IMG/VR virus record: IMGVR_UViG_3300017971_000190
Coordinates: 62,001 to 126,000 of that record
DNA: 64,000 nt
Direction: 5' to 3' (one strand)
In this document: in pieces, positions 1 through 64,000 of the stretch
How positions within the stretch are numbered: position 1 is the first letter of the stretch
Layout of the letters: every line of letters starts with the position of its first letter
The notes under the pieces: generated by a model
What the model was told of the DNA's origin: nothing
The model's input: only the letters and a program-made list of their open reading frames with translations
Database searches by the model: none
Translations under genes and position numbers: made by a program

Positions 1-1
1 T

Positions 2-166
2 CAGCTTTGCTTGGATGGGAAAGATGTTAAAAAAGCAGACTGGAAAGGTTTTCTAGTAGCCCGCTGTTGTACTGTAGACAAAGCATTTGCCTTCATGCCT
101 GATGCGTGGGCTAAGTATGTGGAGCCAATTCGAGTTTGGTTTAGAGCTTACGGTAATTGCAAGTAA
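2..166 (+). CDS. 3' end of a hypothetical protein (partial, runs off the window)
   Basis: Open frame from position 2 (QLCLDGKDV...YGNCK) to TAA at 164-166; read manually, not in the ORF track. Confidence 0.55.
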   Translation, partial: QLCLDGKDVKKADWKGFLVARCCTVDKAFAFMPDAWAKYVEPIRVWFRAYGNCK

Positions 167-254
167 CAAACACAGTTTAATTACCCTTTCTTTTTTCTTT
201 AGCTCCCTTTTGTAAAACTAATTTGTTGGTCAATTAAAGTAGGAGAAGACCCAT

Positions 255-599
255 ATGGAACAGCCTACATGTGTTTATTTGGTTTACTGTGATAATTTGT
301 TTACAGGATTGACTGACTTACCGACACTAGAAAGAATATTTCTCAGTCAAGAAAAGGCGGAAGCTTACTTGGCTAAAAACCCTCGTCCTGGACAAATTGA
401 AAAGTGGTTTCTAGAAGATTTTTTCGAGAAAAACTCTGAAAATAAGAGGGTAAGTACAATAAATACAAAAGATACTTACGATCACGAAGTCCTTGCAAAA
501 GAAAATGAAGAAATTAAAGAGAGAACTAAACGCTTACGGGAAGCAGATCAAAAAAGGAAGAATCAGCGGATAAAACACCGTACCCCTAACTGGACGTGA
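255..599 (+). CDS. hypothetical phage protein
   Basis: AGGAG RBS at 241-245; N-terminal VYLV...IFLSQEKAEAY pattern similar to 13339..13866; stop overlaps the next start. Confidence 0.7.
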   Translation: MEQPTCVYLVYCDNLFTGLTDLPTLERIFLSQEKAEAYLAKNPRPGQIEKWFLEDFFEKNSENKRVSTINTKDTYDHEVLAKENEEIKERTKRLREADQKRKNQRIKHRTPNWT

Positions 600-1414
600 A
601 CAAAATGTTTAAAGAAACAGCTTACCACCGCTACCTTTGGTACGTACTGCGACATAAATGGTACGTGGCGTTAGAATGTTGGAAGGAAGGTTTGTACTGG
701 GCAGCTCTAGTGCACGACTGGAGCAAGTTTTTACCTGACGAATTTATCCCTTATGCTCGTCATTTTCATGGGCCACAAGCTAAAGAAAACTTGTCTGCTG
801 AAAAAGGTAAAAGCGGTTACAAGAAACCAGTGAAGACGAATGATTCTTCTTTCGATCAAGCGTGGCTTCGGCACACTAGACGTAACCCTCACCATCCCGA
901 ATACTGGGTTATGGGGAGAGTAGGAGAAGAAGCTACACCATTCCCTATGCCAGAAAAGTATGTACGTGAAATGGTCTGTGACTGGCGTGGGGCTGGGCGA
1001 GCACAAAATAATCCAGTACCTACTCACGAATGGTATCTATCTAATTTAGACCGACTACTTCTACATCCTCAAACTCAAGCTTTGATAGAAGATACTCTAG
1101 ATGTATTTAGAACGGTTATTGGGACCGCTGAAAATACTGCTAAAGGTGGAGAAACAGTTAGAGTTCTTACTGCTGCTAGTGGTTTTAACAGGGTAGAGGT
1201 TGATTTTCAAGTTGCTCCCAGTTTTACTGTAGAAAGTGGGGATTTAGTTTGTTTGCATAATAGTAATAAAGAGGTAAGACCTTTTATCCGTTATAAATAT
1301 GATAAACCGAAAATGATTACTAGATTAATGTCAAGCGCAATTCGAAAAGTTGGAATTTTTAATATCGATTACGCAGCACTGCTTATAGACCAAACCGAAA
1401 ATAAGGAAATTTAA
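596..1414 (+). CDS. DUF5662-like HD-superfamily protein with C-terminal extension
   Basis: Motifs RHKWYV, HDWSK, AWLRH..RNPHHPEYW and EMVCDW match my recollection of DUF5662 (HD-related). Confidence 0.75.
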   Translation: MNKMFKETAYHRYLWYVLRHKWYVALECWKEGLYWAALVHDWSKFLPDEFIPYARHFHGPQAKENLSAEKGKSGYKKPVKTNDSSFDQAWLRHTRRNPHHPEYWVMGRVGEEATPFPMPEKYVREMVCDWRGAGRAQNNPVPTHEWYLSNLDRLLLHPQTQALIEDTLDVFRTVIGTAENTAKGGETVRVLTAASGFNRVEVDFQVAPSFTVESGDLVCLHNSNKEVRPFIRYKYDKPKMITRLMSSAIRKVGIFNIDYAALLIDQTENKEI

Positions 1415-2125
1415 ATGTCGTCACAGCGTTTCAGTCTTCTCAGCAAACCAGCAATTTTACACTACTTAGAAGCTGATGACATAATTATTGATCCTTTTGA
1501 TCCTGAAAATGTTGGAACAAACAGTTACGACGTTCGATTAGGTCGTCATATTTGGAGAGAACATCGGTTAGATGTTTCTCTTCCTTCTATTCACCAAAAA
1601 TATCTTTATAACCCTTATGATCAAGGACATGTAGAAACACTTTGGCACAAAGAGGAAGCTAGACCAGCCAAAGAAGTTTTAGAAATAAGCTTCATGCGTG
1701 GACATATTAAGGGTATTGATCCAGAGGATTTAATAGTTCTCATCAAACCAGGTGAGAGCATTTTAGCTCACACTCAAGAATTTATTGGTAGTCTTAGTCC
1801 CTTTATAACCACTAAAATGTTTGCTCGTAGCTCAACAGGTAGAAATTTCCTTCATGTATGTGCTGATGCTGGTGTTGGAGATGTAGGATTTGCAAATTTT
1901 TGGACCATGGAAATTTTTAATCGTAGTCGTTATCATACTATTCCTTTAGTGGTAGGTAGACGGTATGCTCAAATGACTTTCTTTGAAATTGAACCAATAG
2001 CTGATAAAGACATGTACTACAACAGAGGTAAATATCAAACTGCTTCTACTGTAGAAGAAATAAGAGCGAACTGGAAGCCTGAAGACATGCTTCCTAAAAT
2101 GTTTAAAGATAGGGAGATCAAGTAA
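1415..2125 (+). CDS. dcd: dCTP deaminase (dUTPase-like trimeric fold)
   Basis: NSYDVRLG, ILAHTQEFIG, ARSSTGR, DVGFANFWTMEI and RYAQMTF correspond to dCTP deaminase motifs. Confidence 0.9.
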   Translation: MSSQRFSLLSKPAILHYLEADDIIIDPFDPENVGTNSYDVRLGRHIWREHRLDVSLPSIHQKYLYNPYDQGHVETLWHKEEARPAKEVLEISFMRGHIKGIDPEDLIVLIKPGESILAHTQEFIGSLSPFITTKMFARSSTGRNFLHVCADAGVGDVGFANFWTMEIFNRSRYHTIPLVVGRRYAQMTFFEIEPIADKDMYYNRGKYQTASTVEEIRANWKPEDMLPKMFKDREIK

Positions 2126-2126
2126 A

Positions 2127-3102
2127 ATGACACCAGAAGAAAAAAATCGAATAGAAATAGGTTTGGATCTTGTTACTAAACGTTTAGCAGAGATTTTAGG
2201 ATTAGATGCTACTAATAAAGAAGTGTTAGAGGAACTATTTGTTAAAGTACAGTGTTATGGAGTAATGGATATAGCCGGTAAAGCAAAAATGGGTAGCACA
2301 CCTTCTGCAGAAGAATACTTAGAAAAATGTACCGAATCCATACTGAATATACAAAAGAATGTTGAAAAATAGTCAATAGAAATACAAATCACATACAATG
2401 GGATTCGTAACAAAATGATCTTGAACAAAACAAAATGACTCAATTTACAACAGTCTCCAAGTTATTCGTAGTCAAATGCAACAAGCACTTGACTCTGTTC
2501 CAGCTTCAGAGGCTAATAAGGATCACTTAAAAATACTAAAATCAACTATTGGCAGGTGGTCAAGTCTACTGGAAGGTGTTTGTCTAATGAGACAAAAAGA
2601 AATTAAGATAATTTCTCAATTGGATCCCAAAGTTGTTAGTCCGCCTTACAGTCCAGAAACTTTAGAACTGGCTAAGAAAGCTGCTGAACAAAAAGGTTGG
2701 TTAGAACGAGCTACCCCGGAAGAGAAGAAAGCTTGGGTAGAAAAACTGGCTAGAGATTTCGCTGCTGCTGGGGAAGCTGAATACAAAGTACTTAGAGAAG
2801 AAGGAATAACAAAAATGCCATCAGAAGAAAAAAGAAAAGAACAACTTCAAAAAGACATCGAGGATGGAAAAGTAGGTCATATGGAACATGACAGTGGTAA
2901 AAATTTACATTATTTAGCTGTTTGTACCTTCGTTTATATGTTGCTTGATAGTGATGCTAGAATGCAAGAAGTTTCCAGAGCTTTAGAATGTGCTCAAGGT
3001 GTAATTAAAGATAAAAATACAGAAATTACGACTGCCAATGTAGCTGCTGCAAAGCTGGCTAAAATATTAGTAGACGAGTTTCTTTGTGAGTCATTAGTTT
3101 GA
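2127..3102 (+). other. two hypothetical CDSs (2127..2372, 2476..3102)
   Basis: Co-directional ORFs in the packed gene chain; no recognisable motif. Confidence 0.6.
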
Positions 3103-3443
3103 TTTCTTCTACCACTACTAAAATTTGGCGACCGAAAACAGAAGGTGAAGTCTGTTGCTGTACCAATTTTCAATGGGGCAGTAATTGTCCCTCTTGTTTT
3201 GGTACTGGTTTTGCAGGTGGTTATGATTGTGTAGGAGTAGCAATACTTGAGGAAAGTTTCAGTTCTTATTACATTAGAGCGTTGTTCCAAATTAAAGTTG
3301 CAGATTTATTTGCTTACAATAATAGTGTTCATCAGGTGAGAACGGTACGACAGATGATGTTTTCAGACAGCTTTGAGATAAAGACAGAAAATCTTAATCT
3401 AATTTTCTACCAAATAGGCAAGTTAGTTGACTTGTTAAAATAA
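3099..3443 (+). CDS. Cys-rich neck/head-tail-connector-like paralog
   Basis: Motif WRPKTEGEVCCC...CPSCFGTGFAGGY, shared with 5207..5782 and the C-terminus of 18024..18923. Confidence 0.45.
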   Translation: MISSTTTKIWRPKTEGEVCCCTNFQWGSNCPSCFGTGFAGGYDCVGVAILEESFSSYYIRALFQIKVADLFAYNNSVHQVRTVRQMMFSDSFEIKTENLNLIFYQIGKLVDLLK

Positions 3444-3453
3444 GGAGACCACT

Positions 3454-3762
3454 GTGGACTCAATTAAAGACAAACCAAAACCAGGTCAAAAATGTAGGTA
3501 TTGTGCTGGAAAGGGAAAGTACAACAGTGAAGAGAAGTGCTACTGGTGTGAAGGTAGTGGTATAGAAAAAGTAATTTCAAATGATCTAAAACAGCACATT
3601 AAAAGGTTAAGAGTAGAGTACGATATTTTAACCACCTCAATTCATGAAATTTTTGACAAAAATGCAGAGGCTCTTAGTCTCACCCACCCTCGTTTGAGAG
3701 ACATGATCAAAGCTCGAAAACTGGTCCTGGAAACCATTATCCTTCTAAAGGAGAATCAGTAA
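3454..3762 (+). CDS. zinc-finger protein (CxxCxGxG repeats)
   Basis: CRYCAGKG and CYWCEGSG resemble DnaJ-type CxxCxGxG repeats; GGAG RBS before the GTG start. Confidence 0.6.
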   Translation: MDSIKDKPKPGQKCRYCAGKGKYNSEEKCYWCEGSGIEKVISNDLKQHIKRLRVEYDILTTSIHEIFDKNAEALSLTHPRLRDMIKARKLVLETIILLKENQ

Positions 3763-4479
3763 ATGCAAATAGAAACAGATTCCGAACTACTTAGAGCGGT
3801 AGTAGAAGGAAACAAAAGTGCTCAGCAACTCTTTGTTGAAGAGCTGTTTGCTGAAATAAAAAGCAACTTTGAAACCATGTTTTTGCCTTTTAAATGTATG
3901 AAGGCAGAAACTAAACCAACTCAAGATTGTCGATTGGCTGGTAAGGTTGATTTAATTGTAGATCCAATTACACAGTTTTCAGTGGTGGAAGATCTACCAA
4001 GTCAAGTAGAAATGCTTTTTAACGAACTGCTTGGTTCACTTCTGACTGCTTTTGAACCGGCAGTAAAGGGTTTGCTCACGGTTTGGAAAATTCCAGATAA
4101 TTTTATACTTACACCAGAAATACTCAAAAGCACTTTAAGTAATTATTCTTTTACACCTACGCATCTTTGGTGTGGATCTACTATGGTTAATTTTTTTATG
4201 TCTAGTAAGAGTTGGTATAAATTCTATGAGCCTACTACCACGTTAGAACAAGCTTCAGAGGGTCGCTTAGGTTTGCTTCGCGACATTGTAGAAAATCCTT
4301 TAGAACTATATACTGATTTGTTTCGTTATGATACATTAAGAACTTTAGATCCTGACGAGCTGGTAATTGTTTCTTCCTTCCAGCCTAAAAAAGTGTGGGT
4401 AGAGTGGAGTGACATAAAAAGACAAAAGGATGGCAGTTTTACAATTACCGCAACTCAATATGTAGGAGAGGTAGCTTAA
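3763..4479 (+). CDS. degenerate major-capsid-like protein (putative)
   Basis: C-terminal EPTTTLEQASEGRLGLLRDI...LYTDLFRYDTLRTLDPDELVIV resembles a large-phage capsid motif (DPVTQRELL..G..G.L.G..I.TD.FR....VL..GE..VV) recalled from memory. Confidence 0.45.
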   Translation: MQIETDSELLRAVVEGNKSAQQLFVEELFAEIKSNFETMFLPFKCMKAETKPTQDCRLAGKVDLIVDPITQFSVVEDLPSQVEMLFNELLGSLLTAFEPAVKGLLTVWKIPDNFILTPEILKSTLSNYSFTPTHLWCGSTMVNFFMSSKSWYKFYEPTTTLEQASEGRLGLLRDIVENPLELYTDLFRYDTLRTLDPDELVIVSSFQPKKVWVEWSDIKRQKDGSFTITATQYVGEVA

Positions 4480-4480
4480 A

Positions 4481-5244
4481 ATGGTTGAAGAAAAACAACA
4501 ACTAGTACCCATAAAATTGAAAGAAGAAAATTGCCCTCCGTTTTTGCTTGAGCTTTTAAAAATGGCTGAAGATAGTAGAGAAGAATATCCTGAAGAGGCA
4601 GGAAATGATCTCATTATTTTAGGAAGTGAAGCTATTGAAAAGCTTGGTAATTCCCTCTATGAAGTGGGTGTTGTTTTTCAGCTCAAGTTTAAAGGTAAAC
4701 CCTCGTTTAGAGTTGCTACCGTAGGCTAAAAATTTTTAGCTTGACACTACTAGCACCCTGTGATAAGGTGGGTTGTTACGCTAAGGATTAAGTGTGTGCC
4801 AGAAAATTTAAACTACAGTAAGTATGCTGGTTTTAAGATTCCTAATCACTGGCCACAGGTTTGTCCTTACTGTGGGTCTAAAAAATTGTGGCATGATTTT
4901 TCAATACCAGGTAGAGTTTTACAAAAGGCATTTTGCGTTGATTGTGAAAAAAGTTTTATTCCTCACCCCAGTATCAGATTTTGGAGACGATCATGAAAAA
5001 GCGACTACTTAAAAAGAGAAGGAAACGTGACCAAGCTCTCATGGCTGTTATCTTTGCTGATGCTGCAGCAGAATACATTCTCACTGGTTTTCCAAGTCAC
5101 CGTCCGAGCTACACCCCCCTCACACCAAAATCTACAAAAAGAGCTGTAAGAAAAACCATTAAAAAGATTAAGTTTCCAAAGAAGTACAAGTGGTTTGGTA
5201 CCATAAGTGGTCCCCTGGAAGAAAGAAGGTGCAACCGTGAGTAA
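4481..5244 (+). other. hypothetical CDSs 4481..4729, 4760..4996 (zinc ribbon, start uncertain) and 4981..5244
   Basis: Co-directional ORFs; CPYC...CVDC in 4760..4996. Confidence 0.55.
4741..4769 (+). promoter_or_regulatory. sigma70-type promoter
   Basis: TTGACA (4741-4746), 17-nt spacer, TAAGGT (4764-4769), in an intergenic gap. Confidence 0.7.
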
Positions 5245-5782
5245 GAAGAAAAATAATTTAATGGAACTCCCTAAGCAGGTACGCCAGAAGACAGTAGAGG
5301 AAGTTTTTATAGAAAAGGCCACAATCATTGTTTTTAAACCCCCTCTGACCGGTGCTGAGTGTGCTTGTCATGAAAAAATTATGGAACCAGCTGCCATTTG
5401 CCGAGAGTGTTACGGCACTGGTATTTTAGGAGGGTTTGATCTCCGAAAAGAAGTGATACCAATTGAAGAAGCTGCCTATGAAGAAATTGAGAAAGTAATT
5501 ACAGTTTTGGATACCACTAAAACAGACCACGCTTTTGCTTCTATGGATGATTGGGTTCTTCTCACTTTTGAGTGCCCTCTTCATTCGCATATTTATAGTG
5601 GATGTATTTTTGAGCTAAACAACAGATTTTGGAAAGTAACTAATGTAGAAGAAGAGTGTGAGGAAGACGCAGAAACAGGTGTTGGAAGACCTTATTGGGA
5701 AGTGCAGGCTCGCAAACTTCATGAATACGAACCAGCTTACATTTTTCTGGATGATAAACGTTGGAAAGGAGAAGAAAAGTGA
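5207..5782 (+). CDS. Cys-rich neck/head-closure-like paralog
   Basis: FKPPLTGAECAC...CRECYGTGILGGF followed by a beta-rich part (RFWKVTNV); likely start is GTG 5238. Confidence 0.5.
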   Translation: MVPWKKEGATVSKKKNNLMELPKQVRQKTVEEVFIEKATIIVFKPPLTGAECACHEKIMEPAAICRECYGTGILGGFDLRKEVIPIEEAAYEEIEKVITVLDTTKTDHAFASMDDWVLLTFECPLHSHIYSGCIFELNNRFWKVTNVEEECEEDAETGVGRPYWEVQARKLHEYEPAYIFLDDKRWKGEEK

Positions 5783-6804
5783 CAACCATTAAAGTAGGAA
5801 AATACAATGTAGATGTGGCCAACTTTAATTGTAATAGTGAGTTAGAGTGTTTTCAACTTGGTTTTGATAAAGGAACATTTGTACAAGGTCGTGGCTATGT
5901 AAAATACCACAAGAAAGAAAAACCGGTGTGCCAGACTCGGCACATTCACGGTTGCCCTCGTGTTGGTGTTTGTCTCGATTGCAGAAGTGTAATTAGTCCC
6001 AGTACAGCTTTAGCTGGAATTTGTTCTTGGTGTAGAGGTACAAATATTCAGTTAGACGAAAAGGATGCTACTAGTAATGATACCATTAAATGAATATGGT
6101 TATAAAAAAGGAATACTTTACGCTGACTGGGGCTGTCCTACTTGTCGTAAAGTTGTCTACCAAAATACTACTGAAGACGCTTTTAGTAAAGAGCGTATCT
6201 GTCACAGTTGTCAAAAAGCGAATAAAGAAGCCGAAAGACGATCTAAACATCTTTGGGAATTAGCCCAAACTGAACGTCCTCCCATTAGGTACAAAAACGG
6301 TATTTATGGAATTAGAGATGATCTATTTTCTTACTTGATTGGAATGTCTACTCCAGTTATAGATAGAAACTTACAAAGGCTTTACGCAAAGTCAGATCTT
6401 CAAATTCCTCAAAGGATTATCCCTACGCATCATAAAGAGTTTTAAAAATGAAACGGTTAACCAGAAAAATAGTTCATGAAGAATTGCTCCATTTTAACTT
6501 ATTTACTGTAACTCCGACTATTAGAGGATTTGATTTAGGCTATGGGCAAGACGGGTTTACAAGACTTCTAACAGGTGGTGGAATAGCTGGTAATGGTTAC
6601 AAGTGGTGGCTGTGCACTATTGGTGGAGTAACGCTTGCTGGCCCGCTTGTAACCAAAAAGCAGCTACAACGCTGTTTAAGGGAACACTTAGCTGGTTATT
6701 GTAATCGACCACAAGATCAATCTGGTTGGAGAACGTATGCCAGACTAAATAAAAATAAAAACGGAGAACATTACATTTGGGTGCAAAGCAGGATACCACA
6801 ATGA
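5761..6804 (+). other. hypothetical CDSs 5761..6093, 6065..6445 and 6448..6804
   Basis: Overlapping co-directional ORFs; the first two carry CxxC pairs. Confidence 0.6.
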
Positions 6805-7715
6805 CAACTAGCAGAGTTTTAAAATTAGCCAGACAAAAGTTAATCACTCCCCCACCATTCGTAGCCGGATCTATTCAGTACGAAGTAATTATGGGAAGTG
6901 AAGCATATGGAGTCTCTTCTGGAGATAGCGATAGAGACGTATACGGTTTTTGTGTCCCACCAAAGTCTATAGTATTTCCTCACACAGTTGGAGATATTCT
7001 AGGATTTGGACGACAGAAAAAACGATTTGAACAATATCAGCAACATCATGTTTATGACAAAGATGCTTTAGGTGGTAAAGGCGTTGAATATGATTTTTCT
7101 ATTTATAATATTGTAAAATATTTTAGTCTTTGTATGGAAAACAATCCGAATATGATCGACTCTCTTTTCGTTCCACAACGTTGTATTCTTTATATTACTA
7201 AAATTGGTCAAATGGTTAGAGAGAAAAGACAGTTGTTTCTTCATAAAGGTGCTTGGTTCAAATTTAAAGGTTATAGTTACAGCCAAATCAAAAAGATGAA
7301 AATTAAGAATCCGGAACCAGGAAGTAAAAGATATGAGAATATTAAAAAATTTGGTTTCGATGTAAAATTTGCTTATCATGTGGTACGTCTTCTTAATGAA
7401 GTTGAGGAGATTTTAGTAGAACAACATCTTACATTGGATAGAAATAGAGAACAATTAAAAGCAATTCGACGTGGAGAGTGGACTTTAGAACAAGTTGAAG
7501 ATTATTTCAATAAAAAAGAAGCAGAGCTTGAAACTGCTTATACTGAAAGTAAATTACAACACAGTCCAAATGAAGAAGTTATTAAAAATTTACTTCTCTC
7601 TTGTTTAGAAGAGTACTATGGTAATTTAGAAAACTGTGTTGAAATTCCCAATGCTGAGAAAGAGGCATTAAGAGAGATTGATAGAACTCTTGAAAAAGTA
7701 AGACACTGCTTATAG
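6801..7715 (+). CDS. DNA polymerase beta superfamily nucleotidyltransferase (RlaP/YcgL-like)
   Basis: GSEAYG...DSDRD signature (hG[GS]x9-13Dh[DE]), NNPN.ID.LF and helical C-terminus FDVKFAYHVVRLL; ATG 6801 overlaps the upstream stop. Confidence 0.85.
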   Translation: MTTSRVLKLARQKLITPPPFVAGSIQYEVIMGSEAYGVSSGDSDRDVYGFCVPPKSIVFPHTVGDILGFGRQKKRFEQYQQHHVYDKDALGGKGVEYDFSIYNIVKYFSLCMENNPNMIDSLFVPQRCILYITKIGQMVREKRQLFLHKGAWFKFKGYSYSQIKKMKIKNPEPGSKRYENIKKFGFDVKFAYHVVRLLNEVEEILVEQHLTLDRNREQLKAIRRGEWTLEQVEDYFNKKEAELETAYTESKLQHSPNEEVIKNLLLSCLEEYYGNLENCVEIPNAEKEALREIDRTLEKVRHCL

Positions 7716-7732
7716 AAAACAGGTGGAAGAAA

Positions 7733-7966
7733 ATGACTCCTAAAGACAACAATTTTAATGGTATTACTGTGGAAGTGGGTGGTAAAGTAATTGGAAAAAT
7801 AAAAGAGTGGAAGCCACAAAAAGAAATACCTGAAAAACTGACCATACCAGGTATTGATTTTCTACCCCCAATTAGCAAATTTGACGAGTTTGTAAAAACT
7901 ATTCATCTTCGTGTTTCTAGAACTTGGTGTGATGTATTGAGAGCTATAGGAAGAGAAGATGAATAA
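7733..7966 (+). CDS. mini-protein resembling the N-terminus of the tail tube protein
   Basis: GITVEVGGKVIGKIKEW aligns with GITIEANGAVLGRIQSW of 42992..43546. Confidence 0.6.
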   Translation: MTPKDNNFNGITVEVGGKVIGKIKEWKPQKEIPEKLTIPGIDFLPPISKFDEFVKTIHLRVSRTWCDVLRAIGREDE

Positions 7967-8721
7967 TCCTCCTCACATGATTTTAGAAAATTGGGATGGT
8001 TTTGATTCCACTGCTGAAGTCTGGTTTGACCTAGCAAATGAAAAAGTAATTGTTAAGCAAAATTTTCCTGAGACACAGCTGCAAGGTTGCTTCTTTAAAG
8101 TGAGGTTTTCACTTTACCATCATTTGCCTTTGAAGGAATTTGAAGATGAAAAATGAAGACACTAAGTGGTACATCCTTACACTTGTTTTAACTATACTCT
8201 TCATGGTTGCCGGTATATTAGCAGTAGGAATGCACGCTAGAAAAACGGCTTTTGAACGACAATTAAATTACCATAAACGTAGAGACGGGACTTGCAAACT
8301 GTACCAAGAATCCAAAGAGCTAAAACTTCAAAATGAACACTTAAGACTACAGGTTGCTAGTTACACTGCTGCTAGGTGGAATAGTGTAGAAGACTATACC
8401 TCTTCTGTTTGTGATTTTCCACGCAAATTTGATCATCATTTTGACGTTGCTTTTGGGGGCTGTGAACTCGCTAAAAAAGGAGACAAGTGGGATTTAGCTA
8501 CTCGTAGTATGAGTAATCAAATACTGTTGTGGTATTGTAGAATTAGAGAAAACAGTCTCACCAATACATTACCAAAGAAACAAAGACGTAAATGGGAAAG
8601 GGATGCTGGCTTGTGTGCTCTCCGTTGGGCCACAATATTGGATGACTCAAGAGTGACTACTTTAGATACTTCAGTTGAGGGTCTTAGAGCTATCATTACT
8701 TGGAAAGTAAAGAGGGGATAA
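7959..8721 (+). other. hypothetical CDSs 7959..8156 and 8140..8721 (N-terminal TM helix plus coiled coil)
   Basis: Hydrophobic WYILTLVLTILFMVAGILAVG in the second ORF. Confidence 0.6.
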
Positions 8722-9522
8722 ATGACACTTCACTGGGTTATACAAAACAATCTTCACGAAGAACAAGGTTACGACGTTCTTGTGGAAACGGTTAAGCGAT
8801 TTGAACTCCCTCACACTTTCGTCAAGGTAATTCCTTTTTCTCATGAATTAGTTTCAGAAGACCCTCTTCCAGATCCTCCTGGTTTAAAAATAGTAATGGG
8901 CTCTATCAGTCTTGGCAAGGCAGCTGAAAAACTGGGTTGGTTACCAGGAGCGTTTATCAATAGTAATTTTCATTTTCGAGAGTGGAGAAAACACTACGGT
9001 CAGCATCTTTTAAATGATGACGCTACCATTTGTAAGTTCAAAGATGTCAAGTGGGATGAAGATTGGGGATCTTTCTTTATTCGTCCTTGTTTAGATGACA
9101 AGAGCTTTTCTGGTCAAATCCTGAGTTGGAAAGATTACGACAGTTGGCGTCACAAAGTAGTAGATCTACAAGAACACGATACATCTTTTTACTGCTTGAC
9201 TCCGGAGACAGAAGTATGTTACGGTAAACCAAAAGAAATCTACCAGGAGTGTAGATTTTTCGTAGTAGATGGGAGAATTGTAACTGGCTCCCAGTACAAA
9301 ATAGGTAGACGAGTAATCTCTAATGAAGTAGTGCCTCCTAAGCTCCAGGAATTAGCTCAAACTATGGTGGATTTGTGGCAACCTCACCGGGCTTTTGCTC
9401 TTGACATTGCTGACACACCAAACGGATTTAAAGTCATAGAAATTGGTTGTCTCAATAGTTGTGGGTTCTATGCTGCCAATGTCCAGAAGCTAGTATTAGC
9501 TTTAAACGAAATGGAGTTTTAA
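8722..9522 (+). CDS. ATP-grasp domain protein (DUF4343/R2K-like)
   Basis: FFIRPCLDDKSFSG, ECRFFVVDGRIVTGSQY and AFALDIAD...KVIEIGCLNSCGFY are ATP-grasp motifs. Confidence 0.85.
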   Translation: MTLHWVIQNNLHEEQGYDVLVETVKRFELPHTFVKVIPFSHELVSEDPLPDPPGLKIVMGSISLGKAAEKLGWLPGAFINSNFHFREWRKHYGQHLLNDDATICKFKDVKWDEDWGSFFIRPCLDDKSFSGQILSWKDYDSWRHKVVDLQEHDTSFYCLTPETEVCYGKPKEIYQECRFFVVDGRIVTGSQYKIGRRVISNEVVPPKLQELAQTMVDLWQPHRAFALDIADTPNGFKVIEIGCLNSCGFYAANVQKLVLALNEMEF

Positions 9523-9523
9523 C

Positions 9524-9895
9524 ATGGAACTTTTAATTGCTCATTTAGTAGGAGATTATCTATTACAGCCGGATTGGATGGCACAAGGAAAAAAGAAAAG
9601 CAGCCTCGTTTGTTTAGCTCACGTACTAACCTATATGCTTCCTTTTATTTTCCTTTTCCTTGGTAGTTTTAAACCCAGCTTACCTCATTATAAACTGAGT
9701 TGGACAGCCTTAGGTCTTATTGCTTGTCAACATTTTATTCAAGATAGAACCAATTTTGTTAAATACTTTATGCGTATTTCGGGGCAAGAAAAATTCGCAA
9801 AGCCTCCGATGGCACCGTGGTCTATAATTGTTGTGGACAATACTTTTCATCTTCTTTGGATTTGGTTTATAGTAGTCACCAGTAATGGATTTTAA
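9524..9895 (+). CDS. DUF3307-like membrane protein
   Basis: AHLVGDYLLQ..WMA..K, H..QDR and DNTFH motifs, with hydrophobic helices. Confidence 0.8.
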   Translation: MELLIAHLVGDYLLQPDWMAQGKKKSSLVCLAHVLTYMLPFIFLFLGSFKPSLPHYKLSWTALGLIACQHFIQDRTNFVKYFMRISGQEKFAKPPMAPWSIIVVDNTFHLLWIWFIVVTSNGF

Positions 9896-11981
9896 GATGA
9901 AAACATTTGAGGAAGAAATGAAAAAGATTCAACTTTGGGAAGGATATGACTGGAATACCCCATCTAAAGCTGTAGTAGCCTCGGATGGAAAAGGTTGTGG
10001 AGCTGTACTTTGGACTGTTGGCCCACACGTTGCATATGTTTTAAATGAAGTGGGACTTAACGAACTTGGTGACTTGGGTTTAGACAACTGTCCTAAAGGA
10101 ATTTGGATTTGGGAAGGAACATCTAAAGTATATCATAGTCCTGACGGAGAAGATGATTGGATGGAATTGTTAGGTGAGTTTAGAAAACCTACGTTTGAGG
10201 AAGGTGAACTAATTTTGGAAAATAAATGTCCAATGGTTAGATACTAAACCACTGCACCCTTTTAACGAAAGTGCTTCTGGTCCAGATTGGGTTAGTTTCG
10301 GTTATGCCCATAGTCTCAGCAAAGAAATAAGTCAAGAAGAACTACATATTAAAATGGAAGAGTGGGGTTGGTTGAGAAAAGAATTGTGCTGCGATAACCC
10401 TTCTTTTGACTTGTATGGTTGGCTTCCTGGAGATTGTGATACGTGTCGAATTTGCTCAAATTGTAATTTTGTAGAAGAGTATAGTTTCGGAACTTGGTTC
10501 ATTGCTCCAAAAGAAGTTGCCGACATTTTTCTAAATAGAGAATTTGAAATAGATTGGGGTGACGAATCTAATTTTGATGTAGAAAAAGGTAATATGGTAT
10601 TCAAAAATGCTCGGTATTAAACCATTCCATAAAGGCGAATCAATATTTATTTGTGCTTTCTGTGGAAAAAGCACTTCCTATTTTCACTGCCCAAACAAAA
10701 GCTGCTCAGCCTACGAAAAAGTAAAAGTGGTAAGACTAGCTGTGATCAAACCTTTTTTGGAGGATGGCAAACGTTTGCGTCTTATTGATGGTTACAAGCT
10801 TGCATCTTCCGCCACTTTTAGAGAAACAATTAAAAACATTTTAGCTAGTCCGTTGCTAAATGCCGCTTACGTAACTCACCTCTACTTTGAAATCCCAAAA
10901 GTTGAACCTTTTGTTTATGATGTAGTTGGGCAGTATTGTTTAACCAATTCTTCTTTTTCGTTGCAAACCGAAGAGAGATTAATTTTGAAAGAAGGATCCA
11001 AATGACTGAGCGACATAAAAGTATGAGTGAAGTCTTTAAAGCGGTTTATGGTCCTCGTCCACGTTCTTGGGATTACTTAAGTGAAGACCTTGATTTTATT
11101 CTTAGTGCTAAACGGAAAGCTCTCGGGATTCCAGACGAAATGTTAGACTCTCAGCTTCCTTACAATGGTCGTACAGACCCTCTTTTTGAAATAGTTAAAA
11201 GTTGTCTCCTACCAGTTGTTGGGGACTCTTTTGACAGTTTTAAAGAATTTGTAGAAGCAGCTAAACGCTTAATTTTTGCTATGAAAGATATGCACGACAA
11301 CGGTTGGTTCGATATTCATATTTTGGAAGAGGCAAATGACGCTTACCTAACCATTTCTGCCACAAGACAGAAACCAAATATGCAGTATTTTACTCGTAAT
11401 TGGCCTCCTCCTGAGGAAGGAAAAATAAAATGAATTTTAAACAAATTGCTTTCACTTGTGGTTACGCTGAAACAGGTCAAGTTGGAACAACAATTTTTCA
11501 AAGACGCTCTAACGAAGAACCTTTAAATACTATCGAAGATGCTTTAAAAGATTTTGCCACAGATTTATTCTTTGTTTGGTGGGACAGTGAGGGTTCTTTT
11601 TACATAAATGAAAAAGAATGTGCTCGGTGTCACCAATCAATTAATAAAATAGATAGTAAACGTTTCCTTGCTTTTGAAGCTTGGGTACTAACTTTAGCTA
11701 CAGCCGACACTAACCACACAGATTGTGAAAATATATCTTGGACGCCTTGGTTAATTTGGTCTCAAATTGCCAAGATACCGTTGGAAGAAACAATTCAAAT
11801 TATAGAAAAAGCTGAAAGTATTTTACCTCTTTTCGTAGAGTTAGAACAGTACGAAGAAGGTTTAGGATCTGAAATTGTGAAAGCTTACAATACTTGGGTA
11901 AACAATAAATCTAAAGACTCACTGGAAGAAAGAAAAGAGGACGCTTTAAAGTTTCACATTAAGGTATTTAAAAATGAATGA
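9885..11981 (+). other. hypothetical CDSs 9885..10247, 10354..10620, 10607..11005, 10936..11433 and 11430..11981
   Basis: Overlapping co-directional ORFs, several with CxxC pairs. Confidence 0.6.
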
Positions 11982-12150
11982 TGTAATTTGGGTAGTAGTT
12001 TTAGTCCTTACTTTCTCCTTGTGGGCAGGAACTTTAATTTATGTGTGGACACTTCCGCCACACGGAAGAAAAGCATTTTGGTTAGGATTTTGGAACATGT
12101 TTGGTTTCAAAAGTTTTTTAGACGATAACAAAGATGACAAATTACACTAA
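11974..12150 (+). CDS. small membrane protein (58 aa)
   Basis: Read manually: MNDVIWVVVLVLTFSLWAGTLIYVW...; fills the gap and overlaps both neighbours. Confidence 0.55.
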   Translation: MNDVIWVVVLVLTFSLWAGTLIYVWTLPPHGRKAFWLGFWNMFGFKSFLDDNKDDKLH

Positions 12151-13866
12151 GCAACAAACTATTGAAGCTCTCCGCAATCCCCAGGTGGGCGATTATTTTT
12201 CAGAAATGATGAACTATCGTATGTGGGTGGTTAAAGTAACACCTAAAATAGTAGTTTATTTTGACGCCATTCCACCTTGTACCGTACCAGATGATTGTAC
12301 AATTATGGAAGTAGCTAGAGATTATTTTGTTGATCATTTCACAAAACCACATTGTTGGGTTCGTCTCATAAGTCATGATGAAAACGTAGCAGGTTGGTTA
12401 GAAAGGTAAACAAAATGGCAATTGAAGATTCAGCTGCTACTATGAGTAGATTAGCATTTTTTGCTGATGCCATCGCTGCTTGTCCGGAAGAAGCACAAGC
12501 TTTGAAAAATGTATTCTTGGAACCTACACCAAATGATGAAAATCCTCCTACATCAGAATTAAAATTAGCAATTACATTATTGGCTAATAAAATAACAAAA
12601 AATCTTTTAATAGAGAAGAATTCTCATCTTGCTATCGAAGCAACAATAGAAGAATTAGCTTTTGGTGATAGTGATGCTGGTAAAAGTGCAGCTAATGCTC
12701 TTAGATGGGCTTCTGGACATTATTATAAATGAAACAACTTCTTTGTAAAACTTGTGATAGTGGTCTCCTCCCTCATTGGGGTCCGTATGGAGACGAAAAA
12801 CTTTGGCAGTGTTTAAGCTGCGATAGTACCAAGGAAATTGAACCACAAGAAGAACAACTGTGGATAGAACTTTTTACTACAGGTTCTTTTTCTTGCCCTT
12901 TTTGTGGTGGAACTTTGGCGCAAAAACGAGTTCGATATCACCATGGTGTTTTAACTCTTCATTGCACCAGTAAAGGTTGCAAGTGGTGGACTTGGTTTTT
13001 CGGCAGTCAGTACAAAAAAGGAAAAACTCGTGACTCAATCCGTACTGGAAGCACTATTGAAGCAAAGTGATTATTATTGTCCTCATTGTTTAGAAACTGG
13101 GCATCTTACTAAGTTGCTTCTGGATTCAGAAGTCAATTTAGTTTGTGTAGCAGGTGAGCACGGTATTGTAGAAAGAGAACTGGCATTTACATGGGAAGAC
13201 GTACAAAATATTGTCACTGTTTTAACAATTAGTAAAGCTGATACTGAAGATCTCAAGAAAATGGTAACAATGACTCAAGAGGCGAGATCTTTAGCCAGAA
13301 AAGTAAGACAACAAAGTCCTCTCATGGAGAGTTAAACTATGAAAATTTACCTTATAGAAAATGGTTACTACAGTGATTACGGTATCGATGCTGTTTTTAC
13401 TTCTCTGGAAGCTGCTAAAAATTATTGTCAATATTATAACGATGATAAAGAAGATGGAATTGATTCTGACACTATTGAGTATCGGTTAGAGTACAGAATA
13501 AAAATAATGGAGACAGACTTAGAAACTCCTCAGGTTCCAAAAGACCTTAAAGGTTTTAGAGTTGTTATTAGTAAGGATGGAGAGACAGCTGTCACAGACA
13601 ATTGTTCCCTTGCAGAAGCGCAAAATAGAAAAAATAAACTAGAATTTTTTGACCCCCAAGAAACTACTAATTTTTGTGCACCTTTTTACCTTCACAGCCG
13701 AAGCCCTGAAGATCAACAACGGCTTACTCGTGTTCCTAGCATGAAATTGTGGGTGTTGGCCAGAGACGAAAAGCACGCAATTAAAATTGTAGCTGAAAAA
13801 CGAGCTGAGGTTTTAGCCTTGAACAAGTGGCCTACTAAGTTCGATCATTACGGTCGTGTTCTGTAA
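12134..13866 (+). other. hypothetical CDSs 12134..12409, 12394..12732, 12729..13070, 13030..13335 and 13339..13866
   Basis: Packed co-directional ORFs; 12729..13070 has two CxxC pairs. Confidence 0.6.
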
Positions 13867-13878
13867 AAAGGTAATAGA

Positions 13879-15216
13879 ATGCTCAAAATTAAAAATGACC
13901 CAAATTGTAAAATTTGTAAAGGGGTTATGACTGTTCAGGCTTGTATGATGGGTGGATTTTTAAATATGCAATCTACCAGTATTTGTCCTTGTTCTGTGGT
14001 AGAAACAGAAGATGGAAAAGAAATACCATATGCAGAATTTGCAAAAGGACTTCGTTGCCTAGATATAGAATTAACACCAGAAGGGCACGTCTCTTTAAAT
14101 AAAGACTGCTTTCCTAGAAAAACAATTACACAACGCTACTATGAAGAAACGGAAAAGCTGAATAAAGAACAAACAAAACCTTTAACTGAAGAATTATACC
14201 GTAAAGTAATTGAGGTTCCTAGTGAAGATGGTAGTTGGGTAGACACTTCTGAACCACTTTCTCCTGGGGATATTGTAACAGCTTGTCCTACTTGTGGAAA
14301 CGTAAGAAAAGCAAAATTAGAAGAAAATATTTGTTGTAGTCGTGATTTGTCTCGCTGTACTCGACCTATCGGTTTAGCAATTGAAGTAGACAACGAACAC
14401 AACTGGGCAAAAGTTAAACCATATTCTAATCTACTTGCTTGCGCAGTTTGTCAAGGAATGTTGGAAGTAACGGAAGAGGGATTTTCTCCAATTGTTTGTG
14501 AAAGGTGTAAAAATAAAATGGAAAAACCACTAGGCTACGTTGATGATGTAAACGAAGAAATATTAAAAATAGGCGCAAAAGAAAAACCATGGAAACCTTG
14601 TAGTACTCCCATTTGTATTGGTCAACCTGTTGTGGCTTGTCATCATTGTGGGTATTTCTTCCCTGTAACTGAAAGTCACGACAGTCATGATTTACTCCCA
14701 ATTTTTGAGTGGACTGAAAAATGTTTTAATTGTAACAAATATCTTTCTTCATCTGATCTTGGTTCTATCGCTTTTGCAATCTCCTATAGAAATAGAAAAG
14801 GCGAAAAAGAAATTCAGGTAACTTACGATCCGGAAAAGTATCCTAAAACCATTGGAGATCATGATTTTCATCTGACAGAAGCTCAATCTTACGTACAAAA
14901 ATGGGCTGTAAGAAATAATCGTTTAAGAAAGCTTAAAGAAGAGTTAGAAGATTTTGATAAAAATAACATTACCATTGCTGACCTAACTATAAACGGTTTG
15001 GAAAATTTAGTAGACTCTGATTGTCCTCAGGTGACAACTCTTTTTGCTGCTCTTAGAGGATTGTGGACCACCTCTTCACGGATTGGAACTCTTTACCTTA
15101 CCTGTGATGAAGACGAAACTTTAGTATTAAAATTTCCTCTTCGTTTGAAAGCAAATGCTAAAGAATTTGCAGATTTAAAATACCTAATTGAGAATATTAA
15201 GTTGAAAGGTAATTGA
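13879..15216 (+). CDS. multi-zinc-finger protein with two internal repeats
   Basis: Many CxxC motifs; repeat units PLSPGDIVTACPTC...IGLAI and PICIGQPVVACHHC...IAFAI. Confidence 0.6.
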   Translation: MLKIKNDPNCKICKGVMTVQACMMGGFLNMQSTSICPCSVVETEDGKEIPYAEFAKGLRCLDIELTPEGHVSLNKDCFPRKTITQRYYEETEKLNKEQTKPLTEELYRKVIEVPSEDGSWVDTSEPLSPGDIVTACPTCGNVRKAKLEENICCSRDLSRCTRPIGLAIEVDNEHNWAKVKPYSNLLACAVCQGMLEVTEEGFSPIVCERCKNKMEKPLGYVDDVNEEILKIGAKEKPWKPCSTPICIGQPVVACHHCGYFFPVTESHDSHDLLPIFEWTEKCFNCNKYLSSSDLGSIAFAISYRNRKGEKEIQVTYDPEKYPKTIGDHDFHLTEAQSYVQKWAVRNNRLRKLKEELEDFDKNNITIADLTINGLENLVDSDCPQVTTLFAALRGLWTTSSRIGTLYLTCDEDETLVLKFPLRLKANAKEFADLKYLIENIKLKGN

Positions 15217-15602
15217 AAATGGGTAAAATTGGATACGACAGATTTATTATGTATTGTTCAGACAAAGAGTTGATTGAAATATTAAATTATCTCGGAAAGA
15301 GATTTTTTATTATTACCGAATCAAAAGGTTTTTGGTCTGACAACCCAAAAGACAGGAATAGTGGTGAGTGTATTGCCCTCATGCATAGTGAATTAAGCGA
15401 AGCCTTAGAAGCCGTTAGAAACGATAATCCTCCGAGTAAAAAGATTCCAGAGTTTTCTAACTTAGAAGAGGAACTGGCAGACGTTATTTACAGAGTGTTG
15501 GAATATGCTCATGTTCATAGTTTAAATGTTGGAGGAGCACTCTTAGCAAAAGCCAGATTTAATGCCACTCGACCACACAAACATGGTAACAAGGTTTTTT
15601 AA
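15213..15602 (+). CDS. MazG-like nucleotide pyrophosphohydrolase (all-alpha NTP-PPase)
   Basis: ECIALMHSELSEALEA...LEEELADVIYR...K..FN..R.HKHG.K motif. Confidence 0.85.
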   Translation: MKMGKIGYDRFIMYCSDKELIEILNYLGKRFFIITESKGFWSDNPKDRNSGECIALMHSELSEALEAVRNDNPPSKKIPEFSNLEEELADVIYRVLEYAHVHSLNVGGALLAKARFNATRPHKHGNKVF

Positions 15603-16251
15603 GGGAACAAGAGAGATGAAAATATCAGAACAGCAATTACTAATATTACTTGATATAACAAGACATGTTATTGATTGCAATGTTGTTAATCTAAATTTCG
15701 GATATTCAAAAGAGCACATCATAAAGTTCTATGAAAATATTATGAGTCAACAAAACGAAATAGTCGATACGCATCGTTTTCATTGTCGTAGTGAAGAATA
15801 CCTAAGACTCGCATTAGATTTGTACGAATCTTTAGAAGGCAGCGAGCCTAATTTTAAAGAAAGTGGTATTGGTAAACGTGCAACTGAGATATTGTATCCT
15901 AAACGAGAAGAAACAAAGGAGTCGTAAATGACACCGCAAGAAATGTTTGAGAAAGAACTGCTTAAACTTAAACCAAACATGAAAATGTGTTACGAATACT
16001 GCTCTTTTCTAGTTAAAGAAAAAAGCGATCTACATCTTGGCCCCTTTGCCAAAGCTCTAGCTTGGGCTCATATTGGTGTAGCTTTGGAAAATCCAGGTAA
16101 AGCCATTCCAATTTTTACCTCAACTGCAAAGTTAGAAGAAGTGAAGAAGGGGATTAAAAGAGCAATTGCTCAAGAGCTTCAAAATATAGAAGGGAGAGTT
16201 GACATTGGAGACACAACGATAACATTTTGGCCTCCTTATCAAGAAGAATAA
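15562..16251 (+). other. hypothetical CDSs 15562..15927 and 15928..16251
   Basis: Co-directional ORFs with no recognised motif. Confidence 0.55.
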
Positions 16252-16718
16252 AATTTATGTCAGTATTGAATACAACAGTAGAAACCACTTTTAATTTTAG
16301 CAGCCGGGAACATCCTGGCTGTCACATTTTCTGCTCCAAAGCTGATATTGATGATATTGATGTTTTTGTAGAAAAAGAAAAGATGAAGACAGTAGAGCAT
16401 GATCCTGTTGCTAAGTGGGAAGAAATTAGGTCTGTCCGAATTTTTGGTACCATTTTCAGTAAAGACCTTTTTAGGCAATTTAACTCCTTCACAGGAGAGA
16501 ATCAAACCCACCCAATCTCTATAGAAATATGGGCCTATAACGTTTTAGAAGATAAGGATTACATACTGAAAATAAATGATATTTGGATAATAAACACGGA
16601 AGATAACAAAAAGTTGGAGTTTTCAGCTGTTAATCTTATACCTTGGCGACCCAATATCAAAACCAATCCAACCTTAGTTGCTTTGGATAAAATCCATGCC
16701 ACCCCACTTGCAATTTAG
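16227..16718 (+). CDS. hypothetical protein, weakly tail-tube-like
   Basis: ENQTHPISIEIW...KINDIWI weakly parallels DQNFPFTCREFW...YRGCWF of the tube protein. Confidence 0.35.
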   Translation: MASLSRRIKFMSVLNTTVETTFNFSSREHPGCHIFCSKADIDDIDVFVEKEKMKTVEHDPVAKWEEIRSVRIFGTIFSKDLFRQFNSFTGENQTHPISIEIWAYNVLEDKDYILKINDIWIINTEDNKKLEFSAVNLIPWRPNIKTNPTLVALDKIHATPLAI

Positions 16719-16968
16719 CTACAAATCAATTTATCTTAATCGTGCCTATTACGGTAGGTACGTTTTATTGATTACTCCGCATAAAACTGTTAACCTCTCC
16801 CCTTACTATGCAATTCCACTTTCAGAAGATTCTACTATTAATTACATCGAAGCATACCGTACCTCTAGTCCTTTGCAAGCATCTAAAGTCTGTAAAGCTT
16901 CCTCCTTTGCCTCGTGGATCAGAAAACAAAAACGAAAAGAACAAAAGGCTTTAGGTAAAATACAATGA
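16678..16968 (+). CDS. hypothetical protein, paralog of the N-terminus of 18024..18923
   Basis: Shares CKASSFASW[IF]RK and an alignable upstream segment. Confidence 0.6.
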   Translation: MLWIKSMPPHLQFSYKSIYLNRAYYGRYVLLITPHKTVNLSPYYAIPLSEDSTINYIEAYRTSSPLQASKVCKASSFASWIRKQKRKEQKALGKIQ

Positions 16969-18018
16969 CAACTTCTAACAAAACGGCTCAACTTTTAGAA
17001 GCCCTTGCTGATATTGTAGAAGTGGGAGAAGCAATACTTACCTACGATAATAACTCTTTTGCTTTAACGCCATTTGAAGTTAAGAAATTAAAAGATACTG
17101 CTCAAAAGGTGGTAGATCCAGGTAACAACGATTTAGTATTAGACGGGCTGCTGCAATTAAAATTACTTACTATTTGGAAGAAAAGGTTACCTGAGAAATT
17201 AGTTGCTTTTGTAGAACACAAAGCTTTACATTTTAAACAAATAATACAAGATACCGGAGGGTCCATCCAATGATTAAAGAACACATTTTAGAGTGCCCTC
17301 GTTGTAAAGCTCAATTTAAAGTGCAGCAACAAATTCAGCCAACTCAAGATATAGTTTGCGCATGGTCTGACTCTATTATGTATGATGAGCGTCCTTTAGC
17401 AGCAGCTATAACTCCAGATGGAGATTTACTAGTTAAAGGAAAAGATGTTAACAAAGGATCTACACATCTATTTTCTGTTCCACTTGGAAAAGAGGTGCCC
17501 ACAGAATTTGGTCCTCAAAAGTTTGAATTGCAAGAGATATACCCCGGAGTCGTGAAACTCTCTCCATCTGTAGCTGACCAGCAATTTCACGGATTTGTTA
17601 CCATTGTAGGTGTGCCAAAAAATTGGAAGGAGTTGTTAAAATGACAATTGATCAAGACTGTCTCGATTTCAACCCTATTGTTTGGTACGATGAAGGCGAA
17701 ATAGTAGGAAACAGAGTAATATTCTCCATTAGACAACAGACTCCCGATCTTTATAATTGGTTGGTAATTGTAGATACAACTCTTGACGAGACAGTAACAC
17801 AAGCTGGAACATCCCCTTCTTTTGAAGCAGCTAAAGATATTGTTACACAATCTATTTACTCTATTTTACACGGAGCTTTTTCTAGTAAACAAAGGGTAGA
17901 TAATTTAGGTTGGTATACTGATATAAATGATAAAGTTCGTTGTATAAATTGTAATACACTTTATGAATTCAATGGAGATTTATGGAAACAAAGTTGCTCT
18001 TGTAAAGAGAATAAGTAA
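16965..18018 (+). other. hypothetical CDSs 16965..17273, 17270..17644 and 17623..18018
   Basis: ATGA-type overlaps, co-directional. Confidence 0.65.
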
Positions 18019-18023
18019 AAGGT

Positions 18024-18923
18024 GTGTTTATGAAATTCAGTTATAAAGATATTATAAGTGGTCGCATTTATGGGGGCCGTAAAGTAATTGATATATACCC
18101 TCGTAAAAGGTCTGATCGTTCTCCTTTTATCTATGTACCACTTAATTCAAAATCTATGATTTATTACAAACATGTAAACTCTGAAGAAGTTGCATCTGAA
18201 TTAGAAGTTGATTTTCTAGACGAAGAAGAAAAATGTTGTAAAGCTTCGTCATTTGCTTCATGGTTTAGGAAATCAAATAAGCTAAACCTTAAAGATGGTG
18301 AAGTTTATCTAATAGGTGATCCTCACCCTCTCTCACCTAAAAATTTATTAAATTCTTCTTCCACCCCTCCTAAAGGTAAAGGATGGTTAATTAAGAATTA
18401 CGAAAGTAAGACCATGCTAGACTCATCAGTAGGGGCTATTAGAATTCTGAAAAAAGCTGCGCAAGAAGGATTAGGAAAACTTGCCTTTCATTATCATCTT
18501 AAATGGCCATGGGGAGGAGAGCCTTGTAGACACAAGGATTCTTCAGACGGAACTAGAGATCGTTGTCTTTCTTGTTTAGGAAGTGATTACGAAGGAGGTT
18601 GGATTGTACAAGGACGAATTTCTATTCTTGTTTTAGAAATTCAAAAAGGAACTGTCCCTTATAATGGTCTGCGAGGTTGTATCCATTTTAATCGTCATGT
18701 TGCACCAAACGACGTTCTGTACGACCTTAAGAAAAACATAGCTTGGCGCCTTAGCCGTGTGGGTAGTAACGGAGATGCTTCACGCATACCATTTACTTGG
18801 GTAATTTATGCTAGAGAACTTCTACCTGGAGATCTGAAGGAAGATAATCAATTTAGTAAAAGAATAGAAAAATATGAAGAGAAAATCAAAATCAACCTAA
18901 AACAAACAGGAGAACAAAAATGA
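18024..18923 (+). CDS. composite protein: CKASSFASW domain plus neck-like Cys motif
   Basis: N-terminus similar to 16678..16968; C-terminal WPWGGEPC...CLSCLGSDYEGGW similar to the 3099 and 5207 motif. Confidence 0.55.
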   Translation: MFMKFSYKDIISGRIYGGRKVIDIYPRKRSDRSPFIYVPLNSKSMIYYKHVNSEEVASELEVDFLDEEEKCCKASSFASWFRKSNKLNLKDGEVYLIGDPHPLSPKNLLNSSSTPPKGKGWLIKNYESKTMLDSSVGAIRILKKAAQEGLGKLAFHYHLKWPWGGEPCRHKDSSDGTRDRCLSCLGSDYEGGWIVQGRISILVLEIQKGTVPYNGLRGCIHFNRHVAPNDVLYDLKKNIAWRLSRVGSNGDASRIPFTWVIYARELLPGDLKEDNQFSKRIEKYEEKIKINLKQTGEQK

Positions 18924-20294
18924 GTGAAAGTAGTATTGTAGAAGTAACTTTAGGACCGCAACACGAAAATCACAGTCATTGTGCCTGTGGAGCTGTTGCT
19001 AATGGTTACTATAAAGAAACTGGCGAGTGGACTTGTGAACGTTGTGGGGCTCTTAGAGAACACAATAGACTGTCTACCTGGTTTTTAGAAAACATTAGTC
19101 ACGAAGTTAGGGAAGGAGGATTGGTAGACAATGTAATAAGGTTGCTCTCTGAAAGAATGGAGATGCGAGAAATTGCCAAGAACAGCTGAATATCGACTCA
19201 GAGACTTCCACCAACAAAATATTGAGAAGTTTCTCAAAGAATTAACAGAGGTGGCTCAGTCCACTCTAGCTGCCTATGGCAATGCTACCGTTTATTTTGA
19301 GCCAGACCCCATAAACGGTATGATGCTTGTGGTGGTAGCAGATGCTAGTGGAGATAGCGAACCCCAAATACTAGAAGAAAAGTACGCTAAAGCAGTAGAT
19401 GCTCAGTTGGAAGCTGACAGTTTAGCATACTTAGAATCGGTTTACCCAACTAAAAATTGGGTGCGAGAAGTTCCCCAATGTACTTGTTGTTCAGGAGTAG
19501 CTGCAGTTGACCAAGACGGTATTGTACATCATAAAGGACACAGACAAAAACCGTATGGAATGTCGTGCAGTTTTAACGGGACTAAAACAAAGTGGTTAGA
19601 TTATGTTGCAAGTATTACCGTTTGCCCGGTATGTAACAAAACACCTGTAGTAACCGGTTCTAATAATATAGTTCACGATACTGTTTATTGTGACGTTTTT
19701 TCTGGAAAACATCAACCAAGAACTTGGTTGCGTTTAATAGAGGAATACTGGGAACGTAAAGAAAAAGAAAATGAATAATTGGACTCAAGAAAAAGATAGC
19801 AGTACCGTAGAAACATGGAAATGTAATACTACTGGGTGGAGTATCTACAAAGCCAGTTATGCTCCTTGGTGGTTTTTAATTCCGCCTAATTGGAAGAAGA
19901 ATGAAGTGCAGTTTGGTCCCTACAAAACTAAACTCCAGGCAATGAACTGGAGAGATAAAATTGCTACCGTAGTTGACAAAATTCACAAAGAGAAAAATTC
20001 ATGAGAAGTAAATTTAAAGTCAAAGTCATTTATACAGTCAAAGACGGTAGTAAGGTACTTCCTCGTTTTAAATTGAATCTTAGTTTACCATTTCCACCAT
20101 CAAATGATATAATCATAAGTAGAGCTAGTTCGGTTATTATTCCACTTGGGCCATTCGAAAAAATTATTTACGATTACGAAACAGGAATTTTTATTTGTCA
20201 TCTTACGTGGACTCCTATTAAAGAACTCAACGGAGAAGAGTGGAGACAACTGTTTTGGAATTTAGAGTCAGAAGGGTGGGAGCAGATTGATTGA
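18920..20294 (+). other. hypothetical CDSs 18920..19189, 19173..19778, 19771..20004 and 20001..20294
   Basis: Overlapping co-directional ORFs. Confidence 0.6.
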
Positions 20295-20754
20295 ATACAT
20301 AGCGCAGACAAAAGAAAATGGTTACAGTTGTTGTCACCTCATTGCTTTGCTTAATGCTCACCGATTTTGGAATTTACCAATAATCGATCCGAGTGATTCA
20401 GAGTGGGAAGACTGGGTTGATATTTACCGTTGTCGTCATGGCGCGGTTATTCCCGTTGAATGCATGTACGCTGATCTCCAAATTTGTTGGAAGACATTGT
20501 CTCTAGAAAAACCTTGTACTGTCGGTCAACTACCAATTATGGTAAGTCATTTTGATCGTCTAGCAGGTTTTCACAGCTCTCTTATTGTAGACATTGATAA
20601 AGACAACTGGACAATTGTAAATAAGAGCGGAGGGAGAGGACCATTGATTCAGATCGTAAACAGAAACGAATTGGATATTTATAAAAGAGATACTATAAAA
20701 CCTGGGGGATTAGCTTCACTTTTTTACAGAGCAGGAGAGTACAAAAATGTCTGA
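20287..20754 (+). CDS. putative papain-fold (C39-like) cysteine peptidase
   Basis: Q....YSCCHLIALLNA (Gln and Cys), FHSSLIVD (His), IVN (Asn) in papain-like order. Confidence 0.4.
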   Translation: MIEYIAQTKENGYSCCHLIALLNAHRFWNLPIIDPSDSEWEDWVDIYRCRHGAVIPVECMYADLQICWKTLSLEKPCTVGQLPIMVSHFDRLAGFHSSLIVDIDKDNWTIVNKSGGRGPLIQIVNRNELDIYKRDTIKPGGLASLFYRAGEYKNV

Positions 20755-22064
20755 ACAATTTGACCCTAAAGGTGGGTACCGGTATCGTGAGGGACCAAAG
20801 AATCCTTCACCACCGTGGGATCGAGATGATGGACTTAAATTAACCTCTGAAGAGCAAAAAGAAGCTGAAAAATTATACAACCAAGTTTGTGAAGCCATTA
20901 AAGAAGGCTTCGTCCGTACTCCAGAAAAAGTAAAAGCAGCCCGAGAAGCCATGCTCTCTCACATGGACGAAGTAGAACAACACCGATTAGAAGCAGTTAA
21001 AGAAAGTGGGCACACGCTTGGTAAAACCAAATTGTTGGTAGAGTATAATTTTGATACAGAACTAGGTGTTTGGGAATTTAGAACTTTAAGACTACAAGAA
21101 GAATTGAAGTTCAACGATAAAGTAAAATTTGTGCAGCTGGAGGAAAAGTCCAAGCTGCCTGGTCCCCATCCACCCGATTGTGGGTGTTTTAATTGCGACC
21201 TAAAAAGAGCGAAAGACAAAAAGTAAATGCCTACGACTACAACAAAGCCTCGAAAAATTGCTTTACCTTCTTACTGCTGTCCTCACGGGTGTCAAACTAG
21301 TGGTGGCGACAAAGATTGTGATCACGACTATCCCCCAGAGTCAAAAGTAGAGCACACCACTTACGTAACCTGGCGTTGTAGCAAATGTGGAATGCGTGTG
21401 TCTTTTGAGGTATATCAATAAAGCAGTACTTTTATATGGAACGGTGTGAAGTAAAAAGCATTTATTGTGACGGTTGTGGTATGTTTGGAGATGGAGCTAG
21501 GGTGGGAGATTTATTTGTAGCACATCCAAGAACAATACTTGCTAAACGAGGATGGAAAACTGTTAATGAAAACGGGTTAATTAAAGATTATTGTTACGAA
21601 TGTTCTAAATCAAGAGGTTTGTTAAAACCTTCAGAGTATTTTTGGTGGGAAAAGAAGACAGTTTGAAACATTTTAGCTGGCTAAGTTTTAAAAGGTACTG
21701 GAAAAGTGGAATATGGGAACTTTTTCGTAATCCCACTAGTAAATTCCAATGGGAACGCTTTACTCAGTACACCATAGATATGGTTTTTCAAGGCTTCACT
21801 AGTGCTGATACATGGAGTGTAGATTGTTATATTGTTGAGTTTGCCATTCCTCGTTTGGAAATGTTTAGAGAGTATATGCCGTGTGGACATCCTGGAAATT
21901 TAAATAGTGACGAGTGGATAAAAATTGTAGACAAAATTATCAAAGGTTTGAAACTATACTACAAAGACCATTGCGACGGTAAAATACTAACGGAACAAGA
22001 AAAACAAGAGGTTGAAGAAGGTATGCAACTTTTCTTTAACTATTTTAGTAACCTGTGGAACTGA
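20747..22064 (+). other. hypothetical CDSs 20747..21226, 21227..21421, 21436..21666 and 21642..22064
   Basis: Packed ORFs; two are small CxxC proteins. Confidence 0.6.
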
Positions 22065-22684
22065 AAATGTCAAATAGAAAAATTGAATATTGTAAAATTC
22101 ATGGTGAAGTAGATCTAGTTCAATTAACTCAAGCTACATATTGTTGCCCTCATTGTTTAGCTGGTAGAGCTACTGTTTCTGGTAAAGAAAGACATACCGT
22201 TACTGTTGGGCAAACTCTACCAAAACCAAAACTATCTGTTTTTCTAGCTGGTCCCATTGAAAGACGAAAAGATGATCAAAAACCAACCTTACCTCAGTGG
22301 AGAAAAGAAGCTGTCAAATGGTTAGAACTTTACACAAAAGATCTCAATCACTTTTTAGTTCTTTCTCCAGAATGGGGTGAAAGGCCAGAAAATTGGTCTT
22401 ATGAAAAGCAAGTTGATTGGGAAATAGAAGCGCTTCAATTATCTACCTGTATACTGTGCTGGATACCCAGACAACTACCACTTCTCCCAGCCTTTACCAC
22501 TAACATAGAAGTTGGAGAATGGCTTCACAGTCCTAAATTAATTGTGGGAGCGCCTCCTGATACTCCTCATACTCGATATATACAATACAGACGTAAGAAG
22601 CTTGGACTCTCGTGGTGTACTTCGTTAGAGTCTTGTGCCATAGAAGCAACAAGGTTTTTAAGAAAGGTAGAAGAAAATGAGTAA
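22055..22684 (+). CDS. nucleoside 2-deoxyribosyltransferase-like protein with N-terminal zinc ribbon
   Basis: SVFLAGPI...WR...SPE...QVDWE..AL.....ILCWIPR...PAFTTNIEVGEW resembles the NDT-like family (Nuc_deoxyri_tr2). Confidence 0.8.
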   Translation: MELKMSNRKIEYCKIHGEVDLVQLTQATYCCPHCLAGRATVSGKERHTVTVGQTLPKPKLSVFLAGPIERRKDDQKPTLPQWRKEAVKWLELYTKDLNHFLVLSPEWGERPENWSYEKQVDWEIEALQLSTCILCWIPRQLPLLPAFTTNIEVGEWLHSPKLIVGAPPDTPHTRYIQYRRKKLGLSWCTSLESCAIEATRFLRKVEENE

Positions 22685-23255
22685 GGTTTGGTTTACAGCT
22701 GATACCCATTTTAGTCAACAACGAACTTTGGAACTGAGTAGAAGACCATTTTACAGTACTTCTAGTATGGATAAAATTATTGTAAACAATTGGAATACGG
22801 TGGTAGATGACGATGATGTTGTTTTCCATTTGGGAGATTTTGGAAATCCCGTTATAATCTCTGACCTAGCTGGAGCTGAGATTTATCTTTTACCGGGTAA
22901 TTATGACACACCAGAAATTCAGGAAGAACTTGTTAAACGTGATTTGAGAGTCACCATTTTAGACTTTCAGCCTTGGTCTTTGGAAGTACCTCTTTACTTA
23001 GATGAAGAATTCGATCCAGACGATGAATTGCCAGGAAAAATTTATCTTGTTCATGAGCCAGAAAAAGCTACCAATGAAAAACTGTTTTACCTTTATGGCC
23101 ATATTCATCAGCTTCAAATGGTGAAGAGAAATGGTCTTAATGTTGGAACAGACTGTCATCAATTTAGACCTATTGATTGGGAAGCAATTGTATTTTACTA
23201 CCTTGCAATTGTGAACTACTACGATGAAAATGTATTTATGGAAAAATTAGGATGA
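22677..23255 (+). CDS. calcineurin-like metallophosphoesterase
   Basis: DTHFS, HLGDFG, PGNYD (His to Tyr variant of GNHD), HEP and GHIH motifs. Confidence 0.9.
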   Translation: MSKVWFTADTHFSQQRTLELSRRPFYSTSSMDKIIVNNWNTVVDDDDVVFHLGDFGNPVIISDLAGAEIYLLPGNYDTPEIQEELVKRDLRVTILDFQPWSLEVPLYLDEEFDPDDELPGKIYLVHEPEKATNEKLFYLYGHIHQLQMVKRNGLNVGTDCHQFRPIDWEAIVFYYLAIVNYYDENVFMEKLG

Positions 23256-26200
23256 CTGGTCAAAAAAGACAAGGTTGGAATCTTTATGTAAGGGAATCTA
23301 TGGTGGTCATGGATCCGCTTCAACTAAGACCTGACACAGAAAATCCTGGTAAGGCAAAATTGTACCCACCTGGTACATACAAAATCCAACCTCGCCCCGT
23401 TCCACCGGAAAATTGGACTCCCCTTCCTGAAGGGTACGTTTATATTCCTGATCAATTGTTGTACTGTCCCAATTGCGGAGCTGATATCAAATTTTTAAAA
23501 ATGACAGAACCCTATGAGTCACCCCACCCATTTTATTACCCCACGCAACTAAAATTCGATTGTGGCCTTTGTGGTACCAAGAAAATGGCATATACTATTT
23601 TAGACTTTAACAGTGCAATTCCTGACAAAGTGAGGTGATAAATTGTCTAAGTACTATGTTGCTTTTAAATGTTGGAACTGTGGAATGGAACAACAAATTA
23701 GTTGGCCCGAAAGTTTCTTCTATGATGGAGCTAGTCAATCCTACGAATGCAACTGTTGTGATGCTGTGGCAAATTGCACCATAGTAATTCCAGAGCCTTG
23801 TCCTGATCTTCCGCAAGTGCGAGTAACTTTTACCACCCACGTTAAAACGATAAAGTCATGATTTGTGGTCGCTGTAAGACAATTCTTAGTGAAGAAGAAG
23901 AAAAAGAAAGTAATGAGCTTGATTGGGGAAAGGTTGCTTTTTGTCCGGTTTGTCGAGAAATCCTGGATAAAGAGAATAGAGAAGAAAGGCAACGTTTAAA
24001 TAGTTTAAAAGGTAGGCTCACTTGGAAGGATTACGGAGACGATGATGTTTAAAAGGCAATTGATTAACGTAACAGCAGCTGCTACCTTCGTGTTTTGCTC
24101 TTCTATGGAAGCGTTAACTACAGTTGGTATTTACAAGAAAAGACTGTGGCGTCTACAGAAACGCATAACTAAAATAGTAGAAAGGGATTAAGATGAAACC
24201 AGAAGAAATAGCTGAAAAACTCACTCAAATAGAAAACTGGGTACGTGATTCCAATATTGTAAATACAAATAATCTTTTAGAGGAAACACTTCACATAGCT
24301 CAGGATCTCCTTGTAGAAAATATGAGATTTAGAACAAATATAAAGATGGCTTTGGGTATACTTGAGAGGTGGGGTGGTTACCAAGACAGAATTATAAAAG
24401 CAACTGAAATTCTCAAAAATCTGGAAATCGAAAATAAAGGAAACGACCATGGATCAAAAAAATAACGAAGCTCTTTTCTCCATGATTACAGAAAGACCAG
24501 ATCCAAATCTTTCTTGGAAAGAAGCCGTCTGTCCTGCTTGCAGTAGTAAAGAGCTGACAAATCATTATGGAGAATCTACTTGTCTTGGGTGGTTTCCACG
24601 AGTACCTGAAGATGATACAGCTGATTGTTCAGGCAATCCAAATTTAACCAGTAATCACTACACTTGCAATGCTTGTGGGTTTGAATTTGTCTACCGTGTT
24701 AAACATGGAAATATTTGGGTTAAGGAATTAATTCATCAACTTGAGCCACAAAAAATACTGAAAGGTTTGCCCAACGTTCATAGTGGACAGTACAGTGTTT
24801 ACACTTGTGCTCACTGTGGAGAATTGGCAGTAAAAGTGGAAGATAACGAAAGGAAGTACAAACACATTGTAGCTCCTCCAAACCTGGAAAATCCACCATT
24901 TAAAATTGTGTGTACAATTTGTAAAAAGATTATAGAAAGCAAGTACGATTGTTACCAACATCTGTACAGTTACAAAAATGCTTTTCACGGTGTTAAGGGA
25001 CCAATCACATTGAGTGTTAAACCAGGTATAACTATTGCTAATAGTAGGGCCATTCAAAAAGGTTTACCAAAAGAGGGAGATACGTAGAATGCCATATGCA
25101 AGAGAAGTTTATGAAATAGTAGAAATTAGAAATGATAATGGTGATGATGATTTATTAGTTTGTATTGGGTATAATGTATCCAGTTGTCCCAGTTATGTAG
25201 AATACGACTCTAAAATTTATAAATGTCAAAAAGTTTGTCCTTACGGATCTACTGACCATCCTGGAGAGGAAAAATATGGAACTACTGATTATGCTATTTA
25301 TAGTATTTTCGATCTAAGAGGCGTTACAGGATAAAACCAAAAGGAGAGATTTAAAATGGACACAAAACAAACCACAATTCTTGAATCATTAGAAATATTA
25401 CTTAGTAAACAAGTGGAGTGGTACAAAGATACAACGTTACAATTAGTAGAATTAGAAAAAGGAATTGACTTTTATAGAGATACATTAAATTTAAAAGGAG
25501 AACGTGTGGGAGACGAAATAAATAAAGAAGTTTCGAAGTCCCCTCAAACAGTAGCAGATCATACAGAATTTCTTTTAGATAATTTCAGAATTATTAGTAC
25601 AGCTGTTTTTCAAAAATTAGTACTATTAAACGAAGATTTAAGTAGTGCTAACAAGAGACTTGTTGGAATACCCATAAAAGAGGAAACAGCACCATGAAAG
25701 AGATTACTTGTTGTAAGCTAGGAAAAGAAAATATTCATTTTAAAACCGCTAAAGAGGCAGATGCTGACGAAGACGGATTTTTCCTTTATTTAAAAAGTCA
25801 GTACCCAGATGGCTACTATGAACCTATTTTATTCTGTCCTTTTTGTGGACAGTGTGTTCCTCACGAAAGAATGCGCTGCAATACAGATCCTAAGCGCCGT
25901 GAGGTGGAAGTAGGAATTCATTTCGATTTTTCTAAAATGACTGAGACTCAGCAACAGCTAATTTGGAGTGCAACTACAGCTCTTAAATCTGCTGGAATTG
26001 GATTTGACACTGGTTGTGGGGGTGGTTTCGATTGGGAATGGGATTGGTCTTTAAGTGGGCCTGTGAAGGTATTGTTTAGAGAATTTGTTCAAAATAACCC
26101 AAAAAATCGTTATTATTGGGAAAAGAAAAAGCGAGAAGAAGGAAATGTTTCTGATCCAGTAGATAATGTAAATAGGTTTAAAAAAATGAAAAAATTAGCA

Positions 26201-27135
26201 GAAGACGTTTTAGAAGAGGATGAGGAGACAAATTGAAACGACGTATGTACATTAGTCAAGATAGTGGGGGAATTTACCTTTTCTCCAGCACCACCAAACC
26301 AACTAGACCAAGAACCAGAGCTTTGGATGGACGAACTAGAAGGTTTATTAACTATTGATGATGACGAATTGGTAAATTGTTATATAGAAAATATTAATGA
26401 AGAGAATATGCTTTTTAAACAAATTATTGATGAAGCAGAAAAGGAGTCAAAATGAGTTGGTATATTTACAACGCCATTGGAGCTAGAGTAGAAACAAATA
26501 AAATTAAAGAAGCATTAGCTAAAACTTACTCAACGTCTAGTCCAAAAGAAGCTTGCCGAACCAACAATTTGGTATTGGTTGACGCCAACACTGGTTACAG
26601 CTACGTTTGTTCCCATGTTCACAGTTTTGAAATTAATGGCGATAAACTTCTTAATTACGGTCCTCTTGTGCACTACCAAGATAAAAATTGGGACAAAGAT
26701 AAAGTGCGTCGATTTTTAGAACAGTTTCGTCTTTGGGAAGATGGATCATTTGGAATTTGGACCTTTGCTGTTAAGGAGTAGTATTACAGTATGAGAATAA
26801 GTACAGATATTGACATTCCAGATCCTCCTCAAAATTATTTTACACTCCCTATACCTTGTCCAGATTGTGGTTATCCGGTTTTAATTGGACAACTCATTCC
26901 AACAGGTTTACCTAATGAAAATGGTTTAGTAGATTACGAAAATAGCCGGTGTCACATTTTCTGTGGAAGACCAGATAATTTTTGTTTATCTTGGTCAGCT
27001 TCTTCAGATAATTATACGTGGAAATATGATAAAGATATAAGCGCAATTAGAAATGCAATAATGGGTCCTATAAAAGCTAAAAAAGCTAAAAGAAAACGAC
27101 GAGTAAAATCCCTTCTTAAAGGGAGGTTTAAATAG
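23252..27135 (+). other. cluster of small hypothetical CDSs (23252..23638, 23643..23861, 23858..24052, 24193..24465, 24449..25087, 25035..25334, 25356..25697, 25694..26236, 26264..26455, 26452..26781, 26791..27135)
   Basis: Co-directional and tightly packed; several are CxxC zinc ribbons. Confidence 0.6.
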
Positions 27136-27136
27136 C

Positions 27137-27612
27137 CACCAGACAGACAAGTAGGCAGACAAACAGACAGATAAGGAGACAAGCATCATGTTCGCAAAAT
27201 TTGTGAATTACACAGAGGGTAACGGAGTCCTAAGCCCTAAAGGATTCAGACCAACCGTTCCAAAAGTGAACAGCGTTTACGAAGCTTCGGAAGTAATTTA
27301 CGGTAAGAAGTGTTTTCGTAATTTTGAAGAATACATGAAGTGGATGGAAGATAGCGGAGATAGTCCAGCAGAAACAATTGGGTTTCCTTTGGTTAAAGAT
27401 GATCTTTTTGAAGTTGTAGCTACCCGTATTTACAATGAGAAAAATGGAGAAACAACAGTTCGAGTAGTGCACGCCATAGGCTGTGAATTTTACCTGCTTA
27501 ATGATGAAGGTAAAACTATAGATCGCGTGTGGTGTGCCAACGGTGAAGAACAGAAAAAGATGTTAAAAGAACATATTAACGAATAGTTAACTTAATTTTT
27601 GTCTGTCTGGTG
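27137..27612. repeat. 14-bp perfect inverted repeat pair flanking ORF 27188..27586
   Basis: CACCAGACAGACAA (27137-27150) is the exact reverse complement of TTGTCTGTCTGGTG (27599-27612). Confidence 0.85.
27188..27586 (+). CDS. hypothetical protein with a YLLNDEGKTID domain
   Basis: AAGGAG RBS; C-terminal motif shared with the N-terminal domain of 28431..30002. Confidence 0.75.
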   Translation: MFAKFVNYTEGNGVLSPKGFRPTVPKVNSVYEASEVIYGKKCFRNFEEYMKWMEDSGDSPAETIGFPLVKDDLFEVVATRIYNEKNGETTVRVVHAIGCEFYLLNDEGKTIDRVWCANGEEQKKMLKEHINE

Positions 27613-27628
27613 TTTCTGTAAATTCCCC

Positions 27629-27657
27629 TTGACAATTAGGTCGTATTCAGCTACAAA
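27629..27657 (+). promoter_or_regulatory. possible sigma70-type promoter for the RNA ligase
   Basis: TTGACA, 17 nt, TACAAA (weak -10). Confidence 0.5.
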
Positions 27658-27678
27658 ATACTAGTAGAGGTAAGAATC

Positions 27679-28326
27679 ATGTCACAAACCAAAACAAAAT
27701 ACCCCAGGACGTTACACCTTCCTTGGTCCCCGGGAAGAAGTAGGGATGATTTGGTTCTCACTTCCACCTCTCATTTTGAGGGGCAACAAGTTGTAATTAC
27801 TGAAAAAAGAGATGGTGAGAATACCACCATTTATCCTTTCACCGTACACGCTCGTTCTCTAGACTCCGCTTATCATCCTTCCCAAAGTTGGGTACGACAA
27901 CTTCAAGCTCAAATTGGTCACGAAATTCCAGCTGGCTGGAGAATCTGTGGGGAGAACCTTTATGCCGAGCACAGTATTCCCTACCACGTCACCAATTATT
28001 TTGAAGTGTTCTCTATTTGGGATGAAACTAACACGGCTCTAAGCTGGAATGCTACTCAGGAATGGGCAGATCTCTTAAATCTTCTGACAGTTCCTGTTTT
28101 GTTCCAAGGGGAATGGCCCGGAAAAGAGTTTCTAGATGAGCTGTGGCAACATTATTGTCAGAAAATGGATCCTGCCTTGGTTGAAGGATACGTTGTACGG
28201 TTAGCAGGACGTTTTTCTTACGATTCTTTCTCGGCTTCGGTGGCCAAATTTGTTCGTCCCGATCACGTACAAACTGACGAGCACTGGAAAAAGAATTGGA
28301 AGCCTAACCAACTCGTCCAGTCTTGA
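27679..28326 (+). CDS. ATP-dependent RNA ligase family protein
   Basis: KYPRTLHLPWSPG, TEKRDGEN (motif I KxDG), ICGENLYA.HSI, EGYVVR and KFVR..HV motifs. Confidence 0.85.
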   Translation: MSQTKTKYPRTLHLPWSPGRSRDDLVLTSTSHFEGQQVVITEKRDGENTTIYPFTVHARSLDSAYHPSQSWVRQLQAQIGHEIPAGWRICGENLYAEHSIPYHVTNYFEVFSIWDETNTALSWNATQEWADLLNLLTVPVLFQGEWPGKEFLDELWQHYCQKMDPALVEGYVVRLAGRFSYDSFSASVAKFVRPDHVQTDEHWKKNWKPNQLVQS

Positions 28327-28430
28327 CCCCTCCTTTGTAAAACCTTCCTAGACCGCGAGTTGATTTAACTCGCCCAGACCGAAGTTCGTAGAGCGATCGA
28401 AAGACCGAAAAACAAAAGGAGAAGTGTCTC

Positions 28431-30002
28431 ATGATTTTGAAAATCATCCCCATCCGTCCCGCTGGAAGACCACATCTGAAAAATATTAATCGTTACGTAG
28501 AAGGTTCTGAATTTTCAATAGAGCTTCATACGTTTAATGACGAAAAGACGTATGAGGCTTGGCTTGTAGAAAGAACCTCCATAGAAAGTATTGAGCACAG
28601 TACACTAAATATTCACGATTATAAAGGATTGGACAGCTGGCAAGTATTTGTCGTAGATGTTGAGAATTTCTTAGATGGAGACTTTGTTGTTTCTACTCAA
28701 ACCATTCTTTGCAATCGTATATTTCTGCTTAACGACAAGGGAAAGACAGTAGACACATTTAACACAACAAATCCATTAGTATTTCCTAGAAAGCGAGAAA
28801 ATGAAACTAAATTCATAGATGGACATGGAGGTACTGTTGAAATAGAAGATGGAAAAATTAAACATACTACACCATTAAAAAATGTTTTTGAATTAAAAAA
28901 TGTTTTTGATGGACTGAAAGAAAGTGTGGGGCAAGAATTTAGAAAAAGGCAAGAATTCGTAGCAAATTTAACTGAAGAACAAGAAAAAGAACTTGGAGCG
29001 CATTTTTATGGTGGTAACATTGGAGGGAAGGTAGAGGTTATAGAAGGGGTAACAGTCAAACCTTTAACTGTCGATAAACCAACTCCTTGTCCCTCCATTC
29101 TTCATTGGTGTACAGAACTGAAATATCTGGGCGGTAAAAATGTTTGGCCAGAGAATTTAAAAACTTTACTAGCTGCTTTTCAGGAACAGTGCCCCTCTTG
29201 TGGAGCTGCCCTTCGTTACGGTCGTTGTGTTCTTTGTGATAAATCCAAACAAGAATTATTTTCTCACCCGATCAATGAGGTAGTAGGAATTAGAGGGCAA
29301 CGCACTGGTAGCAGCTTTCTATCGGCCATAGCTGCTACCTACCAGTTACAAAAAATACTCTCTTTAGATATGAGTTTAAGTACCTACTATGATATGCCTC
29401 CTACGGAATTTGAAATGGTACTAGTAGATCCAGGAAAACATATTTGGAATCACTTTTGGGAATTAATACACAATTCACCTTGGTTTGAGCAATACTGGAG
29501 TTTCTTAAAAAATGCAGTTAATTGGGGTTTCAGTAGACCTAGCAATGATAAAGCTATTTTTACTGCCAACGAAAAGACGAATTTAATTGTACGAAGAGGA
29601 GGAGTGGAAGAGAACTACAAAGGAAAAACCAGAATTTTTGCTGCCATAGATGATCCAGATTGGGTAGATTGTTATGGTAATAAAGATAAACGGGTTCCTA
29701 TAGTAGATATTTATACAAGCCTTAAGAGTAGCCTTTCAACGGTGAAAAAGAAAGCTAACGATCAAAATTATAAATTGCAACCCTTGTTGTGGTTAATGGG
29801 TCCTCCTAACGGAGAAGGTGTAACTAAAAGTCTTCTTAGAAAAATAAAACAAGCTAAAAAGAAAAAAGTCAACCAACTAATTCTACATCAACCAACTTGG
29901 GAAATTAATCCAGAAACCAGCGAGGAAGAACTACGGAAAGAAGCCAGAAATGATGCAGAATTTCGTCGTGACTTTGGTGCTGAATTTGTAAAAGTGAAAT
30001 AA
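28431..30002 (+). CDS. fusion of an N-terminal LLNDKGKT domain and a degenerate terminase-large-subunit ATPase domain
   Basis: NEVVGIRGQRTGSS (Walker A-like, lacking Lys), SPWF, KGKTRIFAAIDD (Walker B DE to DD), HQPTWEINP and RRDFGAEF follow large-phage TerL order; ends before any nuclease domain. Confidence 0.7.
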   Translation: MILKIIPIRPAGRPHLKNINRYVEGSEFSIELHTFNDEKTYEAWLVERTSIESIEHSTLNIHDYKGLDSWQVFVVDVENFLDGDFVVSTQTILCNRIFLLNDKGKTVDTFNTTNPLVFPRKRENETKFIDGHGGTVEIEDGKIKHTTPLKNVFELKNVFDGLKESVGQEFRKRQEFVANLTEEQEKELGAHFYGGNIGGKVEVIEGVTVKPLTVDKPTPCPSILHWCTELKYLGGKNVWPENLKTLLAAFQEQCPSCGAALRYGRCVLCDKSKQELFSHPINEVVGIRGQRTGSSFLSAIAATYQLQKILSLDMSLSTYYDMPPTEFEMVLVDPGKHIWNHFWELIHNSPWFEQYWSFLKNAVNWGFSRPSNDKAIFTANEKTNLIVRRGGVEENYKGKTRIFAAIDDPDWVDCYGNKDKRVPIVDIYTSLKSSLSTVKKKANDQNYKLQPLLWLMGPPNGEGVTKSLLRKIKQAKKKKVNQLILHQPTWEINPETSEEELRKEARNDAEFRRDFGAEFVKVK

Positions 30003-30015
30003 AGGAGAGTAAATA

Positions 30016-32171
30016 ATGCTACTCCAAGAAAAAATCTGGCAAAACCGTTTTGATTTTCGTGGCATTTACGCTTGTGAATTTTGTGGCTCTACACAAGAAG
30101 AAGGTAGTTGTTATGATGACGACTACTTTCACAATACAGTTACGCCCACAAAAATACGCTGCCAAGCTTGTGGTTTAACCACAGCTGAAGGAAAAGACAA
30201 AGAAACAAACTTCCAAAAAGTAGAATTGGTACTGAGTGACGAAACACTCTCACTTTGTAAAGAATTAGAAGAGCATTACAAATTTGGAGAACGGCTTGGT
30301 AGTAGATCTAAGCTGTTCGAAGAAGCTCTAAAATTGTATCATTTCTACTACCATGAGGTTCAAACTATGGGAAAGAACCTCTACACCGGTTTCACTTTTG
30401 GTACAGCTGAAGAAATCAGAGTTGCAGATGGAAAAGTAGAGTTGGTAAAGGAGGAAAAAAGTCATGAGTAGTAAAAAACTCAAGTACATGAGTGTTAAAG
30501 AATTTCGTGAAAATGGTCTTCTTTTTGAGGTTAATCGTCTAGTACTTCACCCCTTAGGATTGGCTCTTTCTGTTGACGTGAAAGGAGATGGAACAGAAAG
30601 CTTTGCAGAAATTTGGGATAATCGAGAAGACCCAGAAGGAATTTGCTTTGCACCAGAAACATTCTTAAATGGAAAGAAGAAATTTCATCAGTACATGAAA
30701 GACAAAGGGGATGATGCTTTACGGACGAGAGATAGAAAATTAGGTTACACCATTCAAATCGAATCTGGAGAGGAGTAGTTAGTTATGCGAGAAGTAATGA
30801 TTTACGAACCAGGGGAAGAAGTTCGTTATATTGGAAAATCACTTAAAATTGTACTTCCGGTAGATGGTGCTTGGGTAGCAGGAAGACCCGAAAGTTCTCC
30901 GTTTTGCCGAGCTTTGGTAGAGTTTAAATTCACACTAGAAGCAAATACAACAGGAAAAGTAGTACCACCTCCTTTAGGAGGTGAAGAGAACATTTCGTTC
31001 TGTTACGTCAGATTTGATGGTCATTTGTACAATACTATTATTCCTATTAATTATGAAGATTTAGAAATTGTGTAAAAATGACTACTGAAATTCACTGTAG
31101 CTTCTGTAGTAGTATCATACTTGGACCAGGTACTGAGTTTTGTCATAATTGTATTAACCTTAAAAAGGAATTCCTCAGAGTAGAAGAAAAAGAAAGGTAC
31201 AAATTATTTTACGATTATATTGATGCTGCCCAACTTAGAGAATTGAGAACTGTACTTCAAAAAGAAATTGGAGATCCCACTCAGTACAGTTACGCTTCTT
31301 GGCTTATCTATTTCAATCCTGATCGTACTGCTGTTACGGTAGAACTGTGGTACAAAAAAGACTTTCATTGTTTTGCACTTACCACGGAGGAGTTAAAAAA
31401 GTTCCTCAGAAAACGTCCTCCTTGGCGAAAGTACTTTGGACCCTATCAGTTAGACAAGGCAGACAAAGAGACTTTTAAAGCCAGTGTTGTGGAAATGTTA
31501 GCAACACTTAGCCCAATTATTATTCCTTCTGGAACTCTTCTTACTACCTGTCCAGTTTGTGAAAAAGAAGGTAAGAAACCAAAAACTTTCATAACTGATG
31601 GTCCTACCTACGCAAAGCCTATGGAACCACCACCCTTTACTGATAAAGAGGGTGTTAGACACTGGCACCTGGTTGGTTTCTCTACAATTTACTATCAGTG
31701 TTCTAACGATCATCGTTGGTATGTAAATCACTACCTACCTTGTATAGCTCCAGGTTGCATTTATGGTAAAGAATCCAAAATAGAGATTTTAAAATGAAAC
31801 CAAAATTAATAGATGAACTTCTAAAAAGAGCTGACAAGTGGATCACTCAGGCTTTAGGAGATCCAGAAAATTACATTCCACCTTGGGATTTAACAAACGA
31901 TAAACCAGTTGACATTTGGATAACAGCAGCTTCTTACTTACTCATAAAGTTGCTAGAACTTAAAGCTGTCAGTGAAGGTGAACAGACAACAGCTCTTTAC
32001 GACTCTACTGCTGTGGGTGTACTTTGTCGAGCTAGGCACCAAGGTAAACCTGTAGAACTTATTTTGAGATCTCAATTGGGGTTGAATAAAGAAGAATCTC
32101 TAGTTATTTATCTCGTTCCTATAACTAGTGATGGTGAACGGGATTGGGAACAACCACCAGCTTATGCCTAA
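30016..32171 (+). other. hypothetical CDSs 30016..30471, 30464..30778, 30785..31075, 31078..31797 and 31794..32171
   Basis: Co-directional ORFs with RBSs and overlaps. Confidence 0.65.
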
Positions 32172-32532
32172 GAAACAACCAACGGTAGCCAGTCTTAAAA
32201 AGTTACTGGGCAACCAAGCCTACACCATAACCGAAGAACGGCTTATTCAAGACAAAATTGAGCAAGTCCTAACAGACAGTAAAATAAAACACCTTCGTGA
32301 AGCTCAACTAACTGAAAGTGATCGCATAGATTTTCTAGTAGATACCATTGGTATTGAGGTTAAACTTAAAACCCCTATTACTCAGGTTACCAGGCAGCTC
32401 CACCGTTACGCTCAAAGTGGTCTCATTTCAGAGTTGCTTTTAGTAACCACTTCTCCCCAACTTCAAAGCGTAGTTCGAGAATTCAACAACAAACCAATTC
32501 ACGTTCTTCTTCTAATTACCGCTCTCATTTGA
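32164..32532 (+). CDS. PD-(D/E)XK-family nuclease
   Basis: E...Q..I.....RE..L...DRIDFLVDTIGIEVK....RQL.RY catalytic pattern; likely ATG at 32164. Confidence 0.7.
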   Translation: MPKKQPTVASLKKLLGNQAYTITEERLIQDKIEQVLTDSKIKHLREAQLTESDRIDFLVDTIGIEVKLKTPITQVTRQLHRYAQSGLISELLLVTTSPQLQSVVREFNNKPIHVLLLITALI

Positions 32533-32843
32533 AGAGGTTTAAAATGATTTTCACATTCGGAAGAACTTCTAGCTACGATCGCGATTTTAATACTGAATCC
32601 AACCCTAAAAAACTTGGACCACAAAGTGATGGTTATCCTGGTGGTTCGGTGTGGAAAACTAGAGAAGAAGCCCAAGCTTTTGTAGATAGTTTACCAAACA
32701 AATATTGTCCTACTTTGAATGCTAAAGATTTTTCAGTTTATGGAGTGCTGGCTGATTGGGATACTGATGTGTATAAAAGCGATTCTGAAGCATCTTGGGC
32801 AAATTTAAAAATAGATGCTCCCTTAGTTAAACTAATCCCTTAA
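32529..32843 (+). CDS. hypothetical phage protein
   Basis: In-chain ORF with the motif YPGGSVWKTREEAQ. Confidence 0.6.
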   Translation: MKRFKMIFTFGRTSSYDRDFNTESNPKKLGPQSDGYPGGSVWKTREEAQAFVDSLPNKYCPTLNAKDFSVYGVLADWDTDVYKSDSEASWANLKIDAPLVKLIP

Positions 32844-32856
32844 TAATTAATACTCT

Positions 32857-35800
32857 GTGTCTTCCCTTCCCAAAACTTACGGTCGTTTTTGGCTTAAAGA
32901 TTCTACTTGGCATGTGGCTTGTGAACCACATGTCATGATTAGATTAAAGCGTACTTTTGACAAAGTACGAAAAGACCAGTACGATGTAATTACTCTAGCA
33001 GACTCTCCAGAAACCTGCCGTGAACTTCTTTGGTTCACCCTTCGTTTTCCTCTCACTGCTATTGATGAACCCACCCAATTTTACCTGGAAGAGCAAGCTG
33101 AAAAACATGAAAGGGAGGAGAAGGAAGTACACCTGCTACTGAGCGGTGAGGTGGAACCCAAAAACTTTAAACTTCGTTTGCCTCTTCGCCCATACCAACG
33201 TATTGCCACCGATTTAGCTCTTAAAACAGGAGGATTATTAATTGCTGACGATCTCGGAACTGGAAAGACTGCTTGTATTATTGGTATGTTTACAGATCAA
33301 CGTACCAGACCAGCTTTAGTTGCTACTCTTGCACATCTCACTTATCAGTGGCAAGCTGAAATAAATCGCTTCGCTCCTGAACTTACCACTCACATAATTA
33401 AGCAGGGAAAGTTTTACCAATTTTCTAAAGACAACATTTTTCCAGATGTTCTTATAACTAGTTATTACAAGTTGCATAGTTGGGCTGAGCATTTAGCTGG
33501 AAAAATTCGTTGTGTAGCCTTTGATGAAATACAAGAACTAAGACATGGAGAAATGAGTTTAAAAGGTTCAGCATCTTTTCATATTTCTGATCAAGCATCT
33601 TTCAGAGTCGGCGCTAGCGCTACTCCATTTTATAATTACGGCGCTGAAATGTTTAATATTATGAAAGCCCTTCGTCCTGGAGTACTAGGGACTTTCTCAG
33701 AATTTGCTAGGGAGTGGCTCAGCTGGGATGGTAAAAAACTAAAAGATCCCAAAGCATTTGGAACCTATCTTCGCGATCATGGTTATATGATTCGTAGAAC
33801 CAGAGAAGATATTAGGAGAACTATTCCCACCCTTACTAAAGTTCCACATTGGATTGATTTTGATTTTGAAGCTCTCGACGCTTTAAAATCATCGGCAGAT
33901 GAATTGGCTCTTTCTATTGTTCGATATGATCCAACTATTGATGAAGAGACACAAAAAGACAAATTCGCTAGAGAAAATGAATTCAAGCAACTTTTACGAC
34001 AAGCAACTGGAATTGGAAAAGCTCCCTATGTTGCAGAATTTGTCCGCATGCTTGTGGAAACTGGTGAACAAGTAGTTGTATTTTTGTGGCACCGCGAATG
34101 TTATTCGATACTAAAAGATCGTCTTAGTGATTATAAACCATCTATGTATACAGGTTCGGAAAGTCCACAACGAAAAAGAAAACAGTTTAATCGTTTCGTG
34201 AGAAAAGAAACTCCAATATTGTTAATTTCTCTCCGCTCAGGCGCTGGACTAGACGGTCTTCAATATCATTGCCGCACTGTCGTTTTTGGAGAATTAGATT
34301 GGTCCCCCGGAGTTATGGAGCAATGCTTAACAATGGAAACAGAAATTTTAACTAAAAAAGGATTTTGCAAAGAAAATGAAGTAGAAGTTGGAGATGAAGT
34401 AGCCGCTTTTGATATAAAAGATAGTAGTATTAAATGGAAGCCAGTTCTGCATAAAGTTTGTAGAAAGTTAGGTAAAAAAGAAAAACTTTTTTACACAGAG
34501 ACGAAAAAAATGGCTTTTAAAGTTACTGGAGATCATAGACTTATTGTGCGGCGTAGTAGACGCACAATTTCAGGAGAAAATAGGTCTGATTGGAAATTTA
34601 AATTAGCAAAGGACGTAGCTGGTAAAAATAGACGATTTGTTCCTACGTGTGGTTTGGAAAAAACTATAGGTGTTGATCTCACAAGTTATGAATTAAGGTT
34701 TTTAGGGTGGTATATTTCTGACGGAAGTTTTAATGGTAATCAAGTAACCATTTACCAAGCTGCTCATCAACCTTGGAATGATGATATTGTAGAAGTTTTA
34801 AATGGTTGTGAATTTACTTGGTATAGATATGAAAGGATTAATACCAACGGTAATTTGTTATATATGTATTGTGTACCAAAAGGGAACGTACAACGTTGGA
34901 CTAAAAATGAAATAAGTACATTCATAAAAATGAAGAAAAAAGGAGTTTCTTATAAAGAAATAGAGGAAAAAATTAATAGACCTAGAAGTAGTCTTTATAA
35001 AAGGTGGGCAAAATTTAAATCGGGTTACAAATATGAATTGATTCCTCCCAAAAATCGAACTACTAAGGGTTGGGAATATTTAGAAAAATATTTAGACAAA
35101 AATTTAAGTCCACTTCTAGAAAACGTTACTCGTGAACAACTAATAAATATTATTCACGGACTTTATATGGGGGATGGTACTAAAAATGAAAGTCGTGAAA
35201 ATGTGGTAATGATTGGCGGTACTAACAAAATTCTTTTCGATCGTCTGCAATCATTATGTGTAAGACGTGGGATGTCTGCTACTATATCTACACACAAAAA
35301 ACCAAAAGATCCGAATAGAAAAATCTCACATACTATTTATATATCTAAATTTGAAGATGCTTACATACCCGGTCCTAATAAACCTAATGTATTGTCAGAA
35401 GTGGAACCAACAAAAAATGAGAAAGTTTGGTGTGTTACAAATGAATTAGGAACATTGGTTACCAGGTATAATGGTAAAGTTGCTGTAGTTGGAAATTGTA
35501 TAGGTCGGGTACATAGAGACGGACAACTAGATGACGTAACAGCTTACTTTTTGTTAGCCAATGGGGGAAGTGATCCTTACGTTTCAGAACTGTTAGGAAT
35601 TAAAAGAGCCCAAATAGAAGGCGTCAAAGATCCAGAAGGTGCCGTTCTTCCCAATTACGATTTAGATAACGTTTCTGTAAAAGAACTAGCGCTTAACTAC
35701 ATGAACCAACGACAAGAAGGAAAGGCGGTAGAAGTCATGCCAACAAACAGAAAAAATTTAGAAACTTATCCTTTGGAAAGTGAAGAGAGTAACATTAAAG

Positions 35801-36042
35801 CCTACTTAACGGACGAAATTAAAATTGAGTTGTCTGAAGGTTTAGCCAATTTTACAAAGGAGAATGATCTGCTAGATCTTATTGACAAAGAACTACTAAC
35901 AGGTTTCTTAAATTCCCTTGGTTTAAAACCCTCTAAAAAGCTGCATAAAAAATTGGTTAAAAATTTGTGCCTGTCTCTTTTAGAAGCTGCTTGTAGAGCG
36001 ACTATCAATGATCGAAAAGTAATTAAAACACATGACTTGTAG
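32857..36042 (+). CDS. SNF2-family helicase/ATPase, intein-containing
   Basis: LIADDLGTGKT (motif I), FDEIQELR (II), SATP (III), GAGLDGLQ (V) and Q/CIGRVHRDGQ (VI, split by the intein). Confidence 0.92.
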   Translation: MSSLPKTYGRFWLKDSTWHVACEPHVMIRLKRTFDKVRKDQYDVITLADSPETCRELLWFTLRFPLTAIDEPTQFYLEEQAEKHEREEKEVHLLLSGEVEPKNFKLRLPLRPYQRIATDLALKTGGLLIADDLGTGKTACIIGMFTDQRTRPALVATLAHLTYQWQAEINRFAPELTTHIIKQGKFYQFSKDNIFPDVLITSYYKLHSWAEHLAGKIRCVAFDEIQELRHGEMSLKGSASFHISDQASFRVGASATPFYNYGAEMFNIMKALRPGVLGTFSEFAREWLSWDGKKLKDPKAFGTYLRDHGYMIRRTREDIRRTIPTLTKVPHWIDFDFEALDALKSSADELALSIVRYDPTIDEETQKDKFARENEFKQLLRQATGIGKAPYVAEFVRMLVETGEQVVVFLWHRECYSILKDRLSDYKPSMYTGSESPQRKRKQFNRFVRKETPILLISLRSGAGLDGLQYHCRTVVFGELDWSPGVMEQCLTMETEILTKKGFCKENEVEVGDEVAAFDIKDSSIKWKPVLHKVCRKLGKKEKLFYTETKKMAFKVTGDHRLIVRRSRRTISGENRSDWKFKLAKDVAGKNRRFVPTCGLEKTIGVDLTSYELRFLGWYISDGSFNGNQVTIYQAAHQPWNDDIVEVLNGCEFTWYRYERINTNGNLLYMYCVPKGNVQRWTKNEISTFIKMKKKGVSYKEIEEKINRPRSSLYKRWAKFKSGYKYELIPPKNRTTKGWEYLEKYLDKNLSPLLENVTREQLINIIHGLYMGDGTKNESRENVVMIGGTNKILFDRLQSLCVRRGMSATISTHKKPKDPNRKISHTIYISKFEDAYIPGPNKPNVLSEVEPTKNEKVWCVTNELGTLVTRYNGKVAVVGNCIGRVHRDGQLDDVTAYFLLANGGSDPYVSELLGIKRAQIEGVKDPEGAVLPNYDLDNVSVKELALNYMNQRQEGKAVEVMPTNRKNLETYPLESEESNIKAYLTDEIKIELSEGLANFTKENDLLDLIDKELLTGFLNSLGLKPSKKLHKKLVKNLCLSLLEAACRATINDRKVIKTHDL
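34324..35496 (+). mobile_element. intein with LAGLIDADG homing endonuclease (391 aa)
   Basis: Starts CLTMETEILT (block A), has VTGDHR (block B), FLGWYISDG and HGLYMGDG (LAGLIDADG), and VWCVTNELGTLVTRYNGKVAVVGN followed by +1 Cys. Confidence 0.92.
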
Positions 36043-36274
36043 TGATTGTAGTTAAAAATCCTTCCGCCAACTGGCAATAAAAGACTTCCTTTCCAAGTTA
36101 CATTTTAGTGTAGTGGTAAACCTGGTAGACTTTAAGCTACCAGAGCAGTATAAAAGCATCGTTGTTCTAGTGAGCGGTTCTAGGTTCATTTCCCCCGTCC
36201 GATTACCCTTCCCAGACGACGGTGCTTTCTTTTCTCTTTAACGGTTAAAATCAAAAATTCAGGAGAACAAATCT

Positions 36275-36532
36275 ATGAGAAAAGCCGTACCCGCCTTCAT
36301 AGTTATTTTTTCGTTGTTTTTTCTAGCTTGTAATCCTTGTGAACCAGGCGCTCAACGTTGTAACGGAACCATTGTTGAAATTTGTCGCCCTGATAAAAAA
36401 TGGCACAAAGTTCAAAATTGCTCAAAATTGCATAGAACCAAAATGGTCCACAGGTGTAAATGTATTAAACCGGATGGGAAAATCAAATGTTATTGTTGTC
36501 CCATCTCTTCTGCTAAAAAGGAGGTTAATTAA
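36275..36532 (+). CDS. small Cys-rich lipoprotein
   Basis: Basic N-terminus, hydrophobic core and FLAC lipobox; CEPGAQRCNG....C....W....C repeat type. Confidence 0.7.
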   Translation: MRKAVPAFIVIFSLFFLACNPCEPGAQRCNGTIVEICRPDKKWHKVQNCSKLHRTKMVHRCKCIKPDGKIKCYCCPISSAKKEVN

Positions 36533-36534
36533 CC

Positions 36535-37134
36535 ATGGGAATCGAACAAGTTACTCCAGAGTTAGTCAAAGAATTTTGGAAAGATGCTCTCAAAAAGTTT
36601 GATGCTAAAAGTGTCGATAAAGATGATTCCACTTTTATGAAAAGTATTGCCTCTTTTTTAGACGCAATTAAAATACTGGATAAAGAAGATTTTATGGATC
36701 GATTTACCACTACTATTTTCAAAACCATTTATAGACCTTTTAAAATTGGAGATACCTCTAATTATAGTTTGTGGGGGCAAATAACTGTACTGGTCCACGA
36801 ATTAACACACGTACTTCAATTTGAAGCGAACGAAATTGAATTTACGGTTGGTTACATAACAAATGAAAGCAGTAGAGCTGCTTATGAAGCAGATGCCTAC
36901 AGTGCAGATATGGAAATGCACTATTGGATGTATGGCGAAATTTACAACATTAAAGATCGTGCTGCTAACTTAAAATACTATGGGCTAGAACAAGATGAAA
37001 TTGATTTTGCTGCTTCTGTTATGGAAAGTAACAGTCTAACAATTTTAAATAGTGACGCAGCTGTTAATGATGTAGCTGCATGGACTATGGATTGGTTAGA
37101 AGCCAAGGGTGTTACACCAGAAGTGGTGCACTAA
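36535..37134 (+). CDS. zincin-type metallopeptidase
   Basis: VHELTH (HExxH) with a downstream third-ligand motif RAAYEADAY. Confidence 0.7.
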   Translation: MGIEQVTPELVKEFWKDALKKFDAKSVDKDDSTFMKSIASFLDAIKILDKEDFMDRFTTTIFKTIYRPFKIGDTSNYSLWGQITVLVHELTHVLQFEANEIEFTVGYITNESSRAAYEADAYSADMEMHYWMYGEIYNIKDRAANLKYYGLEQDEIDFAASVMESNSLTILNSDAAVNDVAAWTMDWLEAKGVTPEVVH

Positions 37135-37137
37135 GTC

Positions 37138-38145
37138 ATGGGTTGGGGACCGACCACTCCCATAATTGACGGAAAGAATTTTATCAAGACAGACGATCTT
37201 GATAGAAGTTATATTGACGCCTTAAAAGCTGGTAACGATACTCGTTACCTTAGTCTTACCAAATATACTGTTCAGAAATATTTAGAAGCTTGCCTCCGAT
37301 CCGATGGACAATTTCGTCCATTTTTCGACAAATTTGCTGTTTTTACTGGGGGATTTGTAGTTAACGAAAACTTCAACGGTTTAAACGACAACCAGAGGCA
37401 TTTGCAAATTGCTCGCTACATGAGCCAAATTAAATCAATGCCTCCTCAAATTTTTATTCAAGATGAGGGCTATACCCACACTTCTTCTGGCTTAGGCGGT
37501 TTAAGTGCTGGTTGGAACGAACGAACTCCTGATGGAGCACAAATTGTTCGAGTTACAGGAATTGCTGAAATTCCTCTTGCTATTACCTACAGTGTTGTTC
37601 AAGATGAAACTGCTGTAGATGATATGATTGGATTTTTTGAAGCTGCTTTTGGAGATTACCAAAAATTTCTTTGTGGTTGGGTTTTGCGTCCTGCCAGTCC
37701 TATTGACGGAGCTTATTGGGAAGTTCGAATTCCTTTAAGCGGTTGGAGTGTAGGAGCAAAAAGCAATTCTCCTGTAATTGGTTCTTCTGGTGAAGATGTC
37801 ATTTGGTCTGTGACTGTTTCCATTACTTTTGATTTCGAAAATAGTAGCTACATAACTTATAGAGCTGCTCCCATTGCAGATTTGTACAACGCAGAATTTA
37901 CCGTTGCAGTACCATCTTCCATTCCTATAAACAGTGTCATCCCTATCGAGATGGGGCACATGCCCTACCCGGTTGATGTTTATAGTTCTGACATTCGTGT
38001 AGCTTTGATAGATCAAGAAGGTAGTAAGTATTTTATCAGACCAAAACGTCCTGGTGTTTTTAACTTAATTATAAGTAAAAGAGGCGGAACTGACAGAACT
38101 AAACAAGTGTACACAGAGAAAGAGATCAGAGTAACACTTCGCTAA
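37138..38145 (+). CDS. putative virion structural protein (tail completion/neck-like) with C-terminal beta-sandwich
   Basis: Lies directly before the sheath; beta-rich C-terminus. Function inferred from synteny only. Confidence 0.4.
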   Translation: MGWGPTTPIIDGKNFIKTDDLDRSYIDALKAGNDTRYLSLTKYTVQKYLEACLRSDGQFRPFFDKFAVFTGGFVVNENFNGLNDNQRHLQIARYMSQIKSMPPQIFIQDEGYTHTSSGLGGLSAGWNERTPDGAQIVRVTGIAEIPLAITYSVVQDETAVDDMIGFFEAAFGDYQKFLCGWVLRPASPIDGAYWEVRIPLSGWSVGAKSNSPVIGSSGEDVIWSVTVSITFDFENSSYITYRAAPIADLYNAEFTVAVPSSIPINSVIPIEMGHMPYPVDVYSSDIRVALIDQEGSKYFIRPKRPGVFNLIISKRGGTDRTKQVYTEKEIRVTLR

Positions 38146-38259
38146 GAAACCTAGTTACTCTCTAAGGAAGAAGAAAGAAGGGGTAGTTATACCTTTTCTG
38201 TGTCTTTTCATCATCATTAGTGTCAGCATTGTAAGTAGCAGCATTAGAGGAGAAGCCTC

Positions 38260-41200
38260 ATGGCAAATGGCAACGTTGGAGATCTACGTTTAACTCAGAG
38301 TCAATATCTGAGACCTGGTGCGTACATTGGTTACATTTTTCAGGCTCGTCCTGTAAGTTCTAGCGGATTACCTCGTCTACCTGGTTATGTTGGACGCGGA
38401 AGTAGATTAGCACAGACTTTAAATTTCCAAATAATCAGAAGTTACATAAGAGAAAAGCAGTTATCTTTTTCGTTAGTGGCTCCTCATGTTGCTCCTCTCA
38501 CAAGCCCTGCCAGTCCTGATAAAACAATTGCGTCTCTTTACACTCAGGCTGGGTTAACTTTAAGAACAAATGTATGGCAATTTTCGGAAAGTGAACCTGG
38601 AAGTGGTGTCTACGACCAGATCGAAATTGCTATTACTGATTTTGATGTTAACGCTACCTATTATCTGGATTATCAAAGTACAGATCGCACCGTAGACGAC
38701 GAAATTGCAATTGACGAAATTCGTCAAATGTTAGAAGTTGGTGAAGCTGAAGGTTCTGACGAATACATAGAAAATGTTGACTACCGAATTGTTACCGAAA
38801 TTTTAGGTGATGTTAGTGGTGGAAATGCAGATGCTTTAATTCGGGATGAAAACAATTCAGATGGTGATGGTCAAACTGGGGTTATTACGGCTACCCTCCA
38901 AGGTGGTAGTACTGGTTCCATCACTCCCAATCCTGCGAGTAAGTATACATTTGAATATAGTATGAGTTATAATTTGCAGTGCATTGCTAGTGGGGGTATA
39001 GCTCCAGCTCGTTTTGCCACTTTCCAAATTTCAATTGATCCTCTTAGTGGTGGTAATGATCAAGTAGCTCCAGTTCCTAAACACCCCAGCTCTAATGAAG
39101 TCTTTCAGTTTACAATTAATGAATTGGTAAATGATACCAATTATCGTATTGACGCCAATTACCCCTTTACAGATGAAATCGCTTTAAATTTCTCATGGGG
39201 TGGGGCCAATTTCGTAGGTAATGTTGTTCCTGCAAATGCTGACCTTTTTGACTGGGATGCTCTTGGCCCACAATTAATTGAAATTAGTAGTGCTCATGAC
39301 AATACCAACCAATTTTCTGAAGTAACCGAACCCGCCGAAAATGGAAATATTGGTGGTGGTGCCAATACTACTAGTGGAGATATTACTCTTAATACCAATA
39401 CAAATTATGACAACTCTTTTGACCGCCATTATTATATGGAGGTAATTAGTGTTGGTGTAGGCCCTCGTACAGCTACGATTGCTTGGCGTGGTTGGGACGA
39501 AATGCCTTACACCTATGGCACTCTTAATTTAGATGAAAGTAACCCATCTTCTCTTACCAATATTTCTTTGGAAGAAGATATTTATCTTGACTTTGATTTT
39601 GGAGTTGAACATCTTTTAGCAGACGTTGGTGACTTACTGGTTTCACCAGACGCAACTGATTTAACTAGTGCTGTTACCCTTGCCACAGAAATTGGTGTAA
39701 ATTGGAATCGACACGACAATGATACTTTGGTAGCAGCTCATAATATTGGAAGTACAGGTAATCATCAAATTACCGCTGCTGTTCCTGTTGATGAGGCTAC
39801 CCTTAAACTTTTCTGCCAGGACGCTGAAACAGTTTACAGTGACCATATTGGGGATTCTGCAATGCACCCCAGTATTGACACAGTGTGGTTACTTGATAGC
39901 AGTATTACTTTAGACAGTTTAGTTAACTACATTGCTTTCCTAAACGACTTCAAAGTCAAAAATAATAGACACGTAATTGGGGTTAATTTTGTGGCTGGTG
40001 ACACTTGGCTTATGACAGCCAATGCTGCCATGCAATATTATACTGCTAAAGATAATCGCGAATATACTTTAACAACTACAACAGTAACTCCTGGTACCAG
40101 TGTTGAGTTCCAGTGGCGTGGTGATACCTATGAAAGCAGTTGGGGCAATAAAACTCCTACTGTTACCGATCCCTACATGGAGTTTACGGACAACATTACG
40201 TTAGCTCTCCGAAATTTTGACCCGTCAGGAACTTTAACTAATTACGATAGTGGTGATATTTTCACATTTACCACAGTTAACGACAATGAAATTGATTGGA
40301 CTCTTCGCCAAAGAGTTACGCAGAGTTTTGCTTCTGGAGATATTTATTTTGATAGTTTAGGTCGTAGAACCGGAACACCGGGTGCCTACTACGTTATTTT
40401 AGACGATACTCCTGAAACTATTAATAGAGTGGAAGACGCTGTTACAGGTAACGCTCTCAGTTATAGTATTGTCACAGATACTGGGGGAAATAATCTTCCC
40501 TACATCATGTTTATTACTAACCCCAACACGACAGTTGAGGTGACGTATGAACATAGAGGAAGTGAACCAGATCCAGGGTTAGTTTATTTTGTAAGTGTAA
40601 ACCGTCTTCGTTCTGATGATGAGTATAACACTCCTACTTTGTATCTTACTCGTGATTTACTGAATGAAGGGCTGCGTCCAAGCGAGACTACAAACCATAT
40701 TTGGATTATGGGTAATATTGCGTTTGATACCGGATTTTTCGGTTGCTACATTACTCAGGTGAAGAGTGCTAGCGAAGACGAAATTTATACAATTGCTGAT
40801 TACAGACGTGCAATTGATGCTACTGAAACCGTAGATGATATGACTGATTTGGTTGTACTGAGTCAGTACGAAGCTCTTGGTTATGCTAAATCCAGTGTTG
40901 AAAAAATGAGTAATCCTTTCATTGGGCGAGAAAGGTTACTTTGGCAGGGGGCAATGGCTAATACTCCAATTGGAGATTCCAAAACTCCTGACACACTTAT
41001 TTATTTATCTACACGAACTCTGCAGCCCAGTAGTGGAACAATTACCTCTCCAAGTCGTGGACGTTGTATTTTGACTGGAAACACTTGGGCAAAAAGAACT
41101 GTTACGTTAGATGACGGTACGTCTACTCAATTAGATTTAGACGGTTCGTTTATTGCAGGCTATGGAGCTGCTAGAACAGCAGCTTTCGCAGCTCCTTATG

Positions 41201-41742
41201 ATTCTCTTCTTAGAAAAGACTGTGCTAGTTTTGATGATATGGAGACCTTTAATAGTAAAGAATCTATTCTTGTTGGGAATGCTTCTATTCTTTATCTGGA
41301 TTCAGTTGGATCTGGTCTCTTCCGTTACAACGAAAGTGTGACGGTAGATCAAGGTGCTCCCGACGTTCACGAAATTTCTGCGATGACGCAGAAAGATTAT
41401 GTAACACGAAGAATTCGTTCCAAGCTGGACCTGAATTTAGTTGGTATTGTTCCTCCCAGCCCTGCTGCTGGTGTCATTCAGATTCAGAGTTATTTGGTTG
41501 GAGAGCTGGCTAATATTGTTAGTGAAGGATTTGTTGCTCCTTATGGTAGCGAAGAAAATCCACCTACAATTAGACCTATTAGTGCAGATGAAGATACACA
41601 GGTATTTGTAGACGAAAGAGACCGACGACGGTATCACCTTAAATATTGGTACAATATCATTTATCCAATTAAATGGATTCTGGGATTGTACAGTGTAGAT
41701 TCTAGATTCTGGGATAATAGGAGTCTGGCGTCTGCTCAGTAA
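38260..41742 (+). CDS. contractile tail sheath protein (very large)
   Basis: N-terminal YLRPGAYI motif; C-terminal sheath domain with HEIS...QKDYVTRRIR..L...VG and Y....YPIKWI; AGAGGAG RBS; adjacent tube gene. Confidence 0.85.
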   Translation: MANGNVGDLRLTQSQYLRPGAYIGYIFQARPVSSSGLPRLPGYVGRGSRLAQTLNFQIIRSYIREKQLSFSLVAPHVAPLTSPASPDKTIASLYTQAGLTLRTNVWQFSESEPGSGVYDQIEIAITDFDVNATYYLDYQSTDRTVDDEIAIDEIRQMLEVGEAEGSDEYIENVDYRIVTEILGDVSGGNADALIRDENNSDGDGQTGVITATLQGGSTGSITPNPASKYTFEYSMSYNLQCIASGGIAPARFATFQISIDPLSGGNDQVAPVPKHPSSNEVFQFTINELVNDTNYRIDANYPFTDEIALNFSWGGANFVGNVVPANADLFDWDALGPQLIEISSAHDNTNQFSEVTEPAENGNIGGGANTTSGDITLNTNTNYDNSFDRHYYMEVISVGVGPRTATIAWRGWDEMPYTYGTLNLDESNPSSLTNISLEEDIYLDFDFGVEHLLADVGDLLVSPDATDLTSAVTLATEIGVNWNRHDNDTLVAAHNIGSTGNHQITAAVPVDEATLKLFCQDAETVYSDHIGDSAMHPSIDTVWLLDSSITLDSLVNYIAFLNDFKVKNNRHVIGVNFVAGDTWLMTANAAMQYYTAKDNREYTLTTTTVTPGTSVEFQWRGDTYESSWGNKTPTVTDPYMEFTDNITLALRNFDPSGTLTNYDSGDIFTFTTVNDNEIDWTLRQRVTQSFASGDIYFDSLGRRTGTPGAYYVILDDTPETINRVEDAVTGNALSYSIVTDTGGNNLPYIMFITNPNTTVEVTYEHRGSEPDPGLVYFVSVNRLRSDDEYNTPTLYLTRDLLNEGLRPSETTNHIWIMGNIAFDTGFFGCYITQVKSASEDEIYTIADYRRAIDATETVDDMTDLVVLSQYEALGYAKSSVEKMSNPFIGRERLLWQGAMANTPIGDSKTPDTLIYLSTRTLQPSSGTITSPSRGRCILTGNTWAKRTVTLDDGTSTQLDLDGSFIAGYGAARTAAFAAPYDSLLRKDCASFDDMETFNSKESILVGNASILYLDSVGSGLFRYNESVTVDQGAPDVHEISAMTQKDYVTRRIRSKLDLNLVGIVPPSPAAGVIQIQSYLVGELANIVSEGFVAPYGSEENPPTIRPISADEDTQVFVDERDRRRYHLKYWYNIIYPIKWILGLYSVDSRFWDNRSLASAQ

Positions 41743-41754
41743 GGATAAAAGACA

Positions 41755-42964
41755 ATGATTAATTTCCCACAAACTAAAATCACCAGAGCTATCGAAGCTG
41801 AAGTAACTAAAAAATTAAAAGACTACATTCCTAAAAATGAGGAAGTAGGAATTAAAAAAGTAACTGAATATGTTAAGTCTGCTCGGGATAATAGGTGTAA
41901 AGATTTACCGGAGCAATTTAAAGAAGTCACAGTAGCTAGTCATGGTGAGGATGAACATTGGCTTGGTTTTAGTTACTATTATCAGCGAAGTGAAGATGAA
42001 GTAGGTGTAGGTTTGTTCCAACTAGACAAACGCTTTTGGGAGAAAAATTCTAAAGAAGAGACAACGTCTTCTAAACCAGAAGAAAACTAGTGTTGGTAGA
42101 TTGCAAAGCAGAATTTCATGGAGATCAGGACGCTATTCAAGCTCTTGGCTTCGTGACTACAGATGATCAACAGACGAGTCTACATACATATTTAAAAGAG
42201 GCCCATTTTCATCTTATTCATATGGATCACATAATTGATAGTATTGAAGTTCGAGAAGAGCATTTTCTTCCTCCAGATACGAGTGAAGAAACAAACATAG
42301 GTGAGTTTAGAGCTTTCTTTCATCATTATCCAACCAGACGAGGATTACAAATTAGATTTTCTGTAATGTTACAAGACGGAAAATCAGCAGAAGCACAAAG
42401 AGAAGTTGGAGCTTTCAGAGACAAAAGAGTTGATAACTCCAATCCTCTTTTAGCAGGACGTGAGGCTTTAATTTGGCCTCTTTTACCCAAAATTGACTAC
42501 CACAGGAACCAGTAAGTATCATGATTAAAGTTGTAAAATTTTATAAACCGCTTCAGTTAGATCCCGGTGAATTTAAAAGTTACACTGTTGAAGATGAAAT
42601 GGGAACAGCTAAATTTGTATTTCTTCCAGAATTAAGAGTTTATAACCCACAAGGTGGTTTCGATTGCCATTTGGTTGTTAAGCATATTTTTGAGCTTGGT
42701 TTTGGAGACGACCCTCTTTGGCAAGGTACTGAAGAATTTATTGTTGTAGATGAAATAATTCCTCCCAACGCTTTTAGAGCTTACAATTTCACTCCACAAT
42801 TGGATAAGGCTACTAAAATAGTTACACGACATGTTGTTACAATTACCAACGAAGATCCTGTTAATCAGCGTATCATTAAATCTCTAATTTTCGGTCTGAC
42901 AGAAACCCAGGTTAATTTGGGTGACGATTCTGGTGTTATCACCACTCAGCAAACGAACGTTTAG
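41755..42964 (+). other. three hypothetical CDSs in the tail module (41755..42090, 42090..42515, 42521..42964)
   Basis: Co-directional ORFs between sheath and tube. Confidence 0.65.
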
Positions 42965-42991
42965 CTCCCTAGCTGCGAGGAGAAATAGAAC

Positions 42992-43546
42992 ATGGCAGGT
43001 CCAAGTCTTGATTATAGTGCTTTTGCATCTAATCCCTACGGTGTTTTAGTTAAACCGATTGACCACACTAATCCGGATGCTCCCACCAGTAAGACGTACC
43101 ATGGTATTACTATTGAAGCCAATGGTGCTGTTTTAGGTCGTATTCAGAGCTGGAATGTTAGTGGGGCATACACTCGTGAGGGTGAGCATGTTTATGAACT
43201 AAATAACCGTACTTGGGGACGACCTGTTGACTATGTTCCTGGCAGAGCTACTGGTTATAATATTGCTGCTACCATGGCAGAAATCTGGAATAAAGAAGTC
43301 GAAGTCCAATTGGGAATGGTTCGCAGTGGTAACCAGTGGGTAGATTTAATTGACCAGAATTTCCCCTTTACGTGCCGGGAATTCTGGTTCCGTGGTGCAG
43401 CTATTTATCGTGTTTGGACCTACAGAGGTTGTTGGTTTACCAATCGTAATGAAGAGAATTTCACGTCGGAAGGAAATGCTCGGGTAATCAGTAGTTTTGA
43501 ATTTAATTACGTAGCTCGACAACTTACCAGCGGTGTGGCAGCGTAG
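42992..43546 (+). CDS. tail tube protein
   Basis: GRIQSWN...VYEL...P...VPG...DQNFPF...W.Y.GCWF pattern of myovirus tube proteins; strong GAGGAG RBS; sheath-tube-chaperone-TMP order. Confidence 0.8.
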   Translation: MAGPSLDYSAFASNPYGVLVKPIDHTNPDAPTSKTYHGITIEANGAVLGRIQSWNVSGAYTREGEHVYELNNRTWGRPVDYVPGRATGYNIAATMAEIWNKEVEVQLGMVRSGNQWVDLIDQNFPFTCREFWFRGAAIYRVWTYRGCWFTNRNEENFTSEGNARVISSFEFNYVARQLTSGVAA

Positions 43547-43562
43547 CCATAAAATCTTATTT

Positions 43563-43666
43563 TTCTTGTTCTTTCGCTGATAGATCGTTCTTCCTGTTTG
43601 TTAATACATACTAGATGGGTAGCAACGTGAACCGAAGCAGGACGCATCAGCGAGAGGCAGGAAACG
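43563..43666 (+). other. long irregular RNA hairpin between the tube gene and 43670
   Basis: TTCTTG(T)TCTTTCGCTGAT pairs with ATCAGCGAGAGGCAGGAA (18 bp with GU pairs and one bulge); inner stem TCCTGTTT/AAGCAGGA. Confidence 0.65.
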
Positions 43667-43669
43667 AAG

Positions 43670-44968
43670 ATGGCAGGCAAATTCCGATTTCAATCCGGCA
43701 ACAAATTCTCCCATACCCACTACGCAGATCCCGATAAGTTCAATTCTAAAAAAACGCCGGGGAAACAAAAACTAAACGCCAATCGTGCGTTGATCAATAA
43801 AAGTGTACGCTTTATCAAGAAGGCTATTGAAAAATTGGAAAAATTGGAGAAAAAATTTGAAGCTACTCTTGCATCTCCCTATGTCGCAAAAACCCAATTT
43901 AAAAAACTGCATGAAGTTAAAAATGATTTGATGATGGCTAAAGCCACACTTCAAGATGTAAGTGTGAGGCCAGTAAAAAAGACTACGGCTAAATTGGAAA
44001 ATTTAAGCATGCAGCTCAAAGAGCTGATTCCACGAATTAAAAAATCTCCCCTCTTTGCCAATGAATTGGTAATTTCCTCTAGTAAAAAAGTTAAAAAAGA
44101 AGCTGCTTTACCCCTTATCAAGACTACTATCAAAAAATTGAAAAAGAGTGTCGTTTCACTAGAAAAAAGAATTGACTCAATAACCAAACAAATGGATAAC
44201 ATTAAAAGATCTCCTAAAAAAGAAACAGATGACTTAGTTGCTTCAGTAGAAGAAGATGAAAAGGATAAATCGAAACAACTCACTCCCCAGTTCGTTGACG
44301 ACTTTTTTAAAACGGCTGCAGAAAGAGGGTGGACAGTCAACACAGACGTCAAAGAAATTTTCAACAAGCCTCAACCGACTAAAGTAGTGAGAAATTTGGA
44401 TGAAGGGATGGAAGTAATCAAAAATGTTTCCCTTCCTAAGTCCAACCTTTTAACTGAAGAAACCCCAATTGGTCTACTAGAATTTCCTATCATACTAGTG
44501 CAAAAAAGACGTTTTTCTGAACGGTTGATTAAAGAAATTCTGAAACTTAATTTAGGATATGAAATTCATATTGTACTGGGCGGTTACTTAGTAATTACAG
44601 GCGCTCTGCTTATGGGAATCCACCGCTCTATGATTAGGGTCTATAACAATGCTTCTCTTAAAGATCCATCAACATATTGGAATCGAGAAGTCTCTTTATT
44701 TAAGAAAACAAAAGTAGAAAAAACTAAAAAAGACCAGCTCAAAATTAAAATAGATACATCTAAATTTGCAAAACTTGTTCCTTTTTTGCAAGAGGAAAAT
44801 CCTCGTTACGAAGAAATACTTAATAAAGCTAGACCCACCAATCCAGCCACCCTTTTTGGCACTCATTATTATTGTCCTCTCTTTCCTCAAGGAACAGAGT
44901 CTATTAATATTATCAGCATTGATAATTGGTCCCCTTTGTTCCAGAAATCAGAAACCACAAAAGCCTAA
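43670..44968 (+). CDS. Lys-rich hypothetical protein of the tail module
   Basis: Long ORF with coiled-coil N-terminal half; no recognised family. Confidence 0.7.
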   Translation: MAGKFRFQSGNKFSHTHYADPDKFNSKKTPGKQKLNANRALINKSVRFIKKAIEKLEKLEKKFEATLASPYVAKTQFKKLHEVKNDLMMAKATLQDVSVRPVKKTTAKLENLSMQLKELIPRIKKSPLFANELVISSSKKVKKEAALPLIKTTIKKLKKSVVSLEKRIDSITKQMDNIKRSPKKETDDLVASVEEDEKDKSKQLTPQFVDDFFKTAAERGWTVNTDVKEIFNKPQPTKVVRNLDEGMEVIKNVSLPKSNLLTEETPIGLLEFPIILVQKRRFSERLIKEILKLNLGYEIHIVLGGYLVITGALLMGIHRSMIRVYNNASLKDPSTYWNREVSLFKKTKVEKTKKDQLKIKIDTSKFAKLVPFLQEENPRYEEILNKARPTNPATLFGTHYYCPLFPQGTESINIISIDNWSPLFQKSETTKA

Positions 44969-44982
44969 GGAAATTAAATATC

Positions 44983-46320
44983 ATGGGAACTCAAAAAACA
45001 GGTAAAGGCGGAACTACTCAACCTCCTAAGCAGGTAGGACCGAAAAATAAATGGGAAAATACTACTAAAGATGAAGATATTATTGATGCTAGACAAGCAG
45101 CTACCAGTCCTCCTGAAGAAGATTTAGGTTTGCGAGCTGATGAGGCTTTTGAACCAGACCCACATGGTTTTGAACCTTCTTCTCAAAGAGTAGAAGAAAA
45201 TGCAGGTCGCAGTATGATTCCTCTGAAAGGAGAGGATTTATCTACTCTTCATAAAATGCATGCTCCTGGAGAATCTATGGTTCCAGATCCTCATAAAGAA
45301 ATGAGTGATCGTCATTTAGATCCTAATTCTTCAGCTTTTAATGATGAGAAATTTGATGATGAAGAGGTTTTAGCTAAATCAGTTCCTCGTCATATTCAAG
45401 CAGATCAAGTTGCAGATGATTTACTGGGAGATTTTTCTCCAAGTGCAGATCTAGAAGAGGCTTACCAACAGCAACGTCGTCCATCGTCTAAACCACACAA
45501 TCAAATTGAAAAAGAGGTCCCTCAAGATCCTGCTATGGCAGCCAACGCTGGGAATATGGAAGAAGCTGCTCGTATTTTAGAAGCACTAATTAGAAAAGCA
45601 AACAAAGCCAGAGGAGAAGGTGATTTAAAAACTGCTGCTGAGTTAACTACTATTGCTCAGAAAATAGTAGCAAGTTCACAATTAAAGAGACAACAGACCA
45701 AAAAAGAACGTCATCCGGCTCTGAAGAAACTACTCAACAATTTAGGATTGGAAAAGATTCAACATACAGATATTGAGTGGTTAGGATCTAAATGGCGTTT
45801 CGCTGCTAGACCAGCTCCTCTTGACTACTGGTTAGGAGCTAATACCGGACCTGAAGGATTAGAGCTAAATGCTGCTATTGTAGCAGCTGGATTAGTTGGC
45901 TTAGACGATGAAGAAGGGGTTATGCACCCAATTTGGGAAGTTCATAATATTTCTCTTTCCGCACATTATGAATTTGAGGTTCCAGGGCCAGATGAAAATT
46001 TACCACCTGTTACGGAAGATGTTGACATTCCTGTTTATCACAAAATGTGTGAGAGTTGTTCTGTAGAAATACCTGTTGAAAGTGAGGCGTGTGAAGTTTG
46101 TGGAGCAGCTGTAGATCTTTACGATTTACCTGTAGATTTGCGTATTCGTTGTGCTGAAGCCTCTTTTAAACTATTAACCGAGAAGCTTTGTTTAGATGCT
46201 CTTGATTTAAGTGATTTAGTGACTAAATATAGAGAAGCAATGCCAGACCGAAAATTTGATAAGGAGGAAGTGTTCCCTTTCGTGAAACTCTTGCCGAAGC
46301 GGAGCGAGATGGGGATGTAG
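44983..46320 (+). CDS. tail assembly chaperone (lambda gpG-like position)
   Basis: Lies before the tape measure and has a slippery site near its 3' end; ATG 44983 with AAGGA RBS; C-terminal CESC...CEVC zinc ribbon. Confidence 0.7.
   Translation: MGTQKTGKGGTTQPPKQVGPKNKWENTTKDEDIIDARQAATSPPEEDLGLRADEAFEPDPHGFEPSSQRVEENAGRSMIPLKGEDLSTLHKMHAPGESMVPDPHKEMSDRHLDPNSSAFNDEKFDDEEVLAKSVPRHIQADQVADDLLGDFSPSADLEEAYQQQRRPSSKPHNQIEKEVPQDPAMAANAGNMEEAARILEALIRKANKARGEGDLKTAAELTTIAQKIVASSQLKRQQTKKERHPALKKLLNNLGLEKIQHTDIEWLGSKWRFAARPAPLDYWLGANTGPEGLELNAAIVAAGLVGLDDEEGVMHPIWEVHNISLSAHYEFEVPGPDENLPPVTEDVDIPVYHKMCESCSVEIPVESEACEVCGAAVDLYDLPVDLRIRCAEASFKLLTEKLCLDALDLSDLVTKYREAMPDRKFDKEEVFPFVKLLPKRSEMGM
46261..46281 (+). 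promoter_or_regulatory. programmed -1 ribosomal frameshift site (C CCT TTC) with an upstream SD-like AAGGAGG
   Basis: Heptamer at 46275-46281 fits X XXY YYZ in the correct phase; the -1 frame is open from 46263 and runs without a stop into ORF 46410..46754. Confidence 0.85.
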
Positions 46321-46754
46321 AAGCTTTTGGCAGGGTTTTAGTTCACACGGGTATACTTCCAACAGAGGAGAAAGCTAAAAAACTGTGGCATAATAAAAGC
46401 GCTCTCTACATGATGGATTATTGGATTTCCAAAAAAGAGCAACAATCGAAACAAATGTTAGGAGAGGTACTTGGAGTATATTGGGATGAAGACAGCTTAG
46501 AAGCTATTTTAAGAGAGCCTGATTTACGCGATTATAAAAATAGAAGTAAACAAAAGAATTTCTTCTGGCCAATGCTATTGGCGTTGAAACCAGAATTCCT
46601 TGATATACTTAGAAAATCTACAGGTCGTAAATTTGGTATTAATTCTCCAGAATGGGCTAGAGATGAGGAAAACTTTGTTGACATGTTCGATTGGAAAACG
46701 GAAGACTTCGTACAATTTGTTGGGGCAGCTGTAATGCCTCGTGTGAAAAAATAA
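46281..46754 (+). CDS. frameshift extension of the tail chaperone (gpT-like; contains ORF 46410..46754)
   Basis: Reads RETLAEAERDGDVEAFGRVLVHTG...LYMMDYW; fusion product about 590 aa from ATG 44983. Confidence 0.75.
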   Translation, partial: RETLAEAERDGDVEAFGRVLVHTGILPTEEKAKKLWHNKSALYMMDYWISKKEQQSKQMLGEVLGVYWDEDSLEAILREPDLRDYKNRSKQKNFFWPMLLALKPEFLDILRKSTGRKFGINSPEWARDEENFVDMFDWKTEDFVQFVGAAVMPRVKK

Positions 46755-46772
46755 AATGTGTGAGTAGTTTCC

Positions 46773-49535
46773 ATGGCAGACGACGACACCACTAAAAAGA
46801 CAACTGAGGGTACAGAAGACCTAGCGAAGGCTACGCAAAAGCAAGCCGATGCTATGAAGCAGATGACGCAGAGTACTCGTCCTGCTACCAAAGCTCTCAA
46901 CAGTTGGAATTTAGAAACTGATGCTGCTATTGGTAATCAAGAAAGATTAGCCGATGTAATTCGACAAGAAACAGATGAGATTAAAAAGCAAGTTAAGGAG
47001 ATGGGATCCCTTAACATGCAAGTTAAGGACATTAGTGGCTCTATTCAAGGTTTCATGGGAAATCTTAAGCGCCACATGTCGGTTAGCCATCAGTATAATC
47101 GTCTTCTTAAACAAATGCGAGAAGGCCAAAAAGATTATACTGCTAGTTTACAATTGTCTACCAGTGAGTTGGGGAAAGCTAGTGCTCAAAGTCAGAAACA
47201 TATTGACGCTCTTAATGATGCCTACATTGAAGCACGTATGAGAGCTGCCGAATATGGTTTAGAAGCTCAAGAAGTAGAAGCTCATACAAGAGAACTGCAT
47301 GGAGCTTTCGGAGCGCAACTACAAGCAATGGGGAATGTAGGAGTAGAGCTAAAAAAATTACAGAAAAGTACTTTCGCTTTTTCTCGTTTTATGGGGATTG
47401 ATTATAGTGAAAGTGTTCGTCATATTGACGACCGTCTTATGCACAGCACTAAAACGTTGGAGGAAGTTAGACAGGAAACACTCCTGGTCGCTAAGTCTGC
47501 TGATACTTATGCTAACAATCTTAAAAAACTGGGAAAAAGAGCACTTCAAACAGGAAATATTACTAAACAAGGATTTTTGAAAATTATTCAAGAAATTGGA
47601 TCAGAATTTAAAAGTGGTAAATTCGCAGCTGAAGGTTTTGCAAAAAGTACTGCACTGTTTTTAGAAGTGGGTAAAAAACATGGTATGACTCCTGAAGAAG
47701 CTAAGCAAATGGCTACCGGTTTTGGTAAGGTAATTAGTCAAATGGGTAGCGCTCAAAGTATTTTTGGAATTAAAACAGCACAAGTATTCGGAAATATGTT
47801 AACTAATATAGGACAAATCCAAGATGAAAATTTGAGAAAGAGACTGGGTTACTACGCAAAAAGACAAGAAGAACAAGGTGCACTTAATATTTTAGATCTT
47901 CGTGGTATAGCTGCTGCTGTGAAAGGTAGTAGTGAAGGTATTAATATGTTGTTGGGCAGTTTAGAAAAGCTGAACTTACCAGAAAATGCACTGAGAGCTA
48001 TTGTGGGAGAGATGGTTGGACCTGAACAACAACACTTAGCCGATCTCCTGGTTGAACAGATTAGATCAGGAGAACTTCGAAAAGGATTTGAAAAAGAATC
48101 GCTTGCCCATTCTAAAAAGGGAGGGGAGGAAGCTGAACTACAAACTGCTATTTGGGAAAAAGATTTGTATACTATGGTCAAAGAAGGCGCTACTGCCACC
48201 GATCAGCGTTATAAAGCTATTAGAGCTATTGAGGAATTCAAAGGAAAAATGCTGGCTTGGTTAGATAAGTATTGGATATTTATAGTTGCTGCACAATCTG
48301 CACAAACCATATCTTCTTTATTTGGTAGAGGGGGTATGTTAAGCGGATTACTTGGAAGAGGAGGAGCTGGAGCTGCTAGTACAGCTGCAACAGGGGCTGC
48401 TGGAGCTGGACGTATGGCATTAGCTGGGAAAGCTTTAGGTGTTGCTGGAGCCGCTTATACAGGTTGGAATGTAGGTAAATGGTTAAATACAAAAGTTGGG
48501 GAAGATATTGCAAGTGGTCAGTTTAGCCATCATATGGGGGAGCAAGCTCAAGGAAATTTAACCGCACTAATGGGGAAAGATAGAACTCTTGCCAATTTCC
48601 TCAGTATGAAGCTAATGGAAGGAGGAGGAGGATCCGCAGAGGGATTTACTGTAAATAAAGAAGGTTGGGAAGATTTAAAAGAAAACACAGTACGTATTAG
48701 AGGAGCTGTCACTGAGGCACATAAACAAACTTACAAACAAAGACAAAAACAAATTAATGATGCAAAGAGGGATTGGAAAAAGCTTGATAAAAACCAAAGA
48801 AAACAAATAGAAAAAGCAGAAGAGCAGAATAAACAACTGAAACGTTTTATTGAAAAAGGTAGTATGAGTGATGCTGAGAAGAAAGCATATGATAAAGAAC
48901 AAACAAAGTTACTTTCAAAAGATTTTATAGAAAATGCTAATAAATTAAAAAAAGAAGAAACGGGAAAAGATTTTACTAAAGAAGGATTTCAGAATTATAT
49001 AGAAGATTTTGTTGGTATGACTGGACGTGTAACAGGTCCAGCTAATATACAGGTAGCTGTTGACGCTCTTATGAAAAGTAAAGAAGGTATGCGTATAGTT
49101 AAGAAAGCAAAGAAAGGAAAGGCTGTTGAAAGCGAGGCAGATGTTCGTAAAATTCTTGCACAAGCTATTCTTAAAAGGCGTGCTGGAGGTCTTTGGACAC
49201 CAACTAGTAAACAAACCAAAACAGAAAAAATGGAAGAAGCTCAAAATATTTACGGTAAAATCCAAAAAGGAAAAATTGTAGATCCCTATACACTTCGAGC
49301 TGCTGCTGAGTGGCAAGAAAAAATAAGACAACAATCTTCTGAAAAAGCGTTGAAACTGGATATTGGCACTGTAGATACAGGTGCGGCTAAAGAAGTTGTT
49401 GCAAAGGTAGGGGCCGATAACAGTATCGAAGCTACTTTCCCAGCCACTAGACTTAAAATACGAGGAAAAGACAGTGTAAAAGTAAATAATAACCATGAAG
49501 CCTTAAATAGGGCAAAGAAACCACCCGTACCGTAA
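46773..49535 (+). CDS. tape measure protein
   Basis: 920-aa helical Ala/Gly/Lys-rich protein with a Gly/Ala-rich hydrophobic stretch (GGAGAASTAATGAAGAG), directly after the G/GT-like pair. Confidence 0.8.
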   Translation: MADDDTTKKTTEGTEDLAKATQKQADAMKQMTQSTRPATKALNSWNLETDAAIGNQERLADVIRQETDEIKKQVKEMGSLNMQVKDISGSIQGFMGNLKRHMSVSHQYNRLLKQMREGQKDYTASLQLSTSELGKASAQSQKHIDALNDAYIEARMRAAEYGLEAQEVEAHTRELHGAFGAQLQAMGNVGVELKKLQKSTFAFSRFMGIDYSESVRHIDDRLMHSTKTLEEVRQETLLVAKSADTYANNLKKLGKRALQTGNITKQGFLKIIQEIGSEFKSGKFAAEGFAKSTALFLEVGKKHGMTPEEAKQMATGFGKVISQMGSAQSIFGIKTAQVFGNMLTNIGQIQDENLRKRLGYYAKRQEEQGALNILDLRGIAAAVKGSSEGINMLLGSLEKLNLPENALRAIVGEMVGPEQQHLADLLVEQIRSGELRKGFEKESLAHSKKGGEEAELQTAIWEKDLYTMVKEGATATDQRYKAIRAIEEFKGKMLAWLDKYWIFIVAAQSAQTISSLFGRGGMLSGLLGRGGAGAASTAATGAAGAGRMALAGKALGVAGAAYTGWNVGKWLNTKVGEDIASGQFSHHMGEQAQGNLTALMGKDRTLANFLSMKLMEGGGGSAEGFTVNKEGWEDLKENTVRIRGAVTEAHKQTYKQRQKQINDAKRDWKKLDKNQRKQIEKAEEQNKQLKRFIEKGSMSDAEKKAYDKEQTKLLSKDFIENANKLKKEETGKDFTKEGFQNYIEDFVGMTGRVTGPANIQVAVDALMKSKEGMRIVKKAKKGKAVESEADVRKILAQAILKRRAGGLWTPTSKQTKTEKMEEAQNIYGKIQKGKIVDPYTLRAAAEWQEKIRQQSSEKALKLDIGTVDTGAAKEVVAKVGADNSIEATFPATRLKIRGKDSVKVNNNHEALNRAKKPPVP

Positions 49536-49556
49536 GGTTAAGAAAGGAAGCACCCC

Positions 49557-50053
49557 ATGCGAGGAAGTAAAAGACTAGCTCAAGCTATGGCCAGAGGAAA
49601 AGTAGTAGTACGAAACATCACGGCTGGAGAGGTTAACCTTCAGCTGCTTTCAGATGATAATCAACAAATTACTATCATTATCGGTCCCTATGCAGATGAA
49701 GAGATTGCTCCCAAATACGTGAGCATTAAAGGTCTTACACGATCTCGTAATTTAGAAAAGAACCTAGGACAGAAGTCTCGTAAGCTTCAAGTTTTATAAA
49801 AATGTCTGATAATTACACAGGTATTTATGTAGGTGGGTGTGCTAGAACGTTTTTATTCTCAGAAGAAAAAGGTCAGTTAGGATTGTTTTGTAGTCCAGAT
49901 TGCACAGGGGCAATTCGTAAATCAAATGGAGAAGAAACTGGTTATCGTATTGACTTTGTTGGAAGAGTCTATTTTCAAAGGGAATTAACTGATTTTCATT
50001 TTTGTAATGGACGTCTTTATGGCCCATCAAAAGCATTACCAGGAATAATATAA
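49557..50053 (+). other. two small hypothetical CDSs (49557..49799, 49802..50053)
   Basis: AAGGAAG RBS; they close the + strand tail transcription unit. Confidence 0.6.
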
Positions 50054-50197
50054 AAATACTAAAATTTAGTTTTACTCTTTAATCCATTCCCATCCACCTT
50101 TTTTGACTTTGTTGTTATTTTTCATTACACTCAACCATCTGTTAACCATTCTGGTTGTAACGTAAGGATGCCCATTACATTGAATTAATTTAGCCAA

Positions 50198-50524
50198 TTA
50201 CATTGAATTTAAAGGGTGTTCGGAATTACTTAAGATAGCTTCTGCTGTTTTGGTCCACTTTTTGCCGTCATCAAAAAGATCTCGTAATTCCTTTGTAGTT
50301 AGATTTTCACTTTTCATATGTTTAAAACGAATAACCTTTATTCTATTATCGATAGTAGTTAGCTTTTGAGTTAGTTCAGCCACCCCAATTCTTCTTTCTT
50401 CTTCCAATGCCTTCCTTTTATTAAGTAAAAAATCAAGTCTGCTAAGTAGTTCTTCAGCACTTTTCCGTTTCATAATATCTTCCCCTTCTAATATTATAGC
50501 ATAATATACGATATTAAACCTCAT
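50198..50524 (-). CDS. hypothetical coiled-coil protein (likely start 50473)
   Basis: Only long ORF in this gap; GAAGGGGAAG RBS-like sequence before MKRKS. Confidence 0.6.
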   Translation of the reverse strand: MRFNIVYYAIILEGEDIMKRKSAEELLSRLDFLLNKRKALEEERRIGVAELTQKLTTIDNRIKVIRFKHMKSENLTTKELRDLFDDGKKWTKTAEAILSNSEHPLNSM

Positions 50525-50606
50525 GCCAAGTGTTTAAATAAGTCTGAAGTTTAAGGGGGATAACATGTTGTAATTATTTAAGTTTTACATTTTTGGAGTA
50601 AAGTAC

Positions 50607-50635
50607 TTGACAAATGCGCTGTCGGCAGGTAGACT
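50607..50635 (+). promoter_or_regulatory. sigma70-type promoter overlapping an inverted repeat
   Basis: TTGACA (50607-50612), 17 nt, TAGACT (50630-50635). Confidence 0.6.
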
Positions 50636-50677
50636 TCTTATTGTCTTACGGTAGTTTGTCTACCTGCCGACGAGCGC
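50616..50677. repeat. long inverted repeat (14 bp perfect plus 5 bp beyond a bulge)
   Basis: GTCGGCAGGTAGAC (50621-50634) and GTCTACCTGCCGAC (50658-50671), flanked by GCGCT/AGCGC. Confidence 0.9.
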
Positions 50678-50697
50678 TACAACAGGGTGCTCACCAC

Positions 50698-50739
50698 GGG
50701 CCATCGAGGATGCCGGTAACACTCTCGATGGCCCTTTTT
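50698..50739 (+). terminator. intrinsic terminator-like hairpin
   Basis: GGGCCATCGAG/CTCGATGGCCC 11-bp stem followed by TTTTT. Confidence 0.8.
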
Positions 50740-50768
50740 ATATCTCCACTTTGTAAAACCTCACTATC

Positions 50769-51338
50769 ATGCCACAACACATTTGTTTTATTCACCAAAG
50801 TAACGGCCCCATTGACGTTGTCTTTCTCCACGAGCACCACAGAACCCCCAGAGCTTTTGGAGGTACCGACGATGAAGACAACCTAATTTGGTTGTGTGTA
50901 CCTTGTCACGATTTACTACACCGTACTGCTGTCATGTCCATGCATGGTAAGCGTGGTTTAGTAGATGATGTCATTGATCAGTATCTTCCGGGGGATTTAA
51001 ACGCCCAACAAAAATTTAAAACTCTGCTTCATGAGGTAATTCAAGCTAAGACCGCCTTCATGGAAAAAGCAGAAGACCCTGAAGACACTGTACTCATGAA
51101 TCTTAAAATACCCAAACAAGTTCATAGTGTACTTAAAACATGCTCCATGGATCATCAACATCCTAATGGAAGAAATATGGGGTTGTACGCCTTCACTACT
51201 AAAATACTCACACAATTTGCTTTGAATCAGCTTTTTGGAGAATCCTCAGCTCCTCCCCCTCCCGGCTCTGGTGTTCAGGCACCTCCGTCTACTTTGAAAA
51301 AAGAAGCTGTTATGGCTGACTTGGTTAAATTTAAATAA
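50769..51338 (+). CDS. HNH endonuclease domain fused to a putative ribbon-helix-helix domain
   Basis: HEHHRTPRAFGG.D..DNLIWLCVPCHDLLH (HNH); C-terminal LMNLKIPKQVHSVLK...LYAFTTKILTQF has an RHH-like strand-helix-helix pattern. Confidence 0.7.
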   Translation: MPQHICFIHQSNGPIDVVFLHEHHRTPRAFGGTDDEDNLIWLCVPCHDLLHRTAVMSMHGKRGLVDDVIDQYLPGDLNAQQKFKTLLHEVIQAKTAFMEKAEDPEDTVLMNLKIPKQVHSVLKTCSMDHQHPNGRNMGLYAFTTKILTQFALNQLFGESSAPPPPGSGVQAPPSTLKKEAVMADLVKFK

Positions 51339-51390
51339 CTTAGTCTTTTCACGGCATTACACAAAAACTTGACAACAAATTATTTAGTGC

Positions 51391-51419
51391 TTGCTTTTTT
51401 GGCAACCTGGTGCTAAGTT
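51391..51419 (+). promoter_or_regulatory. sigma70-type promoter with extended -10
   Basis: TTGCTT, 17 nt ending TGC, TAAGTT; upstream of 51499. Confidence 0.55.
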
Positions 51420-51498
51420 TGTAAATGTATAGGTAGAAGACCGCCTTCTTTATTGTGACTTTTTGGCGGTCAAAAGGAAACTTTAGTGAGGTAGCATT

Positions 51499-51858
51499 AT
51501 GGCATCGTTAGATTATAGATCGGTCAGCATTCGAATAGGAGTACCTTGTCTAACCCGTATAGATCAATACTGCCAAAATCCAGCTAACAGAGTCGAAAAT
51601 CGTTCCGAATTTATGGGGTTTTGTGCAGCTCGTCAGGCTAGTCGTATTCTAGCTGGTAAAGTTCCTTCTTATGTAGATCTTAGAACAGCGTCTACAACAG
51701 AAGACGAGACTACTACCATAACTATTAGTTTGATTGAGAGACGAGCAGACTTAATTGAACAAGCATGCCGACGTACCAGACATGTTTTTAGTCTCTTTAT
51801 TATTTGGGCAACTATGGCAGAGTTGGATAAAATAGAAGAGACAGAAGCGGTAGCTTAG
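51499..51858 (+). CDS. putative tandem ribbon-helix-helix DNA-binding protein
   Basis: Two units: RSVSIRI...LTRIDQYC...RSEFMGFCA and TTITISL...ADLIEQAC...FSLFIIWA. Confidence 0.55.
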   Translation: MASLDYRSVSIRIGVPCLTRIDQYCQNPANRVENRSEFMGFCAARQASRILAGKVPSYVDLRTASTTEDETTTITISLIERRADLIEQACRRTRHVFSLFIIWATMAELDKIEETEAVA

Positions 51859-52276
51859 ACGTGAAAAATCTCACATAGATTGGAAATTTCTAATCGTCTC
51901 CAATCTGCTTCTGTTTCAGCAGCTTCTTCGTACCCGTTTTTTAACCCTTCAATTTCTCCCACGTCAGGGAAGCAATCAAGCTCTTTTGGCAGTTCCTCCA
52001 GTTTGTGGAGCACAGTCTCGTCATCGTAAAACATGGTTTTTGTCCCTTTTAGAGTTGTAGTATCCATTGGTCAATTATGACTACATTACCATTATGTATA
52101 ACTAATTTGTAATCCCCACCTAAAAGATCTGGGTTTTCATGCTTAAACTTAGCAATTAAGTATTCCGCTGTCATCTGTGATAAAGAACCCAGTTCTAATG
52201 TACCCTCCTTTACTCCAAATACAGAGCTGGTAGCCGTCCAGGTCAACGTAACCGGTGTTTTTCTAGTGTTGTGCAA
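51855..52276 (-). other. two small hypothetical CDSs (52049..52276, 51855..52067)
   Basis: Minus-strand pair with a GAAGGA RBS, downstream of a minus-strand TTGACA at 52345-52350. Confidence 0.6.
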
Positions 52277-52321
52277 AATCGAGTTCCTTCCAAAATACAG
52301 GTTCTAGCACCTAGTAATACG

Positions 52322-52350
52322 AGCCTGGCACACTTTTGAGATCGTGTCAA
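52322..52350 (-). promoter_or_regulatory. possible divergent sigma70-type promoter
   Basis: Minus strand TTGACA, 17 nt ending TGC, CAGGCT. Confidence 0.4.
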
Positions 52351-52479
52351 GTTTTCTTCTCTTTTTAATCGCACTGTAATTTTATTTTACAAATACAAAA
52401 ATAATTTTTAGTTGAAGGCAGTAATTTCAAATAGTTGGACTTATTCCTAAAAATAGGACAGTCTACTTTTCTTTTTTGG

Positions 52480-52508
52480 TTGACAAACCGTTGTTTTACT
52501 GTTACAAG
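52480..52508 (+). promoter_or_regulatory. sigma70-type promoter of parB
   Basis: TTGACA, 17 nt ending TGT, TACAAG; RBS GGAGA before ATG 52554. Confidence 0.6.
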
Positions 52509-52553
52509 ATAATAGAGAGTTGAAAACAAAGTTTCTACAACGGAGAAATTAAA

Positions 52554-53591
52554 ATGACCGAAACCAACGAAATTCCTACCGACAACAAGAAGATCAAGCA
52601 CAGCCACTACAGCCTGTACCCTGAGGCTTTTCGTCCGATGATGGTACCCATTCAGGAGGAGGAGGATGCCACCGTTCGGATGAATATCCGAAACGAGTTC
52701 AGTGAAGATGAGGAGGACTGGGAGGATTTCAAGAATTCCATCAAAGAGTTTGGGATTCTTCAGCCTCTCTGTGTGGCTCCCAACCCCGACAAAACCAACG
52801 GTGTCAAGTATCTGATCATTTTCGGTGAGCGGCGTTGGCGCGCAGCTCGGGAGCTGACCGAAGAGGGGCATCCTGTTCGTGTTCCTTACGTCATCGATAC
52901 CCCTGCCAAGGACGCCGATGAGGAGGAGACGAAGCTGCGTCAGTTCAAGCTCATGGCGTTGGAGAATATCCAGCGTAAGGACTTGACTCACATGGAAAAG
53001 GCTCGTCTCATTTCCACTCTCGAAGACAATGGAATGTCCGTCGAGAAAATCTCGGACATGCTCAACAAGAGTCTGCCGTGGGTCTACAACTACCGCACGC
53101 TCGCGAAAGACGCCAACGAAGAGGTGCAGCAGAAGCTGGCGGAAGGTCGGATCACACAGCAAGCAGCGCTGGACATCGTAAGAAATCATGATCGCGAGTC
53201 TCAGGCAGCCGCGCTGAAGACCGTTCTTTCTCAGGCCAAGTCTCGGGCTGCTACGACGCGAGCTGCCCAGGGCATCAGCGGAAAGAAGATGAACAGCACG
53301 CCTCCGAAGAAATACGTCCAGGCTGTGGTGGACACCCTGCGTGAGGCGGAAGACCTGGAAGGCGTCATGAGTCTGGACGACGCACAGATCCTGCTCGTCA
53401 CCGTGATGCAGTGGGTGCAGGGGAAGAAGGCCGACGTGACGCTGAAGAAGCAGCTCAACGCAGCTTTCGACGGTCAGCTCAACACCCGTGACATGTTCGA
53501 CAACCGGCCGCGTGTGAAGAAGGAGAAGGTGTCAAGCAAGCTAGAGGAGAGCGACAAGCAGACGGAGGAGAACACTTCCGACAGCGAGTAA
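52554..53591 (+). CDS. parB: ParB/RepB/Spo0J family protein
   Basis: SIKEFGILQPL, YLIIFGERRWRAA (CTP-binding box), ENIQRKDL..MEKA and a following HTH (SVEKISDMLNKSLPWVYN). Confidence 0.9.
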   Translation: MTETNEIPTDNKKIKHSHYSLYPEAFRPMMVPIQEEEDATVRMNIRNEFSEDEEDWEDFKNSIKEFGILQPLCVAPNPDKTNGVKYLIIFGERRWRAARELTEEGHPVRVPYVIDTPAKDADEEETKLRQFKLMALENIQRKDLTHMEKARLISTLEDNGMSVEKISDMLNKSLPWVYNYRTLAKDANEEVQQKLAEGRITQQAALDIVRNHDRESQAAALKTVLSQAKSRAATTRAAQGISGKKMNSTPPKKYVQAVVDTLREAEDLEGVMSLDDAQILLVTVMQWVQGKKADVTLKKQLNAAFDGQLNTRDMFDNRPRVKKEKVSSKLEESDKQTEENTSDSE

Positions 53592-53603
53592 TTAATTTCA
53601 CTC

Positions 53604-53813
53604 TACCCGTTGCGTGCTAGGGACGTAGGTTCAAACCAACAACGGGTAACGAGACCAATTAGCAATTGGTCTAGTGAGGACGAGACCTCATGATGAGAAG
53701 CCGAGTAGCTCTCGGTAAAAAACGGGAGTAGTTACGACCTAACGTACCGTGCCGTGAGACACGTGGAAATAAGCTGGAGATTAACAATCGAAGAAAGCGG
53801 ATTTCCAATCTCA
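53604..53813 (+). ncRNA. candidate structured non-coding RNA (unassigned family)
   Basis: Consecutive stems TACCCGTTG/CAACGGGTA, AGACCAATT/AATTGGTCT, TGAGG/CCTCA, CCGAG/CTCGG, GTTA/TAAC, CGTG/CACG and GAGATT/AATCTC in a GC-rich gap with no ORF. Confidence 0.6.
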
Positions 53814-53839
53814 CATTTTTAATTTGGAGAAAAAGTCAA

Positions 53840-54197
53840 ATGCCAAAAAAAGCAACTTATTATTGTATTCGTTGTCTTCTGAAGGGAAGAGAAACTTTTT
53901 GGTCACCAGAAGACGACTTCCCTGATCAGTGTCCTCATTGTAAAATGCATACTTGGAGAACAGACTACGCAGGAGTTATTGAGTACATCAAAAACATGAG
54001 AACAGAGGCAGATGCAATTGAAGAGACGTTCAACAAAATCACAGGAAAAGGTAGAAGAACCTAATCAATCAGGACTGTATTGTCCAAAGCACGGATTTAT
54101 TCCAGAAGGGAAAATTACAACTGTAAAAACTTGTGGAATCTGCATGGAAGAACGTAGTTGTTCAGCAAACGACGCAACAATTTTGCAACGCAGATAA
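53840..54197 (+). other. two small zinc-ribbon CDSs (53840..54064, 54012..54197)
   Basis: CIRC...CPHC and CPKH...CGIC; GGAGA RBS. Confidence 0.6.
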
Positions 54198-54212
54198 AAA
54201 GGAGAAACTATC

Positions 54213-54404
54213 ATGTACAAGTGCGACAAGTGTGGAAACAGTACCGGAGCTGGCCAGGAGCTGATTTGAAGGGTAGTGCAAACCCGCTACAAGGAGTACC
54301 CGGAGCGCAAGGACAAGCGAGGGAACATCATCGATGAGGGTGGTGATGGGCGAGAAATCGTCAAGGAGCTGAAGCTCTGCCCCTCATGTGCTACCGACGC
54401 TTAG
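54213..54404 (+). pseudogene. zinc-ribbon gene interrupted by an in-frame TGA (pseudogene or readthrough)
   Basis: AAGGAG RBS; MYKCDKCG...ELI*RVVQTR...KELKLCPSCATDA, with TGA at 54267-54269 between the two CxxC halves. Confidence 0.75.
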
Positions 54405-54439
54405 ACCTTCTTTTCTCTCCTTCCACTTTGTAAAAACTG

Positions 54440-54468
54440 TTGACACTGCTCCACATTAGTGGTAGCAT
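54440..54468 (+). promoter_or_regulatory. sigma70-type promoter with extended -10
   Basis: TTGACA, 17 nt ending TGG, TAGCAT; CCACAT/ATGTGG inverted repeat straddles the -10. Confidence 0.75.
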
Positions 54469-54517
54469 GTGGTAATAGTGAATCCAAATTCCAATCACCA
54501 AACCAAAGGAAAACTTT

Positions 54518-55636
54518 ATGGACAAGGCAACTTATGAGAAAATGCTGGCTAGAATTTCTGACCGTACTCAGGATGTAAGAGCTACAGCAGGAGAGCTACT
54601 TAATTGTTGGGGTTTCGATTTGGAAGCCCGCCGTCCTGGGGTGGCTTACGTTACCGAAGCTGGTACTCAAGTCACCAATCTCGACATGGCTTGCATTCTC
54701 TCCAAGTTGGTGGAGTGGGGAAGTGTTATTGACCTTAGCACCTACAAGGCTCTTGGTCCTGCTACCAAGCGAGAAGGGGAAATCGTTACCAGCAAAGACC
54801 ACAGACACGGAAAAATTCTTAGTCTCATTGCCCATAGTGAGGTTTTTAACTTTTCTATCCGAATTATGGATATGAATGTGATGACAGCTAAGGATACAGG
54901 AAATTACCGTAATTTCCTCCTCATGCATGATCGCCAGTGGCATGAGGGTTTCCGAAGCCTCACCTTCATTCCTACCGAGATGGAAAAAGAGCTGCTGGCA
55001 AAGATTCCCAGCAACGGTAACACTACCGTTTTCGAGCATTTCATCAGTCCCAATCGTTGGCCTAGCCTTTACGGTCGCTACTACATTCTGGCCAAGGCTC
55101 TTATTCCTCGTCTAAAGGACGAAATTAAATTCCTGAAGAGTGAAATCAACCGACTAATTAAAGCTCTTTCCATTTCTACCGAACCGTGGCCCAAGACAAC
55201 TAGAGGTGCGAGTGCTCCGAAAAAGGTTTGGAAATTTGAAGCTGAGGTAGCCAATGTGAAGGAGCTTCATGGAGACTATACTACTTTCCCAACTACCCAA
55301 GATGGATATGATGAAGCAAAAAACCTAAACAGCCGGCTCAATGGGTTTAAAGAGCAGCTCTCTTTCCAGATTTGCGCTACTGAGTTCTCTTTCTTTGAAA
55401 AAGTGCTCGCTAAGTGCAACATGAGCGATGATGACTTCATCGCGTGGATTGGAGATGGTAGCAATAGCAACTTCATTCCCAAGGCTGCTTGGGTAAATGA
55501 TAAAGAGTGGATGAGCTGGAGGAAAAGCAATAGAAGTAAGCCTTGGATGAGCATGAACATCGATCCTGATAACGGTCTAGCTCTTCGCTGGAAGCCGGGT
55601 AAGAAGACCATTCAGGTAGCTCCTGACCAGGCTTAA
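54518..55636 (+). CDS. hypothetical protein (probable early gene)
   Basis: Long ORF behind a strong promoter and AAGGA RBS; more C/G-ending codons than its neighbours. Confidence 0.75.
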   Translation: MDKATYEKMLARISDRTQDVRATAGELLNCWGFDLEARRPGVAYVTEAGTQVTNLDMACILSKLVEWGSVIDLSTYKALGPATKREGEIVTSKDHRHGKILSLIAHSEVFNFSIRIMDMNVMTAKDTGNYRNFLLMHDRQWHEGFRSLTFIPTEMEKELLAKIPSNGNTTVFEHFISPNRWPSLYGRYYILAKALIPRLKDEIKFLKSEINRLIKALSISTEPWPKTTRGASAPKKVWKFEAEVANVKELHGDYTTFPTTQDGYDEAKNLNSRLNGFKEQLSFQICATEFSFFEKVLAKCNMSDDDFIAWIGDGSNSNFIPKAAWVNDKEWMSWRKSNRSKPWMSMNIDPDNGLALRWKPGKKTIQVAPDQA

Positions 55637-55776
55637 AAAGGAAATTGATGTTTAATTTTATAATTAACTTTGGATTGGCTTGGTTAACAGGCTACATAGT
55701 AGTAAATTCAGGTTTACGACTATACCAATATATTAAAATTGGTAAAGTGATAAACAATCTAGAAAGATAGAACAAC

Positions 55777-57806
55777 GTGGCTCCAAAAATAAATCGAAAA
55801 ACCTGCAACCTAGTTGGGTTTTGGAAAACTAAAAGTGCCCCTAAAAAGAGGTGTGCTAAAAAGTGGACCAGTGGCAAACAAAAACGAGCTGTGCTAGCTT
55901 TTATTAAAGCCGGAACAGTGGTGAACACTAGCAAAGGGTGGGCCAATTGCCGTCTTTGTGGAGCCAAACTAGGTTGCAGCGATTTACTTTTACCAACTGG
56001 CAATTTTCTATGTCCAGCTGGGTTTGAACACTACATCGAAAAACACGGGATTAAACCGCCGAAAAAATTTATTGATGCAGCTGTTACCTGGTACACTGAG
56101 ACTGAGTGGGTCACAGAACGACCCTACCTCAGACTCATTATAGATTTACGCTCTGGAGAGGTAGTCTCCAAACGATTTTTAAAAACAACTACTGTAGAGA
56201 AAAAATCATGAACCACCCGTTTTTCAGCGACAATTTTTTCTTAATTCCGTACTCAATTGCCCCCGTTGTGGGGGAGATTACATTCACCACCATGGAGATG
56301 GTTTTGTTTTTAGTGGAAGCGAAATTAAAATTCCATTTTGGTGTGAATTTTGTGATGATGGGAATAATCTTCCTAAATCTCCTTCCATGTACTTGGTTAT
56401 CAGACAACACGAAGGTAATACGTGGATAGAATGGATTGTGAAATGACTAAAGCAGAAGAGTTAATTTATTCTTTTCCTCTTGGAGAGTTTGCTAAAGAAA
56501 TGAGGGGCAAGATAAAGGATTTTGTTCCTCACCTGGGAGATATAGTCTATTTTCGATTGAACAGTTATTTCGTTTGTGAGGCTACCATTACTGAGGTAAC
56601 ATTTATTCTGCATGACGGTACAAAGGAAAAGTCTAGCGCCTGGTTCTATCTTTTCAAAGAAATAGGAGATGCAGATTCTCATTACTGGTTCCCAGTTTCA
56701 ACAGGAGAGAAAGATGAACTTGGTTGGGGTAAAACCAGGGATGCCGACTTAACAGAACTTCAACGCTATAAAGATAATGGATATAAGATTGTAAATATTC
56801 TAGTAGATGTAGATTTGCCTGTAGGACACAGTTTTGATACCCAGTTTTCTTCTAAATACAGGTATGAAGATGCATACAAATACTTAAATGACGCATTAAA
56901 AGTGTTAAAACCATTCAAACATGCTAAGAAAAGACATAAATCCTCAGCTCTTCACAGGTACGTAAGAAACAATAAAAGATTCATTGCATCAACCCACAAG
57001 AAACAGGTTGAGCAAATGGATTGGCCAACTTACAGAATGTTCAAGGAAAGAAAGGTTTTTTGCAGAAAAAGATAATAATCATGAAGCCTCTGCAAGAAAT
57101 AATAGAAAAATGGTGGCCAAAAGCAATTACCACTACACAGTACGCTACACCTCTACTTAATTTACTACCTCCAGCTAGCTCTGTACTAGACGAGAGGTTT
57201 GTAATAGATAGTTTGTATACCCCACCAGCTCCTATACTTGTCCAGTGTCCCAATTGTGGTTATTGGTTAGATTGGATCTCTAGCCAGTATGATTGCAACT
57301 GGTGTTGTCGTACATGGGACTACGATGGTATTAAAAATCTGGTGAAAAATGGAGGTACTTTCTTCCAAACCAAAACTGAAAACGGAACTACTGTACACCT
57401 TCATGCTTGTTTCGATGTAGCAGTTGGTCTGGAAGCTCACCAGGTTGATAATCTCCTTTGTGATCTCATAGACATTTTCTGGTGTTACCATTTCTTGACA
57501 CAAGATGGTAAAAAAGTTCTAAGTAAACGAGACTACGCTTTTTGTGTTTTTGTTTATCTAGCAATGGAAGAGTATCTTAGAAAACCTCACCAACATTTAA
57601 TCAACCGACTCCGTAAAATTAAAACTCAATTAAGAACTCTTCTTCCACTGGTCATGTACACTAGTACAGATAAACTATTTACAGACCTACAAAAAAGTAA
57701 AAATTGGTCCCACTTTAAACCTAGAAAGAAACTGGACCACAATTGGTGGACTTCTAAACCCTACAGACCTTTAGGTAACATAAAGCAAATGCAGCCTGTG
57801 GTTTAA
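55777..57806 (+). other. hypothetical CDSs 55777..56211, 56422..57075 and 57021..57806
   Basis: Co-directional ORFs; the first has CRLC...EHYIEKHGIKPP. Confidence 0.6.
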
Positions 57807-57842
57807 AGAAAAACAAAGTTAATTTATTTCAAGGAGGCAAAG

Positions 57843-58538
57843 ATGACAACTTCCAGACGCACGTTTTTCAAGGTAGCTGGAGCTGCACTGGTAGGCTCTC
57901 AACTCAGTAGATATGGCAAAGCAATTTCCAAACCAAAAGGACAGTTGGTGAGCCCTGGTACTTATATTGAAGCTAAACCATATGATGGTGATGGTGTTTA
58001 TCTACCTAACCAAAGAACTTGGGGTAGTAAAAATGTTACTACAATTGCTTGTCGTCGCGTAATTTTTTTGGACAAGGGAGAACCAATTGACTGCCTTCCT
58101 AAAGTAGGAACGGTTGTTTCTTCTCCAGACGGCAAGTATCTTTTTACTGTACCTGAACAAGCAGATGTACTACCCATTATTCCTCACACTACTGGTCCTT
58201 GGGATGAAAAAACCTTCGGAGCTGTTCCAGGAATTACTTACAAGGGTGTTAGTATGGTAGTAGAAGCAATTGTGCCTGGTACTGAATACAGTTCCTGTTC
58301 GATTAGAACCGTAACCACTCCCAGTGCTGCCAAACATTTCTCTGTTTGTGAGGATTGGCGAGCCCCTTATAGAGGTGGCATTTGGTCTAAAAGTTATGAA
58401 TCTGGATGTACAGGTGGGTTGGCTTTTGATGCCCTTTATCCTGAATATACTCATGAGTATTTCAGAGCATCTAAAGAAATTCTCAATTCTAAATTAGTTT
58501 ACGATAACGATAAAGGCATTGTCATTTTGCAAAAGTAG
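57843..58538 (+). CDS. protein with a twin-arginine (Tat) signal peptide
   Basis: TSRRTFFKVAGAALVGS fits (S/T)RRxFLK plus a hydrophobic region; AAGGAGG RBS. Confidence 0.7.
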   Translation: MTTSRRTFFKVAGAALVGSQLSRYGKAISKPKGQLVSPGTYIEAKPYDGDGVYLPNQRTWGSKNVTTIACRRVIFLDKGEPIDCLPKVGTVVSSPDGKYLFTVPEQADVLPIIPHTTGPWDEKTFGAVPGITYKGVSMVVEAIVPGTEYSSCSIRTVTTPSAAKHFSVCEDWRAPYRGGIWSKSYESGCTGGLAFDALYPEYTHEYFRASKEILNSKLVYDNDKGIVILQK

Positions 58539-58549
58539 TAGGTTTAAAA

Positions 58550-60056
58550 ATGAAACGAAAAGCCGTTTTTAAATACAGGTATCGTCATGGTGTTTACCGC
58601 ACTTGGCCTATTTTTATTTGGAGAGAGTGTGACAGTTGTGGCAAAGAATTTCGGCGAGAGTGGGGTTGGCACTTTTTAACTGGCCCCTGGGTAAATGGAG
58701 TTGGGCATCGTCACTACCTTTGCCGTACTTGTGCAGCTACCGTAGAAGAGGCTCACAACTATGCTGGAAGTGGTCCTAGTGCGAGTAGAAGAAAACCCCC
58801 AGCTCCACCAAAACCAATTAAAAAGAAGAGCTAATTTGGACTTTTTTCATATCTACTCTCCTCTTATGGTAAAAGGTGGGTACATTTGTTCTACTTGTTC
58901 TAAGATTATGAAAGAAGAGGAGTGGGTCGTGGAATCTATGGGACAATGTAAGAACTGTTGGGAAACTAATCCCGAACCGGTCCCAACTAATTTTGACTTA
59001 GAAGTTATGAAAGAAATAAAAAACGAAGAAGAGTTGTAAAAATGCCAAATATAGAAGTCAATATTGAAATTTACTGTAGCTGTGGAGAGGGTCTTTGTGG
59101 TCAAACCAGAGGAGAGTTTGATTCTAAAGGCAATCCTTCCTTTGTAGTCTCTCCTTGTCTAAAGTGTTTTACACGGGCTCAAGATGATGGGTACGAAGAA
59201 GGTTACGAACAAGGAATAGAAAAAGCAAGAAATGCAGACTAAAGAAAAAATATTTCCTGTTAGAGATTTCTGGACACCTCTTTGTCCTATTTGTCAGTTA
59301 CCTTTAAAAGAAGAGGCTGCTTTAGACCCCTTCTATGGAGAAATTCTACTTTTTAAATTTAGTTGCACTTCGGCTTCTTGTGCATACTTCACCTTTTTGA
59401 GCATAGATACTGCGTTCAATAAAGACAACCTTCTAAATCTCTTAGAAGAAAAAGAAACACCCGAATTACCCAAAAGGTGATTTTTTGTTTAAATTAGGAT
59501 TAAGATCGTGTGCGTTCTCCTACCACCTAGACCAAGGTGCTCCATTTGTGGATCACCAATGCTTACCGACCTAACCTCTTTCTGTTCTCTCTGTGAAAAA
59601 GCAATGGAAAGTTCAGGCTTTTTCTCAGAAGATTATCAAAAAACAAACAAAACTTTTTTCAATTTTACAGAAACAAAAAAGACGCTTCAACACCACAAAC
59701 GTCACAATCAGTATTGGAAAGCCAGAAGAATTTACCTGCGAACCATAATCCTTCTTCGCACTTTCGATAACCTTAAAGAGGAGTAAACTATTATGGAAGT
59801 TTTCACAGATTTTAAAGATGGACAAATAGCAGAAACAGCAAAAGCATTTCTTTTAAACATGAAGTTGTTAAAAGAATTTGATGCTTTTACCACAGAACAA
59901 AAAGGATTTATTATGCATCTTTTAGGAGTTAAAAATCCTAGTAGTGACGTAGAAAGAGAAAAATACGTTACTTGGTTCAATACTACCAGAAAATCCATAC
60001 TCAAAGCTATCGTGCTTTCATCTGACGCTTTCAGCAAAACCATAGCCAGTGAGTAG
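58550..60056 (+). other. small hypothetical CDSs (58550..58834, 58761..59039, 59042..59242, 59232..59480, 59508..59786, 59793..60056), mostly zinc ribbons
   Basis: Packed co-directional ORFs with CxxC pairs. Confidence 0.6.
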
Positions 60057-60064
60057 ATTCCCCC

Positions 60065-60622
60065 ATGCAGACCTCAGAAAACACCACTCCTTCTCGTACT
60101 CTGGTTCTTAACCAGGGTTACGAACCTGTTAAAGTTGTTAGCTGGAAAAGGGCCATGAAGCTTTTCTTTCTAGGAAAGGCTGAAGTGGTAGAACCTTATC
60201 GCGAAGCTCCCCCTCTTCACAGTCAATATTTGACGTTGGAAATTCCAGCTGTAATTAGGTTCACTCAAAAAACACGTTACTTTTACGGTAATTTAAAACT
60301 GAGTCGAAAATTAATTTTTCGCCGCGATAATTTCTGCTGTCAGTATTGTGGAAAGAAATTCCACCACACAAAACTGACAGTAGACCATGTAGTTCCTCGT
60401 AGTAAGGGTGGTAAAAGAACTTGGACTAATTTGACTACTGCTTGTTTTTCCTGCAATCAGAAAAAAGGTAACAGGACCCTTAAAGAATGTGGTCTCACTT
60501 TGTTAAGTAAACCTCAAAAGCCAACACACGTGGCCCAGATTTTATTTAACCGCACCACTCCTGAACAATGGTTGCCTTTTATTGAATGGTACCAGAAAAA
60601 GAACAAAACAGCAAAAAATTAA
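60065..60622 (+). CDS. HNH endonuclease (McrA-like, bacterial type)
   Basis: LVLNQGYEP...W..A, RRDNFCCQYCG, LTVDHVVPRSKGG..TW.NL..AC..CN..KGNRT. Confidence 0.92.
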   Translation: MQTSENTTPSRTLVLNQGYEPVKVVSWKRAMKLFFLGKAEVVEPYREAPPLHSQYLTLEIPAVIRFTQKTRYFYGNLKLSRKLIFRRDNFCCQYCGKKFHHTKLTVDHVVPRSKGGKRTWTNLTTACFSCNQKKGNRTLKECGLTLLSKPQKPTHVAQILFNRTTPEQWLPFIEWYQKKNKTAKN

Positions 60623-61257
60623 AGAGTTGCATCATGATAATTCCACTCAAAGATAAACACATAAAGAAAAACTATGAAAATCTCTGTGAAGACCAAATTA
60701 TTCTCAGTGCAGCTCGCTCTATACCAGAAAATATGAAAGCAGAATTGTTAAACAATAAAGAACAATTTCTTAGAGGTGTACTAGCTGGTCTCATTAAAAG
60801 CATGTCTTTGTTGGAGAAAATTGCTAACCTTTTGACGCAAGGAAAAACTTTAGAAGCTTTACAACTCAAAGCTGGATTGGGAGCAATCATGTTATTGGTT
60901 TGTCAAAAACTGGTTGGCGAAAAAGAACTGCCGGAATTGAAACGTATAGAAGTACCAGAAAAGAAAATAATTGTGCCGTGAGGTGATGTTGTGGATTGTT
61001 CTATTTGCGGTAGTAAACTGAAAGCTGGTTGGACTCCTTGTGAAGCTACCCCAATTCCTGATAGTTTTAAAACAACTGCGGAATTTAAATTTTGGAGTGG
61101 ACAAGTAAAACCACTTATACCAATTTTTCTTTGTCCTCACGGTTGCTACACCACTATCCCCATTACTACTAAGAAAGAACTGCAACAGTGGGTTGAAGAC
61201 GTAGTTTTAGAAAATAGAGAAGAAACCCCAAAAAAATTTGAAAGGAACGTATTATGA
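60586..61257 (+). other. hypothetical CDSs 60586..60981 and 60991..61257
   Basis: Co-directional ORFs. Confidence 0.55.
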
Positions 61258-62066
61258 ACATATCTCATTTTCATTGCACCACTCTATCTGATTCGTGGTA
61301 CCAACTTGTGTTTAACCTTATGCGGAATGACGACGTACCAAAAAATGTGTATCAAATACAAAAAGGTTCATATGTAGGGCAAAAGCGATTAGAATATGAA
61401 TTTGTAATTGTTCAAATTGATCACCCCGGAGAGATGCCTCTTATTCCAGAAATTCCGCCACACCTTAATATTCCACCTCCTGTGGAAAGTATGGATTATG
61501 TTGAAGAGTATTTTGCTAATTATCTTATGAACCCAGAGTTAGAACGTAATGAGACCTACCGTTACAGCTCGTGGTTAGAGCCTGGTGTCCGTCGCGTTAT
61601 TGAACAACTTAAAGGTGTACCAGGTAATAATCAAGCAGCTATTAGTATTGGAGGGTGGTCTCCATCAGCAAACTTTCACTATAATTCAAAAGAAACTTCA
61701 GAAGGAATTGGTCGGTTTACCGATACCGATAACTTCATTGATCCTGGTACCGGACAAAGGGATCCCGCTTGTCTAAGAGTCTGTGATTTCAGACTTGACC
61801 AAAATAATACTCTTCATATGTTTGTATATTTTCGCAGTTGGGATCTTGGATCTGGGTATAGCGCAAACCTAGCTGGTCTCCAAATGTTGAAATCTTATGT
61901 GGCTCAGGAAATAGGAGCCAAGGATGGTAAAATAATTGCAGCTTCTAAGGGTTTGCACATTTACGATCACTACATACAAGTTGCAGCAGTTCGTTTAGGG
62001 ATGGAAAATGTAGATAGTATGGATAATTTTCTCGATTATATCGAAAGTGAGAAAATAGATAAATAG
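61254..62066 (+). CDS. thyA: thymidylate synthase family protein (dUMP-type, Asn specificity residue)
   Basis: DPACLR (catalytic Cys), YFRSWDL.SG..AN and KGLHIY; N-terminal GSYVGQKRLEYE...PEIPPHL resembles deltaproteobacterial ThyA as I recall it. Confidence 0.85.
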   Translation: MNISHFHCTTLSDSWYQLVFNLMRNDDVPKNVYQIQKGSYVGQKRLEYEFVIVQIDHPGEMPLIPEIPPHLNIPPPVESMDYVEEYFANYLMNPELERNETYRYSSWLEPGVRRVIEQLKGVPGNNQAAISIGGWSPSANFHYNSKETSEGIGRFTDTDNFIDPGTGQRDPACLRVCDFRLDQNNTLHMFVYFRSWDLGSGYSANLAGLQMLKSYVAQEIGAKDGKIIAASKGLHIYDHYIQVAAVRLGMENVDSMDNFLDYIESEKIDK

Positions 62067-62245
62067 ACAATGCCTGTGCCACAACCAAAAACAAAATGGA
62101 GACCTCTTCACCTTTTTACTCGTAATATGACATGTTGGTACTATAGAAAACTTAACTCAGAAATATTTGACCCTATGTTTCAATTGTGGCAGAGATATCA
62201 AAATAAAGTTGAAAAACTGATGATTTTAGGACAGTTAAATTTAAA

Positions 62246-62824
62246 ATGACGTGTATTATAGGTCTTAAAAAAGACCAGCATATTTATATAGGAGGAGATA
62301 GCTGTGGATCTGATCAGTTTAGTTACAGAGATTGTTATTTAGACCGTAAAGTTTGGAAAATAGGAGATCAATTTATTTTTGGTGGATCTGGAAGTTACCG
62401 CGCTATCCAAATATTAAAAACATATCTTCCTTATGACAAATCATTCTTAAGCAAAAGTAAAAACTGGAAAAAATTACCAAGTACATTTATGATTAGACAT
62501 TTTATTCCGACTATCAAGAAATTGTTTGAACAACATGATTTTTCGCAAAAGAAAGATGAAAAATCTGAACAGAGTGCTAATCTTTGTATAGGTTTCAAAA
62601 ACGGTTTGTTTTTATTTGGGGATGAATATGATATTTTAGAAATAAAGTCTTTTTGTACCATTGGAAGTGGCTATCAGTTATCTCAAGGTGCTATGTCCGT
62701 TTTAATTGAAGACAAAAATTTAACACCCCAACAAATGATTAAAAAAGCGCTAACAGTAACAGCCAGGCACATGGGTTCGGTTACTCCTCCATTTCATATT
62801 GTGAATATGAAGAATGTAAAATAA
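62246..62824 (+). CDS. HslV/proteasome-like Ntn hydrolase
   Basis: MTCIIG...GGDS (N-terminal Thr nucleophile after Met removal), KVW, GGSGS and IGSG..L..GA motifs. Confidence 0.75.
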   Translation: MTCIIGLKKDQHIYIGGDSCGSDQFSYRDCYLDRKVWKIGDQFIFGGSGSYRAIQILKTYLPYDKSFLSKSKNWKKLPSTFMIRHFIPTIKKLFEQHDFSQKKDEKSEQSANLCIGFKNGLFLFGDEYDILEIKSFCTIGSGYQLSQGAMSVLIEDKNLTPQQMIKKALTVTARHMGSVTPPFHIVNMKNVK

Positions 62825-62825
62825 T

Positions 62826-63854
62826 ATGTCCACTAATCAAGAAAACAAAAACGGTTGTCAAATTTACAAATCCAAGACTTGTCCAGCCTGCGATAAAACA
62901 AAACAAGCCATCGAACATTTAATCCAAAATTTGAGTAGTTCGAGTACAACTAGACAACCTGTTGATCCTTCTAAGCTTTGGAATATCATAACCGTACACT
63001 GTACAACAAAAGAAAGAATGGCTATTTGGGACCACATTGCAACCATTGCTCTTCAGGACGCTTTTAGAGCACTTTATGGACCTAAAGAATGGAAAGGTTT
63101 TGTAGCTAGAGCTAAACAGTTTCGATCTAAACAGGAGTTACCTTGAGACGACCTCCAAAACAAAAACCTCTCCATTATTGGTGTAGTCTTTTTCCTCATT
63201 ATCCCATTTTTAAGGCTAAAAAGTGTTTTAATTGTAAACAGTATTTTCAGTTCGAGTGGGGGTGGCGGTGGTTAAGAGATTTGCAGCTAGTAGCTACTGA
63301 AGTTGGTTATCTTTGTAAAACTTGTGCTTCTACTCGTCAAGAAGCGCTAGATGTACTTAAGTGGCAAAAGACAGAAGAGTGTTAAAATGGTTCAAAGAGT
63401 TCACATAAATTTCTCTCTGTTCCCCTCCTACTCAGAGCTGCAAGGATCTCCCATAGAAGTAATTAAATTAGAATACGCCTTGTCTAAGAAAAGGTTAGAA
63501 GTCTACAGTTCTTTTATGCCCACCTTTAAAAGAACTAAATTACTTTTAGACACCATGGCAATTACTTTTCCACTTTTAGCTGTTGGAGCCATTTCTGTTT
63601 CTCTTCCTTATCTGGCAGCTTCACTTATGTTTGTATTTATTCCAATTTCATTTATACAACGACACGCAAGTGAAAGAGCAGCTGTTTGTTCCGTTGGTGT
63701 CAAAAGAGCTACTCATCAATGGCAACAATGGGGAAGAGTTTACAAAGGAGAGGATTTAGAAAACTTAAAAGCTAGACATTTAAGAAAAGAAGACAAAGCT
63801 ATTTATGCTGATTTTCTTCCTTACATAAAATACGATTTGAAAGACAGAGATTAA
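62826..63854 (+). other. hypothetical CDSs 62826..63146, 63143..63385 (paralog of 58550..58834) and 63351..63854 (membrane)
   Basis: Overlapping ORFs; TM segment LAVGAISVSLPYLAASLMFVFIPISFI in the last. Confidence 0.6.
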
Positions 63855-63856
63855 AA

Positions 63857-63982
63857 TTGAAATCGATCCTTCTGGTAGCTCTCACACTTATCTTGCTTGC
63901 CGCTGCTGTAACAGTTGTAAGTCTCATTATAATGCAACCAGTACCAGAAGCCAAAGACGGAGACGAAATAGATGAACTCTAA
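63857..63982 (+). CDS. small membrane protein (41 aa)
   Basis: Read manually: TTG start, MKSILLVALTLILLAAAVTVVSLII... Confidence 0.45.
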   Translation: MKSILLVALTLILLAAAVTVVSLIIMQPVPEAKDGDEIDEL

Positions 63983-64000
63983 AATAGAGCCGTATAGTTT

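What the first reader, a model, noticed from the sequence alone, without database searches (positions are those of the whole stretch)
203..54437. Recurrent intergenic box (C/T)TTTGTAAAA(A)C after pyrimidine tracts: candidate antitermination or operator signal
Four intergenic copies: CTCCCTTTTGTAAAAC (203-218), CCCTCCTTTGTAAAAC (28328-28343), CTCCACTTTGTAAAAC (50744-50759) and TTCCACTTTGTAAAAAC (54421-54437). Each lies just after a gene end or terminator-like U-tract and before the next gene, always on the + strand. It differs by one base from the boxA variant CTTTGAAAAC of many bacterial rRNA operons. Inference: a Nus-dependent antitermination site or a phage regulator site.
Basis: partly seen in the sequence, partly recalled or inferred. 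Interest (0 to 1): 0.6.

Follow-up and report, generated by a model that had tools for sequence, protein, structure and literature searches.

The report
Promoter-like box of a giant phage
The repeated box is real and most likely marks the start of transcription units in an uncultivated giant phage that carries its own sigma factor; it is probably not an antitermination signal, so it is an ordinary kind of feature in a little-known virus.

Summary
The window is part of a 221.7-kb phage record (GC about 37%). In the whole record TTTGTAAA is the commonest 8-mer in intergenic DNA: 12 sense copies against 0.9 expected. The wider form TTTGT[A/T]AA occurs 15 times in the sense direction and once antisense. 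Every copy points the same way as the gene downstream, including two copies in divergent spacers. Several copies lie a few bases after strong terminator hairpins.

The box reads as a -10-like element: TAAAAC, six bases, then a pyrimidine-purine step. Two genes without a ribosome-binding site start at or within 3 nt of that predicted start point. A close relative keeps the box at the same place. A distant syntenic relative keeps GTTTGTTAA in the orthologous spacer.

A longer assembly of the same phage encodes a 440-aa sigma-70 family factor. Its gene is itself preceded by a box variant. I found no phage RNA polymerase.

Best reading (confidence 0.55): a phage-specific promoter core, probably read by host polymerase carrying the phage sigma. 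The Nus/boxA antitermination reading fits poorly. No transcript ends could be examined, so the start sites are inferred. This is a new member of a known kind and of modest interest.

The parts
203..218 (+). Box copy 1 (CTCCCT + TTTGTAAAAC). It lies 44 nt after the previous gene and 37 nt before the ATG at 255, with an AGGAG ribosome-binding site in between. A run of small genes follows, including DUF5662 and dCTP deaminase.
28328..28343 (+). Box copy 2 (CCCTCC + TTTGTAAAAC). It starts 2 nt after the stop codon of an RNA-ligase gene (27679-28326) and ends 88 nt before a terminase-like paralogue (28431-30002). The same box is present at the same place in relative L023.
50744..50759 (+). Box copy 3 (CTCCAC + TTTGTAAAAC). 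The ATG of an HNH endonuclease gene without a ribosome-binding site follows 9 nt later, at 50769.
50698..50739 (+). Strong terminator-like hairpin (12-bp stem) plus TTTTT. It ends 4 nt before the pyrimidine tract of box copy 3.
54421..54437 (+). Box copy 4 (TTCCAC + TTTGTAAAAAC). It lies 81 nt before a conserved 372-aa gene (54518-55636).
54440..54468 (+). Host-type sigma-70-like promoter (TTGACA, 17 nt, TAGCAT, preceded by TG). It starts 2 nt after box copy 4, so two promoter types may sit in tandem here.
43597..43606 (+). Box variant TTTGTTAATA after a CT-rich tract, 72 nt before the 432-aa gene (43670). The block GTTTGTTAA is identical in the orthologous spacer of the syntenic relative L021.
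51418..51427 (+). Box variant TTTGTAAATG, 80 nt before the 119-aa gene (51499). The orthologous spacer of L021 holds TTGTTAAAT.
52384..52393 (-). Box copy TTTGTAAAAT on the - strand, in the divergent spacer before ParB. It points towards two small - strand ORFs (52276-51855).
12741..12751 (+). Not part of the family. This 11-mer match lies inside a gene, in frame, and encodes LCKTC. The match at 63311-63321 is the same case.

Best explanation
The box is the core of a phage-specific promoter. Its sequence is a pyrimidine-rich tract, usually CTCC, then 0-2 bases, then TTTGTAAAAC, with looser copies of the form TTTGT[A/T]AA. TAAAAC acts like a -10 hexamer, and the preceding TTTG may act like an extended -10. 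Transcription would start about 7 nt downstream at a pyrimidine-purine step. Host core RNA polymerase would be directed there most probably by the phage's own 440-aa sigma-70 family factor, which switches on particular transcription units. These include head and packaging genes as well as several DNA-metabolism genes.

Shown by the data: enrichment, strand rule, position, partial conservation, and presence of the sigma gene.
For: 1. Enrichment and direction. TTTGTAAA is the top intergenic 8-mer, with 12 sense and 1 antisense copies against 0.86 expected. TTTGT[AT]AA occurs 15 times sense and once antisense in intergenic DNA, and its density there is about 7 times that in coding DNA.

2. The box follows the downstream gene, not the upstream one. 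It is on the - strand in the - arm (135089, 177858, 180642, 186065, 209469). In three divergent spacers it points to the gene it precedes, with no co-oriented gene upstream: window 52384-52393(-), genome 204995(+), and the spacer before the sigma gene.

3. It lies at unit starts. It sits directly after strong hairpin plus T-run terminators at 16103 and at window 50751, and after weaker ones at 186065 and 62210.

4. Geometry. In the eight best copies the base 7 nt after TAAAAC is a purine in 8 of 8 (A in 7), and the base before it is a pyrimidine in 7 of 8. The YspA/SLOG gene starts exactly there (TAAAAT, 6 nt, ATG; Pfam aligns from residue 1). The HNH gene starts 3 nt later. Both have the worst ribosome-binding-site scores in the genome.

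5. Conservation. Relative L023 (RNA ligase 93% identical) ends in TGA-tccctcc-TTTGTAAA at the same place. The syntenic relative L021 (52% GC) keeps GTTTGTTAA as the longest identical block in the orthologous spacer, and has TTGTTAAAT in a second orthologous spacer.

6. A reader exists. Contigs 100% and 99.99% identical to the record's last 12.2 kb extend 9.1 kb past its end. They encode a sigma factor: Pfam Sigma70_r2 at 30.9 bits (cut-off 24), phrog_351 at 7e-21, and an alignment to SigA regions 2-4 at E 1e-12. Three more boxes lie in those 9 kb, one of them 31 nt before the sigma start codon.

7. A separate class of host-type promoters (TTGAC., 16-18 nt, TA...T) is also present, 9 sense and 0 antisense in intergenic DNA. 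The box is therefore a second class.

8. Jumbo phages without their own polymerase commonly encode sigma factors that are thought to recruit host polymerase (PMC7824862).
Against: No conserved -35 element appears 16-18 nt upstream, although the sigma seems to have a region 4. The hexamer ends in C where sigma-70 family -10 elements almost always have T. The ten-base core is unusually exact: one-mismatch variants add almost no intergenic copies. That pattern is more typical of a protein-binding site or a single-subunit polymerase promoter than of a sigma promoter.

Only about 8 strict and about 18 loose copies were found in about 231 kb. About 30% of genes have weak ribosome-binding sites, so two leaderless-looking starts are only suggestive. 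The TTGTTAAA variants fit an ordinary host extended -10 (TGnTAAAnT) and may belong to a different class from TTTGTAAAAC. The link between this sigma and this motif rests on co-occurrence only.
Confidence: 0.55

Rival explanations
1. The boxes are ordinary host-sigma promoters of the extended -10 type that need no phage factor. On this reading the apparent specificity only reflects what this host's main sigma prefers.
For: The variants TTGTTAAAAT, TTGTTAAACT and TTGTTAAATT read as TGnTAAAnT, a textbook extended -10. The record also holds host-type -35/-10 promoters.
Against: The main form TTTGTAAAAC places TG directly against the hexamer and ends in C at the position where T is nearly invariant. 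The ten bases and the CTCC tract are conserved far beyond what a -10 element needs. The phage carries its own sigma.
Confidence: 0.12
2. The box is an operator. A sequence-specific phage DNA-binding protein (a repressor, an activator or a ParB/KorB-like protein) binds it and controls nearby promoters.
For: The core is exact with few degenerate copies. Three boxes lie next to or inside sigma-70-like promoters: window 54440, genome 177811 and genome 209478. A ParB-family protein with an HTH domain is encoded at window 52554-53591.
Against: The position relative to those promoters is inconsistent: upstream, inside the spacer, or 50 nt downstream. Five or more boxes have no sigma-70-like promoter nearby. 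The site is not palindromic and not repeated locally. The strict co-orientation and the start-codon geometry are not expected of an operator.
Confidence: 0.12
3. The box acts in RNA. It could be a processing site, a site for an RNA-binding protein, or a boxA-like site that loads NusB/NusE for antitermination.
For: The motif is strand-specific and could lie in leaders. It resembles the recalled Gram-positive rRNA boxA core CTTTGAAAAC (from memory, not tested). The CU-rich tract could pair with ribosome-binding sites.
Against: At 16103 and at window 50751 the box lies directly after strong terminators, with no room for a promoter, and a start codon follows 6-9 nt after it. In divergent spacers there is no upstream co-oriented transcript. 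There is no conserved partner hairpin. Rfam finds nothing. The resemblance to boxA requires an insertion and lacks the upstream G/T-T-C. I give Nus/boxA specifically no more than 0.04.
Confidence: 0.1
4. The box is the promoter of an unrecognised phage RNA polymerase, single-subunit or otherwise non-canonical, encoded by one of the large unannotated genes or in the part of the genome not examined here.
For: The core is unusually exact. In four copies conservation runs on to a CNNNCTA block, and window 50751 even reads CTCACTAT, as in T7-group promoters (recalled, not tested). Many proteins of 700-1500 aa have no annotation. The 221.7-kb record is incomplete: CheckV estimates 63%, and a 298-kb contig of the phage exists.
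Against: There is no hit to T7-type polymerase or RpoB models. There is no DxDGD catalytic motif in any frame, and no HDS-type motif except in the DNA polymerase and one 540-aa protein. A sigma factor is present, which points to use of the host core enzyme.
Confidence: 0.06

Closest known systems
Phage-encoded sigma-70 family factors that redirect host RNA polymerase to phage-specific promoters. Examples are the sigma factors of jumbo phages lacking their own polymerase (PMC7824862) and, from memory, SPO1 gp28 and gp33/34 and phiEco32 gp36.
   Same: A phage gene for a sigma with regions 2-4. A short phage-specific motif, different from the host consensus, that is intergenic and co-oriented with genes. 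Host-type promoters present alongside it.
   Different: The motif itself (CT tract + TTTGTAAAAC) matches none I know of. No -35 partner is visible. The pairing of this sigma with this motif is inferred, not shown.
T4-type late promoters (TATAAATA at -10, read by gp55 with gp33 and the sliding clamp; from memory)
   Same: A promoter made of a -10-like element only, without a -35. The core TGTAAA resembles TATAAA. The box lies before head and packaging genes.
   Different: The sigma found here is full length with regions 2-4, not a gp55-like stub. No gp33 or gp55 homologue was looked for specifically. The box also precedes non-structural genes.
boxA of rRNA operons and lambda nut sites (NusB/NusE loading, antitermination)
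   Same: A short pyrimidine-rich, strand-specific motif containing CTTTG...AAAAC.
   Different: The box lies after terminators rather than after promoters. It has no boxB hairpin and no rRNA context. A start codon follows within 6-9 nt in two copies. The sequence differs by an insertion and in the 5' half.
T7-group single-subunit polymerase promoters (from memory)
   Same: An exactly conserved motif of about 20 nt. Four copies end in a (C/T)(A/C)CTA block before the predicted start.
   Different: No such polymerase gene was found in the 231 kb examined. Conservation downstream of the ten-base core is only partial.

Membership tests
boxA / Nus-dependent antitermination site | The sequence matches the boxA consensus of the host or of lambda/rrn | tested here: inconclusive
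   The host is unknown, so its boxA could not be read. Against the recalled variants (GCTCTTTAACAA; TTCTTTGAAAAC) the box needs a 1-nt insertion and lacks the 5' G/T-T-C. A literature string search gave nothing relevant.
boxA / Nus-dependent antitermination site | The site lies in a transcribed leader, downstream of a promoter and upstream of the terminators to be overridden | tested here: not met
   At 16103 and at window 50751 the box begins 5-10 nt after a strong hairpin plus T-run and is followed by a start codon within 6-9 nt. In divergent spacers no upstream co-oriented gene exists.
boxA / Nus-dependent antitermination site | An accompanying boxB-type hairpin or an rRNA operon context | tested here: not met
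   There is no conserved structure next to the box in folds or in the 18-site alignment. There are no Rfam hits and no rRNA in the window.
boxA / Nus-dependent antitermination site | The RNA binds NusB/NusE | not testable with these tools
   Needs a binding assay with the proteins of the (unknown) host.
Sigma-factor-dependent bacterial/phage promoter | Intergenic, and co-oriented with the downstream gene | tested here: met
   15 sense and 1 antisense copies in intergenic DNA. The orientation flips with the gene arm and within divergent spacers.
Sigma-factor-dependent bacterial/phage promoter | A -10-like hexamer with a start site about 7 nt downstream | tested here: inconclusive
   TAAAAC/T has the A at the second position but usually C at the last. 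A pyrimidine-purine step lies at +7 in 7-8 of 8 copies, and two genes without ribosome-binding sites start there. No transcript ends were available.
Sigma-factor-dependent bacterial/phage promoter | A -35 element 16-18 nt upstream | tested here: not met
   The 18-site alignment shows only pyrimidine and T richness, with no hexamer. Reading TTGTAA itself as a -35 fails, because no -10 follows at 16-18 nt (inspection).
Sigma-factor-dependent bacterial/phage promoter | A cognate sigma factor is available | tested here: met
   L035:6619-7941 encodes a 440-aa protein with Sigma70_r2 above the Pfam cut-off, phrog_351 at 7e-21 and an alignment to SigA regions 2-4. The contig is 100% identical to the record over 12.2 kb. 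Its specificity for the box was not tested.
T7-like single-subunit polymerase promoter | A phage single-subunit RNA polymerase gene | tested here: not met
   PF00940 gave no hit, although the control genomes cannot validate that search. The motif scan found none. The genome was only partly examined.
parS / ParB centromere site | A palindromic site of about 16 bp, independent of orientation | tested here: not met
   The box is not palindromic and is strictly oriented with transcription. A ParB gene is present.

The most novel reading that the evidence does not exclude
The full 22-nt signal (CT tract, exact TTTGTAAAAC, CNNNCTA) is not a conventional sigma promoter. It would be the recognition site of a new kind of phage transcription machinery. 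That could be an unrecognised polymerase, or a sigma that reads a -10 without the canonical final T and without a -35. Part of its output would be leaderless mRNAs, in a roughly 300-kb phage whose sigma most resembles cyanobacterial ones.
Probability: 0.12. Interest if true: 0.5.

Novelty: new member of a known kind. Interest (0 to 1): 0.3.

Why it matters
If the box is the promoter of the phage's own sigma factor, it gives a first map of transcription units for a deeply branching, uncultivated phage of about 300 kb. Most of that phage's genes have no annotation. It would also provide a concrete sigma-promoter pair that can be tested in vitro. It would not change any general principle, because phage sigma factors with private promoters are well known.

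Tried and rejected
Reads and expression:
I did not try to reach reads by another route, and read laying was not used.

Search for relatives:
- There was no near match in the phage collection.
- The terminase-like protein found no close relative in IMG/VR.
- A 25-nt conserved leader pattern found only the source contig in JGI metagenomes.
- Relatives P0002 and P0004 (81% identical for the 372-aa protein) have no retrievable DNA.
- Distant relatives show no box enrichment: L021, L022, L024, L025, L026-L034 and whole records G001-G005.
- Single look-alikes in L024 and L025 (TGTAAAACC 5 nt before an ATG; CTCTCACC-TTGTAAAAG after a tRNA) come from phages that share only 2-3 genes with this one. I did not count them.

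Search for a polymerase:
- Nothing was found with Pfam RpoB or T7 models, catalytic-motif scans, or PHROGs, Pfam and PDB sequence searches of the large unknown proteins.

Readings rejected by inspection:
- TTGTAA as a -35: no -10 follows at 16-18 nt.
- The reverse complement as a ribosome-binding site for antisense genes: no start codons follow.
- An NtcA site (GTA-N8-TAC): the second half is CTA, not TAC.
- sigma-54, DnaA box, Bacteroidetes -7 motif and parS.

Literature:
- A string search for the motif returned only unrelated papers.

Full report
**What the window is.** The window is bases 62001-126000 of a 221,679-bp IMG/VR virus record (Ga0180438_10000059; CheckV completeness 63%; GC about 37%). 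Genes run on the + strand up to about 128.8 kb and on the - strand after that. Recognisable genes include:
- family A DNA polymerase, topoisomerase II, an SNF2 helicase and ParB;
- the true large terminase (181133-183463, -), the portal (178285-180603, -) and the head protease.

The window's 'terminase' (28431-30002) is a weaker paralogue of the same PHROG. The nearest characterised phages are distant jumbo phages at 21-25% identity. The window has no tRNA or Rfam hit. The rest of the record has 11 tRNAs.

**The observation.** The four quoted strings are exactly at the stated places. YTTTGTAAAAC occurs 6 times in the window against 0.45 expected. Three of those matches are coding accidents. 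Two encode LCKTC in frame, and one lies antisense inside a gene.

I called genes crudely, by longest non-overlapping ORFs, and compared about 19.5 kb of intergenic DNA with 202 kb of coding DNA. Both were oriented by the local direction of transcription.
- TTTGTAAA is the most frequent intergenic 8-mer: 12 sense and 1 antisense copies, against 0.86 expected from composition.
- The exact 10-mer TTTGTAAAAC occurs 5 times sense and never antisense in intergenic DNA. Allowing one mismatch adds almost nothing.
- The looser form TTTGT[A/T]AA occurs 15 times sense and once antisense.

**The family.** Eight strict copies stand far above background in a matrix scan. In genome coordinates they are 16103+, 62210+, 90335+, 112751+, 116428+, 135089-, 177858- and 186065-. 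Subtract 62000 for window coordinates. Looser copies precede:
- the 432-aa gene (window 43597) and the 119-aa gene (window 51418);
- the portal (180642-);
- a 259-aa gene (37812), a 367-aa gene (209469-) and a + strand gene island in the - arm (204995+);
- two small - strand ORFs in the + arm (window 52384-52393, -).

Most copies carry a pyrimidine tract with CTCC immediately upstream. Long CT-rich tracts on the sense strand are a wider feature of this phage's spacers.

**Anatomy.** The box always points the same way as the gene downstream of it. In the - arm it is on the - strand. In three divergent spacers (before the - strand ORFs beside ParB, before the + island at 205 kb, and before the sigma gene) there is no co-oriented gene upstream at all. 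This argues against a 3'-end signal such as a terminator or the end of a read-through transcript.

At 16103 and at window 50751 the box follows a strong hairpin plus T-run by a few bases. The 102-nt windows containing these hairpins fold at about -36 kcal/mol. Weaker hairpins precede 186065 and 62210.

Read as a -10-like hexamer, TAAAAC is followed by six bases and then a purine in 8 of 8 strict copies (A in 7). A pyrimidine precedes that purine in 7 of 8. Two genes begin at or next to that point and have no ribosome-binding site:
- The YspA/SLOG gene (ATG 16118). Pfam aligns it from residue 1.
- The HNH gene (ATG at window 50769). Its catalytic motif starts at residue 21 and no other start codon is available.

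These two have the worst ribosome-binding-site scores in the genome. However, about 30% of genes score weakly, so this is suggestive only.

No -35 hexamer is conserved. Only T-richness around -30 and pyrimidines from -23 to -17 are visible. A separate class of host-type promoters (TTGAC., 16-18 nt, TA...T) is present, 9 sense and 0 antisense. One of these starts 2 nt after box copy 4.

**Relatives.** Close relatives are rare.
- A metagenome contig (L023, RNA ligase 93% identical) ends in TGA-tccctcc-TTTGTAAA. The box is therefore kept at the same place after the same stop codon.
- The neighbouring contig (L009) begins 25 nt after the box and shows a conserved leader.
- A syntenic relative with 52% GC (L021; nine shared genes at 32-54% identity) lacks the exact box.
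- L021 nevertheless keeps GTTTGTTAA, after a CT-rich tract, as the longest identical block in the spacer before the homologue of the 432-aa gene. It also has TTGTTAAAT before the homologue of the 119-aa gene.
- More distant relatives show no enrichment.

The signal is therefore specific to this lineage, with limited but real conservation.

**A reader for the box.** The record itself has no hit to sigma-70 regions 2 or 4, the general sigma model, RpoB or T7-type polymerase. It has no two-barrel catalytic motif in any frame.

The same proteins also occur on a 298,061-bp contig. Two contigs, 100% and 99.99% identical to the record's last 12.2 kb, run 9.1 kb past its end. That stretch encodes a 440-aa sigma-70 family protein:
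- Sigma70_r2 at 30.9 bits against a cut-off of 24;
- phrog_351 'RNA polymerase sigma factor' at 7e-21;
- residues 209-432 align to SigA regions 2-4 at E 1e-12;
- the best NCBIfam rows are cyanobacterial sigma subfamilies, far below their cut-offs.

The 9.1 kb holds three more boxes, all intergenic and sense. One is an exact TTTGTAAAAC. One (TTTGTTAAAG) lies 31 nt before the sigma's TTG start, in a 53-nt divergent spacer. Jumbo phages without their own polymerase typically encode sigma factors that are thought to recruit the host enzyme (PMC7824862).

**Interpretation.** The best reading is a phage-specific promoter core, probably read by host core polymerase with the phage sigma (confidence 0.55). 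It would head transcription units that include head and packaging genes (boxes at 186065, 180642 and 177858) as well as nucleotide and DNA-metabolism genes. In some places it would sit in tandem with host-type promoters.

Weak points:
- There is no -35 element.
- The hexamer ends in C at a position that is normally T.
- The core is unusually exact.
- The TTGTTAAA variants may simply be host extended -10 promoters.

The boxA idea fails on position (directly after terminators, directly before start codons, and in divergent spacers) and on the lack of a partner hairpin. Its sequence resemblance rests on a recalled consensus and needs an insertion.

**Verdict.** The antitermination reading is not supported. 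The feature is most likely a promoter class of a phage that carries its own sigma factor. It is a new member of a known kind, of modest interest, and directly testable by 5'-end mapping and in vitro transcription.

Noticed in passing
L035:6619-7941 (+), 9.1 kb beyond the end of the 221.7-kb record: The phage encodes a 440-aa sigma-70 family factor with regions 2-4. Its best family rows are cyanobacterial sigma subfamilies, well below their cut-offs. That is a lead that the host may be a cyanobacterium.
   Followed up: partly
L035:1664-3418 (+) and L035:3589-4060: A 584-aa TnpB/Cas12f-like protein (TNB domain, transposase PHROGs). Next to it is an internal direct repeat, about 75% identical and offset by about 146 nt.
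   Followed up: no
window 32857-36042 (+): The SNF2-type helicase carries Hint and LAGLIDADG domains in its C-terminal half, so it probably contains an intein with a homing endonuclease.
   Followed up: no
window 50607-50739 (+): A sigma-70-like promoter (TTGACA, 17 nt, TAGACT) is followed by a long inverted repeat and then a strong terminator, with no ORF. This may be a small structured RNA of about 100 nt. Rfam has no match.
   Followed up: partly
window 28431-30002 (+) versus genome 181133-183463 (-): There are two terminase-large-subunit-like genes. The window copy is a weak paralogue (phrog_17415, 6.5e-16). The - arm copy is the strong one (2.8e-94) and sits next to the portal.
   Followed up: partly
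window 27679-28326 (+): An RNA ligase family protein (PF09414) with thousands of homologues at 53-60% identity in metagenomes. It is far better conserved than its neighbours.
   Followed up: no
window 12729-12760 and 63300-63330 (+): Two small ORFs share the in-frame peptide LCKTC, encoded by the same 11 bases as the box. These are zinc-finger-like CxxC motifs. They inflate the raw motif count.
   Followed up: yes
whole record, sense strand of spacers (e.g. genome 25581-25614, 25911-25950, 177863-177896, 206038-206066): Long CT-rich tracts (up to 40 nt, with CCCTCC and CCTTCC units) lie on the transcribed-sense strand of intergenic DNA. They are about five times denser there than in sense coding DNA, and not all are next to a box.
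   Followed up: partly
L021:12888-14623: The syntenic relative has a 1.7-kb non-coding stretch packed with short repeats of the gccaagcc / gacttgcc type.
   Followed up: no
L022:11105-11186, 11955-12033, 15577-15653: A more distant relative (58% GC, with a gene bearing a Sigma70_r4 domain) has its own recurrent spacer motif. It is a palindrome, CTCTTACTACGCCATAGTAAGAG, and in two of the three spacers it directly follows TTGAC.
   Followed up: no
genome 3372-7648, 59131-59211, 127818-128147: Eleven tRNA genes lie in the record outside the window. Longer assemblies of the same phage exist, up to 298,061 bp.
   Followed up: partly

What the first reader, a model, noticed from the sequence alone, without database searches (positions are those of the whole stretch)
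3099..30002. A shadow set of truncated or dead virion-assembly proteins scattered through the accessory region: candidate decoys against pattern-recognition immunity
Seen in sequence: outside the tail operon lie a terminase-ATPase-like ORF with broken Walker motifs and no nuclease domain (28431), a 77-aa copy of the tube N-terminus (7733), a weaker tube-like ORF (16227), a capsid-like ORF (3763) and three neck-like Cys-motif ORFs (3099, 5207, 18024). All are intact reading frames with normal gene packing, so they do not look like decaying DNA. Established: several bacterial defences sense exactly these proteins (Avs/STAND NTPases bind terminase and portal, DSR2 binds tail tube, CapRel binds capsid). 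Inference: the phage may express non-assembling mimics that occupy sensors without triggering them, or that exclude superinfecting relatives. Neutral duplication remnants are the alternative.
Basis: partly seen in the sequence, partly recalled or inferred. Interest (0 to 1): 0.85.

Follow-up and report, generated by a model that had tools for sequence, protein, structure and literature searches.

The report
Fragment copies of virion genes
An uncultured giant phage carries, away from its real head and tail genes, at least four conserved extra genes built from pieces of its own DNA-packaging enzyme, capsid protein and tail-tube protein; what they do is unknown, and a role as decoys against bacterial immune sensors is possible but untested.

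Summary
The window is bases 62,001-126,000 of a 221.7-kb metagenomic jumbo-phage contig. Four of the seven ORFs really resemble the phage's own assembly proteins.

- ORF 28431 is a large-terminase (TerL) ATPase domain without a nuclease domain. Its Walker A Lys and catalytic Glu are replaced. A canonical full-length TerL lies about 90 kb away on the same contig.
- ORF 3763 carries about 70-85 residues of the capsid protein's conserved C-terminal core.
- ORF 7733 carries the first β-hairpin of the tail tube (ORF 42992; tube fold confirmed by AlphaFold and Foldseek).

ORFs 16227, 3099 and 5207 show no link to any virion protein. The last two share only a CxxCxGTG zinc knuckle.

These are not decaying DNA. 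The lysine-less TerL clade recurs in phages of 38% and 54% GC. Orthologues of 3763 and 7733 in a relative have pN well below pS.

The decoy idea is compatible with these results but untested. The closest precedent, T4 vs.8, is a TerL-ATPase-like accessory protein that activates Avs2 rather than blocking it.

Verdict: observation partly confirmed, interpretation open, moderately high interest.

The parts
28431..30002 (+). Second, degenerate TerL paralogue (523 aa). It has a conserved N-domain (aa 1-120, 28431-28790), a zinc ribbon (aa 254-269, 29190-29237) and a TerL ATPase-like domain (aa 283-518, 29277-29984). The Walker A site at 29295-29315 reads GQRTGSS. The Walker B site at 29640-29660 reads AAIDDPD. 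There is no nuclease domain.
27188..27586 (+). 132-aa paralogue of the N-terminal domain of the TerL-like protein
   Evidence: blastp 24.5% over 102 aa; phmmer E 2e-4 to 9e-4
3763..4479 (+). 238-aa protein whose aa 121-207 (4123-4383) derive from the conserved C-terminal core of the phage's HK97-fold capsid protein. The N-terminal 120 aa are unrelated to it.
   Evidence: An orthologue in a relative (L100, 46% identity) also hits the capsid protein.
18024..18923 (+). 299-aa mosaic. Its N-part (aa 3-87) is paralogous to ORF 16678. Its aa 81-134 (18264-18425) resemble capsid protein aa 308-369. Its Cys motif lies at aa 168-196 (18525-18611).
16678..16968 (+). 96-aa paralogue of the N-part of 18024. 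It has no capsid-like segment.
   Evidence: 40% identity over 84 aa; z = 0.6 against the capsid protein
7733..7966 (+). 77-aa protein whose aa 3-29 (7739-7819) copy the first β-hairpin of the tail tube. The orthologue in a relative is 156 aa.
42992..43546 (+). Genuine tail tube protein (184 aa), the parent of the 7733 motif
   Evidence: 92 homologues. AlphaFold2 pLDDT 71. Foldseek matches tube proteins of contractile injection systems, phage 812 and lambda gpV, with E down to 5e-7.
38260..41742 (+). Probable tail sheath (1,160 aa). Its N- and C-termini are conserved with Rctr197k_065, which lies upstream of that phage's tube paralogues.
   Evidence: inference from the conservation pattern and gene order
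3099..3443 (+). 114-aa Cys-knuckle protein (CxxCxGTGxxGGYD). It is not linked to any virion protein and is absent from the relative L099/L100.
5207..5782 (+). Cys-knuckle protein, called as 173 aa from 5261. It is conserved in relatives (65% and 38% identity) and is not linked to any virion protein.
16227..16718 (+). 163-aa ORF of unknown function.

Best explanation
What it is (shown). The accessory block of this jumbo phage holds at least four conserved genes, each assembled from a fragment of one of the phage's own morphogenesis proteins joined to unrelated sequence:
- a TerL ATPase domain that has lost the Walker A Lys, the catalytic Glu and the whole nuclease domain;
- two proteins carrying adjacent pieces of the capsid protein's conserved C-terminal core;
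- a small protein carrying the first β-hairpin of the tail tube.
The functional parents are encoded elsewhere in the genome.

How it most likely works (inferred). These proteins cannot polymerise or catalyse. They probably act purely by binding, presenting a surface of the parent protein. I rate the single most likely use as conflict with host sensors that recognise these same folds. They could act as competitive decoys or sponges for Avs-type, CapRel-type or DSR2-type receptors, occupying the sensor without supplying the features needed for activation, such as ATP and active-site residues in the TerL case.
For: Parents and copies coexist:
- The canonical TerL (Walker A WGQRSGKS, Walker B IIDELGW, nuclease domain present) matches the family HMM at E 4.6e-112.
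- The capsid protein matches NF042927 at E 2e-48 and phrog_2522 at E 5e-47.
- The tube fold is confirmed.

Catalytic loss is clade-wide and specific:
- Of 151 aligned family members, 137 keep the Lys and 137 keep the Glu.
- The four full-length sequences of the window's clade have S, S, N, N at the Lys position. Those four plus the fragment P0100 have D, D, N, S, S at the Glu position. The flanking motif residues stay conserved.
- The clade is monophyletic (support 0.94) and sits on a long branch.
- Only 1 of 117 IMG/VR family hits lacks the Lys.

The genes are maintained:
- Clade members occur in a 38%-GC phage and in a 54%-GC, 350-kb phage.
- pN/pS is about 0.3-0.44 for 3763, 5207 and 7733 against orthologues in a relative.
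- The N-domain of 28431 is 75% identical to that of P0002, against 52% for the ATPase part.

Location: the genes sit among DNA-metabolism and small accessory genes, on the opposite strand from and 55-90 kb away from the head module.

Literature:
- Avs families sense most core virion proteins, as monomers (PMC13581612).
- EcAvs2 is triggered by the TerL ATPase domain alone, and SeAvs3 reads active-site residues plus bound ATP (PMC13601566).
Against: - No binding or expression data exist, and the host is unknown.
- A copy that has lost the features sensors read may simply not be bound at all. That would make it stealthy rather than a decoy.
- The only studied analogue, T4 vs.8, activates EcAvs2.
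- The copies are only 25-41% identical to the parents over short stretches, so mimicry of a whole recognition surface is doubtful for 7733 (27 aa) and 18024 (about 55 aa).
- The lysine-less clade uniquely gained an Arg at P-loop position 1 and keeps an Asp three residues after the Walker B Asp. The ATPase may therefore be deviant rather than dead.
- There are no PADLOC, Pfam or NCBIfam hits that point to a function.
Confidence: 0.35

Rival explanations
1. Assembly regulators or minor virion parts. The fragments keep one interface of the parent. They bind the phage's own capsid, tube or portal proteins to time, cap or nucleate assembly, or they are minor structural proteins, much as T4 gp24 is a capsid-protein paralogue.
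For: - The retained capsid segment is the most conserved core motif of the family. It also aligns to PDB 6wkk Gp27.
- The copies are under purifying selection.
- Jumbo phages commonly carry structural paralogues (general knowledge).
Against: - The genes lie in a DNA-metabolism and accessory block far from the head and tail modules.
- The fragments are too short to fold as the parent.
- The TerL-like clade is not sister to the resident TerL and shares only 25% identity with it, so co-assembly with it is unlikely.
Confidence: 0.25
2. Exapted domains with unrelated jobs. The TerL ATPase fold and zinc ribbon are reused as a DNA-binding or regulatory protein, and the capsid and tube pieces are reused as generic β-structure in new proteins. 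The resemblance to virion proteins is historical only.
For: - The most conserved part of 28431 is its novel N-domain, which has its own stand-alone paralogue 27188.
- The copies are mosaics with unrelated N- or C-terminal parts.
- The sister sequence P0101 is ATPase-only with intact motifs.
Against: Three different morphogenesis proteins are represented in one 27-kb block of accessory genes, which seems more than a coincidence. I did not test this against a null model.
Confidence: 0.2
3. Superinfection exclusion. The fragments act as dominant-negative subunits that poison capsid, tail or motor assembly of co-infecting related phages, while the resident parents have diverged enough to escape.
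For: - A catalytically dead ATPase subunit would poison a ring motor (general knowledge of ring ATPases).
- The TerL copy is phylogenetically foreign to the resident TerL.
Against: There is no evidence of a target. The capsid fragments resemble the resident capsid protein itself (33-41% identity), so self-poisoning would be a risk.
Confidence: 0.12
4. Neutral duplication or recombination remnants that happen to stay open.
For: - Protein divergence is 3-6 times faster than in neighbouring enzymes (dN 0.28-0.48 against 0.08-0.13).
- ORF 3099 is absent from the relative.
Against: - pN is well below pS for all tested pairs.
- Orthologues are intact at 46-66% identity.
- The lysine-less TerL clade is kept in phages with very different GC content.
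- The motif flanks are conserved.
Confidence: 0.05

Closest known systems
T4 vs.8 (TerL-ATPase-like accessory protein; Evans et al. 2026, PMC13601566)
   Same: It is a stand-alone protein homologous to the terminase ATPase domain only. It is encoded outside the packaging genes in a phage that also has a normal TerL.
   Different: vs.8 keeps its Walker A and B motifs and activates EcAvs2 on co-expression. The window protein lacks the Lys and the Glu, carries an extra N-domain and a zinc ribbon, and belongs to the PaBG/NCTB-type jumbo-phage TerL family. Direct homology to vs.8 was not tested.
Canonical large terminase of PaBG/NCTB/Yoloswag-type jumbo phages (phrog_17415)
   Same: The zinc ribbon and the ATPase-domain sequence are homologous, with 23-27% identity.
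   Different: The window protein has no nuclease domain. Walker A Lys is replaced by Ser and the catalytic Glu by Asp. It is not the genome's only copy.
Structural paralogues such as T4 gp24 (vertex protein, a paralogue of capsid protein gp23)
   Same: A second gene derived from the capsid protein sits in the same genome.
   Different: gp24 is full-length, folds like gp23 and is built into the capsid. ORFs 3763 and 18024 keep only about 55-87 residues of the parent within otherwise unrelated proteins, and they lie in the accessory block.
Protein decoys and sponges among phage anti-defence proteins (Ocr DNA mimic, Tad/Acb sponges, DSAD1 against DSR2)
   Same: The proposed mode of action is the same: binding without catalysis to blunt a host sensor.
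   Different: None of these is derived from the very virion protein that the sensor detects. No binding has been shown here.

Membership tests
Large terminase subunit (TerL) | Sequence homology of the N-terminal ASCE ATPase domain | tested here: met
   phrog_17415 E 6.5e-16. 387 family hits. Family HMM alignment.
Large terminase subunit (TerL) | Walker A GxxxxGK[ST] with the catalytic Lys | tested here: not met
   The window reads GQRTGSS. The Lys is present in 137 of 151 relatives and absent from the four full-length members of this clade.
Large terminase subunit (TerL) | Walker B hhhhDE with the catalytic Glu | tested here: not met
   The window reads AAIDD. Clade members have D, D, N, S, S at this position.
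Large terminase subunit (TerL) | C-terminal RNase H-like nuclease domain | tested here: not met
   The ORF ends at the ATPase boundary. No nuclease match exists anywhere in the window. The family HMM match stops at about position 446.
Large terminase subunit (TerL) | It is the genome's packaging enzyme (single copy) | tested here: not met
   A canonical TerL lies at contig about 181-183 kb (HMM E 4.6e-112, motifs intact).
HK97-fold major capsid protein | Full-length match to a capsid family model | tested here: not met
   ORFs 3763 and 18024 have no PHROG, Pfam or NCBIfam hit. Only 68-87 and 62 aligned residues match. The real capsid protein meets NF042927 at 164.7 bits against a cut-off of 80.
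Tail tube protein (Hcp/gpV-like β-sandwich) | Complete tube fold of about 140 residues or more | tested here: not met
   ORF 7733 is 77 aa and the profile match covers 27 residues. ORF 42992 meets this feature.
Tail tube protein (ORF 16227) | Any significant similarity to the tube family | tested here: not met
   No HMM hit. z = -0.7.
Neck / head-tail connector proteins (ORFs 3099, 5207, 18024) | Similarity to a neck or adaptor protein of this or any phage | tested here: inconclusive
   No PHROG, Pfam, PDB or phage tblastn hit. No paralogue exists in 178 kb of the contig. The phage's own neck genes were not identified, and the AlphaFold2 model of 5261-5782 was too poor to use (pLDDT 47.5).
Anti-defence decoy | Binds a host sensor of the parent protein without activating it | not testable with these tools
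   This needs co-expression or binding assays, or at least co-folding. There are no PADLOC hits.

The most novel reading that the evidence does not exclude
A jumbo-phage lineage maintains a dedicated set of 'ghost' morphogenesis proteins: a dead TerL ATPase, capsid-core fragments and a tube hairpin. They would be expressed from its accessory block as decoys that soak up bacterial pattern-recognition receptors (Avs, CapRel, DSR2-like) aimed at those folds. This would be a counter-defence strategy based on self-mimicry of conserved virion proteins.
Probability: 0.2. Interest if true: 0.9.

Novelty: new variant of a known kind. Interest (0 to 1): 0.62.

Why it matters
Recent work shows that bacterial STAND/Avs receptors watch nearly every conserved virion protein. 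It remains open how phages escape sensors that read features they cannot change. This locus offers concrete, clonable candidates for that question:
- a conserved clade of terminase-ATPase copies that have lost exactly the ATP-site residues some sensors read;
- capsid and tube fragments kept under selection.

Even if they prove not to be decoys, a catalytically degenerate TerL paralogue conserved across very different giant phages is a new pseudoenzyme family. It shows that 'a terminase hit' in metagenomic phage annotation need not be the packaging enzyme.

Tried and rejected
- Megablast of 12 kb against GenBank phages found no match.
- PHROGs, Pfam, NCBIfam, PADLOC, PDB sequence search and phage tblastn on the six small ORFs found nothing.
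- I considered that 28431 is the phage's only TerL, split from its nuclease. No nuclease domain lies nearby. The idea was rejected once the canonical TerL was found.
- I considered that contig 3300017971_000328, which carries a canonical TerL, is part of the same genome. This was rejected because its GC is 52% against 38%.
- I looked for a repeated promoter-like motif that would fetch many contig pieces in one scan. None exists.
It was still useful as a census.
- An alignment of 34 canonical TerLs was too diverse for the locus finder.
- Picking the resident TerL among library representatives by amino-acid composition left 84 candidates, so I abandoned it.
- AlphaFold2 of 5261-5782 on a 3-sequence alignment gave pLDDT 47.5, so no fold search was run on it.
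- All assemblies that carry the window are 100% identical, so they gave no divergence for dN/dS. I used the relative L100 instead, where dS is saturated.
- One look-up failed because the gene start was called differently.
Full report
SOURCE AND SETTING

The TerL-like protein is encoded on JGI contig 3300017971 Ga0180438_10000059 (221,679 bp). The window is bases 62,001-126,000 of that contig. Identical sequence occurs in ENA and Logan assemblies of up to 298 kb.

The window has 38% GC, and its apparent genes (long, tightly packed ORFs) all read on the + strand. It has no tRNA or Rfam hit and no near relative among GenBank phages. The finding's region (3-30 kb) is a block of small ORFs mixed with nucleotide-metabolism genes: dCTP deaminase, RlaP, R2K, nucleoside deoxyribosyltransferase and RNA ligase. 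Gyrase/topoisomerase and PolA lie upstream.

THE TAIL MODULE IS REAL

ORF 42992-43546 has 92 well-conserved homologues. An AlphaFold2 model built on 35 of them has pLDDT 71. The model matches tail-tube proteins of contractile injection systems, phage 812 and lambda gpV, and also Hcp, with Foldseek E down to 5e-7.

The 1,160-aa ORF at 38260 shares its N- and C-termini with a protein that lies upstream of the tube paralogues in Virus Rctr197k. That pattern is typical of a sheath. This assignment is an inference.

THE TerL-LIKE ORF (28431)

Residues 283-518 match the ATPase part of jumbo-phage terminases. A zinc ribbon upstream is shared with them. The ORF stops at the ATPase boundary, and no nuclease domain is detectable in the window.

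I aligned 151 family members from an exhaustive library search.
- The Walker A Lys and the catalytic Glu are each present in 137 members.
- The four full-length members of the window's clade have S, S, N, N at the Lys position.
- Those four plus a fragment of the same clade (P0100) have D, D, N, S, S at the Glu position.
- The neighbouring motif residues are conserved in this clade.
- The clade also has a unique Arg before the P-loop and a conserved Asp three residues after the Walker B Asp. These could be compensatory, so 'dead' is likely but not proven.

The clade is monophyletic (support 0.94) and long-branched. Its sister, P0101, is an ATPase-only protein with intact motifs. One clade member sits on a 350-kb contig of 54% GC. 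Among 117 family hits in IMG/VR, only that one lacks the Lys.

IS IT THE ONLY TERMINASE?

I walked the contig from 5.4 to 183.1 kb. A head module lies on the minus strand.
- A 379-aa HK97-fold capsid protein lies at about 146-147 kb (phrog_2522 E 5e-47, NF042927 E 2e-48, PDB 6wkk Gp27).
- A canonical terminase lies at about 181-183 kb. It matches the family HMM at E 4.6e-112, has Walker A WGQRSGKS and Walker B IIDELGW, and has a nuclease domain. Its N-terminus runs off the fetched piece.

The window ORF is therefore a second copy. It is 25% identical to the resident enzyme and is not its sister in the tree. This points to an old duplication or to horizontal acquisition.

CAPSID-LIKE AND TUBE-LIKE ORFs

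With the real capsid protein in hand, ORF 3763 aligns to its residues 251-332. The match has 33% identity, phmmer E 3e-8 against all 1,059 contig ORFs, z = 16.3, and hhalign probability 96.7% over 68 columns. Its orthologue in a related phage (L100) matches the capsid protein as well.

ORF 18024 aligns to the next capsid segment, residues 308-369. This match is shorter and weaker but significant (pairwise E 8e-6, z = 9.3). Its N-part is paralogous to ORF 16678.

ORF 7733 matches the tube profile over 27 residues (E 4e-6, z = 9.6). Its orthologue in L100 is 156 aa and matches the tube over about 100 aligned columns. That orthologue's C-terminal half has no counterpart in the window.

WHAT FAILED

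ORF 16227 has no similarity to the tube or the capsid protein.

ORFs 3099 and 5207 share only a CxxCxGTGxxGG[YF]D knuckle. CxxCxG and CxxC motifs are frequent in this block. Neither ORF resembles any other ORF in 178 kb of the contig. The structure model of 5207 was unusable. 'Neck-like' therefore has no support. The phage's own neck genes were not identified, so this point is not formally closed.

SELECTION

All assemblies that carry the window are identical. A related phage (L099/L100, 40% GC) keeps orthologues of 3763 (46% identity), 5207 (66%) and 7733 (58%) in the same gene order. It lacks 3099.

Nei-Gojobori counts for these orthologue pairs:

| ORF | pN | pS |
|---|---|---|
| 3763 | 0.36 | 0.81 |
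| 5207 | 0.23 | 0.75 |
| 7733 | 0.24 | 0.58 |

Synonymous sites are saturated, so the ratios are rough, but they are clearly below 1. Protein divergence is 3-6 times that of the neighbouring enzymes.

MECHANISM

Shown:
- The four genes are fragment-derived copies of virion-assembly proteins.
- They coexist with intact parents.
- They cannot do the parents' jobs.
- They are kept by selection.

Inferred: they act by binding.

The decoy reading fits two published findings. Avs families sense most core virion proteins, as monomers (PMC13581612). [quoted passage not shown]

The same paper shows that T4 vs.8, an accessory TerL-ATPase-like protein with intact motifs, activates EcAvs2. Loss of the ATP site could therefore mean escape from sensing rather than decoying. 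Assembly regulation, exaptation and exclusion of rival phages remain open. No defence-family or other family hit helps decide among them.

NOVELTY

I found no description of lysine-less, nuclease-less TerL paralogues or of capsid-core fragment proteins in the papers searched. The nearest precedent is vs.8. I class the finding as a new variant of a known kind (virion-protein paralogues and pseudoenzymes), with an attractive but unproven conflict reading.

LIMITS

- 20% of the contig was not read, nor was the extra sequence of the 298-kb assembly.
- The host is unknown.
- Expression timing is unknown.
- The 18024 and 7733 similarities are short.

Noticed in passing
window 32857-36042: A 1,061-aa SNF2-type helicase has a faint LAGLIDADG hit and a D5-like stretch, which suggests an intein or homing-endonuclease insertion.
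   Followed up: no
L005:2470-5283 (Erwinia phage Yoloswag TerL): The alignment shows an insertion of about 260 residues exactly inside the Walker A motif (GQR|C...HN|SGKS). This looks like an intein in the terminase P-loop.
   Followed up: no
L182 and L217 (IMG/VR loci): Canonical TerLs of this family are split into two ORFs about 1 kb apart within the ATPase domain. This is probably an intron or homing-endonuclease insertion.
   Followed up: no
window 52000-56000: An island of higher GC (0.44-0.47 against 0.38) contains a ParB-like gene (52554-53591) and an unassigned 372-aa ORF (54518-55636).
   Followed up: partly
window 3454-3762 and many others: The accessory block is unusually rich in small CxxC and CxxCxG zinc-knuckle ORFs. 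ORF 3454 has two DnaJ-type CxxCxGxG repeats. Enrichment was not tested against a null model.
   Followed up: partly
window 21642-22064 and 12955-13332: These ORFs have paralogues elsewhere on the contig, at about 8.9-9.4 kb (E 1e-8) and about 56.0-56.3 kb (E 2.5e-6). Gene duplication in this genome is therefore not limited to virion genes.
   Followed up: no
window 30016-30471: A 151-aa zinc-ribbon ORF just after the TerL-like gene matches phrog_14808. It also resembles Rctr197k_066, which lies between the sheath and tube genes of that phage, and it gives a weak Lar-like Pfam hit.
   Followed up: no
L095 (Virus Rctr197k, 110.8-112.3 kb and 119.3-119.5 kb): The closest GenBank relative of the tail module carries two annotated CRISPR arrays next to transposase-like genes.
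   Followed up: no
window 62246-62824: An HslV/proteasome-β-like peptidase is encoded beside a thymidylate synthase and HNH endonucleases.
   Followed up: no
contig about 24.7-45 kb (L220, L221): A run of large ORFs (527, 837, 1,538, 704 and 756 aa) has no family hit at all. They are probably further virion or baseplate proteins upstream of PolA.
   Followed up: partly

What the first reader, a model, noticed from the sequence alone, without database searches (positions are those of the whole stretch)
3763..4479. 238-aa protein resembling a degenerate major capsid protein
The segment EPTTTLEQASEGRLGLLRDI...LYTDLFRYDTLRTLDPDELVIV parallels an HK97-fold A-domain motif I recall from large-phage capsids. 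The ORF is short for such a capsid and sits among small accessory genes with no portal, protease or scaffold nearby.
Basis: inference. Interest (0 to 1): 0.6.

Follow-up and report, generated by a model that had tools for sequence, protein, structure and literature searches.

The report
Trimmed capsid-protein paralog in jumbo phage
This 238-residue gene is an intact, conserved but fast-evolving copy of the phage's own major capsid protein that has lost the parts needed to knit a shell together, so it probably does an accessory job away from the capsid lattice.

Summary
The ORF is real: window 3763-4479 (+), 238 aa, with a Shine-Dalgarno site, and the quoted segment is residues 156-203. The window is part of a 221.7-kb marine virus record. 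Its true major capsid protein (MCP, 379 aa, phrog_2522 E 5e-47) lies about 80 kb away on the other strand. The ORF aligns to that MCP (BLASTP E 2e-11; profile-profile 99.8 %, E 9e-29, residues 7-208 against MCP 89-329). An AlphaFold2 model (pLDDT 93) matches only HK97-fold capsid proteins and encapsulins (Z up to 9.3; TM 0.78 over 230 of 238 residues to MCP clusters). Compared with the MCP it lacks the roughly 88-aa propeptide and the roughly 40-aa E-loop, and has a shorter P-domain hairpin and no last strand. It is not decaying: 18 relatives of 228-278 aa (one carries an N-terminal extension) form one group. They evolve much faster than the MCPs, lie in non-structural neighbourhoods, and are absent from cultured phages, Pfam and PHROGs. 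In close relatives the gene sits in a tight three-gene cassette behind a DnaJ-type zinc-finger protein. Function is inferred: an off-lattice, MCP-derived accessory factor, most likely acting on capsid assembly. A minor virion role or an immune decoy role remain open.

The parts
3763..4479 (+). Gene for the 238-aa trimmed HK97-fold paralog of the phage's major capsid protein (protein P0001)
   Evidence: ORF. Homology to the genome's own MCP. Model pLDDT 93. HK97-fold matches.
3748..3753 (+). Shine-Dalgarno sequence AAGGAG, 9 nt upstream of the ATG. The upstream gene's TAA (3760-3762) abuts the start codon.
   Evidence: Read directly from the sequence. No promoter or terminator signal above chance in 1-9000.
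3781..3894 (+). N-terminal helices (residues 7-44) that align with the N-arm helices of the mature MCP (MCP 89-132). No counterpart of the MCP's residues 1-88 (propeptide).
   Evidence: hhalign. Secondary structure. The MCP profile matches the PDB chain 6wkk_A only from MCP residue 86 onward.
3895..3921 (+). Site of the missing E-loop: about 7 residues (45-53) stand where the MCP has about 40 (residues 138-178)
   Evidence: Large gap in hhalign and in the MAFFT alignment. The MCP model has strands 134-137, 146-150, 170-174 and 179-188 around a low-confidence tip; the P0001 model has only strand 54-66 there.
3985..4068 (+). Spine helix (residues 75-102), with the family's near-invariant E98 opposite the MCP's invariant D216
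4078..4371 (+). A-domain (residues about 106-203). It contains the block shared with the MCPs: P157, G167, G170, D185, F187, R188, Y189, T191 and L195, matching MCP P283, G293, G296, D306, F308, R309, Y310, T312 and L316.
4387..4470 (+). Shortened C-terminal beta-hairpin (strands 209-215 and 226-236), where the MCP has the long P-domain hairpin 331-366 plus a last strand 372-377. It carries the family-specific Trp-rich strand (W212, W215).
3454..3762 (+). Upstream, translationally coupled gene for a 102-aa protein with two CXXCXGXG motifs (DnaJ-type zinc finger) and a helical tail. It is conserved upstream of the closest homolog, where its stop overlaps the start as ATGA.
   Evidence: (PF00684, E 0.0017, below the curated cutoff).
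4481..4729 (+). Downstream gene for an 82-aa protein of unknown function, starting 2 nt after the stop. It is conserved (37 % identity) after the closest homolog, and a gene of similar size (90 aa) follows the 43 % homolog.

Best explanation
The gene encodes an intact paralog of this jumbo-phage lineage's own HK97-fold major capsid protein. A duplicate of the MCP gene lost the N-terminal propeptide and the E-loop, its P-domain hairpin and C-terminus were shortened, and it moved (or arose) away from the head-gene region. It kept the N-arm helices, the spine helix and the A-domain, including the block most conserved in the MCPs (P..G..G ... D.FRY.T...L). In the close relatives the gene is co-translated in a tight cassette with a DnaJ-type zinc-finger protein upstream and a small protein downstream. 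Shown: the homology, the fold, what was lost, the conservation, the fast evolution, the patchy distribution and the gene context. Inferred: in HK97-type shells the E-loop and P-domain hairpin tie subunits and capsomers together. Losing the E-loop and shortening the hairpin, plus losing the propeptide that probably guides the MCP into the procapsid, make it unlikely to be a lattice-forming subunit. It more likely works as a soluble capsid-protein look-alike. My preferred mechanism is an MCP-directed assembly factor: it uses the retained A-domain and spine surfaces to hold or cap MCP subunits (chaperone or assembly modulator), possibly together with the zinc-finger partner. My odds: MCP-derived HK97-fold paralog 0.97; not a regular lattice subunit about 0.7; specifically an MCP-directed assembly factor about 0.3.
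For: Homology: own-genome search E 3e-8; BLASTP E 2e-11; all 17 family members hit true MCPs at E 1e-6 to 2e-21; profile-profile 99.8 %, E 9.1e-29 over residues 7-208 against MCP 89-329. The target is the real MCP: phrog_2522 E 5e-47, annotated major head proteins of phiRSL1, Lu11 and Motura at about 30 % identity, and PDB 6wkk_A 'Gp27 major capsid protein' E 2e-16. Fold: pLDDT 93; only HK97-fold matches. Losses. A real, selected gene: Shine-Dalgarno site; 18 relatives of constant size; syntenic neighbours at 43 % identity. Accessory and fast-evolving: branch lengths about 5-10 times those of the MCPs. In matched genomes the MCPs are 38-50 % identical while the short paralogs barely align. Only 2 of 15 large related phage records carry any second short copy. 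None was found in 50,697 cultured phage records. Non-structural contexts. Coupled zinc-finger cassette.
Against: No experiment or expression data exist; the only public runs that hold the sequence are DNA. The complex prediction of P0001 with the mature MCP gave no verdict, so binding is untested. The + strand gene block also holds the terminase large subunit, so position alone does not make the gene 'early' or non-structural. The shared conserved block may simply stabilise the fold (for example, the spine-helix acid pairing with the FRY arginine) rather than mark an interface. The zinc-finger hit is below Pfam's cutoff, and zinc ribbons are common in phage small proteins. More distant family members have other neighbours.
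Confidence: 0.55

Rival explanations
1. It is a minor virion component: a specialised capsomer subunit (at a vertex, next to the portal, or at another unique site) that co-assembles with MCP hexamers, as T4 gp24 or SaPIbov5 Ccm do.
For: MCP paralogs that occupy pentamer positions are known: T4 gp24 (PDB 1yue is among the best structural matches, Z 9.1) and Ccm (PMC8569155). The A-domain, which packs around the capsomer centre, is the best conserved part. Structural genes are often scattered in jumbo phages, and the terminase gene is in the same strand block.
Against: gp24 and Ccm keep the E-loop, and Ccm also keeps its delta domain. This protein lacks both the E-loop and the propeptide. The genome already has a full-length second MCP paralog inside the structural block, a better vertex candidate. 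The family is patchy and evolves far faster than the MCP, which is unusual for a lattice component. Its neighbours are nucleotide-metabolism and small genes of unknown function.
Confidence: 0.2
2. It is a capsid mimic used in conflict. Either it is a decoy or antagonist for host immune sensors that recognise the HK97 fold of the MCP, or it is a dominant-negative subunit that poisons capsid assembly of competing phages or satellites.
For: Fast evolution and patchy distribution are typical of conflict genes. [quoted passage not shown] That is the part retained here, while the assembly elements are gone. Mobile elements are known to acquire MCP homologs to interfere with capsid assembly (PMC8569155). 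One relative carries tandem copies.
Against: A faithful MCP mimic would be expected to trigger such sensors rather than block them. No known anti-defence family matches, although only Pfam and PHROGs were scanned. No defence or anti-defence genes were recognised next to it. A poison subunit would need to spare the phage's own MCP.
Confidence: 0.15
3. It builds its own small cage or ring (encapsulin-like) that holds a cargo or enzyme during infection.
For: Its size (238 aa) and best structural matches resemble family 1 encapsulins (Z about 9 over about 190 of about 265 residues). [quoted passage not shown] It is tightly coupled to small neighbouring genes.
Against: There is no encapsulin Pfam match. 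Its nearest sequence relatives are the phage's own MCPs, not encapsulins. Encapsulins keep an E-loop. No cargo-type enzyme lies in the cassette.
Confidence: 0.06
4. It is a decaying remnant of a duplicated capsid gene, or a chance ORF, with no function.
For: It is shorter than any MCP of the family and has no Pfam or PHROG match.
Against: It has an intact ORF with a Shine-Dalgarno site, a very confident compact model, and 18 relatives of the same length down to 17 % identity with shared family-specific residues. Cassette and synteny are conserved. Two metagenome runs from two studies hold all of the sampled 31-letter words, though either may be the source sample.
Confidence: 0.02

Closest known systems
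The phage's own major capsid protein (379 aa, G000:C1:146172-147311, minus strand; phrog_2522; the family of the phiRSL1, Lu11, Motura and BcepSauron major head proteins and of PDB 6wkk 'Gp27 major capsid protein', which I recall, from memory only, as the phage G capsid entry)
   Same: Demonstrable common ancestry. Same order of N-arm helices, spine helix, A-domain and C-terminal hairpin. Shared conserved block P..G..G ... D.FRY.T...L.
   Different: No propeptide (MCP 1-88), no E-loop (MCP about 138-178), a shorter P hairpin and no final strand. About 33 % identity, and only over 87 residues. Does not reach the PHROG model. Encoded 80 kb away on the other strand among non-structural genes. Evolves several times faster.
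T4 gp24 vertex protein (an MCP paralog that forms pentamers)
   Same: A virus-encoded paralog of the MCP with the HK97 fold, and a top structural match (1yue, Z 9.1, 198 residues).
   Different: From established knowledge, gp24 is a full-length virion protein with an E-loop, encoded next to gene 23. Here the E-loop is absent and the gene is remote from the head genes. A separate full-length paralog in this genome (C1:204937-206025) fits the gp24 role better.
SaPIbov5 Ccm (an MCP homolog of a phage satellite that redirects capsid size)
   Same: An accessory MCP homolog encoded outside a normal head module that acts on the capsid assembly of another MCP (PMC8569155).
   Different: Ccm keeps the N-arm, E-loop, spine helix, A-domain and a cleaved delta domain, and it sits in the shell as pentamers. 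It belongs to a satellite, not to the phage itself.
Encapsulins: Family 1 shell proteins and the truncated Family 4 'A-domain encapsulins'
   Same: Compact or truncated HK97-fold proteins used outside virions. Family 1 is of similar size and gives Z about 9. Family 4 shows that the fold tolerates loss of whole elements (PMC8346489).
   Different: No encapsulin Pfam match. It is phage-encoded and derived from the phage's MCP. Family 1 keeps the E-loop. Family 4 keeps only the roughly 100-aa A-domain, whereas this protein keeps the N-arm, spine helix, P-domain sheet and A-domain.

Membership tests
HK97-fold capsid protein superfamily (fold level) | Spine helix with P-domain sheet, followed by an A-domain of helices around a central sheet | tested here: met
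   Model pLDDT 93. All significant structural matches are HK97-fold capsids or encapsulins. TM 0.78 over 230 of 238 residues to MCP clusters.
HK97-fold capsid protein superfamily (fold level) | Extended E-loop hairpin between the N-arm and the spine helix | tested here: not met
   About 7 residues stand where the MCP has about 40 (hhalign gap; MAFFT; secondary structure). This is inferred from alignments and secondary-structure strings, because model coordinates could not be inspected.
HK97-fold capsid protein superfamily (fold level) | Self-assembly into pentamers, hexamers and closed shells | not testable with these tools
   The only complex job (P0001 with the mature MCP) gave no verdict.
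This lineage's major head protein family (phrog_2522 / 6wkk Gp27-like) | Significant sequence homology to family members | tested here: met
This lineage's major head protein family (phrog_2522 / 6wkk Gp27-like) | Matches the family model over its full length | tested here: not met
   No PHROG or Pfam family at E <= 1. None of the 17 members hits phrog_2522. In the trees the 18 short proteins are separated from all MCPs (SH-aLRT 99).
This lineage's major head protein family (phrog_2522 / 6wkk Gp27-like) | N-terminal propeptide of about 85-90 residues ahead of the mature domain | tested here: not met
   The alignment starts at MCP residue 89 against P0001 residue 7. The PDB chain 6wkk_A aligns only from MCP residue 86.
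This lineage's major head protein family (phrog_2522 / 6wkk Gp27-like) | Encoded in the head-gene region | tested here: not met
   The MCP sits next to a virion structural protein gene (phrog_16710) in the minus-strand block. P0001 sits among dCTP deaminase, RlaP and small genes of unknown function.
T4 gp24-type vertex paralog | Full-length HK97 subunit, with E-loop, present at capsid vertices | tested here: not met
   The E-loop is absent. Presence in virions is not testable here.
Family 1 encapsulin | Match to the encapsulin shell family model (PF04454), with a cargo gene carrying a targeting peptide next to it in a cellular genome | tested here: not met
   No Pfam hit. The context is a phage genome. 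The neighbours show no cargo-type enzyme.
Family 4 A-domain encapsulin | Protein of about 100 aa consisting of the A-domain only (DUF1884) | tested here: not met
   The protein has 238 aa and retains the N-arm helices, spine helix and P-domain strands. No Pfam hit.
Ccm-type capsid-size redirecting MCP homolog | Satellite-encoded, full HK97 fold with E-loop and delta domain, incorporated into the shell as pentamers | tested here: not met
   It is encoded by the phage itself and lacks the E-loop and propeptide. Incorporation into the shell is not testable here.

The most novel reading that the evidence does not exclude
A family of E-loop-less, propeptide-less 'mini-capsid proteins' has been exapted from the major capsid protein of marine jumbo phages for a job outside the virion. 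The possibilities are a dedicated capsid-protein assembly chaperone working with a DnaJ-type zinc-finger partner, a molecular mimic that blunts host immune sensors of the HK97 fold, or a poison of rival capsids. Any of these would be a new functional class of HK97-fold protein encoded by a phage itself.
Probability: 0.45. Interest if true: 0.8.

Novelty: new variant of a known kind. Interest (0 to 1): 0.58.

Why it matters
The HK97 fold is the universal building block of tailed-phage and herpesvirus capsids. Its known off-shoots are few: vertex paralogs, satellite size-redirectors and cellular encapsulins. This is a phage-encoded derivative that shed the elements tying subunits into a lattice but kept the capsomer-forming core, and it has persisted as a distinct, fast-evolving family that no database names. 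If it modulates assembly, it bears on how very large capsids are built accurately. If it is a mimic, it would be a new counter-move to the capsid-sensing immune systems described recently. It is also a compact HK97 scaffold with a very confident predicted fold, which may interest protein-cage engineers. For annotation, such genes should not be called 'major capsid protein' on the strength of a fold hit.

Tried and rejected
Pfam and PHROGs scans of the protein and of all 17 family members found no family.

Megablast of the region and tblastn of P0001 against cultured phages found nothing. tblastn with P0007 hit only annotated MCP genes.

The search for related loci with the family alignments failed or found nothing in IMG/VR.

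The profile search of PDB sequences with the short family gave only a chance hit at E 0.5.

The ESM-Atlas look-alike search was useless, because the Atlas's own single-sequence model of this protein is poor (pLDDT 0.36).

Complex prediction of P0001 with the mature MCP (residues 89-379) gave 'no answer' (score 0.01). This is evidence neither for nor against binding.

My first MCP alignment (A3) wrongly included P0017, which is a short-family protein with an N-terminal extension. I rebuilt it without P0017 (A4), and the profile-profile result was unchanged.

The MCP neighbourhood (10 proteins) gave no PHROG annotation, so portal, protease and scaffold could not be located.

The genome search could not reach the 365-kb ENA contig.

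The promoter/terminator scan was not above chance. There were no tRNAs and no Rfam matches in the window.

No RNA runs hold the sequence.

No alternative genetic code was needed.

Rejected readings: chance ORF or pseudogene; the true MCP of this phage; an encapsulin of cellular type.

Full report
1. THE OBSERVATION

Window 3763-4479 (+) is an ATG-to-TAA ORF of 238 codons, and its translation contains the quoted segment at residues 156-203. The opposite strand is closed in that frame. AAGGAG lies at 3748-3753, 9 nt before the ATG, and the upstream gene's TAA abuts the start. The ORF has no Pfam or PHROG family and no near-identical DNA among cultured phages.

2. THE GENOME

The window is bases 62001-126000 of a 221,679-bp IMG/VR virus record that CheckV estimates as 63 % complete.
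- Genes run on the + strand up to about 127 kb. This block holds replication and nucleotide-metabolism genes and also a terminase large subunit.
- From about 128 kb on, nearly all large genes run on the - strand, including the MCP and virion-protein genes.
- GC content is about 0.37.
- The same stretch occurs in a sediment and a seawater metagenome. No RNA run holds it.

3. THE PROTEIN IS A PARALOG OF THE PHAGE'S OWN MAJOR CAPSID PROTEIN

Finding the partner:
- Searching the whole record with the protein found one other place, inside a 379-aa ORF at C1:146172-147311 (-) (E 3e-8).
- That ORF matches phrog_2522 'major head protein' at E 5.2e-47, and its upstream neighbour matches a virion structural protein.
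- It matches the annotated major head proteins of phiRSL1, Lu11, Motura, BcepSauron and the Erwinia and Dickeya jumbo phages at about 29-31 % identity.
- Its family profile matches PDB chain 6wkk_A 'Gp27 major capsid protein' at E 2e-16 over residues 86-372. The first about 85 residues are therefore a propeptide-like extension absent from that PDB chain.

Strength of the relationship:
- BLASTP of the two proteins gives E 2e-11, with 33 % identity over P0001 121-207 against MCP 247-328.
- The word search found only two close relatives (63 % and 43 %) and the family scans left the protein open, so I ran the exhaustive profile search. It returned 18 hits. Fifteen were short proteins (228-278 aa). 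One was P0017, a 378-aa protein that proved to be a short-type domain with an extra N-terminal 170 residues. One was a true MCP.
- Every short member on its own hits true MCPs at E 1e-6 to 2e-21.
- Profile against profile (17 short proteins versus 23 true MCPs, with P0017 removed after I noticed my error) gives probability 99.8 %, E 9.1e-29, aligning P0001 7-208 with MCP 89-329.

4. THE FOLD

- AlphaFold2 with the 17-sequence alignment gave pLDDT 93 and pTM 0.87.
- Foldseek against the PDB lists only encapsulins and phage capsid proteins. Scores are modest (best E 8.7e-4, TM about 0.4), as expected when the flexible arms differ.
- VIA-align gives Z 9.3-7.7 over 170-212 residues for the Bxb1, T7, HRP29, phi29 and lambda capsids, T4 gp24 and many encapsulins.
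- BFVD gives capsid proteins, including the Motura MCP (TMq 0.58).
- The ESM-Atlas shape search gives TM 0.78 and 0.77 over 230 and 227 of the 238 residues (rmsd 3.7 and 3.6) to two 'major capsid protein' clusters of 371 and 353 aa.

5. WHAT WAS KEPT AND WHAT WAS LOST

I compared the secondary structure of the P0001 model with that of the MCP model (pLDDT 73) through the alignments.

Kept:
- N-arm helices (P0001 7-44 = MCP 89-132).
- Spine helix (75-102 = 198-227).
- A-domain helices and strands (106-203 = 234-324).

Lost or reduced:
- The propeptide (MCP 1-88).
- The E-loop (MCP about 138-178, against about 7 residues here).
- Part of the long P-domain hairpin (MCP 331-366, against 209-236 here).
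- The last strand (MCP 372-377).

Residues conserved in both families are P157, G167, G170, D185, F187, R188, Y189, T191 and L195 (MCP P283, G293, G296, D306, F308, R309, Y310, T312, L316), plus an acidic residue on the spine helix (E98 / D216). Family-specific residues include F36, F40 and W215. I could not inspect coordinates, so I cannot say whether the shared block lies at the capsomer interface or in the fold core.

6. IT IS A SELECTED, ACCESSORY, FAST-EVOLVING GENE

- The family keeps its length down to 17 % identity.
- In the tree the 18 P0001-type proteins form one bipartition (SH-aLRT 99). Their branches are several-fold longer than those of the MCPs.
- In three genomes that have both genes, the MCPs are 38-50 % identical over their full length. 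The short paralogs share 21-24 % over about 100 residues, or only the motif.
- I searched 15 large IMG/VR records (153-424 kb) that carry this MCP type with the short-family profile. It found the MCP in all 15, but a second, short copy in only two (278 aa and 257 aa). In the tree those two fall outside the P0001-type group, near the base of the MCPs. MCP duplicates may therefore have arisen more than once. Long branches make this unsure.
- Cultured phages have no detectable member.

7. GENE CONTEXT

- In the window the gene lies between a dCTP deaminase (1415-2125) and an RlaP-type nucleotidyltransferase (6777-7715), among small genes of unknown function.
- The same order (DCD ... 103 aa, 230 aa, 90 aa ... 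RlaP) is found around the 43 % homolog, next to thymidylate kinase and topoisomerase genes.
- Other members lie among UvrD helicase and NYN genes, in arrays of 60-90-aa ORFs, or beside a large helicase, a metallophosphatase and a radical-SAM gene. In none of these contexts was a neighbour recognisable as a head gene.
- In one 365-kb contig two family members are tandem neighbours (P0017, then P0008).

The upstream cassette partner:
- The gene at 3454-3762 encodes a 102-aa protein with two perfect CXXCXGXG motifs. Its match to PF00684 (DnaJ central domain) has E 0.0017, below the curated cutoff.
- Its stop abuts the P0001 start. In the 63 % homolog's contig the same protein's stop overlaps the start as ATGA, and the downstream small protein is 37 % identical.
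- Zinc ribbons also lie just upstream of one of the two out-group short paralogs and are fused to the N-terminus of the other. Such motifs are common in phage small proteins, so I treat this only as a lead.

8. HOW IT MOST LIKELY WORKS (INFERENCE)

In HK97-type shells the E-loop reaches over neighbouring subunits, and the P-domain hairpin meets other capsomers. The A-domains pack around the capsomer axis. This is established knowledge of the fold.

A copy without the E-loop and propeptide but with an intact A-domain and spine is poorly equipped to extend a lattice. It could still dock onto MCP subunits, or onto anything that recognises them.

Taking this together with the accessory distribution, the fast evolution and the coupling to a DnaJ-type zinc-finger protein, I favour an off-lattice, MCP-directed assembly factor (about 0.3). 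The alternatives are a specialised minor capsid subunit (about 0.2), a mimic used against capsid-sensing immunity or rival capsids (about 0.15), and a cage of its own (about 0.06). The only interaction test available returned no verdict.

9. COMPARISON WITH WHAT IS KNOWN

- The protein has the HK97 fold, but it is not a member of the MCP family model.
- It lacks the E-loop that gp24, Ccm and family 1 encapsulins keep.
- It retains far more than the A-domain-only Family 4 encapsulins.
- Literature searches for MCP paralogs of this kind in jumbo phages found nothing comparable.
- I therefore rate it a new variant of a known kind.

10. LIMITS

- All functional statements are inference.
- The MCP model is only moderately confident (pLDDT 73).
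- Tree placement of the long branches is unreliable.
- The genome search uses a loose first look, so divergent short copies may have been missed in the 15 records.

Noticed in passing
Outside the window: G000:C1:204937-206025 (+), fetched within L068: A second, full-length MCP paralog. The ORF is 362 aa, and the true start is probably an internal Met near residue 29. It is 27 % identical to the MCP over residues 129-359 (E 5e-28). It is the only large + strand gene inside the - strand structural block, and is a candidate vertex (T4 gp24-like) protein.
   Followed up: partly
window 3454-3762 (+): A 102-aa protein with two perfect CXXCXGXG motifs (DnaJ-type zinc finger; PF00684 E 0.0017, below cutoff) and a helical tail. 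It is translationally coupled to the capsid-like gene and conserved upstream of its closest homolog (L069, ATGA overlap). Small DnaJ-like zinc-finger proteins act as assembly chaperones in other systems (from memory).
   Followed up: partly
L070:3805-4941 and 5001-5723 (a 365-kb ENA contig): Two members of the short capsid-like family are tandem neighbours. The first carries an extra N-terminal domain of about 170 aa. They are 26 % identical to each other over 229 residues.
   Followed up: partly
L066:1393-2166 (-) and L065:229-957 / 964-1800 (+): Two complete jumbo-phage genomes (424 kb and 350 kb) carry other short MCP-derived proteins (257 and 278 aa) that fall outside the P0001-type group. 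One has an N-terminal zinc ribbon fused to it and lies next to a 230-aa gene with a DPPW motif (MT-A70-type methyltransferase motif, by eye). The other follows a Cys-rich 242-aa gene.
   Followed up: partly
window 32857-36042 (+): A 1061-aa SNF2/DEAD-type helicase that appears to carry an intein: a Hint module at residues 488-591 and a LAGLIDADG domain at 761-830.
   Followed up: no
window 52000-56000: A patch of higher GC content (0.44-0.47, against about 0.38 elsewhere) that contains a ParB-like gene (52554-53591) overlapped by a 274-aa ORF on the opposite strand. It may be a mobile or recently acquired segment.
   Followed up: no
window 28431-30002 (+): The terminase large subunit (phrog_17415, E 6.5e-16, C-terminal nuclease half only) lies in the + strand 'replication' block, more than 50 kb from the MCP gene. 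Head-related genes are scattered in this genome.
   Followed up: no
L002:1-978 (-), i.e. G000:C1 about 144834-145811: The gene two downstream of the MCP gene (an 81-aa ORF lies between them) carries a DUF5661 domain (E 8e-13). The window also has a DUF5662 protein at 596-1414. I recall both as domains from giant-virus or jumbo-phage proteins of unknown role (from memory).
   Followed up: no

What the first reader, a model, noticed from the sequence alone, without database searches (positions are those of the whole stretch)
7733..7966. Stand-alone 77-aa copy of the tail-tube N-terminal hairpin
GITVEVGGKVIGKIKEW aligns ungapped with GITIEANGAVLGRIQSW in the tube protein (42992..43546), with 9 of 17 identities and mostly conservative changes elsewhere. 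The ORF stops long before a tube fold could be completed and lies 35 kb from the tail genes. It could be a sensor decoy, a tube-polymerisation cap or inhibitor, or a remnant.
Basis: partly seen in the sequence, partly recalled or inferred. Interest (0 to 1): 0.7.

Follow-up and report, generated by a model that had tools for sequence, protein, structure and literature searches.

The report
Truncated copy of a tail-tube-derived gene
The 77-residue ORF really is related to the phage's tail-tube protein, but it is the shortened allele of a rare 130-175-residue tube-derived accessory gene of some uncultivated jumbo phages, having lost its C-terminal half by a deletion, so it is more likely a leftover than a purpose-built mini-protein.

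Summary
The ORF at 7733..7966 (+) exists. Its residues 3-29 match the first beta-hairpin of the 184-aa tail-tube-fold protein (42992..43546) far better than chance: 0 of 40,000 shuffles, Gumbel p about 1e-6; tube-family profile against the six-frame genome E 7e-5, next hit E about 5.

It is not an isolated hairpin duplication. It belongs to a small, unannotated family of ten tube-derived paralogues. The other nine are 128-175 aa long. One subgroup still aligns with the tube over positions 33-173.

In its nearest relatives, a 147-156-aa gene sits in the same slot: RlaP nucleotidyltransferase, paralogue, small genes, R2K ATP-grasp. DNA similarity to the closest relative (about 88%) stops at codon 71-72. 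The ORF ends five codons later, and its stop overlaps the next gene's ATG. So about 70 codons were deleted in this phage.

The retained hairpin is the family's conserved core (67% mean identity against 24-29% elsewhere). The lost half carried residues conserved in the other nine members.

Function is untested. The complex prediction gave no answer, and no RNA data or close variants were found. "Remnant" is best supported; a decoy or assembly-inhibitor role remains possible. Interest is moderate to low.

The parts
7721..7727 (+). Shine-Dalgarno-like AGGTGGA, 5 nt before the ATG of the 77-aa ORF
   Evidence: Read from the sequence. The same motif precedes the full-length homologue in L076.
7733..7966 (+). 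77-aa ORF: truncated allele of a tube-derived paralogue family
   Evidence: ORF list. Homologues are P0094, P0095 and P0097-P0101, 128-166 aa, plus a 175-aa member in L078. The gene was called identically in three assemblies.
7754..7819 (+). Residues 8-29: the beta-hairpin shared with the tail-tube protein. It is the conserved core of the paralogue family, with signature G-K-x-[IVL]-G-K-[IV]-x-x-W-[KRE]-P.
   Evidence: hhalign against the tube family, E 2.6e-8. Mean pairwise identity is 67% within the family, against 29% for residues 30-72. pN is 0.02 against L076.
7820..7943 (+). Residues 30-71: linker and start of a helix. Homologous to subgroup A9 only. In the model of the 147-aa homologue P0098 the corresponding stretch is mostly low-confidence coil (pLDDT below 50 over much of P0098 residues 34-62), followed by a short helix at P0098 residues 66-72.
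   Evidence: BLASTP against P0094 covers residues 2-72. AF2 model of the 147-aa homologue P0098.
7943..7958 (+). Deletion junction. DNA similarity to L076 (about 88% up to here) ends at about 7943-7948. The last five codons (G-R-E-D-E) follow.
   Evidence: DNA alignments. About 70 codons present in P0098, P0094 and P0097 are missing. No trace of them is found elsewhere in the record.
7959..8156 (+). Next gene (65 aa). Its ATG lies inside the last codons of the 77-aa ORF (ATGAATAA, 8-nt overlap). Its N-terminus resembles the gene downstream of P0094.
   Evidence: The next gene's start overlaps the paralogue's last codons in the same way in the P0097 contig (8 nt) and in L051 (14 nt). In L076 an ATG sits at the equivalent place inside the last codons of P0098, but no downstream gene was called there. 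A 17-nt patch matches L051 at 14 of 17 positions.
6777..7715 (+). RlaP-family nucleotidyltransferase, upstream neighbour and synteny anchor
   Evidence: Pfam PF10127, E 1e-16; phrog_388, E 4e-41. The same neighbour precedes P0097 and P0098.
8722..9522 (+). R2K-clade ATP-grasp protein, downstream synteny anchor
   Evidence: Pfam PF14243, E 3e-18. The same anchor follows P0097.
42992..43546 (+). 184-aa tail-tube-fold protein, the source family of the hairpin. The hairpin is residues 36-58, at 43097-43165.
   Evidence: 92 homologues. AF2 model and Foldseek hits to phage and CIS tubes, gpV and Hcp.

Best explanation
The 77-aa ORF is a deletion-shortened allele of a rare accessory gene that arose by duplication of the phage's tail-tube gene.

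Shown:
- An ancestral copy of the whole tube gene diverged into a small family of 128-175 aa. The family lost the tube's N-terminal arm and remodelled everything after the first beta-hairpin.
- The family keeps that hairpin as its conserved core, with changes at tube-invariant positions: R50 to K in all ten members, H37 replaced in eight of ten.
- In this phage about 70 codons (the whole C-terminal half) are missing, and the ORF's stop still overlaps the ATG of the next gene.

Inferred:
- The deletion probably kept the native reading frame and the gene's last few codons, so the ribosome-binding site, start codon and translational coupling to the next gene survive.
- The ORF is probably still translated. 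Its product would be one beta-hairpin, a mostly disordered linker and a helix stub, which could not form a tube-like domain alone.
- My best estimate is that this allele has lost most or all of the family's activity and persists because the deletion is young and harmless to downstream expression (about 50-55%).
- If it still acts (about 30%), it does so through the hairpin, by strand addition to whatever partner the full-length paralogue binds. That partner could be a host sensor of monomeric tube protein or the tube protein itself.
For: Homology chain:
- The ORF matches P0094 at E 1e-22 over residues 2-72 and P0098 at 77% identity.
- Subgroup A9 matches subgroup A8 at E 1.5e-26 over the full length.
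- A8 matches the tube family at E 1.5e-10 over tube positions 33-173.
- P0095 aligns with the tube gene of this genome over 167 columns by tblastn, E 7e-7.

Truncation:
- All nine other members are 128-175 aa.
- The slot is syntenic in the P0097 contig: DCD ... RlaP, 156 aa, 101, 73, 220, R2K. The window has RlaP, 77, 65, 193, R2K. L076 has RlaP followed by the 147-aa gene.
- DNA identity of about 88% ends at about 7943-7948.
- No C-terminal remnant is found in any frame of the 221.7-kb record.
- The lost half carries a Cys, an Asp and a Glu that are conserved in all nine other members.

Hairpin as the core: 67% identity against 29% and 24% elsewhere, plus family-specific residues.

Accessory status:
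- Only 1 of 25 tube-related jumbo-phage records (G003) has a second copy.
- None of 80 RlaP loci has one within 4 kb.
- No Pfam or PHROG family matches.

Hint of relaxed constraint: five derived residues on this branch against one on P0098's branch.
Against: - dN/dS against L076 over the retained 72 codons is 0.14 (dS 0.81). The hairpin has one amino-acid change in 22 residues. This is what a still-selected gene would show, although a recent deletion gives the same picture.
- The relative-rate asymmetry is not significant (p 0.22).
- The part that is kept is exactly the family's most conserved module, so residual function is plausible.
- The direction of change (deletion here, rather than gain elsewhere) rests on parsimony over ten sequences.
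- The in-frame nature of the deletion rests on junction geometry, not on a clean DNA alignment of the 3' end.
- There are no expression data.
Confidence: 0.7

Rival explanations
1. A functional hairpin-only mimic, acting as an immune decoy or sensor blocker. The product presents the tube's N-proximal hairpin to a host sensor of tube monomers (DSR2-like or Avs16-like) without the rest of the fold. It occupies the sensor without triggering it.
For: - Tube proteins are known triggers. In the DSR2-SPR tube structure, the long N-proximal hairpin beta-h1 passes through a hole in the sensor (PMC11850899).
- Avs16 is modelled on the conserved tube hairpin (PMC12803255).
- The family is sporadic, fast-changing outside the hairpin, lies outside the tail module, and is altered at tube-invariant residues.
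- The retained part shows low dN/dS.
Against: - No sensor, host or interaction is known for this phage.
- It is not shown that the conserved hairpin corresponds to the long inter-ring hairpin of solved tubes.
- The truncated form is unique to one phage clone.
- The deletion removed residues conserved in all nine other members.
- No decoy derived from a tube protein came up in the three literature searches run here.
Confidence: 0.15
2. A tube-assembly modulator. The hairpin adds as an extra strand pair to tube subunits and delays, caps or poisons polymerisation, either of the phage's own tube (timing) or of a co-infecting relative's tube.
For: - The hairpin is 40-60% identical to tube hairpins.
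- In solved tubes, hairpins make the ring-ring and subunit-subunit contacts.
- The paralogues lack the N-terminal arm and have changed tube-invariant residues, as expected for a form that does not polymerise.
Against: - The complex prediction with two tube copies gave a score of 0.00 with low pLDDT. That is no answer, not evidence either way.
- An assembly factor would be expected in all relatives and near the tail genes. Complete genomes G007, G009 and G013 lack it.
Confidence: 0.1
3. Chance or convergent similarity. The G-x-V-x-G-x-I-x-x-W pattern would be a generic beta-turn-beta motif, and the ORF would be unrelated to the tube.
For: The tube profile's only PDB sequence hit is the analogous hairpin of a CBS-domain protein (MJ0100), at E 0.3. 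This shows that the pattern recurs in unrelated folds.
Against: - The shuffle and genome-wide statistics argue against chance.
- Seventeen independent genomes return the tube gene.
- The transitive full-length homology chain runs from the ORF to the tube.
Confidence: 0.02
4. Not a gene: an open frame that happens to survive in a decaying intergenic stretch and is not translated.
For: The ORF is short and has lost half of the ancestral gene. No RNA or protein evidence was found.
Against: - The SD-like site and ATG are conserved with L076.
- The ORF is tightly packed in a same-strand gene array, with its stop overlapping the next start.
- dN/dS is 0.14.
- Three independent gene callers called it.
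Confidence: 0.03

Closest known systems
Tail-tube proteins of contractile tails and injection systems (phage 812 tube 8q01/8r5g, PVC/AFP/AlgoCIS tubes, lambda gpV, T6SS Hcp)
   Same: The source gene at 42992..43546 has this fold. The ORF shares the fold's first beta-hairpin by descent.
   Different: The ORF has 77 aa, against 140-190 aa for a full tube protein. It lacks the N-terminal arm, most of the sandwich and the C-terminal strands. Tube-invariant H37 and R50 are replaced. It lies 35 kb from the tail genes and is absent from most relatives.
Tube-fold paralogues inside tail modules (tube initiators, distal tail proteins and other duplicated tube-like baseplate or neck proteins). Established knowledge; they also appear among the Foldseek hits.
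   Same: They arose by duplication and divergence of a tube-like gene.
   Different: Those paralogues keep the whole fold, are virion parts, sit in the structural module and are conserved across relatives. This family is reduced, sporadic, and sits next to nucleotide-metabolism genes.
DSAD1, the phage inhibitor of the tube sensor DSR2 (PMC10981675, PMC11087589)
   Same: Only the proposed logic is shared: a small phage protein that occupies a sensor of tube protein.
   Different: No sequence or structural relation was tested or is claimed. DSAD1 is not described as tube-derived in the abstracts retrieved. A function for the present family is unproven.
CBS-domain beta-hairpin motif (MJ0100, PDB 3kpb)
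   Same: It has a similar local pattern (hydrophobic-x-G-K-[LIV]-V-G-I-[IV]-x-x-W).
   Different: The E-value is 0.3, the fold is different and there is no further similarity. It is a look-alike, not a relative.

Membership tests
Tail-tube protein (tube/Hcp/gpV fold) | Complete two-sheet beta-sandwich with flanking helix, about 140 aa or more | tested here: not met
   The ORF has 77 aa. Only tube positions about 31-57 are alignable. The model of the nearest full-length relative shows one hairpin followed by coil and helices.
Tail-tube protein (tube/Hcp/gpV fold) | Family-invariant residues of this phage clade's tube (H37, G49, R50, W54 ...) | tested here: not met
   G and W are kept. H37 is N and R50 is K in the ORF. 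K replaces R50 in 10 of 10 paralogues.
Tail-tube protein (tube/Hcp/gpV fold) | Encoded in the tail module and present in all related phages | tested here: not met
   The ORF lies 35 kb from the tube gene, between RlaP and an ATP-grasp gene. A second copy occurs in only 1 of 25 related records.
Tail-tube protein (tube/Hcp/gpV fold) | Common descent with tube genes | tested here: met
   A homology chain runs from the ORF through A9 and A8 to the tube.
Tube-derived small paralogue family (defined here; alignment A6) | Hairpin signature G-I-T-x-x-x-x-G-[KE]-x-[IVL]-G-K-[IV]-x-x-W-[KRE]-P close to the N-terminus, with no tube N-arm | tested here: met
   Residues 10-28 of the ORF carry the signature. 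Invariant G10, I11, G17, G21, K22, W26 and P28 are all present.
Tube-derived small paralogue family (defined here; alignment A6) | Same genomic slot as the other members | tested here: met
   RlaP lies upstream and R2K ATP-grasp downstream, as for P0097 and P0098. The neighbours of P0094, P0095, P0101 and the G003 copy all map within about 8 kb of the ORF.
Tube-derived small paralogue family (defined here; alignment A6) | C-terminal half with the conserved Cys, Asp and Glu (in subgroups A8 and A9, the A-Q-L-x-x-W-G ... P-x-x-C ... F-D-x-E block) | tested here: not met
   This half is absent from the ORF and from every frame of the record. The ORF is therefore a truncated member.
Anti-defence decoy of tube sensors (DSR2 or Avs16 targets) | Binds the sensor and prevents activation by tube protein | not testable with these tools
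   The host and its sensors are unknown.

The most novel reading that the evidence does not exclude
The tube-derived paralogue family, possibly including this hairpin-only allele, would be a phage counter-defence that mimics the tube protein's N-proximal hairpin. It would occupy host sensors of tube monomers (DSR2-like or Avs16-like) without activating them. The 77-aa form would then be a natural minimal version, defining the epitope that is sufficient.
Probability: 0.12. Interest if true: 0.75.

Novelty: new variant of a known kind. Interest (0 to 1): 0.35.

Why it matters
Duplicated tail-tube genes are common, but they normally stay in the tail module as full-fold virion parts. This is a reduced tube derivative that keeps only one hairpin as its constant element. 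It sits among nucleotide-metabolism genes, occurs sporadically, and has no Pfam or PHROG family.

Tube proteins and their hairpins are now known triggers of bacterial immune sensors. Such a family is therefore a reasonable place to look for structural-protein mimics used in counter-defence or in the control of assembly.

The 77-aa allele by itself is most likely a recent deletion product. Its main value is as a pointer to the family, and as a natural truncation that could show whether the hairpin alone is sufficient for whatever the family does.

Tried and rejected
- Pfam and PHROGs on the ORF and on all ten family members gave nothing significant.
- tblastn of the ORF against 50,697 phage records gave only a weak hit, to the tube homologue of Virus Rctr197k.
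- The word-indexed protein search with the ORF found only itself. The exhaustive search was needed to find P0094 and P0095.
- A split or frameshifted gene was considered and rejected. The 65-aa ORF in the +1 frame does not match the C-terminal halves of the family. No C-terminal remnant exists anywhere in the record.
- Recent gene conversion from the tube gene was rejected. The two hairpins share only an 11-nt identical run and are otherwise diverged at the DNA level.
- The complex prediction (two tube copies plus the ORF) scored 0.00 with pLDDT 32-43 and gave the verdict 'no answer'.
- The AF2 model of P0098 has low confidence (pLDDT 59), so no fold search was run on it.
- ESM Atlas look-ups of P0095 and P0096 gave no lead; scores were 0.6 or lower and TM below 0.4.
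- For expression, no RNA run was listed. The DNA runs X1 and X2 look like one data set filed twice and show no variants.
- The three assemblies are identical over 12.2 kb, so they give no population signal.
- Scans of viral contigs and metagenome contigs with the family profile added only one member, L078.
- The promoter and terminator scan near the ORF was not different from shuffled sequence.

Full report
**1. What is there**

The window is bases 62001-126000 of a 221,679-bp IMG/VR virus record, estimated 63% complete. The same sequence also lies on a 298-kb ENA contig. It is an uncultivated jumbo phage.

ORF 7733..7966 (+) encodes 77 aa. It has an ATG start preceded by AGGTGGA at 7721-7727. 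It sits in a dense array of same-strand genes:
- a dCTP deaminase lies further upstream;
- a RlaP-family nucleotidyltransferase (6777..7715) lies directly upstream;
- a 65-aa ORF (7959..8156) follows, with its ATG inside the last codons of the 77-aa ORF (ATGAATAA);
- then come a 193-aa ORF and an R2K-clade ATP-grasp protein (8722..9522).

**2. Is the similarity real?**

Yes.
- BLASTP aligns residues 2-27 with tube residues 30-55: 30.4 bits, pairwise E 8e-7.
- The Smith-Waterman score is 68. Shuffle means are about 25 (sd 4) and the maximum is 58. None of 20,000 shuffles of either partner reached 68, and Gumbel p is about 1e-6.
The ORF against the six-frame record hits the tube gene at E 0.0037.
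- A profile of 40 tube homologues hits the ORF at E 7e-5. A profile of the hairpin alone hits it at E 1.5e-6. The next best pieces are at E 0.16-5.
- hhalign against the tube family gives probability 95% and E 2.6e-8. The match improves against the family consensus, down to the W-x-P-Q that follows the hairpin.
- In 17 of 25 related jumbo-phage records, the ORF's hit is that phage's tube hairpin.
- In the public phage collection, the ORF and the tube protein both hit the same ORF of Virus Rctr197k.

One caveat applies. The local pattern resembles the generic beta-turn-beta motif of CBS domains (E 0.3). The hairpin alone would therefore be a thin basis for homology. The argument below does not rest on it alone.

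**3. The 'tube' gene is a tube gene**

ORF 42992..43546 has 92 homologues of 165-233 aa. Its AF2 model (pLDDT 71) gives Foldseek hits to the phage 812 tail tube (E 3e-7), the PVC, AFP, AlgoCIS and Anabaena CIS tubes, lambda gpV and Hcp. The shared segment corresponds to the first two long strands of the model (E34-43 and E46-55).

The 1160-aa ORF just upstream, presumably the sheath, has no family or PDB sequence match. I did not verify it.

**4. The ORF belongs to a family of longer, tube-derived proteins**

An exhaustive phmmer search of 1.84 billion representatives found two relatives:
- P0094: 152 aa, E 7.5e-14, 51% identity over residues 2-72;
- P0095: 166 aa.

A profile search added P0096-P0101, and a metagenome scan added a 175-aa member, L078. 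That makes ten members in three subgroups.

| Subgroup | Members | Length | Relation to the tube family |
|---|---|---|---|
| A9 | P0098, P0094, P0097 | 147-156 aa | Nearest to the ORF; P0098 is 77% identical over the ORF's length. Aligns with the tube only over the hairpin. |
| A8 | P0095, P0101, L078 | 152-175 aa | Aligns over tube positions 33-173, 121 columns, E 1.5e-10. P0095 aligns by tblastn with this genome's tube gene over 167 columns, E 7e-7. |
| A10 | P0096, P0100, P0099 | 128-131 aa | Aligns over tube positions 32-109, E 9e-11. P0096 is from the complete 349.8-kb genome G003. |

A9 and A8 are homologous over their full lengths (E 1.5e-26). The family therefore stems from a duplication of the whole tube gene, followed by reduction.

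All members lack the tube's 30-residue N-terminal arm. The hairpin is the constant element: mean pairwise identity is 67%, against 29% for the next 43 residues and 24% for the rest.

The paralogues share derived states at tube-invariant positions:
- K for R50 in 10 of 10;
- no His at H37 in 8 of 10;
- W-[KRE]-P after the hairpin.

They are thus one old lineage rather than repeated recent copies. The DNA comparison of the two hairpins in this genome confirms this, since they share only an 11-nt identical run.

**5. In this phage the gene is truncated**

Synteny:
- In the contig carrying P0097 the order is DCD ... RlaP (305 aa), P0097 (156 aa), 101, 73, 220, R2K ATP-grasp.
- L076 has RlaP followed by P0098.
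- The window has RlaP, 77, 65, 193, R2K.

The window and L076 are about 88% identical from the end of RlaP through codon 71-72 of the ORF (about position 7943-7948). After that, all similarity is lost. The ORF ends five codons later.

The roughly 70 codons present in P0098, P0094 and P0097 are absent. No trace of them is found in any frame of the record.

The junction geometry is preserved:
- In the P0097 and P0094 (L051) loci, the called start of the next gene lies inside the last codons of the paralogue, with overlaps of 8 and 14 nt.
- In L076 an ATG sits at the equivalent place inside the last codons of P0098, which would give an 11-nt overlap. No downstream gene was called there, because the contig ends 40 nt later.
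- In the window the overlap is 8 nt.
- The beginning of the 65-aa ORF resembles the gene downstream of P0094, with a 14-of-17-nt patch coding P-P-x-x-I.

I therefore read the event as an internal deletion of about 210 bp that kept the frame, the last few codons and the coupling to the next gene. The deletion itself is well supported. Its in-frame character is an inference from geometry, because the 3' ends are too diverged for a clean DNA alignment.

**6. Functional or leftover?**

For a leftover:
- It is the only short member among ten.
- It is known from a single phage clone. Three assemblies are identical over 12.2 kb, and the two DNA runs look like one data set.
- The deletion removed a Cys, an Asp and a Glu that are conserved in all nine other members, along with the A-Q-L-x-x-W-G block shared by A8 and A9.
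- The model of P0098 suggests that what remains is a hairpin, a low-confidence linker and a helix stub.
- Five derived residues fall on this branch against one on P0098's branch, which is not significant (p 0.22).

For retained function:
- The start and the SD-like site are intact.
- dN/dS against L076 is 0.14 over the 72 retained codons, at dS 0.81.
- The hairpin has one replacement in 22 residues.
- The retained module is the family's core.

A recent deletion explains the low dN/dS equally well, and no closer relative is available to date the event. No RNA run was listed.

**7. Mechanism**

The family's function is unknown. No Pfam, PHROG or Atlas lead was found.

Its properties are as follows:
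- it is tube-derived but altered at tube-invariant residues;
- it lacks the N-terminal arm;
- it is variable outside one hairpin;
- it is sporadic: a second copy occurs in 1 of 25 tube-related records, is absent from the complete genomes G007, G009 and G013, and is absent from all 80 RlaP loci;
- it lies outside the tail module.

These properties fit a tube mimic that does not polymerise and that binds something which recognises monomeric tube protein. Two candidates are a host sensor and the tube itself. For the sensor, DSR2 engulfs the tube domain and threads its long N-proximal hairpin (PMC11850899), and Avs16 is modelled on the conserved tube hairpin (PMC12803255).

Neither candidate could be tested. 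The complex prediction with two tube copies returned 'no answer'. I also could not establish whether the conserved hairpin is the long inter-ring hairpin of solved tubes.

I estimate the probabilities for the 77-aa allele as follows:
- crippled leftover: about 0.5-0.55;
- residual hairpin-mediated activity: about 0.25-0.3, split between decoy and assembly modulator;
- chance similarity or not a gene: about 0.05.

**8. Verdict**

There is real tube homology and the 'remnant' option is favoured. The ORF is not an independently copied hairpin.
- Novelty: a new, reduced variant of the well-known habit of duplicating tube genes. The specific ORF is an ordinary deletion allele.
- Interest is 0.35. 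It would be higher (about 0.75) only if the family proves to be a structural-protein mimic used against tube-sensing immunity.

Noticed in passing
L077:777-1196 (+), contig that carries paralogue P0101: A 139-aa ORF begins with about 25 residues that match the N-terminal arm of the tube family (the part the paralogues lack; hhalign probability 83%, E 9e-6). A Cys-rich CxxC...CxxC region follows. So a second piece of the tube N-terminus may be reused in a non-structural protein two genes upstream of the paralogue. No equivalent was found in this record (best E 0.11).
   Followed up: partly
L033:1480-1875 (G003:C1:236469-236861), complete 349,793-bp jumbo phage with terminal repeats: A 131-aa tube-derived paralogue (P0096) lies about 198 kb from that phage's tube gene. 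It aligns with the tube over the hairpin and the helix region (E 2.4e-11). Its downstream neighbour matches window 15243-15599 at 50% identity.
   Followed up: partly
window 7754-7819 compared with L076: The hairpin-coding stretch is also unusually conserved at synonymous sites (pS 0.22, against 0.58 in the next 43 codons). The numbers are small: 3 against 16.5 synonymous differences. It could be chance, codon bias in Lys/Glu-rich sequence, or a nucleotide-level constraint.
   Followed up: partly
window 6448-7715 compared with L051: The RlaP nucleotidyltransferase gene lies between the 118-aa gene and the paralogue in the window, in L076 and in the P0097 contig. In L051 the 118-aa homologue abuts the paralogue directly. 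RlaP is therefore an indel among close relatives.
   Followed up: no
window 28431-30002 (+): A 523-aa ORF matches large-terminase profiles only with its C-terminal part (residues 287-518 against profile positions 402-645 of 940). It may be a diverged or split terminase.
   Followed up: no
window 38260-41742 (+): The 1160-aa ORF three small genes upstream of the tube gene, presumably the tail sheath, has no Pfam, PHROG or PDB sequence match at the thresholds used.
   Followed up: no
runs X1 and X2: The two DNA runs that hold the stretch give contigs of identical lengths, with identical loose ends and nearly equal depths. They are probably one data set filed twice and should not be counted as independent samples.
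   Followed up: no
window 7959-8156 and 8140-8721: Gene callers disagree on the starts of the two genes after the ORF: 59 or 65 aa for the first, and 172, 191 or 193 aa for the second. The region between the paralogue and the ATP-grasp gene is about 650 bp shorter here than in the P0097 contig, which is more than the roughly 210 bp lost from the paralogue itself.
   Followed up: no
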